DNA of 64,000 nucleotides from Escherichia phage SP27, in the sequence record LC494302.1. The stretch is one strand, 5' to 3'. Shown piece after piece: positions 1 to 64,000 of the stretch. Below the pieces are notes generated by a model, which searched no databases, had not been told where the DNA came from, and was given only the letters and a program-made list of their open reading frames with translations. Within the stretch, counting starts at the first letter, position 1, and the number at the start of each line of letters is the position of its first letter. The position numbers and the translations under genes are program-made.

Positions 1-46
1 CAGGTACAATATTTCCGTACTTAACCATTCTTGTAAAAGGTAACAT
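1..46 (-). CDS. 5' end of a leftward gene (partial, continues beyond window start)
   Basis: Minus-strand ATG (rc of 44-46) 7 nt after strong SD AAGGAGGG (rc of 51-58); reads MLPFTRMVKYGNIVP; divergent from the + strand array. Confidence 0.5.
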   Translation of the reverse strand, partial: MLPFTRMVKYGNIVP

Positions 47-94
47 AAATCCCTCCTTATTCATTATATCATATTTACCCCATAAAGAAAACCC

Positions 95-123
95 TTGACA
101 TCCTTTCAGTACTGGTGTACTAT
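95..123 (+). promoter_or_regulatory. sigma70-like promoter of Fam-A array
   Basis: TTGACA 95-100 /17 nt/ TACTAT 118-123; SD AAGGAG 134-139; ATG 149. Confidence 0.65.
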
Positions 124-148
124 AGAAGGAATATAAGGAGAACTACAC

Positions 149-376
149 ATGACAAATACTCTTAAGTACTACCTCAATACTCTAAATGAACTAGAGTACG
201 GGGAATTTCTCGCGGATAGTTCGTGGCTAATTGAGCTAAAAAATTATAATAGTCCAGGATGCACCCTTATGATGAACAATGCAATTGATACCCTCATTGT
301 GAGTATTTTACACAGCAACATCTGCGGGGATAGCAATAAACAATTATCAAAAATCTTAGTACTGCTATCTATATGA
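149..376 (+). CDS. Fam-A mini-protein (divergent first member)
   Basis: 75 aa; SD AAGGAG; LKYYLNTL near N-term, ILVLLSI at C-term. Confidence 0.75.
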   Translation: MTNTLKYYLNTLNELEYGEFLADSSWLIELKNYNSPGCTLMMNNAIDTLIVSILHSNICGDSNKQLSKILVLLSI

Positions 377-576
377 ATATCGAACAGTACTACATCGATG
401 CACTACCAACAAAAGGTCTACGTGAAAGCCTACTGCATACACAAACTAATTTCAAACACCTCAAACGTAGCCCTAAACTCCTGAACTCGTACAGGAATAA
501 TAACATAAGAAATGCTTTACAAGGGGTAGAATGTATGCAATACTATTACATCCTTACCCTATTAATTGAGTACTAA
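373..576 (+). CDS. Fam-A mini-protein
   Basis: 67 aa; ATGA overlap with upstream stop; EQYYIDALP ... YYILTLLIEY. Confidence 0.8.
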   Translation: MNIEQYYIDALPTKGLRESLLHTQTNFKHLKRSPKLLNSYRNNNIRNALQGVECMQYYYILTLLIEY

Positions 577-577
577 T

Positions 578-787
578 ATGAATACTGAACATAAAGAATT
601 CTACACCAAATACCTTAGCAACGAAGAACAATTGTTTCTAAGGAGTGTATCACCTGTAAGTACCAATACTCAATTCGGTAGAGATTGCTTTAATAATTGT
701 ATACGTAGTACTCTAGAAGCAATCGAATGCAATAACAAAAATATTATGTACTCAGGTTTAATAGGACTAATATATTTCTATGAATAA
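578..787 (+). CDS. Fam-A mini-protein
   Basis: ATG in conserved TAATATG junction (track start 566 is TTG, rejected); MNTEHKEFYTKYL ... LIGLIYFYE. Confidence 0.75.
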   Translation: MNTEHKEFYTKYLSNEEQLFLRSVSPVSTNTQFGRDCFNNCIRSTLEAIECNNKNIMYSGLIGLIYFYE

Positions 788-974
788 TCATAAAGATTTC
801 TATTGTAGTAAACTACCCAAACAAGAACAGCTATCATTCTCTTTAGCACCACCTATGAGAAAGGATAATCTGTATTATAATTACGATTTCAGGATGGTGA
901 CACGTTATGCAATAGAACATCAGTTCCCTGAAACTAAGTACCGCTCTATCCTGAACCTCATCTTTAAGTTCTAA
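780..974 (+). CDS. Fam-A mini-protein
   Basis: 64 aa; MNNHKDFYCSKLP ... ILNLIFKF. Confidence 0.8.
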   Translation: MNNHKDFYCSKLPKQEQLSFSLAPPMRKDNLYYNYDFRMVTRYAIEHQFPETKYRSILNLIFKF

Positions 975-1026
975 AAGGTACACCAGGGACCGAGTACTTT
1001 AATATAGTAAGGCTAATTACATTATA

Positions 1027-1212
1027 ATGAATCATATAAGCTACTACTACCAACAACTATCCGACAGAGACAAGTACAGTCACAACTCCCATGTGTGGTA
1101 CTACAAACGCGGCAGTATAAGAGACAAACAACATTACTTCTGTATTTCTATTAAAGAAGCACTGACAACTAAGTACACGTACCGAGCAGTACTTAAACTT
1201 ATTGAAATGTAA
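1027..1212 (+). CDS. Fam-A mini-protein (LKLI subtype)
   Basis: 61 aa; ISYYYQQL ... KYTYRAVLKLIEM. Confidence 0.8.
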   Translation: MNHISYYYQQLSDRDKYSHNSHVWYYKRGSIRDKQHYFCISIKEALTTKYTYRAVLKLIEM

Positions 1213-1222
1213 AGAGAATACT

Positions 1223-1405
1223 ATGAACATTGAATTGTACTTAAGTAAATTACAGCCTGGCGATAGATTCATCTACAATAAGTTCGAATTCAACTACAAG
1301 AACGGGAGCAACAAATATCGTCGAGGATACCTATATACAAGCACAAGAGATGCACAAAACGAAAAGTACACATACAGAGAAGTACTTAAACTAATCTCTA
1401 TTTGA
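1223..1405 (+). CDS. Fam-A mini-protein (LKLI subtype)
   Basis: ATG 1223 (track start 1202 is TTG); MNIELYLSKL ... KYTYREVLKLISI. Confidence 0.75.
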   Translation: MNIELYLSKLQPGDRFIYNKFEFNYKNGSNKYRRGYLYTSTRDAQNEKYTYREVLKLISI

Positions 1406-1413
1406 GGTAATAT

Positions 1414-1599
1414 ATGAATACATTTGAGTACTATACCAATAAACTATCTATGCCTGAAAGATCTCATCTCTATGTGTGGAGAAATGCGTATAAAAGCGGC
1501 AATAAACTTATACAAAGAAATTCCCTTACAGTGTGTACAAATTTAATTAAAGCAGAGTACCGCACATATATTGAAGTACTCAAACTGATAGCAATATAA
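1414..1599 (+). CDS. Fam-A mini-protein (LKLI subtype)
   Basis: 61 aa; MNTFEYYTNKL ... YIEVLKLIAI. Confidence 0.8.
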   Translation: MNTFEYYTNKLSMPERSHLYVWRNAYKSGNKLIQRNSLTVCTNLIKAEYRTYIEVLKLIAI

Positions 1600-1607
1600 G
1601 GTACTCT

Positions 1608-1787
1608 ATGCAAGAATTCTATATCTATAACCTCCAGCACAAAGATAGATACAACTATAATAAATTCCAAAGGTACTACACAGTCGGGAACAAAAGAGAT
1701 AAAAAACGTTATCTACTCTCGTGTACAGTAGAAGCACAAAACGAAAAGTACACGTACAGAGAAGTACTTAAACTAATCTCAATCTAA
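1608..1787 (+). CDS. Fam-A mini-protein (LKLI subtype)
   Basis: 59 aa, below ORF-track cutoff; hand-translated MQEFYIYNLQHKDRY...NEKYTYREVLKLISI; fills array gap. Confidence 0.7.
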   Translation: MQEFYIYNLQHKDRYNYNKFQRYYTVGNKRDKKRYLLSCTVEAQNEKYTYREVLKLISI

Positions 1788-1794
1788 GGTAGAC

Positions 1795-1983
1795 ATGAAC
1801 ACTTTTGAGTACTACTTCAATAAACTAAACCACATAGAACAAAGTATGCACAACTCATTTATTCAGCACCATCAATCATCTGCACATGGAATTAAAAATA
1901 TATCGATTGAGATTATCACTACCCGTGTACAGTCATCTGAACGTTATATGTATATTGATGTACTGAAACTCATCTCTATGTAA
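1795..1983 (+). CDS. Fam-A mini-protein (LKLI subtype)
   Basis: 62 aa; MNTFEYYFNKL ... YIDVLKLISM. Confidence 0.8.
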   Translation: MNTFEYYFNKLNHIEQSMHNSFIQHHQSSAHGIKNISIEIITTRVQSSERYMYIDVLKLISM

Positions 1984-1991
1984 GGAATAAT

Positions 1992-2171
1992 ATGCAAGAA
2001 TACTATATAGAACACATAAGCATTAAAGACCGTTTCATGTACGACACCTTCGTGAAGTACTACAACCTGGCAACTAACAGTACTAAAAATATTAATCTCA
2101 ATAGCTGCATTCATCACGCACTAACAAAAGATAATCCCTTCAGGGAAATCCTCGCACTAGCATCTGTATAA
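1992..2171 (+). CDS. Fam-A mini-protein
   Basis: 59 aa, below track cutoff; hand-translated MQEYYIEHISIKDRF...FREILALASV. Confidence 0.65.
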   Translation: MQEYYIEHISIKDRFMYDTFVKYYNLATNSTKNINLNSCIHHALTKDNPFREILALASV

Positions 2172-2181
2172 AGGAAACCAA

Positions 2182-2841
2182 ATGAAACTTAATGCACACA
2201 GCAAACAATACCTTAAGCACTTTAAGTACCTCAACAGTATTCAAGCAGAATCTATTACATCTGCATATACGTATCACCCAAATGTACTAAAGAAACGAAA
2301 TAAAAAGAAAAAATCCAGAAATGTTCTCGTATCTAAGAACCTCAAATCGTACTTGAAGAAAAATAATATAGCTCTTGCTTTTATTAATATCTATAATACT
2401 GATTTAAAAGTATTGAGTACTAATACCAGCACAAAAGCACTAAAGAATGCATCTATCTATATACACATGGATAATATCCCGTGCACTATAATTCTATCTT
2501 TCGGGAATGTATACTTCTTCGGGAATTGTAATAGCACCCATGATATCAGTACTGCACAATTCCAAATCGGCGATATGTACTGCATGGGTTCAGAAAAAAT
2601 ACACGATAACATGCACTTCTTCCAAAAGCAACGTACTAACGAAACTGATACAGTACTGCAATTCCTCAAAGAATTACAAGGCAAAGAATTATCAGAAGAA
2701 GATCTATTCATGTACAGTACTGTAATCGATAATCCAGAACTCTATAAAAACGCGTACAATCTAACAAAACATGTACAGGAACTTATCAGTACTGATAAGA
2801 AATTTCATCACCTCATTACGTATATTTCAAACTATGTATAA
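2182..2841 (+). CDS. Fam-C-like protein embedded in Fam-A array
   Basis: 219 aa; SD AAGGAA; carries LSEEDLFMYSTVID = Fam-C core with Q replaced by M; Lys-rich patch KKRNKKKKSR. Confidence 0.8.
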   Translation: MKLNAHSKQYLKHFKYLNSIQAESITSAYTYHPNVLKKRNKKKKSRNVLVSKNLKSYLKKNNIALAFINIYNTDLKVLSTNTSTKALKNASIYIHMDNIPCTIILSFGNVYFFGNCNSTHDISTAQFQIGDMYCMGSEKIHDNMHFFQKQRTNETDTVLQFLKELQGKELSEEDLFMYSTVIDNPELYKNAYNLTKHVQELISTDKKFHHLITYISNYV

Positions 2842-3016
2842 AGAATACTACAAAGATAAAATCCCAATGCATCTACAACACCATATACCAAACGTTGCAT
2901 TGGGTATCAAAGATCACGCAAAGATAATGTTCCAACAATGTACTAAGTACACGCTCATATACGATGATAATCCATATATGCTGTACTACGTAGTAATGCT
3001 AACATTCAGGTACTAA
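2834..3016 (+). CDS. Fam-A mini-protein
   Basis: ATG 2834 overlapping upstream stop (track start 2771 rejected); MYKEYYKDKIP ... VVMLTFRY. Confidence 0.75.
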   Translation: MYKEYYKDKIPMHLQHHIPNVALGIKDHAKIMFQQCTKYTLIYDDNPYMLYYVVMLTFRY

Positions 3017-3017
3017 T

Positions 3018-3197
3018 ATGAATACTTATAAAGAATTCTACCTCTCGTACCTTAATTCCGATATAGTAACATCCAATACATTCAGTACTAAAATTATCTA
3101 TAATGAATTAATGAAAGAATGTATTAAAGGTGCTATTAACCCTAAAGATACGTATGACTTGTACTATGCAGTACTAACCCTTGTTTTCACGAAATAA
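3018..3197 (+). CDS. Fam-A mini-protein
   Basis: 59 aa, below track cutoff; TAATATG junction; hand-translated MNTYKEFYLSYL...YYAVLTLVFTK. Confidence 0.7.
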   Translation: MNTYKEFYLSYLNSDIVTSNTFSTKIIYNELMKECIKGAINPKDTYDLYYAVLTLVFTK

Positions 3198-3205
3198 CAC
3201 ATAAT

Positions 3206-3397
3206 ATGAATAACCACAAAGAATACTACATAGAGAAACTCCCAATGTATCTCCAACACCTTGTACCAACAGAACCATTGGGTATAGAAAAAAACTACGA
3301 AAAAGACTACTTCATTCAGTGCACTAAATCCTCGATATATATTGAAGACTATAATCGAGTACTGTATCACATCCTTTTACTAATATATAGGTACTAA
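3206..3397 (+). CDS. Fam-A mini-protein
   Basis: 63 aa; MNNHKEYYIEKLP ... ILLLIYRY. Confidence 0.85.
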   Translation: MNNHKEYYIEKLPMYLQHLVPTEPLGIEKNYEKDYFIQCTKSSIYIEDYNRVLYHILLLIYRY

Positions 3398-3398
3398 T

Positions 3399-3581
3399 AT
3401 GCACAAAGAATACTACACACAATTTCTCCCCAGCATTTTTGAACACTACGCCAGATACAAAGTCCCTATGGATAACGATTTGGCAGTACTGGGATTCAAT
3501 AACTGCATAGAACGAAGTATAGAAAATAGTAGTAGTTATGACCAGCTATATAACACTATCCTACTTATATTCAGGTACTAA
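3399..3581 (+). CDS. Fam-A mini-protein
   Basis: 60 aa; TAATATG junction; MHKEYYTQFLP ... ILLIFRY. Confidence 0.85.
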   Translation: MHKEYYTQFLPSIFEHYARYKVPMDNDLAVLGFNNCIERSIENSSSYDQLYNTILLIFRY

Positions 3582-3582
3582 C

Positions 3583-3771
3583 ATGCATAAAGAATACTAC
3601 ACAAAATATTTCCCAATGTACCTCAGAACTAATCTATTAGATAAACCTCGCGGTATCAATGCACAAAATGATAAAGTGTATTTTACTATGTGCACTAAAG
3701 CATGTATACTAGATTTTGACAGCTACCATCGAGTACTGTATCATACCCTGTACCTAGCTTTCGTATTCTAA
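3583..3771 (+). CDS. Fam-A mini-protein
   Basis: ATG 3583 right after upstream stop (track start 3538 rejected); MHKEYYTKYFP ... LYLAFVF. Confidence 0.8.
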   Translation: MHKEYYTKYFPMYLRTNLLDKPRGINAQNDKVYFTMCTKACILDFDSYHRVLYHTLYLAFVF

Positions 3772-3780
3772 GAGAACAAT

Positions 3781-3966
3781 ATGCATAAAGAATTCTACTT
3801 AAGCCATCTGGATCTAAACTCCCAAATGCTTATACCACTAATCCCAATAGATATCAAGGATAAGAAAAATACCGAACAATTCATTTACCATACACAGTGT
3901 GCGATCACCCCAAATTACATTCCATATGAATTGTACTACATTATCGCCCTAATATATAGGTACTAA
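3781..3966 (+). CDS. Fam-A mini-protein
   Basis: 61 aa; MHKEFYLSHL ... IIALIYRY. Confidence 0.85.
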   Translation: MHKEFYLSHLDLNSQMLIPLIPIDIKDKKNTEQFIYHTQCAITPNYIPYELYYIIALIYRY

Positions 3967-3967
3967 T

Positions 3968-4153
3968 ATGCATAGAGAATACTACACACAATTTGTTAAA
4001 GGGAACTACAAACATGCCGTACCCAGAACCCCTTTAAATTCTCATGACCCAAGTACTATATTCTTGTTTAATGACGCAATACGTACAGTACTCAATACTA
4101 AAGATGAAGATGTGCAGTACGTATTCTTACTATTACTTATATACAGACACTAA
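3968..4153 (+). CDS. Fam-A mini-protein
   Basis: 61 aa; TAATATG junction; MHREYYTQFV ... LLLLIYRH. Confidence 0.85.
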   Translation: MHREYYTQFVKGNYKHAVPRTPLNSHDPSTIFLFNDAIRTVLNTKDEDVQYVFLLLLIYRH

Positions 4154-4158
4154 CTAAT

Positions 4159-4341
4159 ATGAATAAAGAACATAAAGAATTCTATATACGAAAACTAACA
4201 TTCGTCCCCGTAAGAATATATAAAGAATGCGACCCAAGATTATACCTATGGCACTTCAATGAGTGCATAAAAGATTCTATATACCATAAGAACTATAAAG
4301 AACAATTGTGCTCAGTACTAACACTAGTACTATCATATTAA
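4159..4341 (+). CDS. Fam-A mini-protein
   Basis: 60 aa; MNKEHKEFYIRKL ... LTLVLSY. Confidence 0.85.
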   Translation: MNKEHKEFYIRKLTFVPVRIYKECDPRLYLWHFNECIKDSIYHKNYKEQLCSVLTLVLSY

Positions 4342-4356
4342 TTAATAGAGAATACT

Positions 4357-4548
4357 ATGTATAAAAACTTCTATATAAGTAAACTAAAAGAAAATGAACA
4401 AGTATGGATTAGATCTATAATTCCACTGGCATTTAATAGATATGCATTTAACAGATGTACCGAGATTGCTATAGACCCTTATAATATTAAAGAGAATGTA
4501 CAGTATAATCAGTACTACTATATCTTAATGCTTATATATAGAAAGTAA
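4357..4548 (+). CDS. Fam-A mini-protein (last member)
   Basis: 63 aa; MYKNFYISKL ... YILMLIYRK. Confidence 0.8.
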   Translation: MYKNFYISKLKENEQVWIRSIIPLAFNRYAFNRCTEIAIDPYNIKENVQYNQYYYILMLIYRK

Positions 4549-4564
4549 TTAAACACATAGAGAC

Positions 4565-4649
4565 AGGGGAAGCTCCTAGTGAACAACCTTTATGTACAGG
4601 CGAATTGTTAAAATTCAGCCTGGACAAATGCGATCACTAGGATTCTCCC
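4565..4649 (+). other. long imperfect hairpin right after Fam-A array
   Basis: GGGGA-agc-TCCTAGTGA 4565-4581 pairs with TCACTAGGA-t-TCTCCCC 4633-4649 (9 + 5 bp, 51-nt loop). Confidence 0.5.
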
Positions 4650-4659
4650 CAGGCTAAAC

Positions 4660-4935
4660 CCCGTAATCATAGGTAGTCATAAGTAATCATATATAAACAT
4701 TTATATGAGCACCGTAGAATCACAGAATGATTATATATGATTCAGTACTGATTAGTATAGACAAGAATGCTCAAGAATGCACGGGAAGGATTCAGAATGA
4801 TTCAGTACTGATATGCCACTAAGTAGGCAGAGGAAGTCTGCCGTACTTTGTAGTTTCCAAGCTCCTTTTCCATTTTGCAAATTACATCAAATGTAATCAA
4901 AAGTAATCACGCAATGATTAGTACTGAATTATTAC
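4660..4935. repeat. cluster of short iterated words (GTAATCA, GAATGATT, AAGAATGC)
   Basis: GTAATCA at 4662, 4682, 4893, 4903; GAATGATT(A/C) three or four times; no ORF. Confidence 0.6.
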
Positions 4936-5185
4936 TTTCACCTTAATTTCAATTACCCCTTTACCCTTCGGGGTAAAATTCAATTACCCCTTGAGGCTCC
5001 AGCAAAAAGTTGGTTAGTACTCCATCCTAAATCTGGATCGTAAAAAATTTGGAGTACCTATGAAATAAAAGTTGGATCTTCGAAAGTTGAAATTTACGTT
5101 GGGACATATAGGATTTGTGGGATATAATGAGTTTTGTAGCGATACAGATTATACGATTTCAGTACTGAATAATGAAAGAAAGCTA

Positions 5186-5318
5186 TTGACATTATGATTC
5201 AGTACTGTATAATGTTCTACATAGGGTGATGAGTTGCTGCGAACAATTCATTTACTCTACCTCCTGTCGTGAGACAGTACAGAAAAGATAGTTCCTCCTG
5301 TGGTGGTACATCTTTTTG
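5186..5318 (+). ncRNA. candidate promoter-driven short RNA (about 100 nt) with two CCUCCUGU motifs
   Basis: TTGACA 5186-5191 /16/ TATAAT 5208-5213; no ORF with SD; CTGTC-GTGA-GACAG hairpin; direct repeat CCTCCTGT(C/G)GTG; T-run 5312-5316. Confidence 0.4.
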
Positions 5319-5544
5319 AACCTCATATGAAAATCGTAATAACAGTACTGATATTAACAGAATGGTGTCAGTACTGATTTTAATCTAAAGCATTATGCCA
5401 CCAGCACAAGTTGGTGGATTCCCTCTAACAGTATTCAGTACTACATGATAGTCTTCATCCTCCTAGGGTAACATAGTGAGGGCTATGATGGCAGTACTGA
5501 ATACTCCCTTTCAAAAGATAGATCTATGGTATAGTACTGACGGA

Positions 5545-5730
5545 TTTTGGGTGTAGTTACCCTGGATGGATTTTGGACGTAGATATGTCTAGCCCTCCAG
5601 AAGTCTGGAAGTAAAGATGGCTATCCATCTAGACGGCTAAACGGATAGATTTCTGGATGGCTGGATGGCTAGACGTTTGGACGGCTAAACGGCTAGATGG
5701 TTACACGTCTGGAAGTATAGACGGCTAAAT
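5545..5730. repeat. iteron-like cluster
   Basis: GACGGCTAAA at 5632, 5680, 5720; CTGGATGG at 5562, 5653, 5661; GTCTGGAAGTA at 5603, 5707; ATTTTGG(G/A)CGT repeated. Confidence 0.7.
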
Positions 5731-5884
5731 CAAAATTTTATTTTGTTTTTTCCAATAGTTCCCCTACCGCGTGGGGATAGTTTCCCCGCAGTATCTGGAG
5801 TTAGATTTTTCTGAATCTGGAATCATTATCTTATAAACTGGGGGCAATGTCAACGGCCTGGACGGATATTTTTAAAAATTTTTT

Positions 5885-5978
5885 CAGTACTGAATTTTGG
5901 GCGTAACTATGCACCCGGTGGGCTTGAGTCTTTCTCGACTTGATGGAACTATTATACAGTACTGAAAAAATAAAGCAA
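5885..5978 (-). ncRNA. short promoter-driven noncoding unit, CCCAYMGGGTGC core (unit a)
   Basis: Minus strand TTGCTT (rc 5973-5978) /16/ TATAAT (rc 5951-5956); reads ...CAAGCCCACCGGGTGCATAGTTACGCCCAAAATT; no ORF. Confidence 0.4.
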
Positions 5979-6008
5979 TACCCTGGAAGCAAAAAAGTTT
6001 TAATTAAT

Positions 6009-6091
6009 TTGCTTGCTATCCTGGGCCGGACTATGGTACTATATTTCAGTACTGAGAAAGTGCGTTTACCTGCTAGGGTGCGGGAGTGTAT
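6009..6091 (+). ncRNA. short promoter-driven noncoding unit (unit b)
   Basis: TTGCTT 6009-6014 /17/ TATGGT 6032-6037; ...CTGCTAGGGTGCGGGAGTGTATCC then T-run 6084-6090. Confidence 0.35.
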
Positions 6092-6194
6092 CCTTTTTTT
6101 ATATCTTGAATTTTGGGCGTAATTCCGCACCCTCTGGGGTTTCCGCTTTCTCGCGTCTATGTAGTAATTATACGCTTTTTCAGGATCAAGTCAA
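6092..6194 (-). ncRNA. short promoter-driven noncoding unit (unit c), convergent with unit b
   Basis: Minus strand TTGACT (rc 6189-6194) /16/ TATAAT (rc 6167-6172); reads ...AACCCCAGAGGGTGCGGAATTACGCCCAAAATT. Confidence 0.4.
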
Positions 6195-6352
6195 TACCTA
6201 AAAACAAAATAATTGAAAATAATTTAACGCGTTTAAACGGCCCGTAACGCCCTGGAATGATTAGAATGGTGCAAATGTATAGCTTAGGTGTATTAATGCG
6301 TTAGAATGCGTCTGAGGCCGTTTTATGGGGTGTAGTAGTGATTTGGTTGATT

Positions 6353-6439
6353 CAGTACTGAATAATAGTACTCCTATATAGAAAGATAGTTCCCCTGGAT
6401 GGTTGCAGTACTGAATAATAGTACTCCTATATAGAAAGA
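6353..6439 (+). repeat. 34-bp direct repeat x2
   Basis: CAGTACTGAATAATAGTACTCCTATATAGAAAGA at 6353-6386 and 6406-6439, 19-bp spacer. Confidence 0.85.
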
Positions 6440-6470
6440 AAACTATTTTAAAAGTATTTGTAGAAAGTAC

Positions 6471-6530
6471 TTGCACCGTACTGATAAAAGCGTATAATGT
6501 TTTACATCGAGAGCGGGAACACTTCCCGCT
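6471..6530 (+). promoter_or_regulatory. early promoter + 5' hairpin cassette
   Basis: TTGCAC 6471-6476 /16/ TATAAT 6493-6498; hairpin AGCGGGAA-CAC-TTCCCGCT 6512-6530. Confidence 0.75.
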
Positions 6531-6553
6531 ACACATTAAGAGAGATTAAAACG

Positions 6554-6916
6554 ATGGCGACTCAAATCAATAAAATCATGCTTAACCTGGTAAACTTCCG
6601 CGATGAGATGAAAGGTCTTCCGGCTGAAACTGTAAAAATTCACATTGCAGCTTATCGGGAACTTATTGCAATGTTGCCGCTTAAGCGTGAACAATACGCC
6701 GCTACTTTGATGCTGGATTCAATGATCCATATAATGATCTCAAATGATTTAACGATGGTTTATCAGTACATGGGCGAAAATTTCGCGGTGTGTAGTAAGC
6801 CAGTACCAGGGATGGCAACAACTGAGGAATTGCACGGCTTAAACTTAAAACAAGATGCATGGGATAATATGCCTCGTTTCCTGGTATGGGCTGACAGTGG
6901 CAAAATTTACAAATAA
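6554..6916 (+). CDS. hypothetical protein
   Basis: 120 aa from MATQINKIM; track start 6497 lies inside promoter/hairpin so rejected; SD AAGAGAG. Confidence 0.8.
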   Translation: MATQINKIMLNLVNFRDEMKGLPAETVKIHIAAYRELIAMLPLKREQYAATLMLDSMIHIMISNDLTMVYQYMGENFAVCSKPVPGMATTEELHGLNLKQDAWDNMPRFLVWADSGKIYK

Positions 6917-6930
6917 GTTTAATAAAGTAC

Positions 6931-6989
6931 TTGCAAACTATGTTTAATGGCGTATAATGTTTTACATCAGGTGGGGAATAGTTCCCCAC
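6931..6989 (+). promoter_or_regulatory. early promoter + 5' hairpin cassette
   Basis: TTGCAA 6931-6936 /16/ TATAAT 6953-6958; hairpin GTGGGGAA-TAG-TTCCCCAC 6971-6989. Confidence 0.75.
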
Positions 6990-7008
6990 TATATAAGAGG
7001 ATTAAAAA

Positions 7009-7248
7009 ATGGCTAAATCAAAAATGTTCTTAGGTCACAAAAACAAAACTCATTGGAATGTAAGCCTGTGGATTAATAACGATGAGGGATTGTATCGGTT
7101 GGCCCTGGACTTTATTGCCGCCAATACTAATCGCAATGATGCGGCCCGTCATATGATGTTATTTTTAGAACAGACTGGACAAGATAAAACACCGGACGGA
7201 TTCAAATATAGCACTACTGCGATCCGTGCGGCGATGGTTGGAATGTAA
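7009..7248 (+). CDS. hypothetical protein (paralog of 9050..9289)
   Basis: 79 aa; shared HKNKTHWNVSLWINN...TPDGFKYSTTAIRAAMVGM. Confidence 0.85.
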   Translation: MAKSKMFLGHKNKTHWNVSLWINNDEGLYRLALDFIAANTNRNDAARHMMLFLEQTGQDKTPDGFKYSTTAIRAAMVGM

Positions 7249-7262
7249 TAGAATTTATTTAA

Positions 7263-7297
7263 AGTACTATCATTTTTTTGCGATAGTACTTTATAAT
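7263..7297 (+). promoter_or_regulatory. promoter with AGTACT inverted repeat (weak -35)
   Basis: AGTACTATC 7263-7271 / GATAGTACT 7282-7290, TATAAT 7292-7297; sister copy at 20303-20331 has TTGACA. Confidence 0.5.
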
Positions 7298-7334
7298 AGT
7301 GTTTTATTCATACACCAACGATAAGGGCAACAGC

Positions 7335-7601
7335 ATGAATATTAAGTATTTTGCGACGCGTGAACAAGCTCGGATCGCCGCACGCCAGGACGGGGCAACG
7401 TTTAAAGATATGGGAGCGGGATCGGCAAGTGGTGAACGTTGGGCCATTGTAAAGCGTAGTACGGCCAGATCTTTACAGTACTGGTTAGCGGCCTTAAAAA
7501 GTCCCGATAGTGTATCGCGTCGAGTGGTAGAAATAAAGCTCGACCGAAAGGGCAACCGCGTGACCGTGTACCGTACTAAAAAGATTGCAGTACTTGAATA
7601 A
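7335..7601 (+). CDS. hypothetical protein (paralog of 20376..20771)
   Basis: 88 aa from MNIKYFATREQARIAARQDGATFKDMG; C-term DRKGNRVTVYRTKK shared with paralog. Confidence 0.8.
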   Translation: MNIKYFATREQARIAARQDGATFKDMGAGSASGERWAIVKRSTARSLQYWLAALKSPDSVSRRVVEIKLDRKGNRVTVYRTKKIAVLE

Positions 7602-7608
7602 AAAGTAC

Positions 7609-7667
7609 TTGCAAACTATGTTTAATGGCGTATAATGTTTTACATCGAGAGCGGGAACACTTCCCGC
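7609..7667 (+). promoter_or_regulatory. early promoter + 5' hairpin cassette
   Basis: TTGCAA 7609-7614 /16/ TATAAT 7631-7636; hairpin GCGGGAA-CAC-TTCCCGC 7651-7667. Confidence 0.75.
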
Positions 7668-7688
7668 CTATAACCTGGAGTAATAAAA

Positions 7689-7919
7689 ATGACTAATATG
7701 TATATGACTGAAGTTAAAACCGTAAAAGATACTACCACGAATAAAACTACTTACTTACAGCGGATCTGTGGTGTATGGCAACGTATCAGCAAATCAAAGT
7801 ACTTTAAATTAACATCATATGCAAATCGTTCGGATTCATTCAGTACTGAAATAAAAGGTAATAAAGTACACCAATACGGCACTTATTATTATTATAGCCT
7901 GGACGCGATTGCAGTATAA
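7689..7919 (+). CDS. hypothetical protein
   Basis: 76 aa; SD GGAG 7677-7680; MTNMYMTEVKT. Confidence 0.8.
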   Translation: MTNMYMTEVKTVKDTTTNKTTYLQRICGVWQRISKSKYFKLTSYANRSDSFSTEIKGNKVHQYGTYYYYSLDAIAV

Positions 7920-7949
7920 GCAGTTTACAAATCTTTACAATTGCCGGTA

Positions 7950-8040
7950 TTGACTTATTTTGTCAGTACTGGCATAATGTATTCATTGGCAGATAAGCCG
8001 TAGCCCATAGGGTGCGGGAGTGTATCTATAGAAAAAGTAG
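7950..8040 (+). ncRNA. short promoter-driven noncoding unit (unit d)
   Basis: TTGACT 7950-7955 /17/ CATAAT 7973-7978; ...AGATAAGCCGTAGCCCATAGGGTGCGGGAGTGTATCTATAG; no ORF. Confidence 0.45.
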
Positions 8041-8122
8041 TTTAGTATAGTTACAATTGTGCACCCGGTGGGTTAGCTGTTGTCATGGGGTATATTATGC
8101 CAGTACTTGATAATGCTGTCAA
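8041..8122 (-). ncRNA. short promoter-driven noncoding unit (unit e), convergent with unit d
   Basis: Minus strand TTGACA (rc 8117-8122) /17/ CATAAT (rc 8094-8099); reads ...GCTAACCCACCGGGTGCACAATTGTAACTATAC. Confidence 0.45.
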
Positions 8123-8169
8123 TACTTTTTTTTTAATATTCAGTACTGAAAACTATTTTTAAAAAGTAC

Positions 8170-8197
8170 TTGCAAACTATGTTTAAAGGCGTATAAT
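8170..8197 (+). promoter_or_regulatory. early promoter (upstream of conserved leader)
   Basis: TTGCAA 8170-8175 /16/ TATAAT 8192-8197. Confidence 0.7.
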
Positions 8198-8203
8198 GTT
8201 TTA

Positions 8204-8287
8204 CATCAGGACGGGGAACGAAATAAGTAACTTCCCGTTAAGTAGCCCAGGAGTAAGGCACACGAAAAACTCCCCTGATAAAATAGT
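8204..8287 (+). ncRNA. conserved leader or short RNA of about 80 nt between tandem promoters
   Basis: No ATG; hairpin ACGGGGAA...TTCCCGT; near-identical copy at 19180-19260 with a compensated stem. Confidence 0.45.
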
Positions 8288-8315
8288 TTGACAATTGTTT
8301 TTAAAAGCGTATAAT
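8288..8315 (+). promoter_or_regulatory. sigma70-like promoter
   Basis: TTGACA 8288-8293 /16/ TATAAT 8310-8315; ATG 8348. Confidence 0.7.
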
Positions 8316-8347
8316 ACTTACATCAACTACTGAATGAGGGTTACAAA

Positions 8348-8959
8348 ATGAAAACTATCACTACTACTACTTATGTTATGGCTTTTTCTGAATTGAACGC
8401 AGAACAACAAACGTCAGCTATCGAACTGGTTCGGGAACGTGAAAAAAACTTAAACGATGATTATTTTTCTGAAAGTGAAATTGAATACTATAAAGAAACA
8501 GTACTACCGGAATATGGCATTAATGACGCTGAAATACAATTCAGTGGCTTTTGGTCCCAGGGTGACGGTGCATCAATCAGTACTGACCACGTTGACGCAG
8601 TGAAGTTTTTACGCAAGGTAAGAGCATTAACTAAGTATCGCTCAATCCGTCACTTGCTGAATGAAGATGATTTGGCGATGAGTGTAAAGCGTTCGCACTC
8701 CCACTACTCGCATGAGAATACTGTAAGCGGGTACATTGAATCGGCTTACACTGATTTAACCGCAAAACAAGAAACGTTAGTTAATGAGCTTGAGGAACTA
8801 CTCACTGAAACTATTCGTGAATTATCCCGCAAGTTGTACCGTGATTTAGAGAATGCATATGAGGATCAATTCACTACTGAAAACATTACGGCACTGATTG
8901 AGGGTAACGAATATCAATTCAATGTTATTGATGGAGTAGTAGAATCAATCGAATATTAA
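8348..8959 (+). CDS. hypothetical protein
   Basis: 203 aa; SD GAGGG; acidic; contains FSGFWSQGDGA motif that I cannot assign to a named family. Confidence 0.85.
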   Translation: MKTITTTTYVMAFSELNAEQQTSAIELVREREKNLNDDYFSESEIEYYKETVLPEYGINDAEIQFSGFWSQGDGASISTDHVDAVKFLRKVRALTKYRSIRHLLNEDDLAMSVKRSHSHYSHENTVSGYIESAYTDLTAKQETLVNELEELLTETIRELSRKLYRDLENAYEDQFTTENITALIEGNEYQFNVIDGVVESIEY

Positions 8960-8971
8960 TTTAAAAAGTAC

Positions 8972-9031
8972 TTGCAAACTAAGTTTAAAAGCGTATAATA
9001 CTTTATATCGAGGCGGGGAGTGGTTCCCCGC
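8972..9031 (+). promoter_or_regulatory. early promoter + 5' hairpin cassette
   Basis: TTGCAA 8972-8977 /16/ TATAAT 8994-8999; hairpin GCGGGGA...TCCCCGC 9013-9031. Confidence 0.75.
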
Positions 9032-9049
9032 TCAAACGAGGATTTAAAA

Positions 9050-9289
9050 ATGGCTAGTACTAAAACTTACAACGGACACAAAAACAAAACTCATTGGAAT
9101 GTAAGCCTTTGGATTAATAACGGTGAGTCATTGTATCGGCTTGCTCAAAGTTGCATCGCACAAAGTAGAACTAAAGATATTGCTGCGGAATGTATGTACC
9201 GCAGATTAAAAGCCAACGGTACTACTACAACGCCGGACGGCTTTAAGTATAGCACTACTGCGATCCGTGCTGCAATGGTTGGAATGTAA
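9050..9289 (+). CDS. hypothetical protein (paralog of 7009..7248)
   Basis: 79 aa from MASTKTYNGHKNKTHWNVSLWINN; track start 9020 runs through hairpin. Confidence 0.85.
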   Translation: MASTKTYNGHKNKTHWNVSLWINNGESLYRLAQSCIAQSRTKDIAAECMYRRLKANGTTTTPDGFKYSTTAIRAAMVGM

Positions 9290-9328
9290 TATTCAGTACT
9301 GAGATAATGGCGGGAACTATTACCCGCC
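9279..9328 (+). promoter_or_regulatory. weak promoter + 5' hairpin
   Basis: TTGGAA 9279-9284 /18/ GATAAT 9303-9308; hairpin GGCGGG...CCCGCC 9309-9328. Confidence 0.45.
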
Positions 9329-9346
9329 TTTACTGAGGGTTATCTA

Positions 9347-9634
9347 ATGAGTAAAGTAATAAAGTACAATGTGTTAAGCAAATCATTGTCTATCAGTGAA
9401 TGCACCGATGGTTTTTGGATGTACGATGAAACGCGTGGCATGAATTTAGCTATGCGTGCAAAAACTGCTGAGGCGGCGTATATTCAAGCACTGGAATACT
9501 ACCAGGAACGTTTGAAGGAAGTAGAAGAAGATTATAAAAGCCTCAAAGCGAAAGTAGATCATTTCGTCGGTCAATTCGTGGAAGACAACGACGAGGACGG
9601 GCACTACTGCGACCGTTGCGGATCTTACAGTTAA
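9347..9634 (+). CDS. hypothetical protein
   Basis: 95 aa; SD GAGGG; coiled-coil-like middle; C-term HYCDRCGSYS. Confidence 0.8.
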   Translation: MSKVIKYNVLSKSLSISECTDGFWMYDETRGMNLAMRAKTAEAAYIQALEYYQERLKEVEEDYKSLKAKVDHFVGQFVEDNDEDGHYCDRCGSYS

Positions 9635-9651
9635 GTACTAAGGATTATATA

Positions 9652-9864
9652 ATGAGTGATTTAATTGAACGTATCAAAGAGCTTGAAGAAAAAGAATTGC
9701 AGTTGATCGGGTTACGGAATAAAGTATTCCATGATTTAGGTGGCTTTATTAATGCCTGGGATAGTGGCGATCCTGATGCGTTACCTGCTAACCGCCAGGC
9801 GATGATCAATGATGTGCGTGGTGTCTTTGATTATGTTTTAAAAGTACTAGACACTAAGCAATAA
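9652..9864 (+). CDS. hypothetical protein
   Basis: 70 aa from MSDLIERIKELEEKE; SD AAGGA; track start 9616 overlaps upstream gene. Confidence 0.75.
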   Translation: MSDLIERIKELEEKELQLIGLRNKVFHDLGGFINAWDSGDPDALPANRQAMINDVRGVFDYVLKVLDTKQ

Positions 9865-9875
9865 AGGCGTATAAT
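9848..9875 (+). promoter_or_regulatory. sigma70-like promoter
   Basis: TAGACA 9848-9853 /16/ TATAAT 9870-9875. Confidence 0.55.
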
Positions 9876-9925
9876 ACTTTATATTGGTACTGACAAACAT
9901 TATAAGCGATGCAGGAGCTTTAATC

Positions 9926-10111
9926 ATGACAACATTATCTGAGGTTATCCGCGATCAAGCTGCAAAGGCTGGAATGACTGTTATCAATGTAGGGATCAAG
10001 ATTGAGATCTCCCCTAACGAGTTGCAAGGGATTCCCGATCCTACTAGCTGGGATCGTGCTGGGCGAATGATGAGTAATGCTTCATTACTGGACGGTACAA
10101 AATTTAATTAA
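9926..10111 (+). CDS. hypothetical protein
   Basis: 61 aa from MTTLSEVIRDQAAKAG; SD GCAGGAG 8 nt upstream; track start 9884 would precede the likely TSS. Confidence 0.7.
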   Translation: MTTLSEVIRDQAAKAGMTVINVGIKIEISPNELQGIPDPTSWDRAGRMMSNASLLDGTKFN

Positions 10112-10118
10112 AAAGTAC

Positions 10119-10178
10119 TTGCAATTAGTTTTCAGTACTGTATAATGGTTTACATCAAAGGGAGAAATGGTTCTCCCT
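10119..10178 (+). promoter_or_regulatory. early promoter + 5' hairpin cassette
   Basis: TTGCAA 10119-10124 /16/ TATAAT 10141-10146; hairpin AGGGAGAA-ATGG-TTCTCCCT 10159-10178. Confidence 0.75.
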
Positions 10179-10196
10179 GGTAATGAGGAAAATACA

Positions 10197-10418
10197 ATGG
10201 CTAATATCACTACTCTTTCCCAACTGGAAGCACTGGTTAAATCTATGCGGGAACATGCCGACAAAATCGGCGTACAAGATCCAGCCGTTTGCTTCTGCGA
10301 CGAATTGAATGATGATACACTGGTAATAGCAGAAGTCCAGGACGTTTCTAACTATTCCTCGCGTTACACTGGCGGCGTAGCAAATAAAGGTGACTTCTGT
10401 TTATACCTTACAAAATAA
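10197..10418 (+). CDS. hypothetical protein
   Basis: 73 aa from MANITTLSQLEAL; SD GAGGAA. Confidence 0.8.
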   Translation: MANITTLSQLEALVKSMREHADKIGVQDPAVCFCDELNDDTLVIAEVQDVSNYSSRYTGGVANKGDFCLYLTK

Positions 10419-10421
10419 CAA

Positions 10422-10455
10422 CGCGGGGAGATAATAACTCCCCGTTACTTTTTCA
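10422..10455. terminator. intrinsic terminator (possibly bidirectional)
   Basis: CGGGGAG 10424-10430 / CTCCCCG 10438-10444 then TTACTTTTT; A/T-rich on both sides. Confidence 0.7.
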
Positions 10456-10464
10456 GTACTGAAT

Positions 10465-10553
10465 CATTTAATAGACGGATCTCGGCACCCGGTGGGTTAG
10501 TGACTGTTTCGTCTTGATGTAGTAATTATGCCAGTACTGGATGCACTTGTCAA
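10465..10553 (-). ncRNA. short promoter-driven noncoding unit (unit f)
   Basis: Minus strand TTGACA (rc 10548-10553) /17/ CATAAT (rc 10525-10530); reads CATCAAGACGAAACAGTCACTAACCCACCGGGTGCCGAG. Confidence 0.45.
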
Positions 10554-10586
10554 CAACTATTTTTCAAATACTTTTTATTAAAATAC

Positions 10587-10641
10587 TTGCAATTAGTTTT
10601 TAAACGCGTATAATGTTTTGCATAGGGGGAGCGGTTCCCCT
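10587..10641 (+). promoter_or_regulatory. early promoter + 5' hairpin cassette
   Basis: TTGCAA 10587-10592 /16/ TATAAT 10609-10614; hairpin AGGGGGA-GCGG-TTCCCCT 10624-10641. Confidence 0.75.
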
Positions 10642-10661
10642 GGTAACTAAGGAATAATAAA

Positions 10662-10898
10662 ATGCTTGAACAAATCAAATCAACGTCTGCGAATGTAACG
10701 GGAACGGTTGTACACTTTACTAGTGATGAATCGCGGGGCGTTCCCTATTGTGCTGTACATGTAAACACTGATGGCAACTACTGGTTTACGGTTTACGGAT
10801 CATATTCATTTGGACGGCCAGGGCATCAAAAAATTCTGGATAAAGTACAACCAACGGGTAAAAATATCACTGCCGAAATGTTTTATAAAAAATCATAA
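10662..10898 (+). CDS. hypothetical protein
   Basis: 78 aa; SD AAGGAA; MLEQIKSTSANVTG. Confidence 0.8.
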   Translation: MLEQIKSTSANVTGTVVHFTSDESRGVPYCAVHVNTDGNYWFTVYGSYSFGRPGHQKILDKVQPTGKNITAEMFYKKS

Positions 10899-10903
10899 AG
10901 TAC

Positions 10904-10963
10904 TTGCAATTAGTTTTTAGTACTGTATAATATTTTACATCGCAAGGGGAAACGGTTTCCCCT
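10904..10963 (+). promoter_or_regulatory. early promoter + 5' hairpin cassette
   Basis: TTGCAA 10904-10909 /16/ TATAAT 10926-10931; hairpin AGGGGAA-ACGGT-TTCCCCT 10945-10963. Confidence 0.75.
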
Positions 10964-10982
10964 GGTAACTAAGGATAATCAA

Positions 10983-11282
10983 ATGAAAATTGCAATCATC
11001 GCCCTGGCTTTATCTGTTTCCTCTTTCGCTGTTAATGCGTCGTTAGATGTAAGTAGTGAAAAATTCATTCAGTGCACTGTTGCAATGACCGATGAAAGAA
11101 CTGGCGAGATTGTATTAAAGGATTTAGAGATCCAGCCGGAAGCATTTAAAAACGGCCCGTTCCATGAAGAAGACGAAAACGGTAGCACGACAATTTATTA
11201 TGATGCCAGTTCCAAGCGTGGATCGGTCACTGTAATGGATACTGAGAAAGTAACACACACAGGCGTTATTAATTGCCGTTGA
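10983..11282 (+). CDS. secreted or periplasmic protein (Sec-type signal peptide)
   Basis: 99 aa; MKIAIIALALSVSSFAVNA then SLDV: basic N-term, hydrophobic core, A-x-A-like site. Confidence 0.8.
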   Translation: MKIAIIALALSVSSFAVNASLDVSSEKFIQCTVAMTDERTGEIVLKDLEIQPEAFKNGPFHEEDENGSTTIYYDASSKRGSVTVMDTEKVTHTGVINCR

Positions 11283-11303
11283 TAGATACTACGGGGTAAC
11301 ATC

Positions 11304-11534
11304 ATGACTAAGCGAATTGTTTTACTTAACGAAAGCAGTACTACACAACTACTTAACGCCGTGCATTATGATATTGAAACGAGCGTTAATCTTATCAGTA
11401 CTGTAGTACTGTTGGACACTGGAAAGGTCGCCAATGATAAAGCGATTGCAGGTATATTAACGGATCTTGAGCCTGGTAGCAGTGCACCCATAACGTTAAA
11501 TGGTAAAGTGTTTAATATTTTACTCACTGATTAA
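11304..11534 (+). CDS. hypothetical protein
   Basis: 76 aa; SD ACGGGG; MTKRIVLLNESS. Confidence 0.75.
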   Translation: MTKRIVLLNESSTTQLLNAVHYDIETSVNLISTVVLLDTGKVANDKAIAGILTDLEPGSSAPITLNGKVFNILLTD

Positions 11535-11540
11535 GTACAT

Positions 11541-11566
11541 AGCCCACCAGGTGGGCTTTTTTGTTT
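11541..11566 (+). terminator. intrinsic terminator
   Basis: AGCCCAC-CAG-GTGGGCT 11541-11557 followed by TTTTTTGTTTTT. Confidence 0.85.
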
Positions 11567-11616
11567 TTATAGTATCGTAGTACTGAGATACTTTGAAAAT
11601 AGTTTTAAGAAAGTAG

Positions 11617-11644
11617 TTGACATTACCACAGAAAAGCGTAGAAT
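11617..11644 (+). promoter_or_regulatory. sigma70-like promoter with long leader
   Basis: TTGACA 11617-11622 /16/ TAGAAT 11639-11644; leader of about 115 nt begins CATCAAGACGGGGAGCAC, loosely like the 8204 and 19180 leaders. Confidence 0.6.
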
Positions 11645-11767
11645 GTATTACATCAAGACGGGGAGCACTAAGTAGACCGCCAGTAAGTCGAACGAAAAAC
11701 TGGACACGTCGAGAAAACTTTGATACACTAATAAACGTAAACTAAACTTTAATTGAGGATTTATAAA

Positions 11768-12250
11768 ATGGCTAATGTAAAATCATTCATCAAAGCACTG
11801 GTAGCAAATGAAACTAACGTCGCGGCTGAGATCCTGGCTGAACTGGATAACGATACCATGAAAGCGGTACGCAATAATTTTAACATCGCGTACAGTACTG
11901 CGAAAGAACTACAAGCAAATAAAGCGGCAGAAATTGAAGCGGCAAAGGCGGCCCGTGAAGCAGAACTACAAGCAACAATCGAAAGTATCCAGGCGGCGGT
12001 GTCTGGATTGGATCTGGAAGTGGTTGTGGAAATGGCACATAAAGCCCTGGCGGTTAAGTATGGTGAAGATAAGCCAGAATCTAAACCTAAAAAATGGATT
12101 CAAGAACGTGTTACTGTAGTACTTGATAACGGGGAAGAACATATGATTCCTGTACGCGGTAACTGCATTGCGGTAGTACTGGACGCTATCAAAGAAAGCG
12201 GTATGACTCGCGAGGAATGGATCGAAGCTCATCGCAAAGTTGAAGCATAA
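11768..12250 (+). CDS. hypothetical protein (Ala/Glu-rich helical segment)
   Basis: 160 aa from MANVKSFIKALV; SD GAGGA; AAEIEAAKAAREAELQATIESIQAA. Confidence 0.8.
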   Translation: MANVKSFIKALVANETNVAAEILAELDNDTMKAVRNNFNIAYSTAKELQANKAAEIEAAKAAREAELQATIESIQAAVSGLDLEVVVEMAHKALAVKYGEDKPESKPKKWIQERVTVVLDNGEEHMIPVRGNCIAVVLDAIKESGMTREEWIEAHRKVEA

Positions 12251-12271
12251 CAATTAAAGTACTGAATCACT

Positions 12272-12299
12272 AGCCCACCTTAAACAGTGGGCTTTTTTG
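12272..12299 (+). terminator. intrinsic terminator
   Basis: AGCCCAC 12272-12278 / GTGGGCT 12287-12293 then TTTTTTG. Confidence 0.85.
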
Positions 12300-12452
12300 T
12301 GTCTGTAGTATTCCAGTCCACCAGCACCGCCTAGAATCGATTCTAACGCATTAAACTGATTATCTGATGCATTGCCCTAGCTGGTGGCGTGAAGGTCGTT
12401 AGAATGCGATTGAGAGCGTTTAAAGTATTTTGCAAAAAGTAATAAAAAGTAC

Positions 12453-12512
12453 TTGCACGATTAAGAGATTAGCGTATAATGTTTTACATCGAGAGGGGGA
12501 AACGGTTCTCCT
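12453..12512 (+). promoter_or_regulatory. early promoter + 5' hairpin cassette (wobble-rich stem)
   Basis: TTGCAC 12453-12458 /16/ TATAAT 12475-12480; AGGGGGA...TTCTCCT 12494-12512 with two G-U pairs. Confidence 0.65.
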
Positions 12513-12535
12513 TCCAAATCAAAGGAATCAAAACA

Positions 12536-12763
12536 ATGGCTATTATCATTACTCGCGTATCTGGTACTACTGGCAACGAACAAGTAGTTGCAGTCATTAC
12601 CAACAAGGAAGGTGCGGAATTGCAAAATGCAATGAATACCTGGGCCGTTAATGAGTTCGGTCAGTGGGCAAGTGTAGCATACATTGAAACCTATCAAGTG
12701 CCGTCGATTAGTTTAACTGATTTGGGCGTTGAGCGTATCCTTTGCCTGGATGAATTAAATTAA
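12536..12763 (+). CDS. hypothetical protein
   Basis: 75 aa from MAIIITRVSGTTGNEQ; SD AAAGGAA; track start 12479 lies in the -10 element. Confidence 0.8.
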   Translation: MAIIITRVSGTTGNEQVVAVITNKEGAELQNAMNTWAVNEFGQWASVAYIETYQVPSISLTDLGVERILCLDELN

Positions 12764-12771
12764 AAAAGTAC

Positions 12772-12831
12772 TTGCAAAGTAAATCGAATAAAGTATAATA
12801 CATTACATCAAGGGGAGAAATGGTTCTCCCC
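12772..12831 (+). promoter_or_regulatory. early promoter + 5' hairpin cassette
   Basis: TTGCAA 12772-12777 /16/ TATAAT 12794-12799; hairpin GGGGAGAA-ATGG-TTCTCCCC 12812-12831. Confidence 0.75.
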
Positions 12832-12848
12832 ACTACAAGGAAACTAAA

Positions 12849-12992
12849 ATGAAAACTTGTCAATGTGGTCAGAAATCTATTACGGGTTTAAAGCGGGGCG
12901 TTGCTCTTTGCCAGTACCATTATAATTTACAAGTATGGGGTAAAGAATGGGCCGACCAGGTGGAAGCAGCAAAGAAAGCAAAAAGTAAGTAA
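12849..12992 (+). CDS. small Cys-rich protein (possible zinc ribbon)
   Basis: 47 aa, below track cutoff; hand-translated MKTCQCGQKSITGLKRGVALCQYHYNLQVWGKEWADQVEAAKKAKSK; SD AAGGAA; own promoter cassette. Confidence 0.6.
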   Translation: MKTCQCGQKSITGLKRGVALCQYHYNLQVWGKEWADQVEAAKKAKSK

Positions 12993-13011
12993 AAATATTA
13001 TCACAGTACTA

Positions 13012-13040
13012 TTGACATAGTTTGATAGTACTGGCATAAT
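13012..13040 (+). promoter_or_regulatory. type-B promoter flanked by AGTACT inverted repeat
   Basis: CAGTACTA-TTGACA 13012-13017 /17/ CATAAT 13035-13040 preceded by GATAGTACTGG; no 5' hairpin. Confidence 0.7.
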
Positions 13041-13073
13041 AGATTTTATCAAGACAACTAAGAGGAAATTAAA

Positions 13074-13418
13074 ATGGCTAACATCAATACTATAGCAGCA
13101 CAAAATATCAACCTGTCTTCTGTTGAAGTTGTACACATTGCCGCCCGGCGTTGGTTCCAGGCGTCTTATGGTAATACTTATTTCTCTTTAACGGTAGATG
13201 TTGAAATCAATGGCGAATTTATTGAAGTAGTAAACGTGCCGTTCCAATATGGCTACGGGGATCATTTTGACACTGTAGCAATGGAAGAATTTAGCAAGGT
13301 TATTAATATGGAAGGTAAAGAGTTTTTACGCGGTTCTTATCTTTCCCGTTTTTGCCGTGATAATAATATCACTGTTTATAGTTCGGTAACTGATGTTAAA
13401 CGCAAAAAAGATCTTTAA
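13074..13418 (+). CDS. hypothetical protein (paralog of 19957..20280)
   Basis: 114 aa; shared GNTY[FH]S ... YGYG ... DVKRKKD[LM]. Confidence 0.85.
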   Translation: MANINTIAAQNINLSSVEVVHIAARRWFQASYGNTYFSLTVDVEINGEFIEVVNVPFQYGYGDHFDTVAMEEFSKVINMEGKEFLRGSYLSRFCRDNNITVYSSVTDVKRKKDL

Positions 13419-13498
13419 TTAGCTTTACTTTATGCAGATACTTTGATATAGTGTCTGCATAGGGGAAAGAAATTAAATTAACTTAAGAGGATAGTATA

Positions 13499-13768
13499 AT
13501 GAAAAATATCAGTACTTTAATCGATGCAGGTACACATGTTCGGCGGTCTATGGTTGCAACCAGTACTACAAAACAAGTAGCGAGCGGTTATCTTGTATTT
13601 GTGCACGATGGAAAACTCCTGGAACGTTCAATCAATTTTGATGTTAAAAACAATTGCCGTTTTATTATCTTTAAGCGTGAGCAATATAAAATTGATTTAC
13701 CAGCAAAGCCCATTAGTGGGGCGTACAACGTGCAATCAATGTTTGAACGTCAACCATACACCTATTAA
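13499..13768 (+). CDS. hypothetical protein
   Basis: 89 aa; SD AAGAGGA; MKNISTLIDAGTH. Confidence 0.8.
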   Translation: MKNISTLIDAGTHVRRSMVATSTTKQVASGYLVFVHDGKLLERSINFDVKNNCRFIIFKREQYKIDLPAKPISGAYNVQSMFERQPYTY

Positions 13769-13819
13769 TCAAAACATCGTTAGCGGTCGATTCAGGCCGC
13801 TTATATTGGGGATTATACC

Positions 13820-14092
13820 ATGAACGTTAATCAAGTACTGAATGAGATCGAAAGCATCATTAAACCGATGAAGCGTACTGATGCTATGTTAACACCGGAA
13901 GAATGCCGCCTTTATGAGCGTTACAGCGTCGAACAAGTCCAGGCAATGGCTATGGCTACCCCAGCCGTTAAACCGCCTGAGAATGCGTTACAGGACGTTA
14001 CAGGGGATTATATCATCAATCCAGTACTAGGGAAGATGGCTGCAATCACCGAAGATCAACAAGACTACTTAAGCCAGTACTTAAAAGGTTAA
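13820..14092 (+). CDS. hypothetical protein
   Basis: 90 aa; SD-like GGGGA; MNVNQVLNEIESI. Confidence 0.75.
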   Translation: MNVNQVLNEIESIIKPMKRTDAMLTPEECRLYERYSVEQVQAMAMATPAVKPPENALQDVTGDYIINPVLGKMAAITEDQQDYLSQYLKG

Positions 14093-14097
14093 TTAAT

Positions 14098-14307
14098 ATG
14101 CTTACTGTACAGGATAAGATCGACATCTTAAAGGTTAATATGTATGTGATTGATGCAGTACCTGGTAAAGTATTTGCATACGATGATAGTACTGTAAGCG
14201 ATTTCTACTATAGCCAGGCCGTGGGGGATCTTTCTGTACAGTCGGTTATTGAAAACGTAGTTAATGCAGCGTATGAGCATTTACTTTCAAATAGTACTTG
14301 CAATTAG
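14098..14307 (+). CDS. hypothetical protein
   Basis: 69 aa; starts 5 nt after upstream stop; 3' end overlaps next -35 element. Confidence 0.75.
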   Translation: MLTVQDKIDILKVNMYVIDAVPGKVFAYDDSTVSDFYYSQAVGDLSVQSVIENVVNAAYEHLLSNSTCN

Positions 14308-14357
14308 TTTTTAAACGCGTATAATGTTTTACATGAAGGGGAGAAATGATTCTCCCC
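14298..14357 (+). promoter_or_regulatory. early promoter + 5' hairpin cassette
   Basis: TTGCAA 14298-14303 /16/ TATAAT 14320-14325; hairpin GGGGAGAA-ATGA-TTCTCCCC 14338-14357. Confidence 0.75.
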
Positions 14358-14376
14358 ACTAATTAAGGAATATGAA

Positions 14377-14523
14377 ATGAAAGCATCAAAAAAGAGTACT
14401 AACAAGAAAGCACGTTCAACCTTAGATGGGGTATTCCCTTTACGTTTCGTTGATGAAGTGGTTTCCTACCCGCCTGGCCTTACTCCTGAGATGGTAGAAA
14501 GTTTGCGTAAATCTAAAAAATAG
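14377..14523 (+). CDS. small hypothetical protein
   Basis: 48 aa, below track cutoff; hand-translated MKASKKSTNKKARSTLDGVFPLRFVDEVVSYPPGLTPEMVESLRKSKK; SD AAGGAA; sole ORF behind its cassette. Confidence 0.6.
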   Translation: MKASKKSTNKKARSTLDGVFPLRFVDEVVSYPPGLTPEMVESLRKSKK

Positions 14524-14526
14524 TAC

Positions 14527-14586
14527 TTGCAATTAGTTTTTAGTACTGTATAATGTTTTACATAGAGGGGGGAAATGGTTCTCCCC
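14527..14586 (+). promoter_or_regulatory. early promoter + 5' hairpin cassette
   Basis: TTGCAA 14527-14532 /16/ TATAAT 14549-14554; hairpin GGGGGGAA-ATGG-TTCTCCCC 14567-14586 (one G-U). Confidence 0.75.
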
Positions 14587-14604
14587 AATAACAGGAGAAA
14601 CAAA

Positions 14605-14757
14605 ATGAAACAATACAACGCTCGGTTTGATGTTACTATCGGCAACGGTAAAGGTCAATTCTCTTTCAGTACTCGACGCAGTTATACAGAAAACTTCCTG
14701 CGTAATTGTGCACTGACCGCCGCACAAATTAAACATTACTTTCAGGCTAAAAAATGA
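14605..14757 (+). CDS. small hypothetical protein
   Basis: 50 aa from MKQYNARFDVTIG; SD CAGGAG; track start 14575 lies in hairpin. Confidence 0.7.
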   Translation: MKQYNARFDVTIGNGKGQFSFSTRRSYTENFLRNCALTAAQIKHYFQAKK

Positions 14758-14843
14758 GATCATTAGCTTATTACAGTTCGGCCCTGGTCGGTGCATTGAT
14801 CGCGGCGTTGTTAGTAACCTATCTATTCTTTATGGTGATTTAA
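14754..14843 (+). CDS. 29-aa hydrophobic peptide (single TM helix)
   Basis: ATGA overlap with upstream stop; hand-translated MRSLAYYSSALVGALIAALLVTYLFFMVI. Confidence 0.4.
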   Translation: MRSLAYYSSALVGALIAALLVTYLFFMVI

Positions 14844-14981
14844 ATGAATCCTAACGGTATAATTTACAGTACTCCTAAAACGAAAGCAGACAAGGTAAAC
14901 GCTAAAAAAGCGAAAGTAAAGGAGTACATCAAGCAAGGCATGACGCGAAAGGCGGCGATTCTAAAAGCTAAAAATAAATGA
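14844..14981 (+). CDS. small basic protein
   Basis: 45 aa; ATG abuts previous stop (TAAATG); MNPNGIIYSTPKTKADKVNAKKAKVKEYIKQGMTRKAAILKAKNK. Confidence 0.45.
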   Translation: MNPNGIIYSTPKTKADKVNAKKAKVKEYIKQGMTRKAAILKAKNK

Positions 14982-14983
14982 AA

Positions 14984-15075
14984 AAAGTGGTTGACTTCGG
15001 TCAGCCATTTTGCTATTATATATTCATTGAGAGATAGCTCACTAGCCCACAGGGTGCAGGAGTGTATCTATTGTA
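14984..15075 (+). ncRNA. short promoter-driven noncoding unit (unit g) with promoter embedded in a terminator-like hairpin
   Basis: Hairpin TGGTTGAC-TTCG-GTCAGCCA holds TTGACT 14991-14996 /17/ TATTAT 15014-15019; ...GAGATAGCTCACTAGCCCACAGGGTGCAGGAGTGTATCTATTG. Confidence 0.45.
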
Positions 15076-15112
15076 TAATGTTTGAGTACTTAAAACTATT
15101 TTTAAAAAAGTA

Positions 15113-15172
15113 CTTGCAAACTATCTCAATAAGCGTATAATGTTTTACATCGCAAGGGGAAACGGTTTCCCC
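15113..15172 (+). promoter_or_regulatory. early promoter + 5' hairpin cassette
   Basis: TTGCAA 15113-15118 /16/ TATAAT 15135-15140; hairpin AGGGGAA-ACGGT-TTCCCCT 15154-15172. Confidence 0.75.
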
Positions 15173-15192
15173 TAGTAATAAGGAAACAAATC

Positions 15193-15534
15193 ATGACTAT
15201 CTCAATTGCTCAATCTAACTTTGAAAACGAAATCATCGCCCAGGCACTGCGTTTAAATGATGGTCGGGCCGAAATCAATTACGGTTTCAATTCAGGCGGT
15301 TGTGAAAAATATCAGTACTTTATAACTGCTGATGGCTGTGTCCTGGGCATCAATACAGTTATTGTAAACATCCAAAAAATTAATTTCAATGATCCAGACG
15401 ATAGCCAGTTTTACATCACTGGCGTAGACGTGAACTATGAGGATGACTCACTAACTGATGATCACACTGGCGAGCGGTTAGAAAGTGCATACGGTGAAGA
15501 TGATTATCAGTCCGGTCCAGAAGATTTCGAATAA
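15193..15534 (+). CDS. hypothetical protein (acidic C-terminus)
   Basis: 113 aa; SD AAGGAA; MTISIAQSNFENE. Confidence 0.85.
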   Translation: MTISIAQSNFENEIIAQALRLNDGRAEINYGFNSGGCEKYQYFITADGCVLGINTVIVNIQKINFNDPDDSQFYITGVDVNYEDDSLTDDHTGERLESAYGEDDYQSGPEDFE

Positions 15535-15548
15535 TATAAAAAAATAGT

Positions 15549-15607
15549 TTGACAATAGATTATAGTACTGTATAATGTTTTACATGAAGGGGAGAATAGT
15601 TCTCCCC
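15549..15607 (+). promoter_or_regulatory. early promoter + 5' hairpin cassette
   Basis: TTGACA 15549-15554 /16/ TATAAT 15571-15576; hairpin GGGGAGAA-TAG-TTCTCCCC 15589-15607. Confidence 0.75.
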
Positions 15608-15627
15608 ACTAACAGAGAGAAAACAAA

Positions 15628-15840
15628 ATGGCTAATATCCGGTCGAAATTAAAAAATGCAAAACAAGTTTTATTTTCAGATCATGAATACTTTAATAAAG
15701 ATATTACAGGAGTTACAAGTATCAAGGAAGTAAAAGAAAAAACCGGCGTTTTGTGTGATGTGCGATTAGTTGGAACATTTGGGAATAACGTGCTATATCG
15801 CTGCGGTGATTACAATTTTACACTGACTATCATTAACTAA
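15628..15840 (+). CDS. hypothetical protein
   Basis: 70 aa; SD AGAGAGA; MANIRSKLKNAKQ. Confidence 0.8.
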   Translation: MANIRSKLKNAKQVLFSDHEYFNKDITGVTSIKEVKEKTGVLCDVRLVGTFGNNVLYRCGDYNFTLTIIN

Positions 15841-15868
15841 AAATATTATCACAGTACTATCAAAGCTA

Positions 15869-15897
15869 TTGACAATGATTGATAGTACTGGCATAAT
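15869..15897 (+). promoter_or_regulatory. type-B promoter flanked by AGTACT inverted repeat
   Basis: TTGACA 15869-15874 /17/ CATAAT 15892-15897; CAGTACTATC upstream, GATAGTACTGG in spacer. Confidence 0.7.
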
Positions 15898-15932
15898 AAC
15901 TTTTATCAACTACACTACTAAGGAATTAAAAA

Positions 15933-16112
15933 ATGGCTATCATCGCAAAAACTGAAATCGTTGGTCTGGATTCTATCATCATGACGTTTGAAGATCAAAA
16001 AGGTATGTATGTAGTTTCCTATGGTGATTATGTTCGGGAGTATGAAACGGTAGACGAAGCCTTTGAAAGTTATATTCGCCAGGTGAATAAAGCATACGAC
16101 GACTACCGCTAA
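15933..16112 (+). CDS. small hypothetical protein
   Basis: 59 aa, below track cutoff; hand-translated MAIIAKTEIVGLDSIIMTFEDQKGMYVVSYGDYVREYETVDEAFESYIRQVNKAYDDYR; SD AAGGAA. Confidence 0.65.
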   Translation: MAIIAKTEIVGLDSIIMTFEDQKGMYVVSYGDYVREYETVDEAFESYIRQVNKAYDDYR

Positions 16113-16139
16113 AATATATTACCAGTACTATTAAATCTA

Positions 16140-16167
16140 TTGACAATGTTTGATAGTACTGTATAAT
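16140..16167 (+). promoter_or_regulatory. type-B promoter flanked by AGTACT inverted repeat
   Basis: TTGACA 16140-16145 /16/ TATAAT 16162-16167. Confidence 0.7.
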
Positions 16168-16211
16168 AAGTTTTATAAACAGTAGTTAACTTAACCTAAG
16201 AGAGAAATAAA

Positions 16212-16355
16212 ATGATCGCACTGGATTCATTCATCGACGCAGTACTGGCAAAAACTGGCGAGGATCTGACCGCAGAACAATACGCGATGATCGAACAATG
16301 TCAACAGGACGGTAAATCGGTGAAAGATACTGTTAAGATTATCCGCAAGATGTAA
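16212..16355 (+). CDS. small hypothetical protein
   Basis: 47 aa, below track cutoff; hand-translated MIALDSFIDAVLAKTGEDLTAEQYAMIEQCQQDGKSVKDTVKIIRKM; SD AAGAGAGA. Confidence 0.6.
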   Translation: MIALDSFIDAVLAKTGEDLTAEQYAMIEQCQQDGKSVKDTVKIIRKM

Positions 16356-16361
16356 GATTAT

Positions 16362-16390
16362 AGCCCACTGGTTAACGCTGGTGGGCTTTA
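16362..16390 (+). terminator. terminator-like hairpin (short T tract)
   Basis: AGCCCAC 16362-16368 / GTGGGCT 16381-16387 then TTTAATT. Confidence 0.55.
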
Positions 16391-16460
16391 ATTCATCACC
16401 CTATACAATGCCAGTACTCAACCGTTTATCTCGTTAGAATGCGTTACAGGACGTTTAACA

Positions 16461-16658
16461 ATGATTAGCATGAAATCAGTACAAAAACAAATAGAAACAT
16501 TATCAAAAATTAAACGTAAACAGTACTCCTTAGAATATACAATCAATGGTAACTATCATCTAATGAAAGAGAATAATTTTATAGTCATTGATGAATCATT
16601 GCAAATCATTAGTATAGTACTGAAAGCATTAATCAATGACAGAAAAAAATTAAAATAA
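16461..16658 (+). CDS. hypothetical protein
   Basis: 65 aa; AT-rich; weak SD; preceded by CGTTAGAATGCG motif. Confidence 0.5.
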   Translation: MISMKSVQKQIETLSKIKRKQYSLEYTINGNYHLMKENNFIVIDESLQIISIVLKALINDRKKLK

Positions 16659-16662
16659 TCTA

Positions 16663-16750
16663 TTGACAATATCATCCAGTACTGGCATAATACTTACACC
16701 AAGACGAGAACGTCACTAACCCATAGGGTGCACAAATGTAACTGTATAAT
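16663..16750 (+). ncRNA. short promoter-driven noncoding unit (unit h)
   Basis: TTGACA 16663-16668 /17/ CATAAT 16686-16691; CACCAAGACGAGAACGTCACTAACCCATAGGGTGCACAAATGTAACTG. Confidence 0.45.
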
Positions 16751-16753
16751 ATT

Positions 16754-16784
16754 GATCAAAAAATGATCTGATCAATACTTGATC
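16754..16784. repeat. GATC / TGATCA cluster
   Basis: GATC at 16754, 16765, 16770, 16781 (three as TGATCA) within 31 bp. Confidence 0.8.
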
Positions 16785-16989
16785 AATTTGCGTAAAGTAG
16801 TATAATTCTATGCAGTTGGTTAGACGAAAGGTTATGATTAGTAGTGCAAGTGTATAAAAATTTTCATGGTGTATCGTTCCGCACATATGGGGATGAATAT
16901 GTGGTATCATGTGGATTGGAAAAAGTAAGAACAAGTAATATTATTGTCGCATTACAGTACTATAGTATTTTTATAATGAGGTTAAAATA

Positions 16990-17247
16990 ATGGCTGTAGG
17001 ATTCGCGAAAGATGGGGCCGAACAAGACGAGATTAACGCAGTGATTCAGGCTGCCGTTAACCACGCTAGAAAGCAAATTAACGCACAAATAGAATCACTG
17101 ATACATTGCCTCGACTGCGGCGATATAATCCCTGAGAAACGACGCCAGGCCGTTAAGGGATGTAAGTACTGCATAACTTGCCAGGAGGATCATGATAGTA
17201 CTTTTAAACGTCCCCCGCGTAATTGTTGGCATAGATCTATGAGATAA
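16990..17247 (+). CDS. TraR/DksA-family C4 zinc-finger protein
   Basis: 85 aa; CLDCGDIIPEKRRQAVKGCKYCITCQE matches the C-x2-C-G-x2-IP-x2-RR ... C-x2-CQ pattern of TraR/DksA-type proteins; SD GAGG. Confidence 0.8.
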   Translation: MAVGFAKDGAEQDEINAVIQAAVNHARKQINAQIESLIHCLDCGDIIPEKRRQAVKGCKYCITCQEDHDSTFKRPPRNCWHRSMR

Positions 17248-17253
17248 AAAGTA

Positions 17254-17281
17254 TTGACAGTACTGAAAGATAGTTTATAAT
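17254..17281 (+). promoter_or_regulatory. sigma70-like promoter
   Basis: TTGACA 17254-17259 /16/ TATAAT 17276-17281. Confidence 0.7.
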
Positions 17282-17310
17282 ATTTTATATCTTAACTGAG
17301 GATTGAAATC

Positions 17311-17667
17311 ATGGGAATACAACATATCACGCGTACTACTGACAATGGCGAGATCACTGGCTATCAAGTACAGGGCAAAGTAGCACAATTGCAGTACTGG
17401 TTTGTTAAACGTGGAATCATTGCACCGGATCTTGATTATGACCGTGTAGCGTTTATTGATTCTCTTTATGTTGATCCTGATAGTCGGGGCAATGGTGAAG
17501 GTAACGAATTAATGAATGCCTTTATTGATGCCGCCGATGATTCAGATTGTATCATCTTAGAATGCGATACGGGAGAAGATAACGCCTTTAATCTTAAAGA
17601 ATGGTACGAAGGTTTCGGATTCGAGGTATTGATAGATAGTGAATATCCTATCATGATTTTATCATAG
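17311..17667 (+). CDS. small GNAT-like N-acetyltransferase (putative)
   Basis: 118 aa; LYVDPDSRGNGEGNELMNAF resembles GNAT motif A (R-G-x-G-x-G), WYEGFGFE resembles the C-terminal FYxxxGF element. Confidence 0.6.
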   Translation: MGIQHITRTTDNGEITGYQVQGKVAQLQYWFVKRGIIAPDLDYDRVAFIDSLYVDPDSRGNGEGNELMNAFIDAADDSDCIILECDTGEDNAFNLKEWYEGFGFEVLIDSEYPIMILS

Positions 17668-17670
17668 TAC

Positions 17671-17728
17671 TTGCATTTAGTTTTCAGTACTGTTATAGTA
17701 CTTACATCAAGGGGAAACATCTTCCCCT
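17671..17728 (+). promoter_or_regulatory. early promoter + 5' hairpin cassette
   Basis: TTGCAT 17671-17676 /17/ TATAGT 17694-17699; hairpin AGGGGAA-ACATC-TTCCCCT 17710-17728. Confidence 0.7.
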
Positions 17729-17745
17729 ACTAAGAGGAAATGAAA

Positions 17746-17934
17746 ATGGAAAACTTATCAAGTATTTTAGTACAAGATGATTTCGGTAATCCTGGAAGTG
17801 CTATCATTGTTCGGGGCAATAAAGCAACGTTTGTTATTGCTGGTGGACCCGTACAGCGTAGCATTAAAAATAATGCTGTTACCATTAATAATGTACGCTA
17901 TCGCTTAGATAAAGAATTAATTCATAAACTGTAA
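17746..17934 (+). CDS. hypothetical protein
   Basis: 62 aa from MENLSSILVQDD; SD GAGG 17734-17737 is 8 nt from ATG 17746 and only 2 nt from ATG 17740. Confidence 0.7.
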   Translation: MENLSSILVQDDFGNPGSAIIVRGNKATFVIAGGPVQRSIKNNAVTINNVRYRLDKELIHKL

Positions 17935-17961
17935 TATTAATTTAATAGAGGATAACAATAA

Positions 17962-18285
17962 ATGTACATTCATACTACTATCACAAAGGAAGTCCGTTGC
18001 CAGTTCGAAAGTATTCCGGGCGTATGTTTCATCACTGGTACGTTTTCCCCTGGTGATCGTGATAATCCAGTACTGTTACAATTACGCCATCCATCATGGG
18101 ATAAAGCATTTGATCTACCGTTGAATGAATTCGCAACTACTGCTGAAAAGTACATTAAAAATATTCGCGAGAATGATCGACTATTCATTAATGCTTTTAG
18201 TGATTCCGCGTTAAGCGAGATCCACGGCGTATTGGTTGCAATCATGGAATCAATGCAGAAAACTAAATTCAAACAAGGTGAATAA
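17962..18285 (+). CDS. hypothetical protein
   Basis: 107 aa; SD AGAGGA; MYIHTTITKEVRCQ. Confidence 0.8.
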   Translation: MYIHTTITKEVRCQFESIPGVCFITGTFSPGDRDNPVLLQLRHPSWDKAFDLPLNEFATTAEKYIKNIRENDRLFINAFSDSALSEIHGVLVAIMESMQKTKFKQGE

Positions 18286-18291
18286 AAACTA

Positions 18292-18351
18292 TTGACAATA
18301 GATTATAGTACTGTATAATAAGTTACATGAAGGGGAGAAATGATTCTCCCC
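18292..18351 (+). promoter_or_regulatory. early promoter + 5' hairpin cassette
   Basis: TTGACA 18292-18297 /16/ TATAAT 18314-18319; hairpin GGGGAGAA-ATGA-TTCTCCCC 18332-18351. Confidence 0.75.
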
Positions 18352-18368
18352 ACTGAGAGGAAAGAAAA

Positions 18369-18581
18369 ATGCAAGGTCAACTAATCGTTCGTAAATGGTC
18401 TGATACTAACGAAAAACCGTGGGATGTACAATACATCGGACCGGATGGGGTATCACGTTATCAGCCTGGCGTAACGCATAGTACTGAGCAATATGCCGCC
18501 GCTCACCGCGAACGCCTGTTAGAATCCATGAAACAGGGATTCTGTGAAAAATTCATTCAAGATCATTGGCTGAAAGATTAA
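18369..18581 (+). CDS. hypothetical protein
   Basis: 70 aa; SD GAGAGGAAA; MQGQLIVRKWSDT. Confidence 0.8.
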   Translation: MQGQLIVRKWSDTNEKPWDVQYIGPDGVSRYQPGVTHSTEQYAAAHRERLLESMKQGFCEKFIQDHWLKD

Positions 18582-18598
18582 TAGAAGGAGTACAGCTT

Positions 18599-18691
18599 AT
18601 GCAAATGAATCCGATGATTATTGTTTTAGCTGTACTTATGATCATTCATGCAATTGTAGAAGTATTAACGCAATCAGGAGTAATAAAATGA
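18599..18691 (+). CDS. 30-aa hydrophobic peptide (single TM helix)
   Basis: SD GAAGGAG 18584-18590; hand-translated MQMNPMIIVLAVLMIIHAIVEVLTQSGVIK. Confidence 0.5.
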   Translation: MQMNPMIIVLAVLMIIHAIVEVLTQSGVIK

Positions 18692-18861
18692 TTCAAGTAG
18701 AATTATCAGTACTGAAAGATCTGTTTTATCGGTTAGGTACTACTGGAGAGTATCCTAAAAGTGATACCGCAAAACTTTTTGTATCACTCGATTTATGGCA
18801 ACGCGAACAATTAGTAATGTCCTGGCGTAAAGGTAAAGCAGATAGCGAGGTGAAAGCATGA
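18688..18861 (+). CDS. small hypothetical protein
   Basis: 57 aa, below track cutoff; ATGA overlap; MIQVELSVLKDLFYRLGTTGEYPKSD... Confidence 0.55.
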   Translation: MIQVELSVLKDLFYRLGTTGEYPKSDTAKLFVSLDLWQREQLVMSWRKGKADSEVKA

Positions 18862-19007
18862 AAGAATTCTTATTCGAAGTAGTGTTTCAAGGTGTCGGTA
18901 GTAATCAATTGATTCGCTCAAGTGGTTACAATGTTAACCAGGCATGGAATAACATTAAACAAATGTACCCGAACGCTATCACATATCGCAACCCAAAAGA
19001 AGTTTAA
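18858..19007 (+). CDS. small hypothetical protein
   Basis: 49 aa, below track cutoff; ATGA overlap; MKEFLFEVVFQGVGSNQLIRSSGYNVNQAWNNIKQMYPNAITYRNPKEV. Confidence 0.55.
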   Translation: MKEFLFEVVFQGVGSNQLIRSSGYNVNQAWNNIKQMYPNAITYRNPKEV

Positions 19008-19015
19008 AAATAATT

Positions 19016-19105
19016 GAAAAAGGGATTGACTCCGGTCAGTCCCTTTGCTATTATATACGCATAGAAACAAATCAGCCCACCGGGTGCATAAATGTATCTA
19101 TTGTT
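19016..19105 (+). ncRNA. short promoter-driven noncoding unit (unit i), promoter embedded in terminator-like hairpin
   Basis: GGGATTGAC-TCCG-GTCAGTCCC holds TTGACT 19026-19031 /17/ TATTAT 19049-19054; CATAGAAACAAATCAGCCCACCGGGTGCATAAATGTATCTATTG. Confidence 0.45.
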
Positions 19106-19145
19106 TGCTGGTGGCTAGTACTGAAAACTATTTTTAAAAAAGTAC

Positions 19146-19173
19146 TTGCATTGTACTTAGAATCAAGTATAAT
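19146..19173 (+). promoter_or_regulatory. early promoter (upstream of conserved leader)
   Basis: TTGCAT 19146-19151 /16/ TATAAT 19168-19173. Confidence 0.7.
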
Positions 19174-19179
19174 GTTTTA

Positions 19180-19260
19180 CATCAGGACGGGGAACGAAAC
19201 AAGTAACCCCGTTAAGTAGTCCAGGAGTAAGACATACGAAAAACTCCCCTGATAAAATAG
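19180..19260 (+). ncRNA. conserved leader or short RNA of about 80 nt between tandem promoters (copy 2)
   Basis: Near-identical to 8204-8287; stem ACGGGG...CCCCGT; no ATG. Confidence 0.45.
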
Positions 19261-19261
19261 T

Positions 19262-19289
19262 TTGACAATAGAAAGTAAACGAGTATAAT
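19262..19289 (+). promoter_or_regulatory. sigma70-like promoter
   Basis: TTGACA 19262-19267 /16/ TATAAT 19284-19289. Confidence 0.7.
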
Positions 19290-19322
19290 ACTTACATCAA
19301 CCACTGATAAGGAAACATAAAA

Positions 19323-19598
19323 ATGCGGATTCTACTGACAGCTAACGAAATCGAACAAGTACTGACTACTAACCTGGAAGACTGGAAACGTGAAGCAGAT
19401 ATCCAGGCGGTTCAATGGTTAAATGATAAGTTAACGCCGGATGACTTAAGCAAGATTGTAGATCCTCAATTCTACGAAGATATCCACGACACCGCGTTAA
19501 GCGTCGAGGATGTACTAGATAAGCACTTTATTGATACTGATTTGCAGGTTTACGGTCGTAAAAACTTTATCACTATTCACGACATTTACAATAATTAA
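19323..19598 (+). CDS. hypothetical protein
   Basis: 91 aa; SD AAGGAA; acidic; MRILLTANEIEQVL. Confidence 0.8.
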   Translation: MRILLTANEIEQVLTTNLEDWKREADIQAVQWLNDKLTPDDLSKIVDPQFYEDIHDTALSVEDVLDKHFIDTDLQVYGRKNFITIHDIYNN

Positions 19599-19601
19599 GT
19601 A

Positions 19602-19663
19602 TTGACAAAGTATCTTAGTACTGTATAATAGTTTACATCGAGTGAGGGGAAACGGTTCCCCTC
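19602..19663 (+). promoter_or_regulatory. early promoter + 5' hairpin cassette
   Basis: TTGACA 19602-19607 /16/ TATAAT 19624-19629; hairpin GAGGGGAA-ACGG-TTCCCCTC 19644-19663. Confidence 0.75.
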
Positions 19664-19686
19664 CTAACAAAGAGAGAGAAATAAAA

Positions 19687-19869
19687 ATGGCTAAGTGCAC
19701 TATCTGCAAGAAAGAAATAGTATTAGTTCCAAGTGCCCGTGAACGTGCCGCTCGGTTCGGTGGCAAAGCGTCAGACTATACAAAAATGTTTACTGCCCAT
19801 ACAGCTTGCCAGGTAGCAAAACGTTCACAAGAAAGCGTAGAATTAATGCGTAAACTTTCCAAAAAATAA
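19687..19869 (+). CDS. small protein with C-x2-C ... H-x2-C pattern
   Basis: 60 aa from MAKCTICKKEIVLVPS ... FTAHTACQVAK; SD AGAGAGAGA; track start 19642 lies in hairpin. Confidence 0.75.
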   Translation: MAKCTICKKEIVLVPSARERAARFGGKASDYTKMFTAHTACQVAKRSQESVELMRKLSKK

Positions 19870-19872
19870 GTA

Positions 19873-19933
19873 TTGACAAAGTATCTTAGTACTGTATAAT
19901 AGTTTACATCAAGTGAGGGGAATGGTTCCCCTC
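19873..19933 (+). promoter_or_regulatory. early promoter + 5' hairpin cassette (near-duplicate of 19602-19663)
   Basis: TTGACA 19873-19878 /16/ TATAAT 19895-19900; hairpin GAGGGGAA-TGG-TTCCCCTC 19915-19933. Confidence 0.75.
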
Positions 19934-19956
19934 CTAACTAAAAGAGAGAAATAAAA

Positions 19957-20280
19957 ATGGCTATGATCCTTGCCCAGAAAGTAGAATTGAAAATTGTAAC
20001 CTCCTTTGACATTAACGTTAATCGGTGGACTGATTCACACGGCAATACTTACCACTCTTGCTACGTGTCTGCGTTAATTGGCGACCGCTGGGAAGACCTG
20101 GGACACGAAACCTTTACATACGGTTACGGTACACAAGGCGAATACACGGGCTTGGAGATCATTAAAGAAACCGTTATAGGTTTCAACCCGAAAGAAAAAG
20201 TTATTCACCGCATCGAGGAAGAGATCAACAAAGAAATAACAGTTCGCTACCACGATGTAAAACGTAAGAAAGACATGTAA
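19957..20280 (+). CDS. hypothetical protein (paralog of 13074..13418)
   Basis: 107 aa; GNTYHS ... YGYG ... DVKRKKDM. Confidence 0.85.
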   Translation: MAMILAQKVELKIVTSFDINVNRWTDSHGNTYHSCYVSALIGDRWEDLGHETFTYGYGTQGEYTGLEIIKETVIGFNPKEKVIHRIEEEINKEITVRYHDVKRKKDM

Positions 20281-20302
20281 TAGAATCCATTTAAAGTACT
20301 AT

Positions 20303-20331
20303 TTGACATTGCCCAGATAGTACTTTATAAT
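20303..20331 (+). promoter_or_regulatory. promoter with AGTACT inverted repeat
   Basis: AGTACTA-TTGACA 20303-20308 /17/ TATAAT 20326-20331, GATAGTACT in spacer. Confidence 0.7.
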
Positions 20332-20375
20332 AGACTCTAACTTGTAGTACTAACTCAACTAATAGGATGTATACC

Positions 20376-20771
20376 ATGATTACTAAATTCTACGCTACCC
20401 GTGAAGCTGCCCGTATTGTTGCACGCGAGGAAGGCGAAACATTTAAAGACATGGGCAAAGATGCACCGAAAGGTCAACGCTGGGCCGTACAGTTCAAAGA
20501 GATCTCTGATATTGTGAATTCACCGGAGCCAGTACTAACAGCAGCAGAACTAAAACGAGCGGATTTACTGGCGTCAATACTTGATGCACAAGATGAGTTT
20601 ATCGCTGATTCTGATATCAAAGTACAGACAAACCACACCGCTTGGACTCACGCGGATCACCTGGCAAACCTTAAGCGTCCAAGTGAACTGATTCGCAACC
20701 AGAAAGAGATCCGACACGACCGTAAGGGTAATCGTGTAACAGTATACAGTAAACGCCGCCAGGTTATCTAA
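20376..20771 (+). CDS. hypothetical protein (paralog of 7335..7601)
   Basis: 131 aa from MITKFYATREAARIVAREEGETFKDMG; SD AGGA 7 nt upstream; alternative ATG at 20367. Confidence 0.8.
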   Translation: MITKFYATREAARIVAREEGETFKDMGKDAPKGQRWAVQFKEISDIVNSPEPVLTAAELKRADLLASILDAQDEFIADSDIKVQTNHTAWTHADHLANLKRPSELIRNQKEIRHDRKGNRVTVYSKRRQVI

Positions 20772-20793
20772 TAACTTGCAGTACTAACAACAC

Positions 20794-20818
20794 GGCGGGA
20801 TCAGTTCCCGCCTTTTTT
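20794..20818 (+). terminator. intrinsic terminator
   Basis: GGCGGGA 20794-20800 / TCCCGCC 20806-20812 then TTTTTT. Confidence 0.85.
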
Positions 20819-20832
20819 ATAGGACAAACAAA

Positions 20833-21087
20833 ATGATTAAGGTTCAACTATATAAAGATAACATCTTACGGGTACACTATAAAGCACCTCAGAGAATCAT
20901 CACAAAGGCCGTACAGCTTGCAAATGAGTTTATTAATGGTAACCTATTACCTAGGAAGTTAAGCAACGGGAAACTGCGTGTAATCGACGTGGACACTAAC
21001 AACAGGATAGTAATCGAGAACACAGGAAAGATAAACCTTTATGAGCATCAACAATACAATAAGAAAATAAAACTAATATCACGTTGA
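20833..21087 (+). CDS. hypothetical protein
   Basis: 84 aa; SD AGGA; MIKVQLYKDNILRV. Confidence 0.75.
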   Translation: MIKVQLYKDNILRVHYKAPQRIITKAVQLANEFINGNLLPRKLSNGKLRVIDVDTNNRIVIENTGKINLYEHQQYNKKIKLISR

Positions 21088-21112
21088 CAGTACTCAAATG
21101 TTTTAGTACTAT
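21084..21112 (+). promoter_or_regulatory. sigma70-like promoter
   Basis: TTGACA 21084-21089 /17/ TACTAT 21107-21112. Confidence 0.6.
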
Positions 21113-21140
21113 ATGTACATACCAACACGGGGGAAACAAA

Positions 21141-21383
21141 ATGATTACTTTAGAAAAACGTATCAAAGAAACTACATCGCTGGTGGAACTGTTAACAGTA
21201 CTCAAATGTAAAACAACACCATTCAGCACGCCGGACTTTATTAATATGGTTGATGTTAATGGTCGCTATCGTATCACGGTCGAACAAGGAGCGGCGAAAG
21301 TATTCAGTACTAAAAACACGAAGGAAGTGATCCACGCCGTTAATGTTAAAAAAGTAGTTGCCATTGATAGTAAAGTACTGTAA
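21141..21383 (+). CDS. hypothetical protein
   Basis: 80 aa from MITLEKRIKETTS; SD GGGGGAA; track start 21084 coincides with the -35 element. Confidence 0.75.
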   Translation: MITLEKRIKETTSLVELLTVLKCKTTPFSTPDFINMVDVNGRYRITVEQGAAKVFSTKNTKEVIHAVNVKKVVAIDSKVL

Positions 21384-21414
21384 GATAGTTACATTAACTC
21401 AAGGAGAACATGCA

Positions 21415-21999
21415 ATGCGTAATTATACTAAATTCATCCGTACACTGTCAGAAATGGAAACCAACAAAGAGATCCTTTCAGCTTGTCGGTTAGCTGGCCT
21501 GGAGATCATCGGTGCTGGTTCTTCCCGTATAGTTTTCGCTTTAAATGATCGGTTAGTGATTAAGGTCGCGAATTGTGATGCGGGTGTAGAACAAAATGAA
21601 ACTGAATGTAAGGTATGGAATTTTTTAGACTATGACCGCCCTCAGTTGAAACAGTACTTTGCAAAGGTGCATATGCATTTATGCGATCCTGATAATATGT
21701 TTATCGTTATGGATCGGTTGAGTACTGCAAGTAAAGGCAGTGTGAAGCACGTAAACGCGTGCAATGAATTAAAGTACAATATTAAACGTAATGCAATCGA
21801 CCGCCAGCACCGCTTTGCTGATGCACTACAACACGTTGATGATACATTATCAACACTAACGATAAGAGATATCAGAAAACAGAATATCGGCCAGGATCGT
21901 AATGGACTTATTAAAGTACTTGATTACGGTTTAACCAGCAATATCTGGAATCAGTACTATAAAAAGCGTGATGTGGCAGCAAGTAAGGTAACACGATAA
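21415..21999 (+). CDS. protein-kinase-like protein (putative Ser/Thr kinase fold)
   Basis: 194 aa from MRNYTKF; SD AAGGAG; IGAGSSRIVF (Gly loop), VIKVA (Lys), DIRKQNIG (D-x-K-x-x-N catalytic loop), VLDYG (DFG-like). Confidence 0.65.
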   Translation: MRNYTKFIRTLSEMETNKEILSACRLAGLEIIGAGSSRIVFALNDRLVIKVANCDAGVEQNETECKVWNFLDYDRPQLKQYFAKVHMHLCDPDNMFIVMDRLSTASKGSVKHVNACNELKYNIKRNAIDRQHRFADALQHVDDTLSTLTIRDIRKQNIGQDRNGLIKVLDYGLTSNIWNQYYKKRDVAASKVTR

Positions 22000-22007
22000 A
22001 AAAGATT

Positions 22008-22100
22008 AAAAAAGGGATTGACTCCGGTCAGTCCCTTTGCTATTATATATCCATTGAGAGATAACTCACTGACCCATAGGGTGCGGAAGTGTATCTATTA
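22008..22100 (+). ncRNA. short promoter-driven noncoding unit (unit j), promoter embedded in terminator-like hairpin
   Basis: GGGATTGAC-TCCG-GTCAGTCCC; TTGACT 22018-22023 /17/ TATTAT 22041-22046; ...GAGATAACTCACTGACCCATAGGGTGCGGAAGTGTATCTATTA. Confidence 0.45.
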
Positions 22101-22140
22101 TATAAGTATTCAGTACTGAAAACTATTTTTAAAAAAGTAC

Positions 22141-22200
22141 TTGCATTGTACTTAGAATCAAGTATAATGTTTTATATCGAGAGGGGAAATGGTTCTCCCT
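22141..22200 (+). promoter_or_regulatory. early promoter + degenerate 5' hairpin
   Basis: TTGCAT 22141-22146 /16/ TATAAT 22163-22168; AGGGGAAA...TTCTCCCT 22182-22200 with one mismatch. Confidence 0.65.
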
Positions 22201-22219
22201 GGCAATAAGGAATAAAATC

Positions 22220-22441
22220 ATGACTACAATGACTTGCATTTACGCTTCCAATCTACTGAATGATGCGGCCTTTAATGTTGATTCAGAATATCAATGTTAT
22301 CGGGATGAAAATAAAAAAGTTTTTGTAGTTGATAATAATGGTTTCCATATTGAATTACAATCCGGCTTCACTGGTGTTGATGGTAAATCAGTATGGGGCG
22401 TACAGGATGATAAAGGCACATATCATTTTAAACGTAATTAA
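22220..22441 (+). CDS. hypothetical protein
   Basis: 73 aa; SD AAGGAA; MTTMTCIYASNLL. Confidence 0.8.
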   Translation: MTTMTCIYASNLLNDAAFNVDSEYQCYRDENKKVFVVDNNGFHIELQSGFTGVDGKSVWGVQDDKGTYHFKRN

Positions 22442-22444
22442 GTA

Positions 22445-22503
22445 TTGACAAAGTATACCAGTACTGTATAATAGTTTACATCAAGGGGAGAATAGTTCTC
22501 CCC
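22445..22503 (+). promoter_or_regulatory. early promoter + 5' hairpin cassette
   Basis: TTGACA 22445-22450 /16/ TATAAT 22467-22472; hairpin GGGGAGAA-TAG-TTCTCCCC 22485-22503. Confidence 0.75.
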
Positions 22504-22525
22504 GATACTAAAAGGAAACAAAATT

Positions 22526-22798
22526 ATGTCCAGCTACTCCGCTACTATGATCATTAAAGATATGAACGGTAATCCTACTTCTGCTGGTGGATCATTTGGA
22601 AACATTAATTTAGATGGTCGGTTATCCATGCAATCAGCAATCGATGCAGCGAAAGAAGTTTTTAAGAATGAATGTACTGTTAGTAAGCTGGATTATATGG
22701 GATTTGCTATCGAAAAAACTAATCGTTTTGTGGACTACAAAAAACCACTGATGATTGATACTAACCTGAAAGCAAACGAAGTGGAGTACTTATTATGA
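22526..22798 (+). CDS. hypothetical protein
   Basis: 90 aa; SD AAAGGAA; MSSYSATMIIKDMNG. Confidence 0.8.
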   Translation: MSSYSATMIIKDMNGNPTSAGGSFGNINLDGRLSMQSAIDAAKEVFKNECTVSKLDYMGFAIEKTNRFVDYKKPLMIDTNLKANEVEYLL

Positions 22799-22986
22799 CA
22801 GTTGAAGAAGTTAAAAAAGTACTGGCAGTACTACGCTATCATAATCATTGTAAGGTGAAGAATGATCCTGATTATCTTGATTCATCCCTGGAAGAGGATA
22901 CACTACAAGCAATAAGCCATATGCAAACATTAGCAAAGCGTATGACCGAAAAGAATAGACCGGACTATATCGGAAATAAAATTTAA
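22795..22986 (+). CDS. hypothetical protein
   Basis: 63 aa; ATGA overlap; MTVEEVKKVLAVL. Confidence 0.75.
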   Translation: MTVEEVKKVLAVLRYHNHCKVKNDPDYLDSSLEEDTLQAISHMQTLAKRMTEKNRPDYIGNKI

Positions 22987-22993
22987 AAAGTAC

Positions 22994-23054
22994 TTGCATT
23001 GTAGTTAGATTAACGTATAATGTTTTACATAGAGCGGGGGAATAGTTCTCCCGC
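22994..23054 (+). promoter_or_regulatory. early promoter + 5' hairpin cassette
   Basis: TTGCAT 22994-22999 /16/ TATAAT 23016-23021; hairpin GCGGGGGAA-TAG-TTCTCCCGC 23034-23054 (one G-U). Confidence 0.75.
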
Positions 23055-23072
23055 CAGTCCAGGAGATACACC

Positions 23073-23336
23073 ATGAACACTATCGAAATCACTATCAATG
23101 CACACGTATACGACAACGTAATCATGCAAACTACTATGACCGCTAATGATACCAGTACTTTGCGGAATACTGTTATTAGTGCCGTATGTGCCGCTATCGG
23201 TGATGTCGCCCTGGAAAATGCAGAACATATCAACAACGGTTTCACTATGTGCAAGCGTGATAACGCAAAACATATCATCGTAGAAGGTTACGGCGGTGTA
23301 GAATTTAATGTTTATATGAAAAAAGTACTTGCATAA
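23073..23336 (+). CDS. hypothetical protein
   Basis: 87 aa; SD CAGGAG; MNTIEITINAHVYDN; 3' end overlaps next promoter. Confidence 0.8.
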   Translation: MNTIEITINAHVYDNVIMQTTMTANDTSTLRNTVISAVCAAIGDVALENAEHINNGFTMCKRDNAKHIIVEGYGGVEFNVYMKKVLA

Positions 23337-23385
23337 TAACTAAAACAAAGTATAATGTTTTGCATAGGGGGAGATATCCTCCCCC
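23329..23385 (+). promoter_or_regulatory. early promoter + 5' hairpin cassette
   Basis: TTGCAT 23329-23334 /16/ TATAAT 23351-23356; hairpin GGGGGAG...CTCCCCC 23367-23385. Confidence 0.7.
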
Positions 23386-23403
23386 ACTAAAAGGAGTAAT
23401 AAA

Positions 23404-23628
23404 ATGGCTAACTTTGATGAACTGATGCGGGAAGTAGCTAACCTGGCAGAAGAGAAGAAATCATTCGATTCTATCTATAACACCGCTCATCGTGATTCAG
23501 TACTGGCATGTACTCAGGATCAAAAAGATGAACTAATCGCCACCTATCATGAAGCATGGAAGTACTACCGACAATGGGAGAAAGAAGAAAGAGAGTCTAC
23601 CATTGACGGCCTCAACAATCTAATCTAA
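23404..23628 (+). CDS. hypothetical protein
   Basis: 74 aa; SD AAGGAG; MANFDELMREVANL. Confidence 0.85.
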   Translation: MANFDELMREVANLAEEKKSFDSIYNTAHRDSVLACTQDQKDELIATYHEAWKYYRQWEKEERESTIDGLNNLI

Positions 23629-23647
23629 AAGTTTTATTTCAGTACTA

Positions 23648-23676
23648 TTGACATAGCTTGATAGTACTGATGTAAT
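23648..23676 (+). promoter_or_regulatory. type-B promoter flanked by AGTACT inverted repeat
   Basis: CAGTACTA-TTGACA 23648-23653 /17/ TGTAAT 23671-23676. Confidence 0.6.
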
Positions 23677-23704
23677 AACTTTACTAACTACAAGGGGAAA
23701 CATA

Positions 23705-23962
23705 ATGGAACAGTTCACACAATATCGGGTAAATCCTCAAGCTATGGCCTACGTAGAAGACCATAAAACATTACCAGTACTAACACCAATTAAAGGCCAT
23801 ATCTATCGTGCAATGTCATGGAATACCGCCCAGGATGGATATACTACCGCTGGCGTGGGTATGTATTGCGGGAATGGTGAATGGTTTGATCCAAATAATC
23901 CGGTAGCCATTGACAGTACTGAAAAAATGAAATGGGCCGACTACATCGAAGATATTTCATAA
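23705..23962 (+). CDS. hypothetical protein
   Basis: 85 aa; SD AAGGGGAA; MEQFTQYRVNPQ. Confidence 0.8.
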   Translation: MEQFTQYRVNPQAMAYVEDHKTLPVLTPIKGHIYRAMSWNTAQDGYTTAGVGMYCGNGEWFDPNNPVAIDSTEKMKWADYIEDIS

Positions 23963-23968
23963 AACTAT

Positions 23969-24029
23969 TTGACAGTACTAACCAGTAATGTATAATGTTT
24001 TACATAGAGCGGGGGAATAGTTCTCCCGC
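23969..24029 (+). promoter_or_regulatory. early promoter + 5' hairpin cassette
   Basis: TTGACA 23969-23974 /16/ TATAAT 23991-23996; hairpin GCGGGGGAA-TAG-TTCTCCCGC 24009-24029. Confidence 0.75.
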
Positions 24030-24051
24030 CAATAGTTTGGAGTAAAACATT

Positions 24052-24252
24052 ATGTCTATCGCTATCGCCCTGGTTGAAGTACTGAAAGAAGCTAAAGCCA
24101 ACCAGATCGACGTAAAGATCCAGGAACTACAAAACGGCGTAATCGGCTGTACTTGTACCGCTGGTGGAGCGGCAGACTATCGAGAACACGAATCACTCGA
24201 ATCACTGGTTCGGTATCTTACCATGATCGTTGATGATTGGAGAATCATCTAA
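24052..24252 (+). CDS. hypothetical protein
   Basis: 66 aa; SD TGGAG; MSIAIALVEVLKEAK. Confidence 0.8.
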   Translation: MSIAIALVEVLKEAKANQIDVKIQELQNGVIGCTCTAGGAADYREHESLESLVRYLTMIVDDWRII

Positions 24253-24264
24253 CAAAAAAGAATA

Positions 24265-24352
24265 AAAAAGGGATTGACTCCGGTCAGTCCCTTTGCTATT
24301 ATATACGCATAGACAAAAACTAGCCCACAGGGTGCATAGGTGTATCTAAAAT
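24265..24352 (+). ncRNA. short promoter-driven noncoding unit (unit k), promoter embedded in terminator-like hairpin
   Basis: GGGATTGAC-TCCG-GTCAGTCCC; TTGACT 24275-24280 /16/ TATTAT 24297-24302; CATAGACAAAAACTAGCCCACAGGGTGCATAGGTGTATCTAAA. Confidence 0.45.
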
Positions 24353-24414
24353 ATATGGTTAATAACGGTGAGTAACTATCTGCTGGTGGAGTGAAAACTA
24401 TTAATAAAAAAGTA

Positions 24415-24443
24415 TTGACAAAGTATATCAGTACTGCGATAAT
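24415..24443 (+). promoter_or_regulatory. sigma70-like promoter
   Basis: TTGACA 24415-24420 /17/ GATAAT 24438-24443; leader differs from cassette type. Confidence 0.65.
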
Positions 24444-24496
24444 GTATCTCGTAGGGCGGCAATGGTGCGACGGCCCACAAAGTTAGGAGATTCAAA

Positions 24497-24829
24497 ATGA
24501 GTACTTCAATCGCTATCGTTAAAGCTTTCATCCGTACCAATGTTTCATCTGTATTCATCGACGGTATGGATCGGGAAGTAGAATACTCAATCATTATCGC
24601 ACAGACTGCAAACGGTGCTCGGTATATCCTCAATGATAGTGAAGCAAATCACTACTACTTCACTAAAGCTACTGGCTTTAAACGCATCGATGCCGATGTA
24701 GTATACGCTAAGATGAATAAGCTGGTAGACAAGATTAACGCTAAAGGCACTATTGATTTACAGTACTGGACCGAAACCGATCCAGAATATGGATCTCACC
24801 GCTACCTGAATCCAGGTATTAAAATGTAA
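24497..24829 (+). CDS. hypothetical protein
   Basis: 110 aa; SD TAGGAG; MSTSIAIVKAFIRT. Confidence 0.85.
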   Translation: MSTSIAIVKAFIRTNVSSVFIDGMDREVEYSIIIAQTANGARYILNDSEANHYYFTKATGFKRIDADVVYAKMNKLVDKINAKGTIDLQYWTETDPEYGSHRYLNPGIKM

Positions 24830-24836
24830 AAAGTAC

Positions 24837-24898
24837 TTGCATAGTACTTAGATTCATGTATAATGTTTTACATAGAGAGGGGGAAATGGTTCTCCCTC
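24837..24898 (+). promoter_or_regulatory. early promoter + 5' hairpin cassette
   Basis: TTGCAT 24837-24842 /16/ TATAAT 24859-24864; hairpin GAGGGGGAA-ATGG-TTCTCCCTC 24877-24898 (one G-U). Confidence 0.75.
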
Positions 24899-24918
24899 CT
24901 AAATTAAGGAGTTTTATC

Positions 24919-25320
24919 ATGACCTTCTCAATCACTTCCTTCGCTGACGTTTTAGTACTGGCTCGGACTTTTGGTAAAGATGCACTGGAGTACGCTGTAA
25001 GTAATGGCACTATCCAACCGGAACAGTGCCGCATCATTGGAAACTGCAAACGTTGGGCGGTATCCAATACTATTGCACTGGAAAACTTCCACGATGGCAA
25101 CAATGAATATTCTGTTGATGTAGTATTCGAAGCCGTTGATCTCGGCGGTATCTATAATACTAACCTGAATGATGTGCGTATCGTTCGCACGGGGTTCGGT
25201 GCTTATGATGTATCTATCCGTGAAGCTATGAACACCGGATACATTAGCAAGGACTTACTTGCTCACATCATGCAGCTGTGTACGGAACGTAACGAAGCAC
25301 GTACTATCTTAGGGCTGTAA
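24919..25320 (+). CDS. hypothetical protein
   Basis: 133 aa from MTFSITSFADVLVL; SD AAGGAG; track start 24856 lies in the -10 element. Confidence 0.8.
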   Translation: MTFSITSFADVLVLARTFGKDALEYAVSNGTIQPEQCRIIGNCKRWAVSNTIALENFHDGNNEYSVDVVFEAVDLGGIYNTNLNDVRIVRTGFGAYDVSIREAMNTGYISKDLLAHIMQLCTERNEARTILGL

Positions 25321-25344
25321 GCAATACACATCACCAAACATCAT

Positions 25345-25364
25345 AGGCCGCTCTCTAGCGGCCT
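25345..25364 (+). other. GC-rich stem-loop without T tract
   Basis: AGGCCGC 25345-25351 / GCGGCCT 25358-25364. Confidence 0.5.
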
Positions 25365-25388
25365 TAACTATATCAGGAGTACATACAC

Positions 25389-25598
25389 ATGATCTATACA
25401 GTATACAGCGTCCTAGGCACTATTGCAGGCGTACATGATAACGTCGATAGTGCTATGCGTACAGTACTGCAACAGGTTCCACTAAAGCCTAAGACCATTA
25501 AGCAGATGACAGCACGACTAACCAGGGCGACCGATGGCGTGGAAGTATGGCAGGACTACGGGGATACACAGATAATCGTTAGCGTAACGAAGGATTAA
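25389..25598 (+). CDS. hypothetical protein
   Basis: 69 aa; SD CAGGAG; MIYTVYSVLGTIAG. Confidence 0.8.
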   Translation: MIYTVYSVLGTIAGVHDNVDSAMRTVLQQVPLKPKTIKQMTARLTRATDGVEVWQDYGDTQIIVSVTKD

Positions 25599-25626
25599 TG
25601 CGTAAAGGGATCTAGTACTGATTCAG

Positions 25627-25692
25627 AAAAAAGTCAAGGCGTTTTTAAAATTATGCGTTAAAAAAATGCATAGGTAATCCCTTGACTTTTTT
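25627..25692 (+). terminator. long-loop hairpin with flanking A and T tracts (possible bidirectional terminator)
   Basis: AAAAAAGTCAAGG 25627-25639 is the perfect complement of CCTTGACTTTTTT 25680-25692. Confidence 0.5.
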
Positions 25693-25789
25693 GAAATAAA
25701 AGGGATTGGACTATGGCAAAATGCGTAGGGGGCTAAAGGGCGGGTAACCTTAGCGACTTCGATAAAGGGGTATTACGAATAAAATGTTA

Positions 25790-25817
25790 TTGATTTTTTA
25801 TACGAATCGTATATTAT
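25790..25817 (+). promoter_or_regulatory. sigma70-like promoter of Fam-B array
   Basis: TTGATT 25790-25795 /16/ TATTAT 25812-25817; SD GGAG 25839-25842; ATG 25848. Confidence 0.55.
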
Positions 25818-25847
25818 AGGATTGATATTATTTTTAATGGAGTCCCT

Positions 25848-26045
25848 ATGCGTATTTTAACTAAAGAACAGCACCACGAAAGACTTATCAATAACATGGC
25901 TATGATAATGTATAAGTCCCATGACCGTGGTATTGCCTATAAGCGTGAATTAATTATGGCACTATTCATTGGAACTAACTTTCAGGAAAGGTATGTCAAC
26001 GATTGGATTTGGTATTTAATTGAAGATATAACGAGTAAACTATGA
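25848..26045 (+). CDS. Fam-B protein
   Basis: 65 aa; FIGTNFQERYVNDWIWYLIEDITSKL. Confidence 0.85.
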   Translation: MRILTKEQHHERLINNMAMIMYKSHDRGIAYKRELIMALFIGTNFQERYVNDWIWYLIEDITSKL

Positions 26046-26242
26046 AAATGCGTATTTTAAATAAAGAAGAATATCAATCACTGTTACGTAAAAACTTCAC
26101 AAAGATTTATAATACAGACACACACGTAGAACGAATGGAGTTATACCTTTTGATTACTTTGGGAACTAACTATCAGGAAAGATGGGTGATTCAATATATG
26201 GATACATTGAAAAATAAAATATTGTCCACGAGGAAACAATGA
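26042..26242 (+). CDS. Fam-B protein
   Basis: 66 aa; ATGA overlap; LGTNYQERWVIQYMDTLKNKI. Confidence 0.85.
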   Translation: MKMRILNKEEYQSLLRKNFTKIYNTDTHVERMELYLLITLGTNYQERWVIQYMDTLKNKILSTRKQ

Positions 26243-26448
26243 AAACTATAACACGAACCCAATCATACGGTCTTATCTTGAAATACATGGACTTAATGGT
26301 GGATATCAGCAAAGACCTTCCTAAAACTGAAATTGAAGTTGCAAGAGCAGAGATCCGCATGTTGGCTGTACTGAACACAAACCATCAGGAAGATTATGTT
26401 GAAGAATGGATTCGATTTTTAATTCAAGATATAAAGAGTAAATTATGA
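26239..26448 (+). CDS. Fam-B protein
   Basis: 69 aa; ATGA overlap; LNTNHQEDYVEEWIRFLIQDIKSKL. Confidence 0.85.
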   Translation: MKTITRTQSYGLILKYMDLMVDISKDLPKTEIEVARAEIRMLAVLNTNHQEDYVEEWIRFLIQDIKSKL

Positions 26449-26657
26449 TTTTTTTAACACCAGAAGAATATAAGAAACGTTTCAATTCCGCACAGGGTGA
26501 AATCTTACTTATATACCTTTCAAATGCAGACCTTAACTTATCAAGGGTATTAGAAAAAGATTTACTTATGGGTGCATTCCTTGATACAGACTTTCAGGTG
26601 TATTATGTAGGGGAATACTTAATTGCACTCCAGAATTACATTAAGAGTAAACTATGA
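26445..26657 (+). CDS. Fam-B protein
   Basis: 70 aa; ATGA overlap; LDTDFQVYYVGEYLIALQNYIKSKL. Confidence 0.85.
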   Translation: MIFLTPEEYKKRFNSAQGEILLIYLSNADLNLSRVLEKDLLMGAFLDTDFQVYYVGEYLIALQNYIKSKL

Positions 26658-26866
26658 ATAGCATTAACTCAAATCTATATACCGAACGCGTCGCGGCCAG
26701 ACAACTTGAAATTCTCATAGTATATGAAGAGACTGATGATTTAAACTTAGCATTAGTATTGGAAAATGATATACTATTGGGTGCATTCCTCGGCACAGAC
26801 TATCAGGAGCACTTCTTGAATGAGTATATAATTGCACTCCAGAAATACATTAAGAGCAAACTATGA
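26654..26866 (+). CDS. Fam-B protein
   Basis: 70 aa; ATGA overlap; LGTDYQEHFLNEYIIALQKYIKSKL. Confidence 0.85.
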   Translation: MNSINSNLYTERVAARQLEILIVYEETDDLNLALVLENDILLGAFLGTDYQEHFLNEYIIALQKYIKSKL

Positions 26867-27081
26867 AACATTTAAGTAATTACGAGAAGAATAAAATTAT
26901 CGTTGCTGCAATAAACAAATATTTTACACTTCCTCACACAGAAGGTTTATGTGTAAGGGAACACAGGATAAACACCACCGATATACGCATGATGGCTGTA
27001 CTGGGGACGAACTTTCAGGAAGAGTATGTTGTTGCACACATAGTTGCCCTCACTGATCTAATAAGGGACAAATGTAAATGA
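26863..27081 (+). CDS. Fam-B protein
   Basis: 72 aa; ATGA overlap; LGTNFQEEYVVAHIVALTDLIRDKCK. Confidence 0.85.
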   Translation: MKHLSNYEKNKIIVAAINKYFTLPHTEGLCVREHRINTTDIRMMAVLGTNFQEEYVVAHIVALTDLIRDKCK

Positions 27082-27335
27082 AACACTTAACTGATGATGA
27101 ATTTGAAACTATAATTCGTAAACTAACCCCCATCACAAGGATAGTCTACGGTGACCCCAGCCTTACATGGAACCAAATGCGAGCTAAAGTTAATGAGCTA
27201 TGGTTGCTGTACTTTATGGGGACTCAATATCAAGATAAGTTTTGCACAGAATATATCGAACAATTAACGAATGTTATACAGGATAAACTAGATGATTATT
27301 TGCTCACAAAACATGAAGACTTTATCAGGAGTTGA
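27078..27335 (+). CDS. Fam-B protein (C-terminally extended)
   Basis: 85 aa; MGTQYQDKFCTEYIEQLTNVIQDKL plus a 14-aa tail beyond the usual stop position. Confidence 0.8.
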   Translation: MKHLTDDEFETIIRKLTPITRIVYGDPSLTWNQMRAKVNELWLLYFMGTQYQDKFCTEYIEQLTNVIQDKLDDYLLTKHEDFIRS

Positions 27336-27564
27336 GTATCAAACTGCCCTATTCTCTTTAATCCATGCCCTTAGAAAAAACAATGCCTTATATGGTGCAC
27401 CTGAAGTGGATGTTATCAACGGTGAACTTTATCTTATGAAATTCATTGGAACAAACTATCAAGATCTGTTCATTCAACGATACTTATCAGCATTAAGAAA
27501 CCAAATCCAATATAAAACCATCAAGGCCAAAAAAGAATGGAATAAACAATGCGACACAGACTAA
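27313..27564 (+). CDS. Fam-B protein
   Basis: Start MKTLSGVEY fits the family N-terminus (alternative ATG 27292); IGTNYQDLFIQRYLSALRNQI. Confidence 0.75.
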   Translation: MKTLSGVEYQTALFSLIHALRKNNALYGAPEVDVINGELYLMKFIGTNYQDLFIQRYLSALRNQIQYKTIKAKKEWNKQCDTD

Positions 27565-27797
27565 ATCACAAAATGTATTGTAAACTATTGCAGACATTGG
27601 CACAGAAACACTATGACACGGTATCTGGAATATTACCCTATGATATCATGCGTTTACTTCACTGTGAGGCCGAGATGCTTGTACTGATGACAGGCACTGA
27701 TAAAAACGCAATTGCCAAATCAATAGATATGTTCATCGAAGCACACTGCCAACACATGAGAACCGAAATCTGGAGGAAAGAGAATGATAATCCTTAA
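27549..27797 (+). CDS. Fam-B protein (divergent)
   Basis: 82 aa; MTGTDKNAIAKSIDMFIEAH. Confidence 0.75.
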   Translation: MRHRLNHKMYCKLLQTLAQKHYDTVSGILPYDIMRLLHCEAEMLVLMTGTDKNAIAKSIDMFIEAHCQHMRTEIWRKENDNP

Positions 27798-27999
27798 TGA
27801 GTATCAGTATCATTGGAGGTTACAAACTATCAAATCAAAAGTGTATAGTATTGTGTTAAACAAATCTATTGCACAAGAGGACAAATGTGTTATAATAGCT
27901 GAAATGAAGTTGGGTGTATTCGTAGGGACAAACTATCAAAACATCTACACTGACGTATTGTTAAGTGCCTTACGTAACAAGGTGGTATCCAAAATATGA
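27784..27999 (+). CDS. Fam-B protein
   Basis: 71 aa; VGTNYQNIYTDVLLSALRNKVVSKI. Confidence 0.85.
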   Translation: MIILNEYQYHWRLQTIKSKVYSIVLNKSIAQEDKCVIIAEMKLGVFVGTNYQNIYTDVLLSALRNKVVSKI

Positions 28000-28214
28000 G
28001 AAATTTACAAGGCTTTGAATACATCAGACTCCTGAAAACATGTGGAAGCAGAAGGAGAATGATATCAAGCGATAAGAGCATCCAAGCTAACCTTAAGCAC
28101 GCACTAGTAACTGAACTCTATGTAGGTGCACTCTTAGGCACAAACTATCAACAAATGTATGTAGATCTATGGATTGACGCTCTACAGAAAGAGGTTAAAA
28201 GTAAATGCAAATGA
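27996..28214 (+). CDS. Fam-B protein
   Basis: 72 aa; ATGA overlap; LGTNYQQMYVDLWIDALQKEVKSKCK. Confidence 0.85.
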   Translation: MRNLQGFEYIRLLKTCGSRRRMISSDKSIQANLKHALVTELYVGALLGTNYQQMYVDLWIDALQKEVKSKCK

Positions 28215-28423
28215 TTAATTTAAGTAAAGACGAATTTTATGTTATACTGGCGAAAACTTATCCAGCACGTAAGGCCGTTTATGATAGTCACATTATTGAA
28301 CCCTCAAAGAAGTTGATTTTAGTAAATGAGATAAAGATGCTTTCAGTCTTAGGAACAAACTATCAAGAGAATGCTGTACTGATGTTAATTGATGCCCTCC
28401 AGAGAGAGGTTAAACGTAAATGA
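28205..28423 (+). CDS. Fam-B protein
   Basis: 72 aa; MQMINLSKDEF; LGTNYQENAVLMLIDALQREVKRK. Confidence 0.85.
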   Translation: MQMINLSKDEFYVILAKTYPARKAVYDSHIIEPSKKLILVNEIKMLSVLGTNYQENAVLMLIDALQREVKRK

Positions 28424-28650
28424 AAATGATTAATTTAACTTACCATGAATATCAAAAACGTTTAAATGCATCCAGAGATATAAGGATTCAAATATTCAAT
28501 AACAAAAAATTGAAACCTGATACCAGAAGAATCAAAATCATAGAAGCCGTGTTGTGTAACTTCCTAGGGACTAACTATCAGGAAGGTAAGGTAGAAAACT
28601 ATCTTATAGAACTCATGAATAGTATTGAAAATAAATGTAAGGGTAATTAA
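28420..28650 (+). CDS. Fam-B protein
   Basis: 76 aa; ATGA overlap; LGTNYQEGKVENYLIELMNSIENKCKGN. Confidence 0.85.
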   Translation: MKMINLTYHEYQKRLNASRDIRIQIFNNKKLKPDTRRIKIIEAVLCNFLGTNYQEGKVENYLIELMNSIENKCKGN

Positions 28651-28654
28651 CATG
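28621..28654 (+). repeat. 34-nt direct repeat, copy 1 (3' end of 28420..28650 plus next start)
   Basis: AGTATTGAAAATAAATGTAAGGGTAATTAACATG, identical to 28890-28923. Confidence 0.9.
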
Positions 28655-28891
28655 AAAATGATTAAATTATCTCAAGCAAAATATAAAGAACGCCTGGTAA
28701 AAATTGCACCTGGACTTAATGAAATCCATCACGGAGAAGTCATTAAACACGGAAATAAGATGATTATGAAACTTGAGTTAAAGGTGGGTGCATTCATAGG
28801 AACAAACTATCAGGAGTATTATGTAGATGAATACATAATCGCACTTAAGAGATACATTGGAAGAAAACTATATCTACAAACTAAAGAATAG
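28652..28891 (+). CDS. Fam-B protein
   Basis: ATG 28652 (track start 28625 is TTG); MKMIKLSQAKY; IGTNYQEYYVDEYIIALKRYI. Confidence 0.8.
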   Translation: MKMIKLSQAKYKERLVKIAPGLNEIHHGEVIKHGNKMIMKLELKVGAFIGTNYQEYYVDEYIIALKRYIGRKLYLQTKE

Positions 28892-28923
28892 TATTGAAAA
28901 TAAATGTAAGGGTAATTAACATG
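28890..28923 (+). repeat. 34-nt direct repeat, copy 2 (noncoding remnant of a gene 3' end plus next start)
   Basis: Identical to 28621-28654 but here it lies downstream of a different stop codon. Confidence 0.9.
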
Positions 28924-29184
28924 CAAATGATCAATTTAAGTAAAGATGAATATACCGAGCGTATGACAAAAATTACGCACAAACGTAATACAATCTATCA
29001 CAACCCAGAAATTCAACACAGTAAGAAAATGATTATGATGCGTGAGTTAAAGATGGGTGTATTCTTAGGAACAAACTATCAAGATACAGAAGTAAATCGC
29101 TTAATCGCGGAGTTACTACTGGAAATCAGAGGTAAGCTGTACTTTCATCAAATGACCCAACCACTGAGGTGTACTGATCGATGA
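28921..29184 (+). CDS. Fam-B protein
   Basis: ATG 28921 (track start 28894 lies in the repeated remnant); MQMINLSKDEY; LGTNYQDTEVNRLIAELLLEI. Confidence 0.8.
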   Translation: MQMINLSKDEYTERMTKITHKRNTIYHNPEIQHSKKMIMMRELKMGVFLGTNYQDTEVNRLIAELLLEIRGKLYFHQMTQPLRCTDR

Positions 29185-29432
29185 ATGCGATGAATATTGT
29201 GAATAACATCAGATTAGCAGAAAGATTTGATAGAATTGGGGAAGCACTGAGAAGATACGATAAAGAATATGGTCATTTGAGCTTTTCTATAGAAAAGAGA
29301 TATGAACTTGAAGCAGAGTTTAAAATGCAGAGTCTCTTAGGCACACAGTATCAAAACCAATATATTCAAACTTGGATTGATTGTTTAATCCAGACAATTT
29401 ACGTAAGAAACATTAAATGCAAAATGAAATGA
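29181..29432 (+). CDS. Fam-B protein
   Basis: 83 aa; ATGA overlap; LGTQYQNQYIQTWIDCLIQTI. Confidence 0.85.
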   Translation: MNAMNIVNNIRLAERFDRIGEALRRYDKEYGHLSFSIEKRYELEAEFKMQSLLGTQYQNQYIQTWIDCLIQTIYVRNIKCKMK

Positions 29433-29671
29433 TATACTTAACACATGATGAGTTAACAGAAAGACTAGATAAATCCAAAAGACTTACAAATAAACTTCCT
29501 CACAACACAAATCAAACCCCAGCAGAAAGGAGTGCAGAAGTTTTATTCCAAAGATTACCATACCTTCTTGGAACTGATAGGCAAGAGTATCACATTGAAC
29601 GTATAATTAAATATCTCAAAATTACTATTAAGGAAAAAGTAAATGCAAATGAAATACTTAACAGACGATGA
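29417..29671 (+). CDS. Fam-B protein
   Basis: 84 aa (alternative ATG 29429); LGTDRQEYHIERIIKYLKITIKEK. Confidence 0.8.
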   Translation: MQNEMIYLTHDELTERLDKSKRLTNKLPHNTNQTPAERSAEVLFQRLPYLLGTDRQEYHIERIIKYLKITIKEKVNANEILNRR

Positions 29672-29894
29672 GTTAAAAGAACGACTAATTAAATCCAGAA
29701 AACTTACAAATCAACTTCCAAACGACACAAACAAGTCACATGCCGAAAGGAGTGCAGAAGTTTTATACATTCAACTCATGTACTTTCTTGGCACTGACAG
29801 ACAAGAGTATTACATTGAAAGTATGCTTCGATATCTTAAATTCTCTATAAAGGAAAAGATACATGCTCAAGAATTTAAAAATCCTAACAGTTAA
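29643..29894 (+). CDS. Fam-B protein (close paralog of 29417..29671)
   Basis: 83 aa; LTDDELKERL; LGTDRQEYYIESMLRYLKFSIKEK. Confidence 0.8.
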   Translation: MQMKYLTDDELKERLIKSRKLTNQLPNDTNKSHAERSAEVLYIQLMYFLGTDRQEYYIESMLRYLKFSIKEKIHAQEFKNPNS

Positions 29895-30105
29895 TGAATA
29901 TCATACGATTGTAATGAAAACTAATAGTGCAATTTCTAAAAAATCAAACCCCAAGTACATACTGGAACACACATTTGAAGAACGTCAATTAGCTTTAGTT
30001 GAAGCAAAACTTCTTGCACTCCTAGGGACTAACTATCAAGAAGAATACATCAGAAAACTAATATACCTTTTAACTAAACATATAAGAAAAAGAAAAAATG
30101 CATGA
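29863..30105 (+). CDS. Fam-B protein
   Basis: 80 aa; LGTNYQEEYIRKLIYLLTKHI. Confidence 0.85.
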   Translation: MLKNLKILTVNEYHTIVMKTNSAISKKSNPKYILEHTFEERQLALVEAKLLALLGTNYQEEYIRKLIYLLTKHIRKRKNA

Positions 30106-30332
30106 AACACTTGACAGATGATGAACATGGGCTTATAGTAATGGATGTAATCAACATCGAATACAAAAAGTTGATACGCTACCGTTGTTATGAAGATAAG
30201 CAACTCGTTCTAGCAGAACAGAAGTTGTTTCGACTCTTAAACACAAACTTCCAAGCACAATACGAAGAATCGTATATGTACCTTTTGGCGAGGAAAGCAA
30301 AAAGAGATTATGAAAATTTTAAGCAAAGGTGA
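30102..30332 (+). CDS. Fam-B protein
   Basis: 76 aa; ATGA overlap; LNTNFQAQYEESYMYLLARKA. Confidence 0.8.
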   Translation: MKHLTDDEHGLIVMDVINIEYKKLIRYRCYEDKQLVLAEQKLFRLLNTNFQAQYEESYMYLLARKAKRDYENFKQR

Positions 30333-30525
30333 TTCAGTAATATTACTTATAGAGAGTTCAAGTAAATTCTTAAACATAACACTGTCTGATATAGATGAAG
30401 ATGACAAAGAAGTACTGAGAGCAGATTTAAGAGTACTGTTACATATCGGAACAAACCTACAAGAAGAATATGTAGAATGCTACATCAATGAACTTAAAGA
30501 ATCAGTACTGAGAAAATGCAAATGA
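30310..30525 (+). CDS. Fam-B protein
   Basis: 71 aa; IGTNLQEEYVECYINELKESVLRKCK. Confidence 0.85.
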   Translation: MKILSKGDSVILLIESSSKFLNITLSDIDEDDKEVLRADLRVLLHIGTNLQEEYVECYINELKESVLRKCK

Positions 30526-30743
30526 AAATCATTACCGATGCAGAATACCTAACAATCATAAATGGACTGTTTTTGAAGCTCTTCGTCATTAACACATCAG
30601 ATATACCAGATATGGATAAAATTATTAAGAGAAATGAAGTCTATGTTCTAGCTACCCTTGGAACGAACTATCAAGAACACGACATTAAAGATTATATTAA
30701 TACACTTAAACGAGCGATTGAACTAAAATGCCAAAACCACTAG
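30516..30743 (+). CDS. Fam-B protein
   Basis: 75 aa; LGTNYQEHDIKDYINTLKRAIELKC. Confidence 0.85.
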   Translation: MQMKIITDAEYLTIINGLFLKLFVINTSDIPDMDKIIKRNEVYVLATLGTNYQEHDIKDYINTLKRAIELKCQNH

Positions 30744-30943
30744 GAACAGCAGAATACATTGAACTAATGGCATTACACTTCTCATCCTTTCAGAAACTTA
30801 GGCGAGAATCAAAGAATGATTTAGAATATACCATCAGAGGTTCCGATTTAAGAATGCTTCTCACCCTAGACACAGATTCCCAAGAGCGATTTGTCAATGA
30901 GCATATTAGAGCACTTTTAATGGAAATTCAAAGTAAACTATGA
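30728..30943 (+). CDS. Fam-B protein
   Basis: 71 aa; LDTDSQERFVNEHIRALLMEIQSKL. Confidence 0.85.
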   Translation: MPKPLGTAEYIELMALHFSSFQKLRRESKNDLEYTIRGSDLRMLLTLDTDSQERFVNEHIRALLMEIQSKL

Positions 30944-31155
30944 AGATAATATCAAACCAAGAGTACTTGGCACTATTCAGGAAGAATAATCACAAATATA
31001 TGGCACTTGATTCAAGAACTGATATAAGTGAACTTGAAAAAAATCTTTTGCGTTCAGAGATGATAGTACTGACACTCTTAGGAACACAGCATCAAGAGAG
31101 AACTGTTAATTCACACATAGGTATTCTTATACAGATTGTACTGGAAAAGATATGA
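30940..31155 (+). CDS. Fam-B protein
   Basis: 71 aa; ATGA overlap; LGTQHQERTVNSHIGILIQIV. Confidence 0.85.
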   Translation: MKIISNQEYLALFRKNNHKYMALDSRTDISELEKNLLRSEMIVLTLLGTQHQERTVNSHIGILIQIVLEKI

Positions 31156-31373
31156 GAATCATAACACAACAAGATATTCTTAAGTTCACAAGGGTTCATG
31201 CATCTGAATTTGATGCTATATTATCAAAAAGTTACAACAACCCTTATACAGAAGATGTACATTACAGTGAATTATGGATGTATATACTTTTAGGTACAAA
31301 TAAACAAGAGCAAGCAGTACAGAAGTATTTGACAGCTTTACGTGATGCTACTGCTAATGGAGTATGTGTTTAA
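31152..31373 (+). CDS. Fam-B protein
   Basis: 73 aa; ATGA overlap; LGTNKQEQAVQKYLTALRDA. Confidence 0.85.
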   Translation: MRIITQQDILKFTRVHASEFDAILSKSYNNPYTEDVHYSELWMYILLGTNKQEQAVQKYLTALRDATANGVCV

Positions 31374-31374
31374 T

Positions 31375-31617
31375 ATGAAAGTACTGACAGAACTAGAAAT
31401 GTATCATAGATTTAATAAGTACTATCATTTACTTAAGCCTATACAGAGGATTAAATGTCCATTTGAAGAGAAACAGGTTTTAATCTATGAGCACAAGTTC
31501 TTTGTATCATTAGGTACAGATCAACAAGAGTACTATTTGACGTTGTACTTGATTACATTAATAGATTTAATTCACTATAAAACAAAACAAGCTAATAAAG
31601 AGAAATATGAAAACTAA
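31375..31617 (+). CDS. Fam-B protein (last of contiguous array)
   Basis: ATG 31375 after TAAT junction (track start 31342 is GTG); MKVLTELEMY; LGTDQQEYYLTLYLITLIDLI. Confidence 0.8.
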   Translation: MKVLTELEMYHRFNKYYHLLKPIQRIKCPFEEKQVLIYEHKFFVSLGTDQQEYYLTLYLITLIDLIHYKTKQANKEKYEN

Positions 31618-31951
31618 TATACAACTCAAGGTATATAAATCATTTGAACATACATATATCAAAAGTAGTCTATGTAGAGATGTAATGGATTACAAGGGTA
31701 AGCCATTCACAATTACCTATGATTCTTATGTTAGTGATTTATATATATCATTTGTTAATTACGAAAATAAAATATACAAGCACGTTGATATTAAAGATTT
31801 AAGTACTTTATCTGAAGAGGAATACTTTCAGGAATCATTAGTATGGGATTTAGAGTTTCCTATGCCATTAGTACATAAGATGATAGTACTAATGAAAGAA
31901 TCTAAACAGGAGCCTAATGGTGATTATGAAGAACACACAGTTGAGTATTAA
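31607..31951 (+). CDS. Fam-C protein
   Basis: 114 aa; core LSEEEYFQESLVWD. Confidence 0.85.
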   Translation: MKTNIQLKVYKSFEHTYIKSSLCRDVMDYKGKPFTITYDSYVSDLYISFVNYENKIYKHVDIKDLSTLSEEEYFQESLVWDLEFPMPLVHKMIVLMKESKQEPNGDYEEHTVEY

Positions 31952-32321
31952 AAGTACTGATAATATTAAGAGTTATACAAGCTCAAGTACTGTGACAATC
32001 GAAGTGAATTCTCTTAATGCTGGTAATACAGTAGATAAGTTCTTTATTGCTCAAGGGTACAGGAAAGATATTCATCAATATTGTTCAGTATATGGGGAGT
32101 ACAATAGTACTGAAGATATAATTTATTGGTCAACACATCAAGATTATCTAACTAAAATTGGCGTTCCAGATGTTAGTACTTTATCTGAAGAAGAATACTT
32201 TCAGTACAGCTTAGTACATGATTTACATATACCTTTAGGGTTAATCAAGGGTATGCAGGAAGAGGTTCATAAGCTTAAATCCATGAGTAAAGGTACTTTC
32301 ATTAGAACAGTGCAATACTAG
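31917..32321 (+). CDS. Fam-C protein
   Basis: 134 aa (alternative ATG 31926); core LSEEEYFQYSLVHD. Confidence 0.8.
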   Translation: MVIMKNTQLSIKSTDNIKSYTSSSTVTIEVNSLNAGNTVDKFFIAQGYRKDIHQYCSVYGEYNSTEDIIYWSTHQDYLTKIGVPDVSTLSEEEYFQYSLVHDLHIPLGLIKGMQEEVHKLKSMSKGTFIRTVQY

Positions 32322-32322
32322 C

Positions 32323-32351
32323 TTGACAGTACTTTTCTTTAGTGCTATAGT
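32323..32351 (+). promoter_or_regulatory. sigma70-like promoter inside Fam-C array
   Basis: TTGACA 32323-32328 /17/ TATAGT 32346-32351. Confidence 0.7.
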
Positions 32352-32380
32352 ACCTGTACGTTAATCATAGGGTAGAAATT

Positions 32381-32626
32381 ATGTTAAATTTTTTAAATTT
32401 TCTTATCGTCTTGTGTATTGTTCTTGGGATTGCACCATTTGTATTGTATTTCATGGATTCAGATGAAATGCAGAAGATGAATTGCACAAGGACAGGACAG
32501 AGTAGAGTAGAGACGATTCTTATGCCTGTTACGGTTATTGTTAACAACATGCCCATTACGAACATGGTCCCTACCCTAACGACAACGTACCAGTACTCTT
32601 GTACAGACGGAGAGAGGTGGAGATGA
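32381..32626 (+). CDS. small membrane protein (N-terminal TM helix), not Fam-C
   Basis: 81 aa; MLNFLNFLIVLCIVLGIAPFVLYF hydrophobic N-terminus; own promoter. Confidence 0.75.
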   Translation: MLNFLNFLIVLCIVLGIAPFVLYFMDSDEMQKMNCTRTGQSRVETILMPVTVIVNNMPITNMVPTLTTTYQYSCTDGERWR

Positions 32627-32943
32627 AATTTAATATAGCAAAAACATCGAGTATATGTATTTTTGGTTATGCAGAAGAGTTAGGTGATATTGACATTCTT
32701 TTGTACAAAAAGGATGGTGTTATGCATTTCAAGTACCAGGATGAAGAGGCAGACAATTATCTTTTACCTAATTTAGTACAAATGCAGGAAGAGGAATTAT
32801 TCCAGTACAGCTTAATATACGACATTGTTATTTGCACGATGCCAGTACTAATTAGTATTCAAAAAGTGATGCTCGATATGTATGATAAGCTAATACAAGG
32901 TACATCAGGGAGAATCATTGAAATCGATATACAAGACAATTAA
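32623..32943 (+). CDS. Fam-C protein
   Basis: ATG 32623 in ATGA overlap, SD GAGGTGGAG (track start 32599 rejected); core QEEELFQYSLIYD. Confidence 0.8.
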   Translation: MKFNIAKTSSICIFGYAEELGDIDILLYKKDGVMHFKYQDEEADNYLLPNLVQMQEEELFQYSLIYDIVICTMPVLISIQKVMLDMYDKLIQGTSGRIIEIDIQDN

Positions 32944-33136
32944 TCAAGAATGGAAGACCCAAAAGTACAGGGAATTCAACAGGAATTTTACAAAAGATGC
33001 ATTGAATTTAAAAACAACAGAGTTTGATATGTTTATTTTTCTTGGAACACGTTCACAAGAACAATTTGTTCATTATTATATAAATTCGTTGCGAACGGAG
33101 ATAGTATGCAAAACACAGGGTATTATAAAAAGGTAA
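32918..33136 (+). CDS. Fam-B-like protein (stray copy, TTG start)
   Basis: 72 aa; no in-frame ATG near 5' end, TTG at 32918; FLGTRSQEQFVHYYINSLRTEI. Confidence 0.55.
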   Translation: MKSIYKTINQEWKTQKYREFNRNFTKDALNLKTTEFDMFIFLGTRSQEQFVHYYINSLRTEIVCKTQGIIKR

Positions 33137-33372
33137 ACCAATATTTGTACGCTACAAAGTACAGGGATTTTTGTTTAAAGGGTGGTGATGAAGATTTTTC
33201 TTTGCGATTATCAGAATTTAATCTGTTATTTTATCTTGGTACAAAAGAACAAGAAGAAATGGCACAGAAATTTATCAAGCACCTTTTACAAAAAATTAAT
33301 ATGCAAATTTTGATGCTTAAGTTACAGAATGAGATAAATGAATATGAATCCAGAAATAGTTCAGGATCTTAA
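33106..33372 (+). CDS. Fam-B-like protein (stray copy)
   Basis: 88 aa; SD ACGGAG; YLGTKEQEEMAQKFIKHLLQKI. Confidence 0.75.
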   Translation: MQNTGYYKKVNQYLYATKYRDFCLKGGDEDFSLRLSEFNLLFYLGTKEQEEMAQKFIKHLLQKINMQILMLKLQNEINEYESRNSSGS

Positions 33373-33730
33373 AAAAGTAATATTTCTTTTGAATACCAGA
33401 AGTGAATTGTATACAGAGTTAAAAGAGATTAATGCATTTTATCAGAATTTTGTAATCCAAGAGATCAGTGATTTAATTACAGATGCATTATTTGAATTCT
33501 CGGAGAAATACAAAGGTTCAGAGTTCAGTGTTAAGAATGTTATTCGTCCAAGTGCAAGGAAAATTATATTATCACATTTTACATTTGACAATAAAGATTT
33601 ATTCAGTCATAATCCAAGTACAGCTTTATATTTTATTCCTGATTCAGACAAAAATCATCCTATTCATTACGGATGGATTTTGTCATATATAGTACAAGGA
33701 AAGGAGTATCCTATTAAATGGAAAGATTAG
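33338..33730 (+). CDS. hypothetical protein (array-embedded; motif doubtful)
   Basis: 130 aa; only a weak DALFEFSEKY resemblance to the core. Confidence 0.7.
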   Translation: MNMNPEIVQDLKKVIFLLNTRSELYTELKEINAFYQNFVIQEISDLITDALFEFSEKYKGSEFSVKNVIRPSARKIILSHFTFDNKDLFSHNPSTALYFIPDSDKNHPIHYGWILSYIVQGKEYPIKWKD

Positions 33731-33879
33731 GGCGATTAGATTATTACACAATTAATACAAATTATTTGTTGCGTAATATAAAATCCGATTACAAAATATG
33801 GATAAAGAACAGAGATAGCATGTGTTATGAATTTTATTTAGATTATGCTATCAAACGATTTTTAAGAGAAGAACATTAA
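33718..33879 (+). CDS. small hypothetical protein
   Basis: 53 aa, below track cutoff; hand-translated MERLGRLDYYTINTNYLLRNIKSDYKIWIKNRDSMCYEFYLDYAIKRFLREEH; TAATG junction to next gene. Confidence 0.5.
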   Translation: MERLGRLDYYTINTNYLLRNIKSDYKIWIKNRDSMCYEFYLDYAIKRFLREEH

Positions 33880-34082
33880 TGCAAAAGATTAATACGATAA
33901 CATTAAATGCATTACAGGATTCATTATTAGATAGTATTAAGATGTATTACAATATACATTTGAAGGGTGGTATTGATAATTACGATTATTATTTGAGTTT
34001 AATTACATTTGAGCACCTTTCAGTACAGGACAGGATTTTACATCCTACAAATCCTAGGTATCCATCGATAGGTAAATTATGA
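33879..34082 (+). CDS. hypothetical protein (array-embedded)
   Basis: 67 aa; N-terminal NALQDSLLDSI loosely core-like. Confidence 0.65.
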   Translation: MQKINTITLNALQDSLLDSIKMYYNIHLKGGIDNYDYYLSLITFEHLSVQDRILHPTNPRYPSIGKL

Positions 34083-34627
34083 ATGAGATAAAGTTATTAG
34101 CACACAAGATAAGTACAATAATGCTTATCCTCAATAACAACCATCCTATATCGCATATAGATGGAATCCTGAGTCAGAGGACAGGTGGTAGTTTATATTT
34201 GTCCATAAACGCGGATATCGCAAGGAAATACATTGATATTGATGTTGAAATCGAATATGATACAACGGGGATTGTTGATGTAGGTGCATTAATCAGTTCA
34301 AATCCAGTATCAGCATCCCCATTGACCAAAGATGTTAGTACAGGATTCGAAGGATATTTGTGGTACAATACCAATGATGATTATTTTATATATCAGCATT
34401 CCAATACAAATTATGATGAAGACAAATTTCAGTTCATAGACCCTTATGATGAAGCTGAAGTATTTCAAAAATCATTAATCACAAAACCGCATGAGATGAT
34501 GTATCTAATGTTATTCAGTACAATGCATTTGAATCCATTAATTAAAGGTTTAAAATTTTATATTCAATTAAATTTAGTCCATGTAGTTTATGATTTATTA
34601 ATGCAAGGATATAGTTATGAAGTATAA
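34079..34627 (+). CDS. Fam-C protein
   Basis: 182 aa; ATGA overlap; core DEAEVFQKSLITK. Confidence 0.85.
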   Translation: MNEIKLLAHKISTIMLILNNNHPISHIDGILSQRTGGSLYLSINADIARKYIDIDVEIEYDTTGIVDVGALISSNPVSASPLTKDVSTGFEGYLWYNTNDDYFIYQHSNTNYDEDKFQFIDPYDEAEVFQKSLITKPHEMMYLMLFSTMHLNPLIKGLKFYIQLNLVHVVYDLLMQGYSYEV

Positions 34628-34928
34628 AATGATGTATACCCCAGATATGATTTATGTTGAATTAGAAGATGATGACGATGGGTGGAATTTGATTTATTCA
34701 AGAAGTTCAGGTTGGTACATGGCACATTTAAATGATTCGATAGTTACAGATTATTTTGTAGATTTCAATACATTATCCGATGAAGAATTGTTCCAACAGC
34801 AATTAGTGATTGACACGGGTGGTTATGATGTCTTATTATTAAAAAAGATACAGAAAGCTGTTATTGATTTTAAGCCCATGATATGGCAAAGGAAATATTA
34901 TGACCTCGAAGTACCATACCAGCAATGA
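34617..34928 (+). CDS. Fam-C protein
   Basis: 103 aa; core SDEELFQQQLVID. Confidence 0.85.
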   Translation: MKYKMMYTPDMIYVELEDDDDGWNLIYSRSSGWYMAHLNDSIVTDYFVDFNTLSDEELFQQQLVIDTGGYDVLLLKKIQKAVIDFKPMIWQRKYYDLEVPYQQ

Positions 34929-35466
34929 AATTCAGTACACCTACGCTAATGCAATCCTTATGGGACAAAAGTTAGCTTGTATTGTTGCAGCCTTATATAA
35001 TGCCCAGAAATATCACAAGCGTCATTTCCACAAATGTATTGGTATTATTCCATCGAAGTACAATACATATATTGCGTGCACGAGTCATTTTGATAAACGA
35101 TTCAATACACCAGATATACCAAATGCCCGTAGTGTTATTGGTCTTTTGGATTTCGCACCTGGTGCTGTTATTGGAAAGAATGATTTAGAGTACGCATGGT
35201 ATAATAAAAATGCCCCGTTAGTAATGGTAACATATGATAAAGAAACGAACAACGCAATAGAGTACAATACATATAAATCAGAGGAAGAATTTTTTCAAGG
35301 TTCAATGCTTGTACCAGTGCGTTTGTTATTTTATAATGTCATAATGAGTACAGTACACAATAGTCCATTACACAAGAATCACAAAATTAATTTCAATTTT
35401 TGTGCTTATGCGATTGATGGTGTGTATGAGTGTTTAATGGAGGTATTGAGTTATGAAGCTGAATAA
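34900..35466 (+). CDS. Fam-C protein
   Basis: 188 aa; core SEEEFFQGSMLVP. Confidence 0.85.
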   Translation: MTSKYHTSNEIQYTYANAILMGQKLACIVAALYNAQKYHKRHFHKCIGIIPSKYNTYIACTSHFDKRFNTPDIPNARSVIGLLDFAPGAVIGKNDLEYAWYNKNAPLVMVTYDKETNNAIEYNTYKSEEEFFQGSMLVPVRLLFYNVIMSTVHNSPLHKNHKINFNFCAYAIDGVYECLMEVLSYEAE

Positions 35467-35794
35467 TACATTTGATATTAATAAGTTAAGAGAATGGTTT
35501 TATAGTATTGAAATTGAAGCCATCCCGTATCATAGATATGAACAATATAATTTAACCAGTATTGATATCAGTGAGTTGTACGCGTATTATCAAAGTGCAT
35601 TAGAGATGCATAAGTTATTTTTGAGTACAGATTTTGTTCTAAATTACAATTTTGAGGAATTTAAAAATTATAATTTAGTACAGAAATATGTAGTAGCAAA
35701 GTACATGTACCTTCAAGGAATTACAAGTATAGTGGAATTCAATACAGTCCTTGCTTTAGTTGAGGTAATTTTATGCAGTACATGTATGATTTAG
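35453..35794 (+). CDS. hypothetical protein (array-embedded; degenerate core?)
   Basis: 113 aa; SELYAYYQSALEMH weakly core-like. Confidence 0.7.
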   Translation: MKLNNTFDINKLREWFYSIEIEAIPYHRYEQYNLTSIDISELYAYYQSALEMHKLFLSTDFVLNYNFEEFKNYNLVQKYVVAKYMYLQGITSIVEFNTVLALVEVILCSTCMI

Positions 35795-36279
35795 AGTTCA
35801 GCTTAGATGCTGCATTTAAATATGTTCACAAGATAGAAACAATATACAGTACATTATGTGCAATAAAATCAGTAACAGAAGAGCTTGATGTTGGTGAAAA
35901 ATATCAGGTATGGAATAATACATTTTTAAATAAAGAACGTTGCTCTACGGGGTTTAATATTTTAACATTTAATCCCAGCAATTGTTACCCAGAGAAGCAT
36001 GAACGTTATCCGAATGACGACATGTGGTTTGAGTACAAAGAAGATTGTGATATGTCGTTCATTGAAGTTCCTGATGATTTTAATGCACAAGATTTAACAG
36101 ACGAGTGGTGGTTCCAGCAGAATTTAGTCCACGATGATATTGATTTATTTTTTTATGTAGTATTTAAAATGCTTTATCACAACAATATAGTACAAGATAG
36201 TGTATTTTTTTCATGTCTATATATTGATGATTTGTACAATGAAATTCAAATCAACATGCCCAGAACGCCTGTATCGTAA
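35773..36279 (+). CDS. Fam-C protein
   Basis: 168 aa; core TDEWWFQQNLVHD. Confidence 0.85.
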   Translation: MQYMYDLEFSLDAAFKYVHKIETIYSTLCAIKSVTEELDVGEKYQVWNNTFLNKERCSTGFNILTFNPSNCYPEKHERYPNDDMWFEYKEDCDMSFIEVPDDFNAQDLTDEWWFQQNLVHDDIDLFFYVVFKMLYHNNIVQDSVFFSCLYIDDLYNEIQINMPRTPVS

Positions 36280-36295
36280 GATATGGGCTTTTTTC
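36258..36295 (+). terminator. weak terminator-like hairpin
   Basis: GCCCA 36258-36262 / TGGGC 36284-36288 (21-nt loop) then TTTTTT. Confidence 0.4.
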
Positions 36296-36304
36296 GTTTT
36301 GGTA

Positions 36305-36333
36305 TTGACATAGAAGACCAAAGCTGTTATCAT
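36305..36333 (+). promoter_or_regulatory. sigma70-like promoter inside Fam-C array
   Basis: TTGACA 36305-36310 /17/ TATCAT 36328-36333. Confidence 0.65.
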
Positions 36334-36361
36334 GTGTATTCATTTTAAAGGAGAATATATA

Positions 36362-36874
36362 GTGAGTTTCATAATCCCAAGTACATACGAAGATGCATCA
36401 AGTGCAGTTCATAAGATTCATTATATTTTTAATTTAATTATTAGATCTGCAAAAATTAAAATGTATGCACCTCTTGTGACAAATAATCGAAATGAAGAAA
36501 TTTTTATTAGCACAGACAAAATTATTTTTCCATATTTCAATGAAGATAGATTGTGGTTCATACATTTAGCTGCATTACAAAAATATAAGATGTCAATTCG
36601 TAATAATTTGGTTATACCGTTATATCATCCCGATATTGGAGAGGATGAGTATTTTCAGTACAGCACAGTACACCGCCATGAAGATATCTTTGCTGCTATG
36701 CTTATTGCTAAATTGAACACCGTTGATTTGGAGCAGTACAAATACAATAATAAATCATGTAAGATCATAATCCCTGCATTCATAGCTCTTTATGATTATG
36801 TGGTGCATAACAAAAAAGATGATACATATGCTTTCAATGAAGAGTATTTGGATTTTTTTAAGGATAACATATGA
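36362..36874 (+). CDS. Fam-C protein (GTG start)
   Basis: GTG 36362, 8 nt after SD AAAGGAG; track ATG 36332 lies in the -10 element; core GEDEYFQYSTVHR. Confidence 0.75.
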   Translation: MSFIIPSTYEDASSAVHKIHYIFNLIIRSAKIKMYAPLVTNNRNEEIFISTDKIIFPYFNEDRLWFIHLAALQKYKMSIRNNLVIPLYHPDIGEDEYFQYSTVHRHEDIFAAMLIAKLNTVDLEQYKYNNKSCKIIIPAFIALYDYVVHNKKDDTYAFNEEYLDFFKDNI

Positions 36875-37410
36875 GCAGTACAACAGTATCAAAAGTACAG
36901 AAAGCAATGTCATTCAATGAAATTGGTACATTTAAAGATAAGATCATTGATTGCCTTGAATACATGATTTGTAGTAATATCGAAAGTATCGAGATATTTA
37001 ACAAGACAAATCGCTCTTACCATATGATGTACATTGCAAACAATAATGGTATCATTCCATTTATTTCGGATAGTACAATATGGTACGCATGTGATACGAA
37101 AAAAACCACAATAGGTTTACATTTATTTGAGACACATTATGATCTAATTATTCCTGAGCATTGTATGCAAGAAGAAGAATATTTTCAAATGCAATGTATA
37201 CATTCACCATTAGTGTTGTTTAGTTTATATATTATACCTTATATCACCAAATGTGTTCATGAGAATAAAGCTCCGTGGAATCATGAATTTGTATCGTTGA
37301 AGTTATTGTATAATGTATTAGTAGAATATTATGATTACAGGCACAATGGTACAATCAGTGATGTATGGGATTTTGAATCGCTAAGGGTGAAAACATACAC
37401 AGGTGAATGA
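36871..37410 (+). CDS. Fam-C protein
   Basis: 179 aa; ATGA overlap; core QEEEYFQMQCIHS. Confidence 0.85.
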   Translation: MSSTTVSKVQKAMSFNEIGTFKDKIIDCLEYMICSNIESIEIFNKTNRSYHMMYIANNNGIIPFISDSTIWYACDTKKTTIGLHLFETHYDLIIPEHCMQEEEYFQMQCIHSPLVLFSLYIIPYITKCVHENKAPWNHEFVSLKLLYNVLVEYYDYRHNGTISDVWDFESLRVKTYTGE

Positions 37411-37411
37411 T

Positions 37412-38026
37412 ATGACCAGAATTAAAATGTATGATTTGATGCAGTACAGTAAAATTGCCATTCCAGTGCTTAATAAAGTGCTGGATGCATTCATTGCCAA
37501 ATACCCTGAGAATTCAGTGTTATGTATTCCATTTAGTGTTCCAGATAAAGATGATATATTCCAAGTGAATGTCAGTACACGTGGTATTACATTACAGCAG
37601 AAATACATGGATACGGAATATTATGGAATAAAGTTGGATTCAGTACAGGGTTCAAAATCAGCCTATGATTTTTTTGTTCCTAATAATATAGAGTCATGGG
37701 AAACAAACATTTCAAAGAAAGATGAAAATGATGTTCCTATTAGTGGTGTGTTCAACAATAAAGTTTTTTATTATTACGAAACCGACAAATTCCCTGAAGA
37801 GTTATATTACAATTCAGAAATGAATGAAGATGTAGATGCATTCATGTTTCAATTATCTTTAGTACATGATATCATTGATGTTAAAGAGTTAAGAGCAGAA
37901 ATCAATTTAGCTAAAGAGTTATCGGACATGCTGCCACCGTTTAGTATGCTTTTTTGTGAAGGTGGTTATTTTTCAAAAGAAGTGTTTGAACATTTCGTAG
38001 ATGTTGTAAAAGGGTTGGATATATAG
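37412..38026 (+). CDS. Fam-C protein
   Basis: ATG 37412 (track start 37403 is GTG); MTRIKMYDL; core VDAFMFQLSLVHD. Confidence 0.8.
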   Translation: MTRIKMYDLMQYSKIAIPVLNKVLDAFIAKYPENSVLCIPFSVPDKDDIFQVNVSTRGITLQQKYMDTEYYGIKLDSVQGSKSAYDFFVPNNIESWETNISKKDENDVPISGVFNNKVFYYYETDKFPEELYYNSEMNEDVDAFMFQLSLVHDIIDVKELRAEINLAKELSDMLPPFSMLFCEGGYFSKEVFEHFVDVVKGLDI

Positions 38027-38027
38027 T

Positions 38028-38222
38028 ATGCTTACAGTTGATGTTAAACAAAAATACCGTAAGTTTGATTGGTTCACCGACAGTTTCCAGCTTGAATTAT
38101 TACATTTGAATATCTGTGAAACATTATGTGCAGAAACACAAGATGAATTTGATGATAGAGTGATGAACATAGTAATGCTTTCTTGCTTTAAACATTTTGG
38201 TTATTTTTTCGGACAGAATTGA
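38028..38222 (+). CDS. hypothetical protein (array-embedded)
   Basis: 64 aa; DSFQLELLHL weakly core-like. Confidence 0.65.
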   Translation: MLTVDVKQKYRKFDWFTDSFQLELLHLNICETLCAETQDEFDDRVMNIVMLSCFKHFGYFFGQN

Positions 38223-38230
38223 GGTAAAAA

Positions 38231-38749
38231 ATGCATCAACACAAGCATCATTCATATGATTTTGCAATTAACATTATGAAGTTCATTCGAGCGTTGGAGG
38301 ATGGGAAGCTTAGTCATAAGTACAGAAAAGAGGGTAACAATTGGTTCAGAAATGATGATGATGAGTTCAGAAGTCATAAGATTGTTTACAGCAATAATTA
38401 CAGTGCCAATTACCTACAAGATGTAGTGATGTGTTTTGAATACGTGTTGCAGTTCAGGGGTTCAATCCAGGATGAGTTGATGGAGCACATGTACATCAGA
38501 TACCTTCCAATGCTCAAAGATGAAAATGTATTATTAAATTCAATATACCAACGAGTTCGTGAAATTGAGTGCAGGGATATATTAGATACAGAAGAATCGT
38601 ATTTCCAGCAATCCCTGATTTATGCACCTGATTTATTACAGGTACATAATTTGTTTAATACATTACGTCAAAACATCAGTACAGACATATTTTTGTCATT
38701 ATCGGATTATGATACATTTGTCAAAGATTTAGAGGAAATAGGTTTATGA
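38231..38749 (+). CDS. Fam-C protein
   Basis: 172 aa; SD GAGG; core TEESYFQQSLIYA. Confidence 0.85.
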   Translation: MHQHKHHSYDFAINIMKFIRALEDGKLSHKYRKEGNNWFRNDDDEFRSHKIVYSNNYSANYLQDVVMCFEYVLQFRGSIQDELMEHMYIRYLPMLKDENVLLNSIYQRVREIECRDILDTEESYFQQSLIYAPDLLQVHNLFNTLRQNISTDIFLSLSDYDTFVKDLEEIGL

Positions 38750-39090
38750 GTATATTTTCGGTTTATATAGTAAACGTCAGTAAAGATGGTAGTTTAATTG
38801 AATTTGATGTAGTTGATAACAATGATAATTCATATGGTATTAAGGTACAGGACAATGATGTACAGTTCAGTACAAGGACAAATTTTGAGAATCCAGTCCA
38901 AGTTCCGAATTTCATAGAAGATGAAGCTGCACGATTCCAATACGAAACGGCATATGACAATGTACATATGCATATTATTATGCAAACGAGTTTAGTTCAA
39001 TTAGTTCCTTTGTTCAGACAAAATATATATGTACATGAAGTGTCGATTAATGGCATTCAAAGTTCCGTTTTGTTCGGTACAAATATGTAA
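38746..39090 (+). CDS. Fam-C protein
   Basis: 114 aa; ATGA overlap; core DEAARFQYETAYD. Confidence 0.8.
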   Translation: MSIFSVYIVNVSKDGSLIEFDVVDNNDNSYGIKVQDNDVQFSTRTNFENPVQVPNFIEDEAARFQYETAYDNVHMHIIMQTSLVQLVPLFRQNIYVHEVSINGIQSSVLFGTNM

Positions 39091-39100
39091 GGAAAGTACA

Positions 39101-39652
39101 ATGAGTTCAATGAGTTTATTAGATACATTAGAAAAAGACAGAAGTGCAATTAAGCGTTTAAAAGAGCAAGTACAAAAGATTGTATACAACGTTGATAAGT
39201 TTGAAGTCCCAGGAAGATTTGGTGATATTTCCCATACGGAGATCAAATCCCTTAAGTCAGATTTGTTGATTAAAAATAAAAATGGGTTGATTTTAGTTTT
39301 GAGTTCAGATATGATGGGGGCAACACATAGTTATAATGCAGTATCGGTGCGTTCAGAGTGTGAAGGTATATATCTATCACAGGGTTTCAATAGCGAGACA
39401 CAGGTTTGTTTTTGTGATGCAGTACATGACCCTATGAAGTTCACGAGAAGTGAAGCCCAAGCGTTATTAGAGCTATCAGACGAGAGTTTGTTTCAGTACA
39501 GTACAATGTATGACAATGATAAGCTTCGTTGTATGTACGCTGTAAAGCATTATACACATGAGTTCTCTGGATTTGCATACCTTTTAGTTAGAACCAATAC
39601 CAGATATATTGATATGTTAGAAGATTACATCGATAAAGTTGTTAATGTATGA
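39101..39652 (+). CDS. Fam-C protein
   Basis: 183 aa from MSSMSLLDTLEKD; SD AAGGAA (track start 39029 overlaps upstream gene); core SDESLFQYSTMYD. Confidence 0.8.
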   Translation: MSSMSLLDTLEKDRSAIKRLKEQVQKIVYNVDKFEVPGRFGDISHTEIKSLKSDLLIKNKNGLILVLSSDMMGATHSYNAVSVRSECEGIYLSQGFNSETQVCFCDAVHDPMKFTRSEAQALLELSDESLFQYSTMYDNDKLRCMYAVKHYTHEFSGFAYLLVRTNTRYIDMLEDYIDKVVNV

Positions 39653-39674
39653 TGTATGATTATGTGATGGGATA

Positions 39675-39842
39675 ATGCTGATGAAAGAGTTATTTGAAGA
39701 TCAGTTCAATGCATATGTGGATAATATTCTTTATTCCAGTCGTGCCAGTCAACGAGGAAATCGTGCTTACAACATAGATTACCTATTAACGGTGCTGAGT
39801 TCACAGTACACCTACGCTGTACAGAGGACATATTATGAATAA
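39675..39842 (+). CDS. small hypothetical protein
   Basis: 55 aa, below track cutoff; hand-translated MLMKELFEDQFNAYVDNILYSSRASQRGNRAYNIDYLLTVLSSQYTYAVQRTYYE; 8-nt overlap with next gene. Confidence 0.5.
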   Translation: MLMKELFEDQFNAYVDNILYSSRASQRGNRAYNIDYLLTVLSSQYTYAVQRTYYE

Positions 39843-40038
39843 TTTTAGAGATGTTGCTAAGGAGAAGTTCAAGTGCAGTTTAGATTACGGTTTAAATGAT
39901 TTTCTTACATGCACAATGTACAGGAATGATGATTATGAGCAATCCGTAATTTCGTTGCACAGATATTTCGAAATAATTTACGCAAGATATCTTAGAAGGT
40001 TAGATGGGATAGGGGATTGGAATTATGATTACGTTTGA
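39835..40038 (+). CDS. hypothetical protein (array-embedded, no core)
   Basis: 67 aa; MNNFRDVAKEKFK. Confidence 0.7.
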   Translation: MNNFRDVAKEKFKCSLDYGLNDFLTCTMYRNDDYEQSVISLHRYFEIIYARYLRRLDGIGDWNYDYV

Positions 40039-40234
40039 AGAGCCGGAAGTGTTAAGTTCGCATAGTATTAAGGGTTTTGAATACATGATGGATTTGATTT
40101 TGAAGGATACATATTTGGTTCAGAGTGTAGATAATACGGTACACCGAGTATTGAATTTATACGAGATGACGAGTCGAAGGCTTTGTGCTATGAAAAGGAT
40201 TGAAGAAATCAAGCTTTCTAGGCTGAATAAATAG
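40025..40234 (+). CDS. hypothetical protein (array-embedded, no core)
   Basis: 69 aa; MITFEEPEVLSSH. Confidence 0.7.
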   Translation: MITFEEPEVLSSHSIKGFEYMMDLILKDTYLVQSVDNTVHRVLNLYEMTSRRLCAMKRIEEIKLSRLNK

Positions 40235-40254
40235 AGACGTTTCATTTTTACAGG

Positions 40255-40382
40255 CCGCTGGGGGGGGTCAAAAAAATTTCCGCTGAAAAACATGCTAAGG
40301 TATATGTTTAATATAAAGTTTTATATTGTGTTTTTCAGAGTACAGTTCATGTTTCCTGAAACAAAAAATACCCCGCCCCCGC
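40255..40382 (+). other. G-run and C-rich tracts able to pair across about 100 nt of AT-rich spacer
   Basis: GCCGCTGGGGGGGGTC about 40255-40270 versus CCCCGCCCCCGC 40371-40382; only GC-rich islands in the array. Confidence 0.4.
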
Positions 40383-40433
40383 AACGTGCTCCTTATATTG
40401 GAGTTTACCTTATTAATTATAGTAGAGATTAAG

Positions 40434-40811
40434 ATGGAAATAAAATATAATGAATTTTGTGCAAGGACATGGATGTACACTGGTGAGTTAGTTACGCACT
40501 CTAACTTATACAAGGGTGATTTAAACTACGCTAGGGACAAGATTTTAAAGTACTGGAATGCTGACTTTTATTTGATGGATTTTAGTACTGGGTTTCATGG
40601 GATATCTATCGAGATGCCGGACTATACAGTACTTGATGATGCTGCACTGTTCCAGGAGGCATTAGTATTTGATAAGAAGTACATCTGTACATTAGAAGAG
40701 ATGATTGAATTACAGCGTAGAATTAAATGTATTCACAGGGAATGTATAGATATCTGGTGCAGTACTGGTGAGGCCGATTTCTGGAAATTTTTTAATCTAG
40801 GAGAAGAGTGA
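40434..40811 (+). CDS. Fam-C protein (PDYT subgroup)
   Basis: 125 aa from MEIKYNEF (track start 40326 is TTG, in the noncoding gap); core MPDYTVLDDAALFQEALVFDKKY. Confidence 0.75.
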   Translation: MEIKYNEFCARTWMYTGELVTHSNLYKGDLNYARDKILKYWNADFYLMDFSTGFHGISIEMPDYTVLDDAALFQEALVFDKKYICTLEEMIELQRRIKCIHRECIDIWCSTGEADFWKFFNLGEE

Positions 40812-41167
40812 TGGAATTTGATTTTTTAATATCAGTACATACTTTCAAGCACAGTTATCAGTACTTTTGTAATTTAAACAAAGGTGATTTAATGCACAGT
40901 GCGAATGAGTATATTCATTACACTCAGGGTAAATTTACATTCATTGATTACAGTTCATTACAGTATCCACACCAAGATATGCCGGACTATACATTAATGG
41001 ATACCGCAGAACTATTCCAAGAATCATTAGTATTTGATAAGAAGTACTTGTGTACATTTGAAGAAGTTATTGCAATACAAAATGAAATGAAAGAGTATGC
41101 TGCTTTGCATAAACCCAATTCAAGTATTAATCAAGAATACAAATTCAATTTAGGAATTCAAGAATGA
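40811..41167 (+). CDS. Fam-C protein (PDYT subgroup)
   Basis: ATG 40811 overlapping the upstream TGA by 1 nt (track GTG 40808); core MPDYTLMDTAELFQESLVFDKKY. Confidence 0.8.
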   Translation: MEFDFLISVHTFKHSYQYFCNLNKGDLMHSANEYIHYTQGKFTFIDYSSLQYPHQDMPDYTLMDTAELFQESLVFDKKYLCTFEEVIAIQNEMKEYAALHKPNSSINQEYKFNLGIQE

Positions 41168-41523
41168 CATATGATTATTCTATGTACTATTATAAGTTAC
41201 CTAAAGGATGGGACTTGTGCTGTAATCTTATTAAGGGCGACTCGGAACATGAGTTGAGTTTATATATGCATTACAAAGATTCTTGTTTTAAATTTATTCA
41301 TGTATCACATGACGACTATGACTATGAATCTGAGAGTCTTATAGATTATACAGTACTGGACGATGGCGAACTATTTCAGGCTGCATTAGTGTTTGATAAG
41401 AATAAGTACTCCTGTACATTTGAAGAAATGGTTTCTTTGCAAAATGAAATGAAGAGATTTGAAAAAGAAAACGTATTTAATCCATCCCCATCAAGAACGA
41501 ATAATTATTATTTCAATATATGA
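41164..41523 (+). CDS. Fam-C protein (PDYT subgroup)
   Basis: 119 aa; ATGA overlap; core LIDYTVLDDGELFQAALVFDKNKY. Confidence 0.85.
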   Translation: MTYDYSMYYYKLPKGWDLCCNLIKGDSEHELSLYMHYKDSCFKFIHVSHDDYDYESESLIDYTVLDDGELFQAALVFDKNKYSCTFEEMVSLQNEMKRFEKENVFNPSPSRTNNYYFNI

Positions 41524-41532
41524 GATTATAAA

Positions 41533-42024
41533 ATGACATTACAGAGTTCATTGGAAAAAGCAAAGAAGATTCATGAGTACATGAATATGGCAAAAGAAGG
41601 TTCAGTTTACGGTGTTTTCAAAGACACAAGTACTCAATATTATGTACCGGATAACCTCCTTTATAATGACTGCTCAGATACAGAAACGTGCGTACTGGAT
41701 ACAGAAACGTGTGTACTGGATACCGACCCTAATGATTATGAATGCTACATTAATATGCATAATGAGTACATGGTCTATATTAATGATACAGATACCATCA
41801 ACAGTACTGACAGCGATTCCAATGACATTATAATTCCGAGTGAAGTACTGGAAGGTCCGTGGGATAGTGAAGAGTATTACTTCCAACAAAGTACTGTATA
41901 TGATAATGAAGTACTTGATGTTATTATAATTATGTGGTACTTTAAAAGTATTGGTTCTGGGAACTTCTATTTCGATTACAAATACGTAAAGAAAACTGTA
42001 GATAACGGTATTAACAGGGGTTGA
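41533..42024 (+). CDS. Fam-C protein (GPW subgroup)
   Basis: 163 aa; MTLQSSLEKAKKIHEY; core GPWDSEEYYFQQSTVYD; contains the DTETCVL x2 duplication. Confidence 0.85.
   Translation: MTLQSSLEKAKKIHEYMNMAKEGSVYGVFKDTSTQYYVPDNLLYNDCSDTETCVLDTETCVLDTDPNDYECYINMHNEYMVYINDTDTINSTDSDSNDIIIPSEVLEGPWDSEEYYFQQSTVYDNEVLDVIIIMWYFKSIGSGNFYFDYKYVKKTVDNGINRG
41677..41718 (+). repeat. in-frame 21-nt tandem duplication
   Basis: GATACAGAAACGTG(C/T)GTACTG x2 (41677-41697, 41698-41718) encoding DTETCVL DTETCVL. Confidence 0.9.
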
Positions 42025-42025
42025 A

Positions 42026-42496
42026 ATGAGTTTAGAAAGAGCATTAGAGATTGCGAAGTTAATTGATTTATGCAGCAAAGAAATTGTAGCAAATTGTCTT
42101 AATGGATATCTATTCAAGGAAGGTAAATCTTATTGTCGAATGAGATACGATGACAGTAGTGAGTACATTCACATGTATGAAGAAAACTTAGATTCTTCTG
42201 AAACAACACTCAATGGGTGTGATGTTAATTTGGAAGATAATTACATGTACTTCTGTCGTGATGCTGATATTTTAATACAAGATTCTGACATTATATCTGG
42301 TGCAGCAGAGAAACATCTTCCGTATTCAGTACTGGATAATGACTGGGGAAGTGAAGAGTTCTACTTCCAGCAGAATACTATCTACGAGGAATATGTGCTT
42401 GACAAGCTTGTCATTCTGTGGTACTTTAATAATACCGATTGTCCTAGCTTCTATCTGGACTTGGATCTACTACGAGTTATTAAAGAGGATATATGA
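42026..42496 (+). CDS. Fam-C protein (GPW subgroup)
   Basis: 156 aa; MSLERALEIAKLIDL; core DNDWGSEEFYFQQNTIYE. Confidence 0.85.
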   Translation: MSLERALEIAKLIDLCSKEIVANCLNGYLFKEGKSYCRMRYDDSSEYIHMYEENLDSSETTLNGCDVNLEDNYMYFCRDADILIQDSDIISGAAEKHLPYSVLDNDWGSEEFYFQQNTIYEEYVLDKLVILWYFNNTDCPSFYLDLDLLRVIKEDI

Positions 42497-42936
42497 GTTT
42501 AGCAAGTGCACTTAAACTGGCACACAAAATACATCACTTCCACGATAACATAAAAAGTGGTTTCTATGGTGATAAAGTAAGTGCATTTGGTAATGAGTAT
42601 TATCTATCAGGTATAAAGACATACTCTGATGATATTTTACTTATGGGCCATGATAAAGACAATACTATACAGTACTCTTCATGTAGTCAATATACTAGTT
42701 TTTTTGTATATATTCCAGGTACTAAGATTACGTTTGACACATCAAATACACCTGTTGACTTCGGGGTACTTGATGGCCCGTGGGGTACTGAAGAGTATTA
42801 CTTCCAACAGAGTCTTATTTTTAACCAAGAAATGCTTGATTCCTTGGTTGTTTTGTGGTACTTTAAGGAATTGAAGTTTGAACCATTTTTTCTTGACTGG
42901 GGAGCATGTGAATATTTAAGTACAGGGGATTTGTAA
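42493..42936 (+). CDS. Fam-C protein (GPW subgroup)
   Basis: 147 aa; ATGA overlap; MSLASALKLAHKIHHF; core GPWGTEEYYFQQSLIFN. Confidence 0.85.
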   Translation: MSLASALKLAHKIHHFHDNIKSGFYGDKVSAFGNEYYLSGIKTYSDDILLMGHDKDNTIQYSSCSQYTSFFVYIPGTKITFDTSNTPVDFGVLDGPWGTEEYYFQQSLIFNQEMLDSLVVLWYFKELKFEPFFLDWGACEYLSTGDL

Positions 42937-43427
42937 TGTCGTTACAAAGTGCATTGAAAGAAGCAAAGAAGATTCATGAGTACATGATTATGGTACAGGA
43001 AGGTTCAGTACCTGGGGTGTATAAAACATCTGATACTGAATTTTTTGTAAAAGACCGTGACGATTATGACGAGTCCGAGATATGTGCAGAAACATTAGTA
43101 CTGCACACTGATACTGGTGACAGTGATAACTGTGAATATCATATGTACAATCAGTACATTAGTTATTGCCGTAATGAAGATATTACCATCTACAACACAG
43201 ATAGTGATGCTGATGACACTATCATTCCTTATTCAGTACTGGAAGGACCGTGGGATAGTGAAGAATATTACTTCCAGAATAGTACGTTGTACAATGAAGA
43301 AGAACTGGATGTTATTGTGATTATGTGGTACTTTAAAAGTATTGGTTCTGATAGTTTCTATTTCGATTATGAATACGTAGAGAATACTGTAGGGGAAGAT
43401 AATGTCATTACAAAGTGCACTGGATAA
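42936..43427 (+). CDS. Fam-C protein (GPW subgroup; close paralog of 41533..42024)
   Basis: 163 aa; MSLQSALKEAKKIHEY; core GPWDSEEYYFQNSTLYN. Confidence 0.85.
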   Translation: MSLQSALKEAKKIHEYMIMVQEGSVPGVYKTSDTEFFVKDRDDYDESEICAETLVLHTDTGDSDNCEYHMYNQYISYCRNEDITIYNTDSDADDTIIPYSVLEGPWDSEEYYFQNSTLYNEEELDVIVIMWYFKSIGSDSFYFDYEYVENTVGEDNVITKCTG

Positions 43428-43845
43428 AGCAAAAGAACTACAGGTATATATTGAAGATATCAAGGCTGGGAAGTTCGAAGAAGTATACAAAGCCGAGAAT
43501 GGTAACTACTACAAGGATAGTGATTTTACCACAACTACAGTTATTCTTGGGCTGAATTCCAAAAGTCCCGCAGATTTTTCACAATACAATCCAGATGCAG
43601 AATTTATCAGTTATGCTTATGGTGGTGAAATCCGTTTTTATAATCGCAGCAGACCTTTAAAATTGAACTTTGAAGTACTGAAAGGTCCGTGGGATAGTGA
43701 AGAGTATTACTTTCAGAATAGTACTTTGTATGATGATGAAGTACTAGATACTTTAGTTATTATGTGGTACTTTAAAAGTATTGATAGTACAAGATTTTAT
43801 TTGGATTATGAATATGTACGTGAAGCATATAAGGGCAAACGATGA
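43402..43845 (+). CDS. Fam-C protein (GPW subgroup)
   Basis: 147 aa; MSLQSALDKAKELQVY; core GPWDSEEYYFQNSTLYD. Confidence 0.85.
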   Translation: MSLQSALDKAKELQVYIEDIKAGKFEEVYKAENGNYYKDSDFTTTTVILGLNSKSPADFSQYNPDAEFISYAYGGEIRFYNRSRPLKLNFEVLKGPWDSEEYYFQNSTLYDDEVLDTLVIMWYFKSIDSTRFYLDYEYVREAYKGKR

Positions 43846-44156
43846 AATTCTTATACAGTATTCAGTACATTCCTGGTACAATTAGTTTAATGTATTTCTT
43901 CGATCATGATAATTTCCAGCACCTTGCCGTTAGAAGATGTAATGAATCTTTAATGATTGAATATCTTCACGATTGTGATTATATTCCTGACTTCCTTGAA
44001 TGTGATTACAGAGATGATCATGAAACATTTCTTTTTCAGGAATCACTTGTATGGGATAAGAGAATTAATTTTTATGCTTTACTTGAGATACAAAAACAAG
44101 TGAAGTACTACTGGGATTACTTAATTACCCAAGAATATATAGAGATTGAAATATAA
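43842..44156 (+). CDS. Fam-C protein
   Basis: 104 aa; ATGA overlap; core DHETFLFQESLVWD. Confidence 0.85.
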   Translation: MKFLYSIQYIPGTISLMYFFDHDNFQHLAVRRCNESLMIEYLHDCDYIPDFLECDYRDDHETFLFQESLVWDKRINFYALLEIQKQVKYYWDYLITQEYIEIEI

Positions 44157-44629
44157 TGTACGAAAGTGATCTTAAGCACGCTGAGGAATTAGTTAATATA
44201 GTAAAGTTCTTTCAAAATAATGTAAAGTACTTAGACGACAAAGGGGCATATATTAGTACTATAAGTGTTGGTACAGATATTCTAGGATTAGGTAATGAAT
44301 ATAAGTACGAGTCCCATGATTATGATTTGGAATTCAAGTACTTCGAATGGAATCCTGGAACTTTCTATTCAATCGATGAAAGTGGGAAATATTTTGAATT
44401 CACCGAAGAAGACGTACTATTCTTAAATTCAGAAGATGCTTACTTCCAGTACAGTACTATATACCCAAATAGTGCATTAAGAGCTTTAGTAGTTTTTAAT
44501 GCATTTCTGAAAGAGAACTTTAATAATTCTATATTCATTGATTTAAATTATGTATATGAACTAAATCAGGTGATATATATGGAGTCCAGAAAAAATGAGT
44601 TACGAAAGTGCAATCAAGAAAGCAAATGA
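44156..44629 (+). CDS. Fam-C protein
   Basis: 157 aa; TAATG junction; core NSEDAYFQYSTIYP. Confidence 0.85.
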   Translation: MYESDLKHAEELVNIVKFFQNNVKYLDDKGAYISTISVGTDILGLGNEYKYESHDYDLEFKYFEWNPGTFYSIDESGKYFEFTEEDVLFLNSEDAYFQYSTIYPNSALRALVVFNAFLKENFNNSIFIDLNYVYELNQVIYMESRKNELRKCNQESK

Positions 44630-45041
44630 TATTCTAAAAGTTGTTAAGTTCTTCAAAGAAAATCCTGAATACGTAGATGATGAACGAAGAGAAGTTTCTA
44701 ATGGCACGAAGATTACAATTGATTCTTTATTTGACACTAGCAACAACAACTGTAGTACTATTGAATTAGCATACGATTATATTTCATTGAACAGAAAATA
44801 TGATGAAGTTACGATAGAGCGTCATGAGAATGAAGAATCTTTTAAAATTTCTGATATTTTATCTCTGAGTACAGAAGAAGGGTACTTCCAGGGAAGTACT
44901 GTTTATAATGAAGGAACACTAGACAATCTATGTACATTTAGTGTACTATATCAGAAGTCAGTACTGGATATATTTTATCTAGACACTGAAAAACTTGATA
45001 GGTTAGTTGATTTCGTTACTATAGAAGAGGCATCCGTTTGA
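44595..45041 (+). CDS. Fam-C protein
   Basis: 148 aa; MSYESAIKKANDILKVVKFF; core STEEGYFQGSTVYN. Confidence 0.85.
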   Translation: MSYESAIKKANDILKVVKFFKENPEYVDDERREVSNGTKITIDSLFDTSNNNCSTIELAYDYISLNRKYDEVTIERHENEESFKISDILSLSTEEGYFQGSTVYNEGTLDNLCTFSVLYQKSVLDIFYLDTEKLDRLVDFVTIEEASV

Positions 45042-45574
45042 GAAAAATTAACATTAATGATTATGATGCATTACAAGATTTATCAAAAAAGATTCGCACT
45101 ATCGTACCAGTACTGAAGAAATGCAGTACTGGATTAATCGATCCTAGTACTGTTGTTAATGAGAAGTACAATTTTCATTATGTATTACAGGGTACTGGGG
45201 CATTCCAGAAGTGTGAGGTGCGTGAGAAACACGTAATTGATACATCATTGTTTTCTATTGGTGCACCTATGTCGAATAATACTATTTTCCTGGATGACGC
45301 AGGAAATATTCAACAATTAACATTTAAGAAAAGGAAAAAGAACAATAACATTGGTGTGTACGCGATGAAGTGGGGTCAACCTGATTTGAAGCGTGAAATT
45401 CACATCCCTAAGTACAATTACAATTCATTTGAAGAACAGTGCTTTCAACTATCGTGTACTGACCCTGACTATGCTATCATTCAGTTCTATATGGAATTGC
45501 AGATAGCATTTAACAGTAATTTGTATATTAACTTATTGGCGATTAACATTGATGAAGTATTCAAAAACATTTAA
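45038..45574 (+). CDS. Fam-C protein (TTG start)
   Basis: 178 aa; TTGA overlap, no nearby in-frame ATG; core SFEEQCFQLSCTDP. Confidence 0.65.
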   Translation: MRKININDYDALQDLSKKIRTIVPVLKKCSTGLIDPSTVVNEKYNFHYVLQGTGAFQKCEVREKHVIDTSLFSIGAPMSNNTIFLDDAGNIQQLTFKKRKKNNNIGVYAMKWGQPDLKREIHIPKYNYNSFEEQCFQLSCTDPDYAIIQFYMELQIAFNSNLYINLLAINIDEVFKNI

Positions 45575-45770
45575 TCGAATTGAATACATGAGAACTGTGA
45601 GTGCAGTGTGGGACATATGGTTCACTACTAAACCAAAAATGGATTACCATGACTTTAAGCTCTTGTTCTTCGTTGGCTCTAACAAACAGGATGTTGCAAT
45701 GAAGGGTTATATTCAGCACTTACAGGAACTAATCCAGAAGAGAATATATGAAAATAATAGACCAAAATGA
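45552..45770 (+). CDS. Fam-B-like protein (stray copy)
   Basis: ATG 45552 (track TTG 45549); FVGSNKQDVAMKGYIQHLQELIQKRI. Confidence 0.7.
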   Translation: MKYSKTFNRIEYMRTVSAVWDIWFTTKPKMDYHDFKLLFFVGSNKQDVAMKGYIQHLQELIQKRIYENNRPK

Positions 45771-45939
45771 CATTGCTAAACTATTCAATATATATTCTAC
45801 TAGAATGATGCAAACAGACTCATATAGTACTGAATTCAAAGAGTTGAAAGTACTGATGTACTTAGGAACCCAATACCAAGAACAAGTTATTTTAGAATAT
45901 ATTAATTCGTTGAAGAAGGATATCCGTTATGTACGATGA
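45748..45939 (+). CDS. Fam-B-like protein (stray copy)
   Basis: 63 aa; LGTQYQEQVILEYINSLKKDI. Confidence 0.8.
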   Translation: MKIIDQNDIAKLFNIYSTRMMQTDSYSTEFKELKVLMYLGTQYQEQVILEYINSLKKDIRYVR

Positions 45940-46489
45940 TTTAGATCTTGCGTTTGAACGTATGGTAATTTTAATGCAATGCAATGAAATGCATGAAACA
46001 ATCCGTCGCACCAAAGGGATTGAATATACAAGTAAACTATTCTCATACGAAAGTCGTCGAGGGATGGATCATTTTTACTGCACTGATTGTTCAAAGTTTT
46101 CAGTACTGAAATATTATCATCCTACTGTTTCCAATAATAGTTTAATATCCACATATGACGGTGATCTGTTTAGTGTAATGTATGACACATTACATCCATC
46201 AATTTCAATCTATAAAGATTGCGATAGTAGTTTATCGTATATAATTGAAGATTACTTATCTCCTAATACTGAAGAGAATATTTTTCAGAACAGTGTGTTG
46301 CATGATGAATTAAGTATAAAATGCATCTATATGTTCAATAAGTTAAAAGAGTACGCCGATAATAATTACTTCATTGATGATTTAGCGGTATTGTCTGTTT
46401 CCGTTTTTAATACAAATGATATTGATATGAAATACTATAATGAGATTTGTAAAGTACATAATATGTATAAGGAACTATTATGCCAATAA
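45929..46489 (+). CDS. Fam-C protein
   Basis: 186 aa; core NTEENIFQNSVLHD. Confidence 0.85.
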   Translation: MYDDLDLAFERMVILMQCNEMHETIRRTKGIEYTSKLFSYESRRGMDHFYCTDCSKFSVLKYYHPTVSNNSLISTYDGDLFSVMYDTLHPSISIYKDCDSSLSYIIEDYLSPNTEENIFQNSVLHDELSIKCIYMFNKLKEYADNNYFIDDLAVLSVSVFNTNDIDMKYYNEICKVHNMYKELLCQ

Positions 46490-47082
46490 ATGCAAATAAA
46501 TGTTGTAGTGCAGATGTGCATTTGTTTTTTAAGAAATTAGTAAATGATATTATCTATATGCAAGAAATCATTTATCACAAAAGAATGGACTTAGAAAAAG
46601 CATTAGTTCAGTTCTCTTTTATGCTGGATGGGATTATTACTCTAGATGGTGATGGATTGCGTATAGCATTTGACGGTAATTCAAATAGGGTTTTCTATTG
46701 GATGAATAATAAATTATGTTCCTCAATTTGCCGCACTTTTTATAACCCTATTTCGGACTTATATCAATTGGTGTATTCTAAAGGTGCAGTAGAAGCATCA
46801 TATGGTGATAGTTATGCCCTAGGAAAGAGTATTCCATATATGCAATCATTTGATATTGAATTAGTCAGTACTGATGAAGATGCAATGTTCACAAATGATT
46901 TAACGATGGAACGTGAATCTGCAATGAGATATATTACAAATTCTATGCATACATTCTTTCAACGAGTAGAATTTGATAATGTATATATAGCAAATGTAAA
47001 TATTTTTACTGACCTGTGTCAGTACTTGAGAAGTGTTTGTGATTTTGATGAAAGCTATTGTAAGCTTTATACTGAGGTATAA
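46480..47082 (+). CDS. Fam-C-like protein (degenerate core)
   Basis: 200 aa; TDEDAMFTNDLTME at the expected position (Q replaced by T). Confidence 0.75.
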   Translation: MPINANKCCSADVHLFFKKLVNDIIYMQEIIYHKRMDLEKALVQFSFMLDGIITLDGDGLRIAFDGNSNRVFYWMNNKLCSSICRTFYNPISDLYQLVYSKGAVEASYGDSYALGKSIPYMQSFDIELVSTDEDAMFTNDLTMERESAMRYITNSMHTFFQRVEFDNVYIANVNIFTDLCQYLRSVCDFDESYCKLYTEV

Positions 47083-47087
47083 AACAA

Positions 47088-47450
47088 ATGAACACATTAA
47101 GTATTACATACTATACAACTAAAAAATTAGTTACTTGTTTAATATCATTGAAGACAAACCATGATGATATGTTTGATATGGCTGCATATGAATTAGAATT
47201 ATCAGAAGATGGCTTCAAGAGCTATGAAGTATATAGCTATGTTCGTGAAGATGTAATTGACACTACACTAATGCAAGAGGATGAGTTATTCCAAGAAAGT
47301 TTAGTATGGGATAATAAGTACGATTGTAACTTTGATTTCTTATGTTTAATCCAGAAAGAAATGAAAAGAATCTTTGATAATTATCCAGTGAAGAGATTGA
47401 GTACTGGACCGGAGCAGTACAGGAGAATTTTATTCCGTTATGAAGACTGA
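47088..47450 (+). CDS. Fam-C protein
   Basis: 120 aa; core QEDELFQESLVWDNKYD. Confidence 0.85.
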   Translation: MNTLSITYYTTKKLVTCLISLKTNHDDMFDMAAYELELSEDGFKSYEVYSYVREDVIDTTLMQEDELFQESLVWDNKYDCNFDFLCLIQKEMKRIFDNYPVKRLSTGPEQYRRILFRYED

Positions 47451-47775
47451 ATTAGTGAAAGTAATGTACGCTACTCATATTAAACTACTACTTGTGAAAT
47501 TTGATTATAATAAAAAACATAATGATTTCTATACTTTAATTCGTGATGAAAATACATTCTCCTTGCGATGCAACAATATACCGTTGAAGATAAATGATTT
47601 TACTTCACTTGACGAGGGTGAATTATTTCAAGAATCATTAGTTTTTAATAGTAATATAAAAATTGATATAGAAGTTATTAAAAAATACCAGATTTTATTG
47701 AACAAAATTATGAATTGTTATCCATGTGAAATAGGTGGTCATATGCAGTTCAAATCAAAAATGTATGAATTATGA
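47440..47775 (+). CDS. Fam-C protein
   Basis: 111 aa; core DEGELFQESLVFN. Confidence 0.85.
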   Translation: MKTELVKVMYATHIKLLLVKFDYNKKHNDFYTLIRDENTFSLRCNNIPLKINDFTSLDEGELFQESLVFNSNIKIDIEVIKKYQILLNKIMNCYPCEIGGHMQFKSKMYEL

Positions 47776-47782
47776 GGTTTAT

Positions 47783-48319
47783 ATGTTAGATGAAAAAATG
47801 AACAATGGAACACAATATAATCATCTTAAGTTAGATACATTCGAATCAGCTATCAGTACTGCACAAGATATAATTGATATTATCAAGTTCATTAAAGAAA
47901 ATAAGTTCAAATGTTTGAAAATACTAAATCGTTCAATGTACCGTGATAACAATATTCATGTATCAGTACGTAGACCGAAAGATAAAGAAAGTGGGAGAGA
48001 TTTCTATAACAACAGTGAGCAGTTCGAATGTGAATATGATCCAGAATTCAGAGGCGGTTTCATGTGTTACAGTATAAAGGATACCTCACACATTGAGATA
48101 CGTTCATCGAAAGGTGGCATACGTACATTAGAGTTCATTGATATAGTTTTAAATCAGGAATACTACTTTCAACTATCATTATTGTTTCCTGCATACGATT
48201 TAGGAGTTCTATTCATGTATAAGTACTTTTATGAGCACTGGAATGAAGACTTCTATCTGGACTTAGAAGATTACCAATTAGTTTGGAAAGAAATGGTAGA
48301 ACTTCGCAATCCCTCTTGA
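47783..48319 (+). CDS. Fam-C protein
   Basis: 178 aa from MLDEKMNNG; SD GAGG 5 nt upstream (track start 47735 is GTG inside upstream gene); core LNQEYYFQLSLLFP. Confidence 0.8.
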   Translation: MLDEKMNNGTQYNHLKLDTFESAISTAQDIIDIIKFIKENKFKCLKILNRSMYRDNNIHVSVRRPKDKESGRDFYNNSEQFECEYDPEFRGGFMCYSIKDTSHIEIRSSKGGIRTLEFIDIVLNQEYYFQLSLLFPAYDLGVLFMYKYFYEHWNEDFYLDLEDYQLVWKEMVELRNPS

Positions 48320-48368
48320 CACCCACCGATTCTTTGTGATATAATCCCTTTATATTAATTGTAAAGGG
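48316..48368 (+). promoter_or_regulatory. extended -10 promoter + 5' hairpin inside Fam-C array
   Basis: TTGACA 48316-48321 /18/ TGaTATAAT (TATAAT 48340-48345); hairpin CCCTTTA...TAAAGGG 48346-48368. Confidence 0.65.
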
Positions 48369-48378
48369 TTATAACACA

Positions 48379-48855
48379 ATGTCCAAAGACCTATCATTTA
48401 GCAATGCACAAAAAATAGCAAAAGACATTATCAGGGTTTATAAATTCCTTGCGAATGTTACTGAAGATTTTTCCGTGGGGGAACATAAAGTTATTAAACG
48501 AAATGGATACCTTTCATTTATGGATGGGTTACTCTATAGTTCAGATGAATCAACTTGTAGCATTAGAGTACTTGATGAAGTACCAAGTGGTGATTTTATT
48601 TCATACCATTTTCCAAGTTCAGATAATTTCAAATACTACAATCATCTTCTTATAAATGAAGCATTTAATACGATTGTAATTAACACTGAAGAAGAGTTCT
48701 TCCAGTACAGTACTGTGTATCCAGAGAGGATTGTTTTCAGTTCAGTGATTTTAACAGCCCTTAAAAATGAACTAAATTCCGATAGTGATCATTTCTACTT
48801 GGACCTGAACAATGTCGATTGTATTATTGAGTACCTGGAGAAAAATGGTTTATGA
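48379..48855 (+). CDS. Fam-C protein
   Basis: 158 aa; core NTEEEFFQYSTVYP. Confidence 0.85.
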   Translation: MSKDLSFSNAQKIAKDIIRVYKFLANVTEDFSVGEHKVIKRNGYLSFMDGLLYSSDESTCSIRVLDEVPSGDFISYHFPSSDNFKYYNHLLINEAFNTIVINTEEEFFQYSTVYPERIVFSSVILTALKNELNSDSDHFYLDLNNVDCIIEYLEKNGL

Positions 48856-49337
48856 TTACTACAGAATATGATTACTATGGTGTTTTAGAATTTACAGAAA
48901 ATATCTATCGCATTGCAAAGGAGTTCAGAAGTCCTAAGCCTTTTGGTGGAATGCCTTTTGGTGGTATGTTTCAATACGATGAGTTCAGTTCATCTAAAGG
49001 AAGACTAGCATTTACTAATGGTAGAGGTAATCAAATCTACGCGGAGTACTTTGATGATAATGACTTTCATTACAAAGCCGAATACATTTCATATTGCCCT
49101 GGGTCTGATTTGAAGATTAATATTGATACATTTAGAGAAGCAGTATTTGTTCCGTATAATGATTTAGTCTTCATGTCAGAGGAAATGTACTTTCAGGGTT
49201 CTTGTATTCATGATGTAAAAGTACTTAATGCTATGTTATTTTATGGTGCACTACTTAATCATTACAAATACAATCAACGATTCTTTTTAGATTTAGCAGT
49301 CTACTATAAATGCGTGGATTATTTGAATGCAAAATAA
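48852..49337 (+). CDS. Fam-C protein
   Basis: 161 aa; ATGA overlap; core MSEEMYFQGSCIHD; contains the PFGGM x2 duplication. Confidence 0.85.
   Translation: MITTEYDYYGVLEFTENIYRIAKEFRSPKPFGGMPFGGMFQYDEFSSSKGRLAFTNGRGNQIYAEYFDDNDFHYKAEYISYCPGSDLKINIDTFREAVFVPYNDLVFMSEEMYFQGSCIHDVKVLNAMLFYGALLNHYKYNQRFFLDLAVYYKCVDYLNAK
48939..48968 (+). repeat. in-frame 15-nt tandem duplication
   Basis: CCTTTTGGTGG(A/T)ATG x2 encoding PFGGM PFGGM. Confidence 0.9.
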
Positions 49338-49689
49338 GAAAACAATTCAGTACATGACGGATGGCAATGAATGCTTTGCTTCAAGATATGAATTCAACAA
49401 GAACCATTTCGTAACCTATATCCCTGAATATAATCAGTTTTATCTACAGATTTACCAAAATGATTCATATATGAATGAGATATATTCTGAAATAAAAATC
49501 CCGGATTATAGTACTTTATCAGAAGAGGAATTGTTTCAGCAGAGCACTATCAGTACTGAAGATGTGTATGAAATAATGGAATACCAGAAGGTACTTAAAT
49601 ATTTCCATGAAGTTCAGGATATACAAATGGATAGTGTTAAAGCGTGGAATTATAACACATACGAGGTAAATTATGTTCGAAATGATTAA
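49327..49689 (+). CDS. Fam-C protein
   Basis: 120 aa; core LSEEELFQQSTIST. Confidence 0.85.
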   Translation: MQNKKTIQYMTDGNECFASRYEFNKNHFVTYIPEYNQFYLQIYQNDSYMNEIYSEIKIPDYSTLSEEELFQQSTISTEDVYEIMEYQKVLKYFHEVQDIQMDSVKAWNYNTYEVNYVRND

Positions 49690-50086
49690 AATTATGCAAC
49701 GATGTATTGTAGACCAACACGGGATATATGGATATCGTTTAAGTGCTCCTATTGACAAAAATAAAACAACCTATGTAAGCTATAATGCTGTACAAGGATT
49801 TGATATATTCATTGATGCCAACAATAAAATCAAACAAGCTAAGGATGTGTCTATAATGACCCCTGATGAGTTATTTCAGTACAGCTTAGTCTTTCCTACA
49901 TGTATCGATTTACAACGTCTAGGAGCGATACAGAAGGTTTTACGCGAACATAAAGTACAACCCAATAAAGTCACACACATTCCAGAAACAATCTTCAAAA
50001 CCATAGAAGTAGAAACTCCTGATTATATGTTAAGTGATGATGAGTACTACGAGAAACACTTCCCTGGTAAAGTTTGGAGAGACTAA
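49673..50086 (+). CDS. Fam-C protein
   Basis: 137 aa; core TPDELFQYSLVFP. Confidence 0.85.
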   Translation: MFEMIKIMQRCIVDQHGIYGYRLSAPIDKNKTTYVSYNAVQGFDIFIDANNKIKQAKDVSIMTPDELFQYSLVFPTCIDLQRLGAIQKVLREHKVQPNKVTHIPETIFKTIEVETPDYMLSDDEYYEKHFPGKVWRD

Positions 50087-50568
50087 TGAACCGAAAGTAC
50101 AGAGAAACTATGAAGTTCGCTAAGGAGTGTTTAGAGACATTTGATTTCATTTTCGATAACAAAGACTCACTGGGTCATCACTTCGTAATTACAAAGAAAG
50201 AAGATAAGAGATACAAGTGTGAAAGATTAGGATACAGTATTGAGTTCTCCTTAATGATTGATGGAATGATAAACTCCTTATATGAATGTGGTAAGACTGA
50301 TTACCTTTCATTTAGATCATGGAGTGAAGGTATCATGTTCTTGAGAACAAATGGAGTTTTATATCCGTTTCTTGATGATTTATCAGAAGAAAGTTACTTT
50401 CAAAATAGTTTAATTTACACAGAAAAAGAACTCAAGATGCTATTCATTATGTCGTACTTTAAAAAGTACTGCAATTTTAAATCATTATCTTTTGAGATCT
50501 CTGCAATGAAAGTATTCATTAAAAATGTAAAAGAATTAAAGAGGATTTACGATGTACATAGAAAATGA
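50086..50568 (+). CDS. Fam-C protein
   Basis: ATG 50086 in TAATG junction (track start 50074 is TTG); MNRKYRETMKFAKECL; core LSEESYFQNSLIYT. Confidence 0.8.
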   Translation: MNRKYRETMKFAKECLETFDFIFDNKDSLGHHFVITKKEDKRYKCERLGYSIEFSLMIDGMINSLYECGKTDYLSFRSWSEGIMFLRTNGVLYPFLDDLSEESYFQNSLIYTEKELKMLFIMSYFKKYCNFKSLSFEISAMKVFIKNVKELKRIYDVHRK

Positions 50569-51094
50569 TAATGTAAAATGCATTGCCGACATTTGTATAA
50601 AATTAATGAAAATTTTCATTAACCCAAAATACAAGACTCGTTCTTTACGTCATAATATTGATGAGCATTGTACCATTAATATACTAGGTAGTATTCTTGA
50701 TGTAAAATATGATGGTAAAATGTTATTCGGTATAAGAGAAGAGAAGATAGATGATGCATTCTTTTCTTCTAAAGATAAATTTGAACCTTCTGATTATAAA
50801 GTGATTATTCGTGATGATAGCATCTATATTAGTAGTGATTATTCAAATTACTTCGATAAAATATACACTGAAAACGTTGACTACCATTATGAAATGATTG
50901 ATTTACCAGTAACAGACATTGATATGGAGAGAATCAAATTTTCATTATCAGATAATGAGTACTTAGGTATACAAACATATTATTCACTACAAGGAAAGAT
51001 TCCACCTGCTATGTATATAAGGATTGAGATTGGTAATGTATTCAATGATAAGGTTATATCAATTGCTGATAAAATATTGAGGGTTGAATTATGA
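50552..51094 (+). CDS. Fam-C-like protein (degenerate core)
   Basis: 180 aa; MERIKFSLSDNEY at the expected position. Confidence 0.7.
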   Translation: MYIENDNVKCIADICIKLMKIFINPKYKTRSLRHNIDEHCTINILGSILDVKYDGKMLFGIREEKIDDAFFSSKDKFEPSDYKVIIRDDSIYISSDYSNYFDKIYTENVDYHYEMIDLPVTDIDMERIKFSLSDNEYLGIQTYYSLQGKIPPAMYIRIEIGNVFNDKVISIADKILRVEL

Positions 51095-51654
51095 ATATCA
51101 ATGATTACCAATTTCATAGGCTTGAATTTCGTCATTGTGTTGCATTTGCAAAAACATTGATGTGCATCATTGACACTCTTTCATCCAAACAATTTCGTAA
51201 GGATAATGATTTATTTCTGAAAAAAGGTCGTGTAACATCATCCGATATCAGTGTTGAACTATTTGTTGATATCAGTGTTGATACCGGAGACAGTACAAGG
51301 GTTGGTTGTATAGGTCATATTGGTACACATTGCTTCACATGGAATCCAAATACAAGTCAAGTACGAATTGATTATAGAAATTCACGTTGGGTTGATCTTA
51401 GTACTGAATCCGATTTAGAATCAGCTATGTTCCAGCTAAGTTTAATTCACAATCCTAATGAACTTCTTTACATTATTACTTTCAGTTATCTGTTACAAAA
51501 CTACGATAATCCATCAGGGTTTTTCATAGAATCGGATATAGAAGAAATTATGGAAGAGTTTCCTAGTTTAAAGGATATTCTGGTAGAAAAAGATTTCTAT
51601 GAAGACTTCAGAGATTTATACGACATGCACTTGGAGTTATTTAAGAATGGATAA
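51091..51654 (+). CDS. Fam-C protein
   Basis: 187 aa; ATGA overlap; core DLESAMFQLSLIHN. Confidence 0.85.
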   Translation: MNINDYQFHRLEFRHCVAFAKTLMCIIDTLSSKQFRKDNDLFLKKGRVTSSDISVELFVDISVDTGDSTRVGCIGHIGTHCFTWNPNTSQVRIDYRNSRWVDLSTESDLESAMFQLSLIHNPNELLYIITFSYLLQNYDNPSGFFIESDIEEIMEEFPSLKDILVEKDFYEDFRDLYDMHLELFKNG

Positions 51655-52165
51655 AGATGATATTCTAATTAGACTAATTAAGAGTTTAATAAAGTTCTCA
51701 AATAATGATGTCGATACATACAAAGTAGGGGATATTGAATTCAAATCATTTGGTATGTACGGTGAGGACAAAACATATTATGCGTCAATGAAATTTCAAG
51801 ATTTTCACGAGATGTTAATATCGTTATCATATGAAGATGTTGATCCAAGATGGAGTTCCAGTATTTCACTATCGAGAATGGTAATTCGTAGTAAGCATCG
51901 TTACATTTCGTCAAAGAATACTCCTAACTTGATTAATATTGTGTTGAATGAAAATACCAATCCTATATCTAAACTTGATATCGTACCGTTAACCGATGAA
52001 GTACTTTTTCAATTGAGTACCATTTGTGATGAAGATGTGATATCATGTATGAAAATTTATGAGACGGTTGGGAGTGATATTCACATGAACTATTACCTAA
52101 CGATAGATGGAACATACCTCAGAGATGAAGCTCTAGCGTACATTGACAGTGTTTTACCAAAATAA
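51647..52165 (+). CDS. Fam-C protein
   Basis: 172 aa from MDKDDILIRL (8-nt overlap; alternative ATG 51599 would overlap by 56 nt); core LTDEVLFQLSTICD. Confidence 0.7.
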   Translation: MDKDDILIRLIKSLIKFSNNDVDTYKVGDIEFKSFGMYGEDKTYYASMKFQDFHEMLISLSYEDVDPRWSSSISLSRMVIRSKHRYISSKNTPNLINIVLNENTNPISKLDIVPLTDEVLFQLSTICDEDVISCMKIYETVGSDIHMNYYLTIDGTYLRDEALAYIDSVLPK

Positions 52166-52186
52166 AGACCCTTATGGGTCTTTTTG
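52166..52186 (+). terminator. intrinsic terminator
   Basis: AGACCC-TTAT-GGGTCT 52166-52181 then TTTTT. Confidence 0.8.
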
Positions 52187-52196
52187 TGTTTATGTC

Positions 52197-52225
52197 TTTA
52201 CAGTAGCATTCAGATGTGTTATAAT
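52197..52225 (+). promoter_or_regulatory. extended -10 promoter inside Fam-C array
   Basis: TTTACA 52197-52202 /17/ TGtTATAAT (TATAAT 52220-52225). Confidence 0.65.
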
Positions 52226-52252
52226 CACTTTTAATAGAGGATAGGAGAAGAT

Positions 52253-52819
52253 ATGAGTACTGAATTAATTAAAGAAGTTACCTTACTTCTGAAGCATTGT
52301 TTTAAGTTCATTCCTGATACTGGTTCACGCCAGTACATTAAAGTTAATGAGAAATATAACATCAATATCCTTGTATCTGAAACTGCGAGCAGTTATGCTA
52401 ACATTGAGTTGGATTCTGAAGAAAAATATACAGTATTACAAATCATAGCAGATGTACAACGTAAACAAGATTACCGTTCTTCATTTTACAACGATTATCT
52501 GTGTGTTTGCTCAAACTTCAGTGAGAATAAAATTGTGTATAAGAATTTATACACACATGAAGTGATTGATACATATAATTATAAAATTTCATCTGATGAA
52601 TACAATGTGCTAATGTTCAACGCAAACCTTTTGTATGATGCCAGTACTGTACGCTGTTTAGAGTTAGCATATAAAATTCCAAAGATCATGGAAAGAAAAG
52701 ATTTGATTCACTTTAAAACTATTTTAAAATACAGTACAAAAGAATTAGAGGATTTAGTACAGGCTCTTAAGAATTTCATTAATGAACATGTACCTGTTAA
52801 ATTCGAGGATGCACAATGA
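52253..52819 (+). CDS. Fam-C-like protein (degenerate core)
   Basis: 188 aa; SD AGGAGAAG; EYNVLMFNANLLYD (Q replaced by N). Confidence 0.8.
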   Translation: MSTELIKEVTLLLKHCFKFIPDTGSRQYIKVNEKYNINILVSETASSYANIELDSEEKYTVLQIIADVQRKQDYRSSFYNDYLCVCSNFSENKIVYKNLYTHEVIDTYNYKISSDEYNVLMFNANLLYDASTVRCLELAYKIPKIMERKDLIHFKTILKYSTKELEDLVQALKNFINEHVPVKFEDAQ

Positions 52820-53400
52820 ACCATATCAGAACTAAAATTTTGAGACTCATGCATGACATTGCAGAACTTTCAGAGATTCATGACATTACAGAAATTGTTG
52901 AATTTGATGATTATCGACTGAAAATTGAAAACAAATCCAAACATCGTTTTGGATCAGTTCAGTTGGATGTATATAAAACTTATGAATTTTCTAAAAAAAT
53001 TAAAAGTTCATGGGATACGATTACTATGTACATTCGCACATCCAGAAATCGTGAACGTATTGGTTCTATTTCTTCTAATATGGTATTTGCGAATGCATTA
53101 CATGAAAAAATGAATAAAATTGTAGAATCTGATTTCAGTGAAGATGATGGTTTTATTGGGTTGGATGTTCCACCAGAATTAGACCAAAGTGAAGATATTC
53201 GAGATGCATTCATTTTCCAGAAATCATTGTTGGACAATTACAAAGAATTCGAGTACTTAATGCTTTGTTACGATACTGCAAAAGTTCTTGATTGTGGTGA
53301 ACTAGTTATGTACAATGATTTTATCAATTACAAGACTGATGTTCTGAATACACTACTTCAAAATATAGAATCGGTTAAGGAAAAATATGAACGCTTATAG
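52816..53400 (+). CDS. Fam-C protein
   Basis: 194 aa; ATGA overlap; core IRDAFIFQKSLLDN. Confidence 0.85.
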   Translation: MNHIRTKILRLMHDIAELSEIHDITEIVEFDDYRLKIENKSKHRFGSVQLDVYKTYEFSKKIKSSWDTITMYIRTSRNRERIGSISSNMVFANALHEKMNKIVESDFSEDDGFIGLDVPPELDQSEDIRDAFIFQKSLLDNYKEFEYLMLCYDTAKVLDCGELVMYNDFINYKTDVLNTLLQNIESVKEKYERL

Positions 53401-53965
53401 TTATATGACAGAACGCCATCAGTTATTATATGATATCAGTACAAAAATGTTATCAATTGTTAGTAGTGCAAAAGAAATTGAAAAACAATACCTCATCCGT
53501 GATGTAGCAATTTCATCTAAATGTTGGTCCAATGAATATTACGATCACGGTATTCTTACTATTTCTGGGGCTAGAAATATTTGTATTGTAAAAAATAAAA
53601 ATAAAAGTAATGAAGAGTGTGAGATTATAACCGATATACAAATTAAGGATGATGGAAGTTTTTCACACCACCCATTCCATATTAGTACTATTGGTGTTTT
53701 ATATAATATTAAAGTACTATTCGGTGATGAAGAGTATGTGTTAAAATCTATCAATCCAGAATCAAGTACAGTTGAAGAAGAACTGTTCCAGATGAGCACT
53801 GTTATACCTGAAGAGGTTCTTAGTACTGTTATTTTTTGTAGTTTAATTTATCATGAATACAAAAAGTACCAGTTCGATTTCCACATGTTAGGAACATACA
53901 TCTTCAATAATTTGAATGTAGATCGTTTAACAGCATTAAATGCAGCAATGGATAAGGTGCTATAA
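53387..53965 (+). CDS. Fam-C protein
   Basis: 192 aa; core TVEEELFQMSTVIP. Confidence 0.85.
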   Translation: MNAYSYMTERHQLLYDISTKMLSIVSSAKEIEKQYLIRDVAISSKCWSNEYYDHGILTISGARNICIVKNKNKSNEECEIITDIQIKDDGSFSHHPFHISTIGVLYNIKVLFGDEEYVLKSINPESSTVEEELFQMSTVIPEEVLSTVIFCSLIYHEYKKYQFDFHMLGTYIFNNLNVDRLTALNAAMDKVL

Positions 53966-54393
53966 TGACAAGAGATGATTGTTTGTACATATGGGATATA
54001 ATTGAAACTACACTTTCAAATCCAGAAAATTATAAAACAAAAAAAAGACAACGACACAAAATATGGATAGATTTGTTCGTTGAGGGCATACACGCAGTGA
54101 CTATTTGGGATTCACCGAGGGCATCATCATCTACTCTGTTGGACAATGAATGCATTGATTGCATTAATTCCACTTTTCATCTCTACGGTACTACAATTTT
54201 TGGTACATTTCTGGATATTGAAAGTAAAGATGATATTGATTCACTTGCGTTACAATACCAAGTACTATATAATACTAAATTAATTTACGATTTAGTACTA
54301 GCTTCTTATGTGTATAAATTAATGATGAAATATAATCATATTTCTGTTTCAGTTTATACTAAGGATATTCTTTCATTAAGAGACAAAACATGA
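53965..54393 (+). CDS. Fam-C-like protein (degenerate core)
   Basis: 142 aa; TAATG junction; IDSLALQYQVLYN. Confidence 0.75.
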   Translation: MTRDDCLYIWDIIETTLSNPENYKTKKRQRHKIWIDLFVEGIHAVTIWDSPRASSSTLLDNECIDCINSTFHLYGTTIFGTFLDIESKDDIDSLALQYQVLYNTKLIYDLVLASYVYKLMMKYNHISVSVYTKDILSLRDKT

Positions 54394-54899
54394 GTTTATT
54401 AAATGCACGCGAATTGGTTGAGATGTATGAGATTTTGTCTTCATATAAAAATTCTCCAAAAGATGTAATTCTAAACAAAAAGTTCCATGTCAGTGTTGAA
54501 CATATAACAAATATAGATATGATTTCTTTGGTGGAAAGTAATAAGTCAGGTCTGGAGCGTGATATCATGCGTTTGATTTATATTCCTAAACCATCATATA
54601 CTAATGATAGTACTATTAGCAATGAGACATTCATGTATAGTCCTGGTACGGATTCTACTATAGTATCGCTGTCCAATAAATCAATGGATACTTTCCAATT
54701 CATCTATACCAGTACTGATAACATTGAAGAAATTGAATTTCAAAACAATACATTAAGTCCATGTAGTAGTGTTATAACCTTTATGTCATATCTATGGTCA
54801 ACTAAAACAAGTGCTGTTGTATATAGTTCAAATTATACACAAGATAGTATTGTTGAATCATATAAAGTTCTAAAGGAATACTATGAAAATAACAAATGA
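54390..54899 (+). CDS. Fam-C protein
   Basis: 169 aa; ATGA overlap; core NIEEIEFQNNTLSP. Confidence 0.8.
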   Translation: MSLLNARELVEMYEILSSYKNSPKDVILNKKFHVSVEHITNIDMISLVESNKSGLERDIMRLIYIPKPSYTNDSTISNETFMYSPGTDSTIVSLSNKSMDTFQFIYTSTDNIEEIEFQNNTLSPCSSVITFMSYLWSTKTSAVVYSSNYTQDSIVESYKVLKEYYENNK

Positions 54900-55464
54900 T
54901 TTTATTAAAAGTGTAGTACACCCTATGCTTAGTATTATGAAAAAAATACAGAATCTACCGGAAGATAACGATTACAAGTTTAATCGTTTTGATTCAGATG
55001 TGTTTTGTATTGAAATTGAAATTAATAACAATCGTAATTTACATTTAAAATTCAAAGAATCTTCGAGTCCGTACTACAACTTTGATATGAATTTTAAAAT
55101 AGATACTGACATTGAAGAAAACGTAATATCAAATCATACTAGCAAAAATGGTTTTATGCATAGAACTACTATGTACAATAATAAAAATAGTATTATATCT
55201 AAATGGAATCAACAATTCACTAAAATTTGTGAAATTGAATATAATGATTTTGGTAAAGAACATTACTTTCAGTTAAGTACAATTCATGAACTTCCACCAT
55301 ATGATTATGTTAAAACATGGTTTGATATTCATAATATAATTGATGATGCAATCAAACTTCCATTTGGTGTGTCAATATCATATACTGCTCCTAAAACATT
55401 TGTTTTTACTGAAGATATGATTATGAAAAAGATATGGGCAATCATCCCACTTATGATGGATTAA
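54883..55464 (+). CDS. Fam-C protein
   Basis: 193 aa; core GKEHYFQLSTIHE. Confidence 0.85.
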   Translation: MKITNDFIKSVVHPMLSIMKKIQNLPEDNDYKFNRFDSDVFCIEIEINNNRNLHLKFKESSSPYYNFDMNFKIDTDIEENVISNHTSKNGFMHRTTMYNNKNSIISKWNQQFTKICEIEYNDFGKEHYFQLSTIHELPPYDYVKTWFDIHNIIDDAIKLPFGVSISYTAPKTFVFTEDMIMKKIWAIIPLMMD

Positions 55465-55470
55465 ATTTGT

Positions 55471-55507
55471 ACCAGGGGTTGACTCTGGTTTTTTTGTATG
55501 ATACATT
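55471..55507 (+). promoter_or_regulatory. terminator-like hairpin with embedded promoter
   Basis: ACCAG 55471-55475 / CTGGT 55485-55489 + T-run; TTGACT 55479-55484 /17/ TGaTACATT (55502-55507). Confidence 0.5.
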
Positions 55508-55525
55508 GTTCTCAAGGAGAATTTT

Positions 55526-56077
55526 ATGAACTACAATCATGATCTTTTTACATTATGTGCATCCAAATGTGTTGAAGGATGGGCAGATAAAATCAATATC
55601 ATAATTCATCGATATCTCGTCTTTAGTTCCCGTGCACGAAGTGAGGGGGCTATGGATTTCAAATATACACTATCTATTGATGGTGTAACTATCCATGCAG
55701 ACGAAGAACGTCTGAACATTAATTTGTATGATTCCTGTGTATTTGCTATTCACCAAAAGATGGGGAAAGGATGGGGTTGTAATAACATTAACTCCAAAGC
55801 TATCTTTTGGGTTGGTCACCATCAGACAGTACTTGATCCTTCAATCAAATCTAATCTTTTATCCGATAATATGGTTTATGATTTATTGTACTCCGAAGAA
55901 CAACATTTTCAGTTAAGTACATTGCATGTTCTGGCACAGTACGAGGATTGTTACAAAACATTAGAACTATGCCATTCCCTTGAACTTAAAGATAAATTAA
56001 TACAAGTTTACCCTTCATTCTTTCATGAAGAAGTCCAAAGTACACTAGATCATATTTTATATGGATACGATAAATGA
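55526..56077 (+). CDS. Fam-C protein
   Basis: 183 aa; SD AAGGAGAA; core YSEEQHFQLSTLHV. Confidence 0.85.
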   Translation: MNYNHDLFTLCASKCVEGWADKINIIIHRYLVFSSRARSEGAMDFKYTLSIDGVTIHADEERLNINLYDSCVFAIHQKMGKGWGCNNINSKAIFWVGHHQTVLDPSIKSNLLSDNMVYDLLYSEEQHFQLSTLHVLAQYEDCYKTLELCHSLELKDKLIQVYPSFFHEEVQSTLDHILYGYDK

Positions 56078-56676
56078 GAAAAAGTTATCAAGAAGCTATT
56101 GACTTAATTCGTGAAGTTATCAAGGTGGCTCCTGCTGCTATTGAGTTCAAGAAGTCCATATACAAGAAGTATGGGTCAATGTCGAGTATGTGCTTTCAAA
56201 AGAAACGTAGAGCATTCACTACCCAGTACTGGAATGATTCTATCATCCTGAGCAATGAGACTCAGCGTATTTTAACACTAGAATCTGAACCTAATGAGTA
56301 CGGGGAAGGAAACATTTGTGTACCTGATTATGATGAAATTAACTTCAACTGCGGTGATTTTGAAACAACATTATTACTTCATGAGGGTTATCCAGAAGGT
56401 GATGTATTAGCTGAATACAATCCAAAAACTAAAATTCTCAAAAGAGGAATTCAGTTCACTATTAATAACAAAGATGATGTTGAAGCAGCACTGATGCAAC
56501 TGAGTACAAGTGAACCTATCACTATTAGTGTAGAAGAGTTATGGGGAATTATTTCAGTACTCAATGAGTGCTATAAAGTAAAATCATTGCGTAATCACAC
56601 CCTTATATTGCATACTAATATGGCAAATATAAAATGTAAGCACATTCAAGAAATGGTGGTTCCAGATGGACTTTAA
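56074..56676 (+). CDS. Fam-C-like protein (degenerate core)
   Basis: 200 aa; ATGA overlap; VEAALMQLSTSEP. Confidence 0.8.
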   Translation: MRKSYQEAIDLIREVIKVAPAAIEFKKSIYKKYGSMSSMCFQKKRRAFTTQYWNDSIILSNETQRILTLESEPNEYGEGNICVPDYDEINFNCGDFETTLLLHEGYPEGDVLAEYNPKTKILKRGIQFTINNKDDVEAALMQLSTSEPITISVEELWGIISVLNECYKVKSLRNHTLILHTNMANIKCKHIQEMVVPDGL

Positions 56677-57250
56677 AGAAATTGAAAGTAAATTAAAGTA
56701 CTTCAAAGATATCAAACTTCTTTGGGAAAAGTATAAAATTGATTACAATTTCAGTGATGATGAGACAATAAAATACATTGAGATTAATATCAAAATCAAG
56801 TTCAAGAATAATAATTATGGTGAAGTAAGCTTAAATCATGCTGGTATATCACTCAAGGACTATGATGGTTCAACACTCGCATATTTCGACTTCACACCAG
56901 AACCAGGTGAAACACTACTTAGTGAGATAAATTCCTATGACATGGAAGTGTTCGGCGGGAATCCGTTACTGTTCCGACTTTCTGAAGAGTGGAGTGAAGA
57001 ATACTACACTTACAAAGATGGTGTAGTACTTGACATTCATGGAGAAGTTGTGAATGACTTGGAAGAACGTTTGTTCCAAGAATTGTGTGTTTCAAATACT
57101 TCATATGCATACAATCATATCCTTGACATGTTTGATTTATATAGTAAAATAGATGCTGAAATGAATGCACATGGTATTCATTACCTTACAATTAACGACT
57201 ATGCTCAACTCGAAACCGCTGTGAAAGCATTGACTAAAGTACTGAAATAG
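56666..57250 (+). CDS. Fam-C protein
   Basis: 194 aa; core LEERLFQELCVSN. Confidence 0.85.
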   Translation: MDFKEIESKLKYFKDIKLLWEKYKIDYNFSDDETIKYIEINIKIKFKNNNYGEVSLNHAGISLKDYDGSTLAYFDFTPEPGETLLSEINSYDMEVFGGNPLLFRLSEEWSEEYYTYKDGVVLDIHGEVVNDLEERLFQELCVSNTSYAYNHILDMFDLYSKIDAEMNAHGIHYLTINDYAQLETAVKALTKVLK

Positions 57251-57259
57251 GAATGAAAT

Positions 57260-57673
57260 ATGAAACTGTATCATGCGAGTACTGTAAAAATTGATAACTT
57301 TTATATCCCGTATGGTGGCCTTCATATGGGAGGTAAACACAGTGCTTTAGAAGCTGCCTTACGCAAGCTGAGAAGCCCACTAAACGTTGTTGACGCATGT
57401 ACAGTATACTTGCATACCTTAGAAGTTGATGTTGATAACGTGCTTCTGTGTGAAGATTTAGGCAGTGATGATGAGTGGCGTTCACTTATTGAGAATTGCA
57501 CGGCTCAAGGTTATGATGCTGTTCAGTACAAAAATGATTACGAGCCAGACAATGTTCCTAGCTTTATGATTTGGGATACATCTAAAATTCGTATTATTGA
57601 AGTTGATGCGATGCATATGGATGAAGCTGAAATGATCATCGAAGATTTCCTTGATGAATATGAAGGTGTATAA
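57260..57673 (+). CDS. hypothetical protein, not Fam-C (array insert)
   Basis: 137 aa; MKLYHASTVKIDNFYIPYGGLHMGGKHSALEAA, acidic C-terminus; no core motif. Confidence 0.8.
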   Translation: MKLYHASTVKIDNFYIPYGGLHMGGKHSALEAALRKLRSPLNVVDACTVYLHTLEVDVDNVLLCEDLGSDDEWRSLIENCTAQGYDAVQYKNDYEPDNVPSFMIWDTSKIRIIEVDAMHMDEAEMIIEDFLDEYEGV

Positions 57674-58191
57674 TGATTGAACCTATGACAGTACTAGCAC
57701 GTACTAAATTATTATTGAAGATTGCTGAAATATTCACTGTTCTTATGTACAATAATCAAGACATAACTGACTTAGGTATTAAGCAACCGTGGCAAATTAC
57801 AAAGTTCACGGCGTTCCACCGATTGTCATATAATGGTGAAACTGTTCTTGATTTTAATCCAAAAGCCACGTTCGTGAATTACGCTGCATTATATGGATGT
57901 AATGGTGGATTAACAAATGACTTCACTGAAATAAAAGTACAATCAGAATCATTAGAATTTAATGACTTAATATATCCAGAATTTAAGTTAACAGAAGAAA
58001 CACTATTTCAGTACTCACTAATTATAAAAGATGTATATGATCTTGAGTACTACAAAGAGTTAGTAGATATTTTTAAGAATACTCGACTTTCAAAAGATAT
58101 TGTGATATTCTGGTATGTTGAGTATGTTACAGAGGAATTGCTAGAAGAATTTCTTCTAAATATGACAGCTATAAAGGAGAAGTTATGTTAG
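57673..58191 (+). CDS. Fam-C protein
   Basis: 172 aa; TAATG junction; core LTEETLFQYSLIIK. Confidence 0.85.
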   Translation: MIEPMTVLARTKLLLKIAEIFTVLMYNNQDITDLGIKQPWQITKFTAFHRLSYNGETVLDFNPKATFVNYAALYGCNGGLTNDFTEIKVQSESLEFNDLIYPEFKLTEETLFQYSLIIKDVYDLEYYKELVDIFKNTRLSKDIVIFWYVEYVTEELLEEFLLNMTAIKEKLC

Positions 58192-58658
58192 ATATTTTAG
58201 GAAACATCGACACTGCAAATTATTTTATTCAAGATGCATTGTTTAATACAGTACAACAAGGTTTAGAAGTTCACCACAATGTTTATCAGGGTGATGGATA
58301 TTTTGTTGATATTATCGAGACACGTAAAAATACATTTAATGTTAACATTACGACGCTTGGAAGACAGAACATTGCACGAATTTTAGTAAGTAAAGATGAA
58401 ATAGTACTGAGATACAGTGCTAAGTTTATGTTGACTTATAAGAAAAAAACTGATATGTTCAGTACTAATTTATTTGATGAGCCATTTGACCTTGAAGATA
58501 TTGAAGCTACTTTCTTTACTCAAAGTACTATGGTAAAATACACTGATGTTCAATTTTCTGCTGATGTAATGTCAGAAACATTACAAATGATCAAGGTATT
58601 ATTTTATGCATTTGAGCAATTTAGAGAAGAAAGAAACAAGGTTAACAACCACAGATGA
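58185..58658 (+). CDS. Fam-C-like protein (degenerate core)
   Basis: 157 aa; IEATFFTQSTMVK. Confidence 0.8.
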   Translation: MLDILGNIDTANYFIQDALFNTVQQGLEVHHNVYQGDGYFVDIIETRKNTFNVNITTLGRQNIARILVSKDEIVLRYSAKFMLTYKKKTDMFSTNLFDEPFDLEDIEATFFTQSTMVKYTDVQFSADVMSETLQMIKVLFYAFEQFREERNKVNNHR

Positions 58659-59019
58659 ACTAATAGAGGCGATCACTAAGGAGTCAAAATACCATAAAGG
58701 GATTCGTCTATACTTTATAGATACTGGTTCGATGGAAGGTACATACATTTATGGTTCACAATCGTTGTCTTATGATGCAATGCCAAATAAACATGTTAAA
58801 ATCTTTTTAGGTTCAAGTAATAAAACTTTCTTGACAATTAATGATAAAAACGTTATTATGAATTCGTTGGGTCATGATAAGGTGGAAATTGATCTAAACA
58901 CGCTGGAGGATATTGATTTTTTTCAATACGAGTGTTTAGGTGTTGACTTACATGGCATTAGTAGCGATATGATAAAATCATTAATCAAATATTTCGAAGG
59001 TGTTCATAAATGTATCTAA
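58606..59019 (+). CDS. Fam-C protein
   Basis: 137 aa (53-nt overlap, start uncertain); core LEDIDFFQYECLGV. Confidence 0.7.
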   Translation: MHLSNLEKKETRLTTTDELIEAITKESKYHKGIRLYFIDTGSMEGTYIYGSQSLSYDAMPNKHVKIFLGSSNKTFLTINDKNVIMNSLGHDKVEIDLNTLEDIDFFQYECLGVDLHGISSDMIKSLIKYFEGVHKCI

Positions 59020-59507
59020 CTAAATCAATGAAAAATTCATTTGATAAAATTAAGAGTTGTCTTGATGGAGAAAATATTACAAGTGTTACACAAACTGCTG
59101 ACCAAATTCAAAGCAGTTCAAGTGATTGCACTGTTATTTTTGGTTTACATAGTCTGCGTTTATCAATAGTAAATAATATTGACAACACTGCTATTGTAAT
59201 CACACCATGCAATATTCAAAATGAGAATGGTGTATATCTTCATCACATGGGAACAGTATTTCACATTTTCAATTCAAACGAAAACATTGTTAAGGAATAC
59301 AATACTCTTAATATTGATTCAGGTGAATTATTTCAAATGAGTACTTTGTACTCATGTAATTTTACAGATACTTCATGTATTTTGCCATTTTTCTTGGAAA
59401 TTATTAAGAAAATGGAAAATTTAAAACGTGAATACAATAAAGAAATGGTTCCTGAAGCTATATTAAATATTACTAATGCTATAGAGAAGTATAATGCAGT
59501 GACTTAA
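59010..59507 (+). CDS. Fam-C protein (last of contiguous array)
   Basis: 165 aa; core DSGELFQMSTLYS. Confidence 0.85.
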   Translation: MYLTKSMKNSFDKIKSCLDGENITSVTQTADQIQSSSSDCTVIFGLHSLRLSIVNNIDNTAIVITPCNIQNENGVYLHHMGTVFHIFNSNENIVKEYNTLNIDSGELFQMSTLYSCNFTDTSCILPFFLEIIKKMENLKREYNKEMVPEAILNITNAIEKYNAVT

Positions 59508-59549
59508 TAAAAACGCACATGGAGTGCATTAGAAGATCAAGGATAGATC

Positions 59550-60023
59550 ATGGAGATTAAAACTGTTGAAAATGGGAAAATTGATGACATTTTAGAGTTG
59601 GACGCATTCAAAGTTCATGATATAATGTTTAATGTGAAGGACATTATTCAATGTCTATTTTTGTGTAGCAAGACAATGCATGATTTTTTTCACAACCCAA
59701 ATACTAACGTTTTTATACTAACAATCAGTACTGAAAACTCGTTTATCATGGGTATGCCTATGAGTACAAATGAACAATATATTGATTGTGTTATTCGTAA
59801 TAACGATAGTATTACGCCACAATCTGAAGTACGTAAAAAGAAAAACACCTACACAATCAAAGATGATAAAATTATGATGTGCTGTAGTAAAGGGTTTATA
59901 TTAGATAATTTTATCGTAAAAGACAGTTATCACGACTTTAAAGTATCTGAAAATCAATCCAATGTAGTTCTTTATGCGAGTGACATAGAAAGTCTAACAG
60001 TTAAAGATCCTAGTTTGGAGTAA
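59550..60023 (+). CDS. hypothetical protein
   Basis: 157 aa; SD AAGGA; MEIKTVENGKIDD; no family motif. Confidence 0.8.
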   Translation: MEIKTVENGKIDDILELDAFKVHDIMFNVKDIIQCLFLCSKTMHDFFHNPNTNVFILTISTENSFIMGMPMSTNEQYIDCVIRNNDSITPQSEVRKKKNTYTIKDDKIMMCCSKGFILDNFIVKDSYHDFKVSENQSNVVLYASDIESLTVKDPSLE

Positions 60024-60025
60024 TT

Positions 60026-60157
60026 ATGTCGAAGAAAGTTAACAATTTCGTACAGAAACATATGAATGAGTTTAATAAACCTCAGACACATGTGGATCGT
60101 AAAAAAGAAATGAAAAATGGTAAAGTAAAACACAAGTCGAGATTTATTCTCGACTAA
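60026..60157 (+). CDS. small basic protein
   Basis: 43 aa, below track cutoff; SD GGAG 5 nt upstream; hand-translated MSKKVNNFVQKHMNEFNKPQTHVDRKKEMKNGKVKHKSRFILD. Confidence 0.55.
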   Translation: MSKKVNNFVQKHMNEFNKPQTHVDRKKEMKNGKVKHKSRFILD

Positions 60158-60167
60158 TTTTTTGTCT
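60136..60167 (+). terminator. intrinsic terminator overlapping the gene's 3' end
   Basis: GTCGAGA-TTTAT-TCTCGAC 60136-60154 then TAATTTTTTG. Confidence 0.65.
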
Positions 60168-60186
60168 AAATTTATGAGGATTGTAT

Positions 60187-61035
60187 ATGTTAGACATTTC
60201 AGATTTTCTTAATTTTAAAAAGTATTCAGTACTTGAACATATCAACGAATTTCTGAATTCTACTACACCATTTGGTATCAGTACATCAGATGCATACGAT
60301 GGATATACAATCTTCCCATACAATGACTTTCAAATTTCCGTCAAAAAAGGTTTTACAAAAGAAGTTGCAATTCGTGATGTAGTAATGTATAGCGATTCTT
60401 CTATTTCTTACTGTCATGATGTGAACAAGTTTGAATCTCTTGCAACACCTAATTGTTCATACTACAAATCACATGACACGATGATGTATAAAGAACAACA
60501 TATCAATGGTGTTTCGTTCTATAAAACTAGCAGTGATAAATCATATACATCTAGAGATGATTTTGGAAAATACACATGTACTATGCACACGGATAATGAA
60601 AAAACAAATTACACTCATTCATTCGAGTCCAAATTCCAAGAGAGTGAAGTTTCAAATATCACTATACAAGAACAGGTTTCAGAAGGCATTGTATATCGTA
60701 GCACTGCATTCTTTCGCATGAAAGATATTGCCACAGGCAGACCAATGATGTACAATATTGACATATACATGAAAGGTGATATATCCGAAGTAGTGATTAG
60801 TACTGGTTATCGTGAAAAATATACAGTTACAATGGAATCACCAGATGCATCATTAGTTCATCTCTTTAACAATTTATATACATTCCAATTCGAACTTAGT
60901 TTCGATCCAAATGAATATCAAATATTTGATATATTAAAAAGTAATATTATTAATAAGTTAGAATATTACTACAAGTTAGGTGGTAAGATGTGCATAGTTA
61001 ATACTATGTTACATAACATAAAAGAAACATTATAA
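60187..61035 (+). CDS. hypothetical protein
   Basis: 282 aa from MLDISDF; SD GAGGA 6 nt upstream (track start 60181 is TTG); ESKFQESEVS is only a faint core resemblance. Confidence 0.8.
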   Translation: MLDISDFLNFKKYSVLEHINEFLNSTTPFGISTSDAYDGYTIFPYNDFQISVKKGFTKEVAIRDVVMYSDSSISYCHDVNKFESLATPNCSYYKSHDTMMYKEQHINGVSFYKTSSDKSYTSRDDFGKYTCTMHTDNEKTNYTHSFESKFQESEVSNITIQEQVSEGIVYRSTAFFRMKDIATGRPMMYNIDIYMKGDISEVVISTGYREKYTVTMESPDASLVHLFNNLYTFQFELSFDPNEYQIFDILKSNIINKLEYYYKLGGKMCIVNTMLHNIKETL

Positions 61036-61051
61036 ATCTGGAGGATTTGGT

Positions 61052-61345
61052 ATGGATACTAAATTCAAAATTATTTTTAAAACTAAGCCGTATATTCCAC
61101 ATACAGCAGAACGTTTTATACCACATGGTGCTGAGGAAATTATTCACCAAGATGGTACTAAGTTATACCTTGTTCCTTGTTCTTATGAACGTGCAGTAGA
61201 AATGTTACTAATGAATGCTAGACTATGCAAAAACAAGTACATTAGTTACCTATACAATGAACATATTTTAGATTTCAATGATGAAAATATGTTCATTCTA
61301 GCAATTGAGGATTTTGATAACTGGTACAATATTATTAAAATCTAA
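61052..61345 (+). CDS. hypothetical protein
   Basis: 97 aa; SD TGGAGGA; MDTKFKIIFKTKPY. Confidence 0.8.
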   Translation: MDTKFKIIFKTKPYIPHTAERFIPHGAEEIIHQDGTKLYLVPCSYERAVEMLLMNARLCKNKYISYLYNEHILDFNDENMFILAIEDFDNWYNIIKI

Positions 61346-61353
61346 TGAAAATA

Positions 61354-61401
61354 ATGTGAACATATTAGATTCTTGTGATATAATGTTCACATCTTTTTTT
61401 T
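61354..61401 (+). terminator. intrinsic terminator with a TATAAT box in its loop
   Basis: ATGTGAACAT 61354-61363 / ATGTTCACAT 61383-61392 (10 bp) then T8; loop holds TGaTATAAT (61376-61384). Confidence 0.75.
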
Positions 61402-61417
61402 GATAACGGAGATATAG

Positions 61418-61804
61418 ATGAATACAAGTTCAATCCTAAAAGCAATTGGTGGTGTTTTACTCATTGAAGTAAAAGGTGAACCAAAGCTATGCTGTTTAGA
61501 AGATATGAAGAATACAAAACACTTCAGTACTGGTCAGATTTTCAATGCCATTCGTATTCTAAATGACAAATCCATTGCTGATTATGGAAAAGTTTGGCCT
61601 GTATATCAAAATGCTGATGGTGATATCAGTACTGATTGGAAAACAATTGAGGCGGTACGACAAAGTTGTGAGAGTGATTGGGACTTCATTGTTGAAGTTT
61701 GTGATCAACTACAAGAAGATGTTCCAGAAATTGTCGAACGAAAAGAAGTCCTAGCACGACTTGAAAAATTCCGTCACGGAACACTACAGTATGACACAAT
61801 CTAA
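61418..61804 (+). CDS. hypothetical protein
   Basis: 128 aa; SD ACGGAG; MNTSSILKAIGGV. Confidence 0.8.
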   Translation: MNTSSILKAIGGVLLIEVKGEPKLCCLEDMKNTKHFSTGQIFNAIRILNDKSIADYGKVWPVYQNADGDISTDWKTIEAVRQSCESDWDFIVEVCDQLQEDVPEIVERKEVLARLEKFRHGTLQYDTI

Positions 61805-61853
61805 TCTGCTTATTAAAAATATCTAATTAACATTATATAAAAGGAATTTAAAA

Positions 61854-62159
61854 ATGGAAGACAATGGAATGAAATTTGATATGTTTGAAGGTGTACCAGA
61901 GTTCGATTTCAATAAACTTGAAAATGGTGAAGAATCAGAACTAGTAAGTGTTACACTAAAATCAGATACCAAAAAGAAATATTCCCCATCAGTTCGTTCA
62001 CGTTCTCAAGAAGAATATGAAACCTTCATTGAGAGTATTCATTACGAAACGTTCCATCATGCAGATGGTACTCCGTATGAAGTTCGTGTTACAGTACTGA
62101 AGCCTGAAGTAAACCCAATGGAAAATCTACGTCCTGTTTACTGCTGGGCAAGCCACTAA
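61854..62159 (+). CDS. hypothetical protein
   Basis: 101 aa; SD AAAGGAA; MEDNGMKFDMFEG. Confidence 0.8.
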   Translation: MEDNGMKFDMFEGVPEFDFNKLENGEESELVSVTLKSDTKKKYSPSVRSRSQEEYETFIESIHYETFHHADGTPYEVRVTVLKPEVNPMENLRPVYCWASH

Positions 62160-62169
62160 TAAACCAAAG

Positions 62170-62198
62170 GACGGGATATAATATCTCGTCTTTTTTTT
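62170..62198 (+). terminator. intrinsic terminator with TATAAT inside the stem-loop
   Basis: GACGGGATA 62170-62178 / TATCTCGTC 62182-62190 (one G-U) then T8; TATAAT 62177-62182. Confidence 0.75.
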
Positions 62199-62210
62199 GT
62201 CTGGAGATAT

Positions 62211-63059
62211 ATGAAACTTTATCTAATCGTTGACTACAGTAAGGGTTATTATGACTACGCAGAAGAATCTGAAGGGTATTGCTCGTCTACTAATGTCAAT
62301 GTACGCACCAGTAGTACACATGAGCATGAATCTATTACAAACCTAAAAGATTTCATCGCATATCGAGCATTTGAAAAGAATTTCTGTCGTAGTAGATATT
62401 CGAAGTTTGAGTACCCGTTAATTGATGTTCCTGATGAATTGATGTTCCAGTTAATGCTCACTGGAGTACAAGATTATGATTACATCGCGTACAATCACAT
62501 TACTAAGAAAATTTATATCGGTACGTCAACACATGACATTTCTATGTATGCATCATGCCCCGATGATCGAATGAATGATAGAAAATCATACTATAGTGGT
62601 TCAGTTGGTTCAAATGATTCATTAAATGAAAATTTATTCTTTGAGTACGAGTTTGATAATCATCGAGGGAAAAAAGACCGAGAAGATTATTGTACTGAAA
62701 TTGATAGTACCAATGGATATGAAGAAGTGAAAGAAGCGATAATGCCATATATCCTTGACAAGTACTACAAAGATTTTCAGTACTGTAGTAATTTTCTAAT
62801 CCGAAATTCTATCATAATCGGTCGTCAAAGTACTGCATTCTCTAAGTACTACAATGATTCCCCTGTTGCTGAAAATGAAAACTGTAATATTCTCTCAATC
62901 CCACGTGAAGATATGGTATTCATGTTCACATCTTTCATTGAAGATGATGAGTTGTATGTAAAAAACAAGCACAGGTTCATGCCAAGTAAGATTGAGGTTA
63001 TGAGAAGCTTAAGTGCAGATATCTTAACTAATTTCACTGAAAAAACAGAATACAACTGA
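62211..63059 (+). CDS. Fam-C-like protein (outlying copy)
   Basis: 282 aa; SD TGGAG; core VPDELMFQLMLTGV. Confidence 0.8.
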   Translation: MKLYLIVDYSKGYYDYAEESEGYCSSTNVNVRTSSTHEHESITNLKDFIAYRAFEKNFCRSRYSKFEYPLIDVPDELMFQLMLTGVQDYDYIAYNHITKKIYIGTSTHDISMYASCPDDRMNDRKSYYSGSVGSNDSLNENLFFEYEFDNHRGKKDREDYCTEIDSTNGYEEVKEAIMPYILDKYYKDFQYCSNFLIRNSIIIGRQSTAFSKYYNDSPVAENENCNILSIPREDMVFMFTSFIEDDELYVKNKHRFMPSKIEVMRSLSADILTNFTEKTEYN

Positions 63060-63088
63060 GACATACCATAAGTTTATGATATAATGTA

Positions 63089-63122
63089 AGGTGACAGCAG
63101 AATATGTTGTCGCCTTTTTTTT
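63089..63122 (+). terminator. intrinsic terminator preceded by GATATAAT
   Basis: AGGTGACA 63089-63096 / TGTCGCCT 63108-63115 (one G-U) then T8; TATAAT 63080-63085. Confidence 0.75.
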
Positions 63123-63734
63123 AATCCTGAAAGGTTCCATATGGAAATGATTAAAGCCTAATCCACTCGAAAAGTAGAGGGTAGATGAGTAGTCCTTTCA
63201 GTACGAACAGCAAATGAAACCCGTTAGATGATGGCATAGTTTGAACCACTCACGGCAATGCGGCTGTATAAAGAACTCCAATAGGATAAAGAGAGTTCCT
63301 CGATAGACATATAAGGATCGCACCTTACCAATTATCTAAGGGAGATTTCATGAGAAATTTGCGGTCGGAATTATACAATATAGTTGCGTCCAAATTTTGT
63401 GAAATCAAATACAAGTACTGGTCATATGGTATTTGTATTATGTGTCGGGATGTTTAAGACCGACGACCGTTGCTACAAGAACCGCGATAGAGAGAAACAG
63501 AGCAACCCGCTTTCGTCTCGTAAGAGAATTCGTGATATGAACTATGTGAAGGCCACCAGCGTCAAACTTTTTTGTTCTTTCCCCTGCGGGGGGATGAAAT
63601 ATGCTCAAGCAAACCCCGTCAATATTAATTAAAAGAAAATAGTACTTGTAGAATTAGACATGCGTAGCATGGTAATTCTACTGATGTTGATGAAATCAAC
63701 GTCACGTATATTCATTGATGTTTCCATAGGAATA

Positions 63735-64000
63735 ATGATGGCATTTATTAGAAAAGAAAAAACTGTTACTTATAAAACTTTGAATTTTGATGATTGCATT
63801 AATCAATCACAAGACGAAGATATCTTTACTGGATATGTGGTTATTAAAGAAAAAGGATGCATTTCTTATATAAAGGAATTGCAAAATGGAATTGAAGTGA
63901 CTTCAGTTAAATTACTTCCTACTCAAAAACCAACAATATCAAAAGCCCAGTATGGTAATTATTTTGAAGAAAGATATAGTAATAATTCAATAAGTGTTAA
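63735..64000 (+). CDS. hypothetical protein (partial, runs past window end)
   Basis: Not in track (no stop in window); ATGATG at 63735/63738 after AGGA; open for 88 codons: MMAFIRKEKTVTYKTLNFDDCINQSQDEDIF... Confidence 0.65.
   Translation, partial: MMAFIRKEKTVTYKTLNFDDCINQSQDEDIFTGYVVIKEKGCISYIKELQNGIEVTSVKLLPTQKPTISKAQYGNYFEERYSNNSISV

What the first reader, a model, noticed from the sequence alone, without database searches (positions are those of the whole stretch)
1..64000. Strong over-representation of the palindrome AGTACT (CAGTACTG, TTCAGTACTGAA) in coding and noncoding DNA
I hand-counted about 30 AGTACT sites in 1-4550, and the density in other stretches I checked was similar (for example 5 in 41521-42000). 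A composition-based expectation for this AT-rich DNA is well under one per kb. The site often extends to CAGTACTG. The perfect 12-mer palindrome TTCAGTACTGAA occurs at least 7 times (about 5157, 5883, 6351, 7848, 8142, 10452, 22108), whereas a given 12-mer is expected much less than once in 64 kb. The motif occurs in more than one reading frame, for example FSTE at 7848 and SVLK at 18710. It also occurs in intergenic DNA, immediately upstream of -35 elements (AAAGTACTTGCAA), and as inverted pairs bracketing type-B promoters (13000, 15850, 16120, 23640). Phages usually deplete 6-bp palindromes to escape restriction, so enrichment points to DNA-level selection. Candidate explanations are a binding site for a phage dimeric protein (early-promoter operator or genome-wide architectural/self-marking protein), a modification target, or a recombination or packaging signal.
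Basis: partly seen in the sequence, partly recalled or inferred. Interest (0 to 1): 0.8.

Follow-up and report, generated by a model that had tools for sequence, protein, structure and literature searches.

The report
Hyper-abundant AGTACT palindrome in jumbo phage
The six-base palindrome AGTACT occurs about ten times more often than expected throughout the genomes of a whole clade of giant enterobacterial phages, and selection on the DNA itself keeps it there, which makes it a phage counterpart of the unexplained HIP1 palindrome of cyanobacteria.

Summary
The window holds 270 AGTACT sites, against about 18 expected from dinucleotide shuffles and 34 from a motif-masked order-3 Markov model. 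There are 65 CAGTACTG and 8 TTCAGTACTGAA. Synonymous-codon shuffles give 56±5.5 sites in genes against 184 observed, spread over all three frames, and a relative's whole 352-kb genome has 919 sites against 101-136 expected. Sites are conserved above background (92% against 79% for control hexamers), and conservation increases with flank match (CAGTACTG highest). Flank preferences are two-fold symmetric although every gene lies on one strand, so the signal is read on double-stranded DNA.

The window comes from an Asteriusvirus (121Q/PBECO4-like) jumbo phage. It spans the ~21-kb direct terminal repeat, whose sigma70 early promoters carry AGTACT abutting the -35 or -10 element. The enrichment is shared by five lineages of RaK2-like phages. 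It is absent from Vibrio, Pseudomonas and Agrobacterium relatives, from T4 and from E. coli DNA.

Two islands (25.8-30.4 and 32.9-40.5 kb) have no AGTACT. The second carries 41 copies of AGTACA, all in one orientation.

I could not establish the function. My best guess is a recognition mark for a phage-encoded symmetric factor. I found no prior description.

The parts
1..64000 (.). Field of 270 AGTACT sites: 184 inside genes (frames 66/47/71), 83 intergenic, 3 at gene boundaries. Consensus with flanks is T-T-n-C-AGTACT-G-n-A-A.
1..4821 (+). Right-hand unique end of the genome, a tandem array of about 20 paralogous genes of ~60 aa. It holds 32 AGTACT (6.6/kb).
4822..25750 (+). Direct terminal repeat (early region), mapped onto the experimentally defined termini of fEgEco12. 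It holds 135 AGTACT (6.45/kb overall; 10.8/kb in non-coding DNA, 4.1/kb in coding DNA).
4742..4813 (.). Two copies of ATTCAGTACTGA, starting at 4742 and 4802, lying 80 and 20 bp before the predicted left genome terminus at 4822. fEgEco12 also has two copies here, but at different distances from its terminus.
10114..10147 (+). Early promoter with two sites: AGTAC|TTGCAA (-35), N9, cAGTACTG|TATAAT (-10). The site centres are 20 bp apart.
13005..13040 (+). Promoter bracketed by two sites: AGTACTA-TTGACA-N9-AGTACTGG-CATAAT.
15853..15897 (+). Promoter with one AGTACT upstream of the -35 and a second abutting the -10.
16124..16168 (+). Promoter with one AGTACT upstream of the -35 (TTGACA) and AGTACTG abutting TATAAT.
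23641..23680 (+). Promoter-like region bracketed by AGTACT at 23641 and 23663.
25751..30410 (+). Island 1: no AGTACT. It is a tandem array of about 21 paralogous ~70-aa genes with an LGTNYQE motif. Eight of its 10 GTAC are TGTACT, mostly at a paralogue-conserved Ala-Val-Leu, so they are not independent sites.
30411..32849 (+). AGTACT-dense stretch between the two islands: 17 sites (7.0/kb), nearly all in coding DNA.
32850..40548 (+). Island 2: 0 AGTACT and 0 TGTACT, but 41 AGTACA on the + strand. Thirty-eight of them lie wholly inside genes, in frames 15/12/11. The flank preferences are the same as for AGTACT.
40549..64000 (+). Tightly packed genes of about 160-190 aa: 86 AGTACT (3.7/kb). AGTACA exceeds TGTACT 40 to 11.
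5158..5169 (.). Perfect 12-mer palindrome TTCAGTACTGAA. The other copies start at 5883, 6351, 7839, 8139, 10452, 22109 and 46099.

Best explanation
AGTACT, preferably CAGTACTG or TTCAGTACTGAA, is a highly iterated palindrome that selection maintains at the level of double-stranded DNA throughout the genomes of the RaK2/121Q-like jumbo phages.

The most likely mechanism is that it is the recognition site of a two-fold-symmetric (homodimeric) factor encoded by this phage lineage. Because sampled host DNA has about 40 times fewer sites per kb, the motif would work as a dense identity or landing mark that concentrates the factor on phage DNA. In the terminal-repeat early region, sites sit directly against the -35 hexamer and inside the spacer against the -10 hexamer. 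Occupancy there would also compete with sigma70 RNA polymerase and could time or shut off early transcription.

Shown here: the enrichment; its independence from coding; purifying selection graded by flank match; symmetric flanks; restriction to one clade; placement at promoters; and islands that lack the site.

Inferred: that a protein reader exists, that the phage encodes it, and that its role is occupancy or marking rather than catalysis.
For: - Enrichment: 270 observed against 18.6 (dinucleotide shuffles) or 33.9 (masked order-3 Markov) in the window; 919 against 101 (order 1), 136 (masked order 3) or 352 (unmasked order 3) in a relative's 352-kb genome. Every 5-kb bin is enriched except the island.
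- Independence from coding: 184 sites in genes against 56.5±5.5 with proteins and codon usage preserved, and 22.3±4.5 with codon order shuffled. All three frames are used. 66 of 111 Ser-Thr dipeptides and 71 of 131 Val-Leu dipeptides are written through the motif.
- Selection: 92.2% of sites are intact in a relative that is about 95% identical, against 79% for control hexamers. Third-position identity is 97.6% in the motif against 91.3% outside it; non-coding identity is 99.0% against 94.7%. The conserved footprint is the six core bases. CAGTACTG sites are 96.7% conserved, sites with one matching flank 93.1%, sites with none 88.0%. One portal-gene site is shared by four genera, and the others turn over.
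- Symmetric, double-stranded reading: flank frequencies at -1/+1, -3/+3 and -4/+4 are reverse complements of each other, although all 169 gene calls lie on one strand.
- Lineage, not host in general: the motif is enriched 6-7x in the portal regions of a Klebsiella RaK2-like phage, Cronobacter GAP32, Yersinia Yen9-04, Salmonella 7t3 and Xanthomonas XbC2. It is not enriched in Vibrio 2.275.O, PA5oct or Atu_ph07, nor in T4 (12 against 8.8) or in 50 kb of E. coli K-12 (3 against 4.8).
- Promoters: 18 of 29 sigma70-like promoters in the repeat have AGTACT abutting the -35 (11), the -10 (11) or both (4). Three more have it overlapping the 3' end of the -35.
- The islands with no AGTACT are old residents. 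They share the avoidance of 26 other palindromes and are conserved across the genus. This argues for region-specific selection rather than a uniform mutational drive.
Against: - No reader was identified. Pfam scans of all 169 window proteins found no HTH, RHH or other DNA-binding family.
- A contiguous 6-8-bp palindrome is more typical of restriction or modification enzymes than of repressors.
- Two thirds of the sites lie in coding DNA, which a promoter operator does not need.
- The oriented AGTACA island is not predicted by a simple symmetric-dimer model.
- Neighbouring sites show no helical phasing beyond the 20-24-bp promoter pairs.
- Restriction of the trait to one clade could also reflect a host factor, because nearly all enriched phages infect Enterobacterales.
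Confidence: 0.35

Rival explanations
1. AGTACT is the target of a phage-encoded DNA methyltransferase. It is either generated by a methyl-directed, very-short-patch-type repair ratchet (Elhai's model for HIP1) or kept because the methyl mark serves as a self label, for example for strand discrimination, protection from a phage or host nuclease, or packaging.
For: - A contiguous hexamer palindrome with a sharp 6-bp conservation footprint is typical of restriction or modification enzyme specificity.
- The phages encode several methyltransferases. A PF05869 Dam-like gene lies about 300 bp beyond the window's right end in the relative, and a C5 methylase is conserved across the clade.
- RaK2 DNA is reported to be methylated (PMC3622015).
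- HIP1 has been linked to methylation (PMC5861425).
Against: - The ratchet signature is missing. The transition neighbours GGTACT/AGTACC, AATACT/AGTATT and AGCACT/AGTGCT are 1.2-2.2x enriched rather than depleted.
- A uniform ratchet should also have filled the two old islands, which hold no site in 12.4 kb.
- The only methylation reported for RaK2 is at CpG, not at AGTACT.
- The Dam-like gene is patchy among relatives.
- Methylation by itself gives no reason for a 10-fold excess.
Confidence: 0.2
2. AGTACT is a Chi-like attenuator or self signal for a phage-encoded helicase-nuclease or recombination machine that degrades host DNA. Using a palindrome makes it work from either direction. AGTACA is a one-directional version.
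For: - Site density is about 40-fold higher in phage DNA than in the sampled host DNA (2.6/kb against 0.06/kb).
- The abundance is genome-wide and under density-type selection, with turnover of individual sites.
- Island 2 carries a strictly oriented variant: 41 AGTACA, 0 TGTACT.
- These phages make about 7 host-genome equivalents of DNA per cell and encode exonuclease, helicase and RecA-like genes (PMC11895373).
Against: - Known Chi sites are asymmetric, G-rich and far sparser.
- The two-fold symmetric flanks, including around AGTACA, point to duplex recognition by a dimer rather than single-strand scanning.
- No nuclease has been linked to the motif.
- Host DNA degradation by these phages is only speculated in the literature.
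Confidence: 0.12
3. The sites are bound by a host protein of Enterobacterales, for example the nucleoid-occlusion factor SlmA, whose site GTGAGTACTCAC has the same core, and the phage exploits or titrates that protein.
For: - The SlmA site shares the AGTACT core (PMC3020112).
- Nearly all enriched phages infect Enterobacterales, whereas relatives on Vibrio, Pseudomonas and Agrobacterium are not enriched.
Against: - SlmA needs G1, T2, A4 and G5. The pattern GTRAGYRCTYAC occurs zero times in the window and zero times in the 352-kb relative. G is the rarest base at -1 (9%), and GAGTACTC occurs zero times.
- T4, with the same host and the same GC content, is not enriched.
- XbC2, reported on Xanthomonas, is enriched.
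- SlmA is also conserved in other gamma-proteobacteria.
Confidence: 0.06
4. The signal acts in RNA (AGUACU or AGUAC in transcripts), for example as a target or protection site for a ribonuclease or an RNA-binding protein.
For: - AGTACA is more frequent on the sense strand than on the antisense strand: 40 against 11 in 40.5-64 kb, and 41 against 0 in island 2.
- Density is highest in the early region.
Against: - The flanks are reverse-complement symmetric although transcription is unidirectional.
- Sites lie upstream of -35 elements.
- A palindrome has no purpose in a single-stranded reading.
- Non-coding sites are conserved at least as strongly as coding ones.
Confidence: 0.04
5. The excess is a by-product of amino-acid composition, codon usage, or repeated promoter and paralogue modules.
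For: - Some sites are copies: the promoter cassette occurs at least 16 times, and paralogue arrays share Val-Leu positions.
- Protein order alone raises the expectation from 22 to 56.
Against: - 184 sites observed against 56.5±5.5 in synonymous shuffles, with a maximum of 74.
- 211 of 270 sites have unique flanks.
- The excess holds in all frames and in non-coding DNA, and in five divergent phage lineages.
Confidence: 0.01

Closest known systems
HIP1 (GCGATCGC), the highly iterated palindrome of cyanobacteria
   Same: Both are short palindromes over-represented by one to two orders of magnitude. Both occur within ORFs in all frames and between ORFs, at up to about one site per 350 nt. Both are conserved between genomes beyond codon conservation, are restricted to a lineage with variant motifs, and have no known function (PMC5861425).
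   Different: - Here the motif is a hexamer or octamer in an AT-rich virus, not a GC-rich octamer in a cellular chromosome.
- The neighbour depletion expected from a methyl-directed ratchet is absent.
- The phage motif is built into sigma70 promoters.
- The genome contains islands free of the site, one of which carries an oriented one-base variant.
- Long-range periodicity was not tested.
Stoperators of Cluster A mycobacteriophages (from my own knowledge, not checked in the literature here)
   Same: Many copies of one short site are scattered through a phage genome in both coding and intergenic DNA, and would be read by a single phage protein that also acts at an early promoter.
   Different: - Stoperators are 13-17 bp and asymmetric. 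They are oriented with transcription, number about 25-35 per genome, and serve a lysogenic repressor.
- Here there are about 900 palindromic hexamers in a virulent phage, and no repressor has been identified.
SlmA-binding sequence GTGAGTACTCAC of E. coli
   Same: Identical AGTACT core. It is a 12-bp palindrome read by a dimeric HTH protein and scattered over a chromosome outside promoters.
   Different: The flanks required for SlmA binding (G1, T2 and their symmetry mates A11, C12) are absent from every phage site. E. coli has about 50 SlmA sites; the phage has about 900 AGTACT.
Chi, KOPS and DNA-uptake sequences (over-represented 'identity' words of bacterial genomes)
   Same: These are short words kept at high density by selection. 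They let a protein machine tell one genome from another, or tell direction along it.
   Different: Those words are asymmetric and strand-biased. AGTACT is palindromic; only the AGTACA island shows polarity. No cognate machine is known here.
ScaI/Eco255I-type restriction-modification target (AGTACT; enzyme names from my own knowledge)
   Same: The same hexamer. The conservation footprint is exactly six bases.
   Different: Restriction targets are normally avoided by phages, as 26 other palindromes are in this window. AGTACT is enriched about 10-fold.

Membership tests
Highly iterated palindrome (HIP1-like) | Palindromic word over-represented at least 10-fold against composition or Markov expectation, genome-wide | tested here: met
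   Window: 270 against 18.6 (dinucleotide shuffles) or 33.9 (masked order 3). Relative's genome: 919 against 101 or 136.
Highly iterated palindrome (HIP1-like) | Present inside ORFs in all frames and between ORFs; not explained by codon or amino-acid usage | tested here: met
   Frames 66/47/71. 184 in genes against 56.5±5.5 (synonymous shuffle) and 22.3±4.5 (codon shuffle).
Highly iterated palindrome (HIP1-like) | Sites conserved between related genomes above the background for the same codon positions | tested here: met
   92.2% of sites conserved against 79% for control hexamers. Third-position identity 97.6% against 91.3%.
Highly iterated palindrome (HIP1-like) | Lineage-restricted, with variant motifs in some lineages or regions | tested here: met
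   Enriched in five RaK2-like lineages and not in three outgroups. AGTACA variant island.
Highly iterated palindrome (HIP1-like) | Periodic long-range spacing along the chromosome (10-90 kb) | not tested
   Only short-range spacing was examined. It showed no significant helical period.
Methyl-directed ratchet product (Elhai model) | Depletion of the one-transition neighbours of the palindrome | tested here: not met
   The transition neighbours are 1.2-2.2x enriched.
Methyl-directed ratchet product (Elhai model) | Cognate methyltransferase that modifies the palindrome | not testable with these tools
   Methyltransferase genes exist, but their specificity is unknown.
Operator of a dimeric repressor at early promoters | Palindromic site overlapping core promoter elements | tested here: met
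   18 of 29 promoters have the site abutting the -35 or the -10. The flanks are symmetric.
Operator of a dimeric repressor at early promoters | Sites confined to regulatory regions | tested here: not met
   184 of 270 sites lie inside genes. Structural-gene regions of relatives are also enriched.
Operator of a dimeric repressor at early promoters | Identifiable cognate DNA-binding protein | tested here: inconclusive
   No DNA-binding Pfam family was found among the 169 window proteins. The rest of the genome was not scanned systematically.
SlmA-binding sequence | G1, T2, A4, G5 and their symmetry mates (GTRAGYRCTYAC) | tested here: not met
   0 matches in the window and 0 in the 352-kb relative. 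Requirement taken from PMC3020112.
Chi-like polar self signal | Strand- or orientation-biased distribution | tested here: inconclusive
   The test cannot be applied to a palindrome. Island 2 has 41 AGTACA against 0 TGTACT.
Chi-like polar self signal | Cognate helicase-nuclease whose activity changes at the site | not testable with these tools
   This needs biochemistry.
Restriction target subject to avoidance | Under-representation in the phage genome | tested here: not met
   14.7x over-represented against the order-1 expectation, while 26 other hexamer palindromes have zero copies.

The most novel reading that the evidence does not exclude
RaK2/121Q-like jumbo phages carry a genome-wide, sequence-encoded identity tag of about 900 AGTACT palindromes, more than the estimated total in the host chromosome. 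A lineage-specific phage factor reads the tag to tell phage DNA from host DNA without base modification, for example to spare phage DNA from a host-DNA-degrading nuclease or to concentrate transcription or replication factors on it. In this reading, the AGTACT-free islands and the strictly oriented AGTACA hemi-sites mark a region that the same machinery handles differently, in one direction or on one strand.
Probability: 0.25. Interest if true: 0.9.

Novelty: new variant of a known kind. Interest (0 to 1): 0.78.

Why it matters
Phage genomes are known for avoiding short palindromes. Here one palindrome is instead driven to about one site per 380 bp. It shapes codon choice: more than half of all Ser-Thr and Val-Leu dipeptides outside the islands are written through it. 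A relative also carries a tRNA-Ser(ACU), which may relate to the heavy use of the AGT codon.

Selection of this strength and breadth implies a function that is unknown and probably central in a widespread group of jumbo phages now being developed for therapy.

The system is also small and tractable for the 30-year-old HIP1 question of what hyper-abundant palindromes are for. The genome is 350 kb, the host is E. coli, and the internal contrasts (dense repeat, site-free islands, oriented variant) suggest direct experiments.

A practical point: ScaI and RsaI would cut these genomes into hundreds of fragments unless the site is modified. That gives a one-day test.

Tried and rejected
- **Codon or amino-acid artefact:** rejected by synonymous and codon-order shuffles.
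- **Repeat or paralogue artefact:** rejected, because 211 of 270 sites have unique flanks.
- **Very-short-patch-like mutational conversion:** no neighbour word is depleted except AGGACT/AGTCCT (0.45-0.6x), which is a transversion neighbour and so not relevant.
- **SlmA sites:** rejected, with zero matches to the required flanks.
- **Helical phasing of neighbouring sites:** no significant period. There is only a local excess at 20-24 bp, from the promoter pairs.
- **Fixed relation to the genome terminus:** the two TTCAGTACTGA copies before the terminus lie at different distances in the window and in fEgEco12.
- **Islands as recent foreign DNA:** rejected. They share the avoidance of 26 palindromes (16 occurrences expected, none seen). 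Island 2 is conserved across Asteriusvirus down to 76% identity, with AGTACA kept.
- **Mirror-image polarity of island 1 (TGTACT) against island 2 (AGTACA) around a possible origin:** dropped. The island 1 sites sit mostly at one paralogue-conserved Ala-Val-Leu position, so they are not independent.
- **AGTACA as synonymous 'escape' mutations of AGTACT:** rejected. It occurs in all three frames, and the synonymous escape in frame 3 (TGTACT) is never used.
- **Search for a reader protein:** Pfam on all window proteins and PHROGs on island 2 proteins returned only families of unknown function. Tracing the methyltransferases across relatives was not decisive.
- **Rfam:** no hits in the window.
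- **Literature:** searches found no description of the motif in these phages.

Full report
**What the window is.** Megablast places it in the Asteriusvirus group of E. coli jumbo phages (121Q, PBECO4, G17, JP4, BAU.Micro_ELP-22). Identity is 94-98%, and coverage is patchy in the first 20 kb. GC content is 34.4%. My gene calls give 169 genes, all on the + strand and nearly all without known function.

Aligning the window with phage fEgEco12 locates the genome ends. That phage's 20,993-bp direct terminal repeats were defined with PhageTerm and restriction digests (PMC13070987). Its position 1 falls at window 4822 and the end of its left repeat at about 25750. The window is therefore a collapsed concatemer junction with three parts:
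- the right unique end (1-4821);
- the terminal repeat (4822-25750);
- the left unique region (25751-64000).

The repeat is an early region. It holds at least 16 copies of a ~90-nt cassette of the form AAAAAGTACTTGCAA-N17-TATAAT-ACATC-GC hairpin-SD-ATG.

**Checking the observation.** Counts in the window are AGTACT 270, CAGTACTG 65, TCAGTACTGA 21 and TTCAGTACTGAA 8. Expected counts for AGTACT are:
- 18.6±3.8 from dinucleotide shuffles, maximum 30;
- 110.5 from an unmasked order-3 Markov model, which already contains the motif's own sub-words;
- 33.9 from an order-3 model trained with the motif masked.

AGTACT is the top hexamer under order 3 and 14.7x over its order-1 expectation. Meanwhile 26 of the 64 hexamer palindromes have no copy at all, the usual sign of restriction avoidance. 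211 of the 270 sites have flanks unrelated to those of any other site, so repeats do not explain the excess.

- *Codon-preserving shuffles.* There are 184 sites in genes. Permuting synonymous codons within each gene, which keeps both the protein and the codon usage, gives 56.5±5.5 with a maximum of 74. Shuffling codon order gives 22.3±4.5. The three frames hold 66, 47 and 71 sites. Outside the islands, 66 of 111 Ser-Thr dipeptides are AGT-ACT and 71 of 131 Val-Leu dipeptides are (A)GTA-CTN.
- *Whole genome.* I assembled the 351,992-bp record of relative EC22.5-2. It has 919 sites, against 101 (order 1), 136 (masked order 3) or 352 (unmasked order 3) expected. Every 5-kb bin is enriched except one.

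Neither refutation condition is met.

**Evidence for selection on the DNA.** The comparison is with EC22.5-2, which is about 95% identical.
- 226 of 245 aligned sites (92.2%) are fully conserved. Frame-matched random hexamers give 79% (193.7±6.3 of 245), and flanking hexamers give 79.2%.
- Identity at third codon positions is 97.6% inside the motif and 91.3% outside it. In non-coding DNA it is 99.0% against 94.7%.
- The protected footprint is the six core bases (97.6-98.8% against 94.8% background), with slight protection at -4 to -1.
- Conservation is graded by flank match: CAGTACTG 96.7%, one matching flank 93.1%, none 88.0%.
- In the portal gene, one site is shared by four genera and the others differ, which indicates conservation with turnover.

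Flank preferences are reverse-complement symmetric: C 43% at -1 and G 46% at +1; T 43-47% at -3/-4 and A 47-49% at +3/+4. Transcription is unidirectional across the window. The signal is therefore read on duplex DNA by something with two-fold symmetry, not in RNA or protein.

**Distribution.** Density by region:
- right unique end: 6.6/kb;
- terminal repeat: 6.45/kb (10.8/kb in non-coding DNA, 4.1/kb in coding DNA);
- 30411-32849: 7.0/kb;
- 40549-64000: 3.7/kb.

In the relative's genome the structural and replication regions hold about 1-3/kb, still several-fold above expectation.

Of 29 sigma70-like promoters in the repeat (at most 2 mismatches to consensus):
- 11 have AGTACT abutting the -35 (AGTAC|TTGCAA);
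- 11 have it in the spacer abutting the -10 (AGTACTG|TATAAT, which also supplies the extended -10 TG);
- 4 have both, with site centres 20 bp apart;
- 3 of the remaining 11 have it overlapping the 3' end of the -35.

Apart from an excess of 20-24-bp pairs, inter-site spacing shows no significant periodicity.

**The islands.** The only AGTACT-poor stretches of the whole ~350-kb genome lie in this window. They are 25751-30410 and 32850-40548, with no site in 12.4 kb. At the genome-wide density the probability of that is about 1e-14. At chance density it is 0.03. The islands are not recent foreign DNA:
- they also lack all 26 avoided palindromes, where 16 occurrences would be expected;
- island 2 is present throughout Asteriusvirus, and only there.

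Island 1 is a tandem array of about 21 paralogues. Its TGTACT bias comes mostly from one conserved Ala-Val-Leu position, so I do not read anything into it.

Island 2 is different.
- It has 41 AGTACA on the + strand, 0 TGTACT and 0 AGTACT. Thirty-eight of the AGTACA lie wholly inside genes, in frames 15/12/11.
- Counted within the island's gene sequences there are 39 AGTACA, against 14.3±3.1 in synonymous shuffles and 4.9±2.3 in codon shuffles.
- The flank preferences are the same on both sides as for AGTACT.
- Divergent relatives keep this state. TH47 (83% identity) has 44 AGTACA and 0 AGTACT. ph0011 (76% identity) has 29 and 6.
- Sites there are conserved above background (63% against 48%; 42% against 28%), and none corresponds to AGTACT in the relatives.

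Island 2 therefore holds a stable, oriented, one-base variant at the same density. I have no explanation for it. It argues against a uniform mutational drive and for region-specific selection.

**Phylogenetic range.** I sampled 22-42 kb around the portal gene in each relative.

| Phage | Observed | Expected |
|---|---|---|
| Klebsiella RaK2-like phage | 76 | 10.4 |
| Cronobacter GAP32 | 52 | 7.8 |
| Yersinia fHe-Yen9-04 | 49 | 6.7 |
| Xanthomonas XbC2 (a Mimasvirus) | 46 | 6.9 |
| Salmonella 7t3 | 35 | 6.0 |
| Vibrio phage 2.275.O | 6 | 7.6 |
| Pseudomonas PA5oct | 0 | 9.2 |
| Agrobacterium Atu_ph07 | 2 | 2.7 |

In the five enriched phages AGTACT is the top-ranked or second-ranked hexamer. T4, with the same host and the same GC content, has 12 against 8.8 in 50 kb. 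E. coli K-12 has 3 against 4.8 in 50 kb. The trait therefore belongs to the clade whose portal protein is at least about 71% identical. Phage DNA is about 40 times denser in sites than the sampled host DNA.

**Mechanism.** No tool here can show what reads the motif. The pattern is a duplex palindrome with symmetric, graded flanks. It is under selection that acts on density across the genome. It is specific to one lineage and far denser than in the host. It fills the unconstrained positions of promoters as well as synonymous positions. This is best explained by a recognition site for a phage-encoded symmetric factor that marks or occupies phage DNA. At early promoters, occupancy would compete with RNA polymerase. 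I put 0.35 on this.

The rivals:
- *Methylation target, with or without a methyl-directed ratchet (0.2).* The ratchet form is weakened because transition neighbours are enriched rather than depleted and the islands are empty. The phages do encode methyltransferases, but the only methylation reported for RaK2 is at CpG. fEgEco12 DNA is cut normally by ten enzymes, so there is no global hypermodification.
- *Chi-like attenuator for a phage nuclease (0.12).* This would fit the host/phage contrast and the polar AGTACA. It does not fit the symmetric flanks.
- *Host factor (0.06).* SlmA in particular is excluded, because its required flanks never occur.
- *RNA signal (0.04).*
- *Coding or repeat artefact (0.01).*

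**Comparison with what is known.** The closest analogue is HIP1 (GCGATCGC) of cyanobacteria. It is hyper-abundant, lies inside and between ORFs, is conserved by selection, has lineage variants, and its function is still unknown after decades (PMC5861425). The phage motif meets the four HIP-defining features I could test. It differs in being viral and AT-rich, in being embedded in promoters, in lacking the ratchet signature, and in having site-free and variant islands.

It resembles Cluster A stoperators only loosely, and SlmA sites only in the core. Full-text searches for AGTACT with phage, for Asteriusvirus, phAPEC6, RaK2 and Sharanji, and for over-represented palindromes in jumbo phages found no description of it. 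Genome papers on CBB, RaK2, fEgEco12 and Sharanji describe the promoters or methylases but not the motif.

**Verdict.** The inference of DNA-level selection is supported. The function is open. I rate it a new variant of a known kind (a highly iterated palindrome, here in a phage clade), with interest 0.78.

Noticed in passing
window 4822 and ~25750: The window is a collapsed concatemer junction. Position 1 of fEgEco12 (its left physical end) aligns to window 4822, and the end of its 20,993-bp terminal repeat aligns to about 25750. So 1-4821 is the right unique end and 25751 onward is the left unique region.
   Followed up: yes
window 6442-24885 (for example 10110-10199, 14518-14607, 22132-22221): At least 16 copies of a ~90-nt early-gene cassette: A-tract, AGTACTTGCAA or TTGACA, N17, TATAAT, gttttACATC, a GC-rich 5'-UTR hairpin (like GGGGAGAAATGGTTCTCCCC), Shine-Dalgarno, ATG. 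The hairpin has no T-run, so it looks like a 5' mRNA stabiliser rather than a terminator.
   Followed up: partly
window 14971-15118, 19006-19100, 21998-22145, 24254-24348: A repeated module with its own TTGACT-N17-TATTAT promoter, followed by a conserved ~50-nt segment (…CAGCCCACCGGGTGCATAAATGTATCT) and no ORF. These may be small RNA genes. Rfam gives no hit.
   Followed up: partly
window 5628-5727: Tandem repeats of 24/32-nt period (TCTGGACGGCTAAACGGCTAGATG) about 0.8 kb inside the left genome terminus, within a ~2-kb ORF-free stretch (4549-6553). They may be a cis-acting element for packaging or replication.
   Followed up: no
whole window: 26 of the 64 hexamer palindromes (GGATCC, CTGCAG, GGTACC, CGTACG, GAGCTC and others) have no copy in 64 kb. 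GATC is depleted to about 0.4x outside the terminal repeat but is 1.7x enriched inside it. The repeat is also richer in GC (38.8% against about 32%).
   Followed up: partly
window 149-4548 and 25848-30332: Two tandem arrays of small paralogous genes: about 20 of ~60 aa (C-terminal Y.Y.EVLKLI) and about 21 of ~70 aa (LGTNYQE motif). Pfam assigns them no characterised function. The first array is AGTACT-rich and the second is AGTACT-free.
   Followed up: partly
L008:19489-19580 and L008:20851-20924 (relative EC22.5-2): The relative's seven tRNAs include tRNA-Ser with the unusual anticodon ACT (it reads AGT) and tRNA-Thr(TGT). This matches the heavy use of AGT and ACN codons that the motif imposes.
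   Followed up: no
window 1-64000: All 169 predicted genes are on the + strand and point inward from the left genome end. Genes in the repeat each have their own promoter, whereas genes beyond 25.8 kb are tightly packed and overlapping. This layout recalls the early regions of T7 and T5.
   Followed up: no
window 4822-33000 (members not located individually): Among the first 102 proteins, Pfam finds a ParE-like toxin domain, a DksA/TraR zinc finger, a GNAT acetyltransferase and DUF7249/7247/7217. These are possible host-takeover functions.
   Followed up: no
L003:41151-41672 (relative; about 300 bp beyond the window's right end): A 173-aa PF05869 Dam-like N6-adenine methyltransferase gene lies immediately downstream of the region covered by the window. 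Its specificity is unknown, and its distribution among relatives is patchy.
   Followed up: partly

What the first reader, a model, noticed from the sequence alone, without database searches (positions are those of the whole stretch)
149..4548. Array of about 19 mini-genes of ~60 codons with conserved termini (Fam-A)
The units are 180-230 nt. Each starts M-(N/H)-x-KE[YF]Y-x-x-[KY]-[LF] and ends in a hydrophobic L-[LI]-[IY]-[RF]-[YF] or VLKLI[SA][IM] tail. Consecutive genes are joined by GGTACTAATATG-type junctions. Three members (1608-1787, 1992-2171, 3018-3197) fall just below the 60-aa ORF-track cutoff but fit the period and the family ends exactly. There are two subtypes: LKLI at 1027-1983 and LIYRY at 2834-4548. 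One 219-aa Fam-C-like gene is inserted at 2182. This is a third independent expansion in one window.
Basis: seen in the sequence. Interest (0 to 1): 0.7.

Follow-up and report, generated by a model that had tools for sequence, protein, structure and literature searches.

The report
Tandem mini-protein gene array in jumbo phage
A jumbo E. coli phage carries 19 back-to-back genes for ~60-residue helical proteins, at least 18 from one family; they are truly protein-coding and are gained, lost and recombined between closely related phages, which suggests (untested) a repertoire of early host-interaction factors.

Summary
Window 149-4548 holds 19 tightly packed + strand mini-genes (59-75 aa) and one 219-aa gene, about 97% coding.

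The window is an Asteriusvirus (121Q/PBECO4-like) jumbo coliphage. All units, including the three 59-aa ones, are already annotated "hypothetical protein" in GenBank relatives.

- **Coding:** dN/dS is 0.33 in the annotated frame and 1.33-1.34 in the shifted frames.
- **Family unity:** profile comparison joins 18 of 19 units into one family. The first gene, 149-376, is not demonstrably related.
- **Fold:** both subtypes give confident AlphaFold models (pLDDT 90) of a small helical fold with no informative structural relative.
- **Distribution:** the family is lineage-restricted, with 26 hits among 1.84 billion representative proteins.
- **Expression signals:** one conserved sigma-70-type promoter, AGG-type ribosome sites (often the previous gene's C-terminal Arg codon) and no internal terminator-like site indicate a translationally coupled operon.
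- **Position:** the array ends 274 bp before the ~21-kb direct terminal repeat.
- **Turnover:** copy number ranges from 14 to 22 across ten genomes, with 47 cassette types and hybrid cassettes.

Best reading: an early-expressed, fast-evolving repertoire of small host-interaction or anti-defence proteins. The function is inferred, not shown. The 219-aa gene looks like an older resident of the locus, not an insert.

The parts
95..123 (+). Sigma-70-type promoter TTGACA-17-TACTAT, with a CAGTACTG box in the spacer (107-114). An invariant AAGGAG ribosome site follows at about 136-141.
   Evidence: Scan. The -35, -10 and SD are invariant or near-invariant in 10 genomes, including the divergent JNE01 and Turkey5 (alignment A3). 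It shares the architecture of about 20 near-consensus promoters in the terminal repeat.
149..376 (+). First gene of the operon (75 aa, acidic). It has a family-like N-terminal motif, but homology to the family is not demonstrated.
   Evidence: hhalign probability is at most 2% against every subgroup. It has no PHROG match. It is conserved at 77-100% in 8 of 9 relatives.
373..974 (+). Three mini-genes (373-576, 578-787, 780-974) affiliated with the LIYRY subtype.
   Evidence: hhalign against the LIYRY profile: 71.5% (E 4e-5), 97.8% and 97.9% over the full length.
1027..2171 (+). Six mini-genes of the VLKLI subtype (1027-1212, 1223-1405, 1414-1599, 1608-1787, 1795-1983, 1992-2171).
   Evidence: BLASTP cluster. 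AF2 model of 1608-1784: pLDDT 90.4, four helices. hhalign to the LIYRY subtype: 91.9%, E 7e-7.
2182..2841 (+). Conserved 219-aa gene in the middle of the array. It is unrelated to the mini-family (phrog_29152, function unknown).
   Evidence: Orthologues at 38-98% identity in all relatives. Homologue in Erwinia phage Hallingskeid next to its RCC1 block, E 6e-11.
2834..4548 (+). Nine mini-genes of the LIYRY subtype (2834-3016, 3018-3197, 3206-3397, 3399-3581, 3583-3771, 3781-3966, 3968-4153, 4159-4341, 4357-4548). Four are joined by AGG-TAC-TAA-N-ATG junctions.
   Evidence: phrog_11711 is matched by 11 of 19 members. AF2 model of 3206-3394: pLDDT 90.2.
4822..4842 (+). Deposited physical genome end and start of the ~21-kb direct terminal repeat (4822), with a hairpin at 4823-4842. 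This is the first terminator-like site after the array.
   Evidence: E9.1 base 1 and the last base of G17 both map to window 4822. Hairpin. Terminal repeat sizes from PMC13070987 and PMC11895373.

Best explanation
The region is a single polycistronic operon in an Asteriusvirus jumbo coliphage. It encodes a lineage-specific paralogous family of soluble, roughly 60-residue helical mini-proteins.

**Shown**
- The genes are protein-coding and under moderate purifying selection.
- At least 18 of the 19 derive from one ancestor.
- The first and last helices form a conserved scaffold, while the central ~35 residues differ in sequence, charge and even secondary structure.
- The genes are packed with overlapping or 1-15-nt junctions. 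The Shine-Dalgarno of one gene often lies inside the last codons of the previous gene: the conserved C-terminal Arg is encoded as AGG.
- The array expands, contracts, swaps and recombines cassettes between otherwise near-identical phages.

**Inferred**
- The operon is read by host sigma-70 RNA polymerase early in infection, from the conserved promoter at 95-123. This promoter shares its design with the terminal-repeat promoters.
- The proteins act as small binders of host (or competing-element) proteins, that is, as host-takeover or anti-defence factors.
- Tandem duplication and unequal recombination at the conserved end-modules generate a strain-specific repertoire, in the manner of a viral multigene family or 'gene accordion'.
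For: **Coding**
- Pooled dN/dS is 0.31-0.46, with a third-position excess.
- The frame control gives 0.33 in frame against 1.34 and 1.33 in the shifted frames, on 62 orthologue pairs.
- 168 intact members were found in 10 genomes.

**Family unity and fold**
- hhalign: VLKLI against LIYRY 91.9% (E 7e-7) over the full length; 578-787 and 780-974 about 98%; 373-576 71.5%.
- Two independent AF2 models both reach pLDDT 90.
- Column entropy is 1.7-1.9 bits in the terminal helices and 2.6-2.75 bits in the centre.
- pI ranges from 4.7 to 9.6, and there is no transmembrane segment.

**Operon and translational coupling**
- Junction geometry and SD motifs.
- Arg is encoded as AGG in 33 of 42 cases within the last three codons, against 41 of 324 elsewhere.
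- No terminator-like site lies inside the array.

**Promoter**
- The -35, -10 and SD are invariant in 10 genomes.
- The promoter shares the TTGACA...CAGTACTG...TAnnAT design with about 20 promoters in the terminal repeat. Plus-strand promoters are enriched, 49 against 20±5 expected.
- In the related PA5oct, infection depends on host RNA polymerase and terminal-repeat genes are early (PMC7318152).
- CBB has RpoD-like promoters on short ORFs beside and inside the repeat (PMC5259590).

**Turnover**
- 14-22 copies per genome, and 47 cassette types at ≥75% identity in 10 genomes, with relocation of cassette C.
- Hybrid cassettes exist: P0009 (N-terminus of 2834-3016 joined to 3206-3397) and P0003 (3206-3397 with the C-terminus of 3583-3771).

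**Lineage restriction**
- 53 clusters among 5.8 billion sequences and 26 hits among 1.84 billion representatives, all in the same synteny where checked.
- The array is absent from fENko-Kae01, where the RCC1 block abuts the repeat directly.

**Not a virion component**
- The phAPEC6 virion mass spectrometry lists the neighbouring RCC1-like proteins but no mini-protein.
Against: - There is no expression, peptide or functional datum for any member, so early timing and host targeting are inferences by analogy.
- The array lies 274 bp outside the terminal repeat, not inside it, so the PA5oct and SPO1 analogy is positional only.
- The CAGTACTG box in the promoter spacer is not conserved in JNE01 and Turkey5.
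- Pooled dN/dS below 1 gives no sign of diversifying selection. The two members with ratios of 1 or more rest on very few substitutions.
- Orthologue pairs share ancestry, so the counts are descriptive, not independent.
- The AFDB library could not be searched.
Confidence: 0.6

Rival explanations
1. The conserved ends are a DNA- or RNA-level repeat (iteron, recombination site, processing signal or structured RNA), and the ORFs are incidental.
For: The longest multi-copy nucleotide-level repeat families (3-4 copies, ~50-70 nt) are the junction modules spanning stop and start. The Arg-AGG bias shows that some nucleotide-level constraint exists at the junction.
Against: dN/dS is 0.33 in the annotated frame and 1.3 in both other frames. 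Synonymous change at the first and last eight codons (0.040 and 0.076) is comparable to the interior (0.055). Junction RNAs fold no better than shuffles, with z from -1.6 to +2.6. No Rfam match was found in 1-7000. Confident protein folds were predicted for both subtypes.
Confidence: 0.03
2. The mini-proteins are partners, chaperones or regulators of the adjacent RCC1-like beta-propeller paralogues. Those genes are transcribed divergently from the same intergenic region, and both families have expanded together.
For: The divergent arrangement is conserved in all relatives, including metagenomic ones. Both are multi-copy families. Two RCC1-like proteins are virion components.
Against: fENko-Kae01 and Erwinia phage Hallingskeid have RCC1-like blocks but no detectable mini-gene family. 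No mini-protein appears in the virion proteome. The array's promoter is of the sigma-70 type shared with the terminal-repeat genes rather than a late type.
Confidence: 0.1
3. The array is largely neutral: duplication debris at a recombination-prone locus next to the packaging or terminal-repeat boundary, kept as ORFs but without individual function.
For: Relaxed constraint: dN/dS of 0.3-0.46 is high for phage genes. Cassettes are freely lost between strains. The location is 274 bp from the genome end.
Against: All 168 members found by ORF scanning in ten genomes are, by construction, uninterrupted reading frames. Clear purifying selection persists even between lineages at dS around 1.1. Core residues are conserved (Y8 and L59 are invariant). 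Ribosome sites are maintained at the junctions. Some cassettes (A, J, Q, S) are retained in all eight 121Q-like genomes examined.
Confidence: 0.12
4. They are small DNA-binding regulators, for example proteins recognising the highly over-represented CAGTACTG box found in the array's own promoter and in the terminal-repeat promoters.
For: They are small helical proteins and many are basic (pI 9-9.6). The CAGTACTG box is about 100-fold enriched and sits in promoter spacers.
Against: No helix-turn-helix or other DNA-binding fold appears among the structural neighbours. pI ranges down to 4.7. The variable centre with conserved ends is the opposite of what a shared DNA target predicts. No Pfam match was found.
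Confidence: 0.07

Closest known systems
Host-takeover module of Bacillus phage SPO1 (genes 37-60; PMC6873191)
   Same: A cluster of about two dozen mostly small genes at the genome terminus region. They are organised in operons with strong host-type promoters and strong ribosome sites, and are thought to redirect the host early in infection.
   Different: SPO1's genes lie inside the terminal redundancy and are mostly unrelated to one another, and several have demonstrated targets. Here the array lies 274 bp outside the repeat, is one paralogous family, and has no demonstrated expression or target.
Viral gene accordions and multigene families: T4 dmd-tifA segmental amplification (PMC9391042); poxvirus K3L as cited there; ASFV multigene families (my own knowledge)
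   Same: Tandem copies of small early anti-host genes, generated by recombination at short homologies. Copy number differs between closely related isolates.
   Different: T4 and poxvirus accordions are recent, near-identical copies that arise under selection and then collapse. This array is old and diverged (20-45% identity between cassettes) and is stably inherited as a repertoire. No counter-defence activity is known.
PHROG phrog_11711 (function unknown)
   Same: 11 of 19 members match it, with a best E-value of 5e-28.
   Different: Seven of the eight non-matching members, including all six of the VLKLI subtype, were rescanned at E ≤ 0.1 without matching it. So the database family covers only part of the family defined here, and it carries no functional annotation.
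Early short-ORF regions with RpoD-like promoters in Rak2-like jumbo phages (CBB, PMC5259590; PA5oct terminal-repeat genes, PMC7318152)
   Same: Same phage clade. Host-type promoters drive runs of short hypothetical genes next to or within the long terminal repeat, and these genes are experimentally early in PA5oct.
   Different: Those regions are not described as a single paralogous family. The mini-gene family was not detected in the two non-Asteriusvirus jumbo phages whose RCC1-flanking loci I scanned (fENko-Kae01, Hallingskeid).

Membership tests
Protein-coding paralogous gene family (as opposed to chance ORFs) | Substitutions respect the reading frame (dN/dS below 1 in frame only) | tested here: met
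   0.33 in frame against 1.34 and 1.33 in the shifted frames. Third-position excess of 214 against 113 and 108.
Protein-coding paralogous gene family (as opposed to chance ORFs) | All units are demonstrably homologous | tested here: inconclusive
   18 of 19 are linked by hhalign at 72-98% probability. 149-376 is not linked (2% or less).
phrog_11711 | Significant match to the family HMM | tested here: inconclusive
   11 of 19 members match (best 5e-28). Seven of the eight non-matching members, including all six VLKLI-type genes, were rescanned at E ≤ 0.1 without a match.
SPO1-type host-takeover module | Located within the terminal redundancy | tested here: not met
   The array ends at 4548 and the repeat starts at 4822.
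SPO1-type host-takeover module | Small genes with host-type strong promoters and ribosome sites | tested here: met
   Conserved TTGACA-17-TACTAT plus AAGGAG. SD motifs at the junctions. This is sequence-level evidence only.
SPO1-type host-takeover module | Early expression and host shut-off activity | not testable with these tools
   No RNA-seq or functional data for Asteriusvirus were found.
Viral gene accordion / multigene family | Tandem paralogues with copy-number variation between close relatives | tested here: met
   14-22 copies and 47 cassette types in 10 genomes.
Viral gene accordion / multigene family | Recombinant (hybrid) copies | tested here: met
   P0009 is a hybrid of 2834-3016 and 3206-3397. 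P0003 is 3206-3397 with the C-terminus of 3583-3771 (sequences).
Viral gene accordion / multigene family | The product antagonises a host defence or restriction factor | not testable with these tools
   No homology to any characterised protein.
Small membrane proteins (holin, spanin or exclusion type) | At least one transmembrane segment | tested here: not met
   Maximum 19-residue Kyte-Doolittle mean is at most 1.18. The hydrophobic tail is only about 8 residues.
Structured RNA or DNA repeat element | Conserved secondary structure or a known RNA family | tested here: not met
   No Rfam hit. Junction fold z-scores run from -1.6 to +2.6.

The most novel reading that the evidence does not exclude
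The array is a recombination-shuffled library of mini-binders built on one scaffold: two conserved terminal helices holding a hypervariable centre. Each cassette neutralises a different host defence or host protein, so the strain-specific cassette set helps determine which E. coli strains a given Asteriusvirus can infect. The conserved end-modules would then serve three purposes at once: protein core, ribosome site for the next gene, and homology for cassette exchange.
Probability: 0.2. Interest if true: 0.8.

Novelty: new member of a known kind. Interest (0 to 1): 0.45.

Why it matters
Small early phage proteins are the main source of newly discovered anti-defence and host-takeover factors. 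Jumbo phages of this genus are being proposed for therapy while more than 80% of their genes have no known function.

This locus offers a compact and experimentally tractable set of 47 or more natural variants of one 60-residue scaffold. Their presence or absence differs between phages that are otherwise at least 90% identical. That is the right material for correlating cassette content with host range and for pull-down screens.

It is also a clean example of dual coding. The conserved C-terminal Arg is encoded as AGG because that codon doubles as the next gene's ribosome-binding site.

If the proteins turn out to have no host-directed role, the locus is still a well-documented case of multigene-family dynamics in a bacteriophage.

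Tried and rejected
- **Pfam** scan of all members: nothing credible.
- **PHROGs:** only unannotated families.
- **PDB sequence profile search:** nothing.
- **BFVD viral fold library:** only the family's own members.
- **AFDB50 library:** not available.
- **tRNA scan:** none.
- **Rfam:** none.
- **Transmembrane or secreted peptide idea:** rejected on hydropathy.
- **RNA structure at the junctions:** rejected.
- **Extra synonymous constraint at the gene ends:** not seen.
- **Relation of the 219-aa gene to the mini-family:** rejected, hhalign below 1%.
- **Relation of the 219-aa gene to the large paralogue families:** left as borderline (24-67% probability, C-terminal segment only).
- **Search for the family in more distant Rak2-like phages** through their RCC1-like genes: none found.
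- **Literature:** papers on fEgEco12 and Sharanji contain no mention of paralogues or tandem arrays at this locus. No Asteriusvirus transcriptome was found.
- **Site-wise positive selection:** not attempted, because there are too few independent substitutions per cassette.


Full report
**What the window is.** Megablast of window 1-6000 matches 36 phage records, all Escherichia or Salmonella jumbo phages of the 121Q/PBECO4/G17 type (genus Asteriusvirus). The best match is vB_EcoM_E9.1 at 97.8% identity over 100% of the query. The window is AT-rich (30-41% G+C) and almost all long ORFs lie on the + strand.

**Checking the observation.**
- The ORF list and my own extraction confirm 19 mini-ORFs of 59-75 aa on the + strand between 149 and 4548, plus a 219-aa ORF at 2182-2841.
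- Consecutive genes overlap by 4-8 nt or are 1-15 nt apart, with one 52-nt gap before 1027. About 97% of the stretch is coding on one strand.
- All of these ORFs are annotated as 'hypothetical protein' in E9.1, including the 59-aa ones. Most are also annotated in G17, 121Q (gp249-gp265), JNE01, SD-15_S21 and Turkey5. Gene callers therefore do recover them.

**Are they genes?** I identified members in nine related loci with an HMM built from the window members. This gave 168 intact members, all on the + strand and only in the array; no other ORF in the 64-kb window matches.
- For reciprocal-best orthologue pairs, pooled dN/dS is 0.31 (at least 90% nucleotide identity), 0.46 (75-90%) and 0.38 (below 75%). 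Differences at codon positions 1, 2 and 3 are 113, 108 and 214 in the closest class.
- As a control, on 62 ungapped pairs the annotated frame gives 0.33, and the same alignments read in the +1 and +2 frames give 1.34 and 1.33.
- Codon changes at identical amino acids are no rarer in the first eight codons (0.040) or last eight codons (0.076) than in the interior (0.055).
- Junction RNAs fold no better than shuffles, and Rfam finds nothing.
These pairs share ancestry, so the figures are descriptive rather than formal tests.

**One family or several?**
- All-against-all BLASTP shows two solid clusters: 1027-2171 (tail VLKLI[SA][IM]) and 2834-4548 together with 578-787 and 780-974 (tail LIYRY and variants).
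- Profiles enriched with orthologues link the two clusters at 91.9% hhalign probability (E 7e-7, 54 columns).
- They link 578-787 and 780-974 to the LIYRY group at about 98%, and 373-576 at 71.5% (E 4e-5).
- The first gene, 149-376, is never linked (2% or less). Eighteen of the 19 units are thus one family.

**Relation to databases.**
- PHROGs holds an unannotated family, phrog_11711, that 11 of the 19 members match. The VLKLI subtype matches no PHROG.
- Pfam has nothing credible.
- A profile search of 5.8 billion sequences found 53 clusters.
- An exhaustive HMMER search of 1.84 billion representatives found 26 hits, all about 60 aa.
- The most distant hit examined (P0050, metagenomic) sits in the same synteny as the window.
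- tblastn against 50,697 phage records finds the family only in 35 Escherichia or Salmonella jumbo phages.

**The protein.**
- AlphaFold2 with the family alignment gives a confident model for 3206-3394: pLDDT 90.2, pTM 0.75, helices at 3-10, 14-17, 30-45 and 49-62.
- An independent run on 1608-1784, using VLKLI-type sequences only, gives pLDDT 90.4 and helices at 2-7, 11-26, 29-43 and 49-58.
- The terminal helices and helix 3 correspond between the two models. The second element is a long helix in one subtype and a short helix plus a proline-rich loop in the other.
- Column entropy is lowest in the first and last helices (1.7-1.9 bits) and highest in the centre (2.6-2.75 bits). Y8 and L59 are invariant.
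- The proteins have no transmembrane segment, contain 11% tyrosine, and range in pI from 4.7 to 9.6.
- The viral fold library returns only the family itself. The structure therefore supports a real, shared, compact fold but gives no functional lead.

**Expression signals.**
- A sigma-70-type promoter (TTGACA-17-TACTAT, 95-123) precedes the first gene.
- In an alignment of ten genomes, the -35 and the AAGGAG ribosome site are invariant. The -10 varies only at two positions (TAC/G-T/A-AT). This holds even in JNE01 and Turkey5, whose cassettes are only 20-59% identical to those of the window.
- No terminator-like site lies within the array. The first is the hairpin at 4823-4842.
- AGG/GAG-type Shine-Dalgarno motifs lie 5-8 nt upstream of 12 of the 19 starts and 13-14 nt upstream of two more. 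Of the five starts without a motif, two overlap the preceding gene.
- In the '...RY*' junctions the motif is the preceding gene's Arg codon (AGG TAC TAA T ATG).
- Across 140 unique member genes, Arg within the last three codons is AGG in 33 of 42 cases, against 41 of 324 elsewhere. Part of the conserved tail thus does double duty as protein and as ribosome site, which fits translational coupling.

**Position in the genome.**
- Asteriusviruses have direct terminal repeats of about 21 kb (PMC13070987; PMC11895373).
- Base 1 of E9.1 and the last base of G17 both map to window 4822. The array therefore ends 274 bp before the repeat boundary, which is also the deposited physical end.
- Strong sigma-70-type promoters are enriched on the + strand: 49 against 20.3±4.6 in Markov-shuffled sequence, and 14 on the minus strand.
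- About 20 near-perfect promoters cluster in 5-25 kb, and most share TTGACA-N8-(A/T/C)AGTACTG-TATAAT. The array's promoter carries the same elements with slightly different spacing.
- In the related PA5oct, infection is rifampicin-sensitive and terminal-repeat genes are early (PMC7318152).
- In CBB, RpoD-like promoters concentrate on short hypothetical ORFs beside and inside the repeat (PMC5259590).
- From this I infer, but have not shown, that the array is an early, host-polymerase-transcribed operon.
- The phAPEC6 virion proteome lists the neighbouring RCC1-like proteins gp549 and gp551 but none of the mini-proteins, although it detected a 4.7-kDa protein (PMC7247149).

**Dynamics.**
- Labelling cassettes by at least 75% identity gives 47 types in ten genomes, with 14-22 copies per genome.
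- Among genomes that are otherwise at least 90% identical, blocks are present or absent. Cassettes F-I are present in the window, E9.1 and BF17, are replaced by a single different cassette in 121Q and G17, and are missing in UE-S1 and SD-15.
- Extra cassettes are inserted in E9.1 and SD-15. Cassette C occupies a different slot in BF17 and TH47.
- Hybrid cassettes exist. P0009 joins the N-terminus of 2834-3016 to the body of 3206-3397. P0003 is 3206-3397 with the last nine residues of 3583-3771 (sequences).
- The longest multi-copy nucleotide-level repeats in the region are the 50-70-nt junction modules. These are the obvious substrates for such exchanges.

**The 219-aa gene.**
- It is conserved at the same place in every relative, at 38-98% identity, and has its own PHROG, phrog_29152, of unknown function.
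- It is unrelated to the mini-family.
- Its similarity to the larger paralogue families further along the window is marginal: phmmer E 0.003 to 39029-39652, and hhalign 67% over 47 C-terminal columns.
- A homologue (E 6e-11) sits next to the RCC1-like block of Erwinia phage Hallingskeid, where no mini-gene is detected.
- In Klebsiella phage fENko-Kae01 the RCC1-like block abuts the terminal repeat directly.
- The simplest history is that the mini-genes expanded around an older resident gene, at the junction between the RCC1-like block and the terminal repeat, within the Asteriusvirus lineage.

**Interpretation and comparison.** What is shown:
- a lineage-restricted, protein-coding, tandemly expanded family;
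- a conserved helical scaffold with a diversified centre;
- operon organisation with coupled translation signals;
- rapid cassette turnover.

What is inferred is early expression and a host-directed role. The closest known analogues are the SPO1 host-takeover module (PMC6873191) and viral gene accordions or multigene families such as the T4 dmd-tifA amplification (PMC9391042). The array differs from the first in being one paralogous family located just outside the repeat. It differs from the second in being old, diverged and stably inherited. It is not a member of any functionally characterised protein family.

**Verdict.** The genes themselves have been in GenBank since the 121Q record. However, none of the papers I could search describes the family, its unity, its coupling design, its position at the repeat boundary or its turnover. 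I rate it a new member of a known kind (viral multigene family or early small-gene cluster), of moderate interest, with a worthwhile experimental follow-up.

Noticed in passing
window, whole; densest at 4743-25469: The palindrome CAGTACTG occurs 65 times against 0.65 expected. It forms part of about 20 near-consensus promoters in the terminal repeat (TTGACA-N8-xAGTACTG-TATAAT) and also occurs inside coding sequence: four copies in the 219-aa gene and 21 copies in 40-63 kb. Its role is unexplained; it could be a promoter element, an operator, or a modification or recognition site.
   Followed up: partly
window 4549-6496: About 2 kb without credible genes, also unannotated in 121Q. It contains the deposited physical genome end at 4822. 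It also holds two copies of GA(A/T)TGATTCAGTACTGAT just before the end (4725-4752, 4785-4812), hairpins at 4823-4842 and 5343-5376, and a perfect sigma-70 consensus promoter at 5186-5213. A repeated unit, CAGTACTGAATAATAGTACTCCTATATAGAAAGA, occurs at 6353 and 6406. It may be a packaging or terminus-recognition and early-promoter region.
   Followed up: partly
window 5000-26000 (+ strand): Strong sigma-70-type promoters are enriched 2.4-fold on the + strand (49 against 20±5; 14 on the minus strand) and cluster in the terminal repeat. This fits a host-polymerase-driven early region.
   Followed up: partly
upstream of window position 46 (minus strand); L001 1-3046, L012 1-6482: A block of 3-7 paralogous RCC1-like (WD40_RLD) beta-propeller genes is transcribed divergently from the mini-gene array. 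Two of them are virion proteins in phAPEC6. The block is also present in Klebsiella, Salmonella and Erwinia jumbo phages that lack the mini-genes.
   Followed up: partly
window 31600-50600: Two larger paralogous families of 110-165-aa proteins, with 10 and 8 members by BLASTP clustering at E<1e-4.
   Followed up: no
L015 (Erwinia phage Hallingskeid) 2437-3795, minus strand: Two adjacent homologues of the window's 219-aa gene (E 6e-11 and 3e-4) sit next to that phage's RCC1-like block. This suggests the gene is an ancient companion of the RCC1-like genes.
   Followed up: partly
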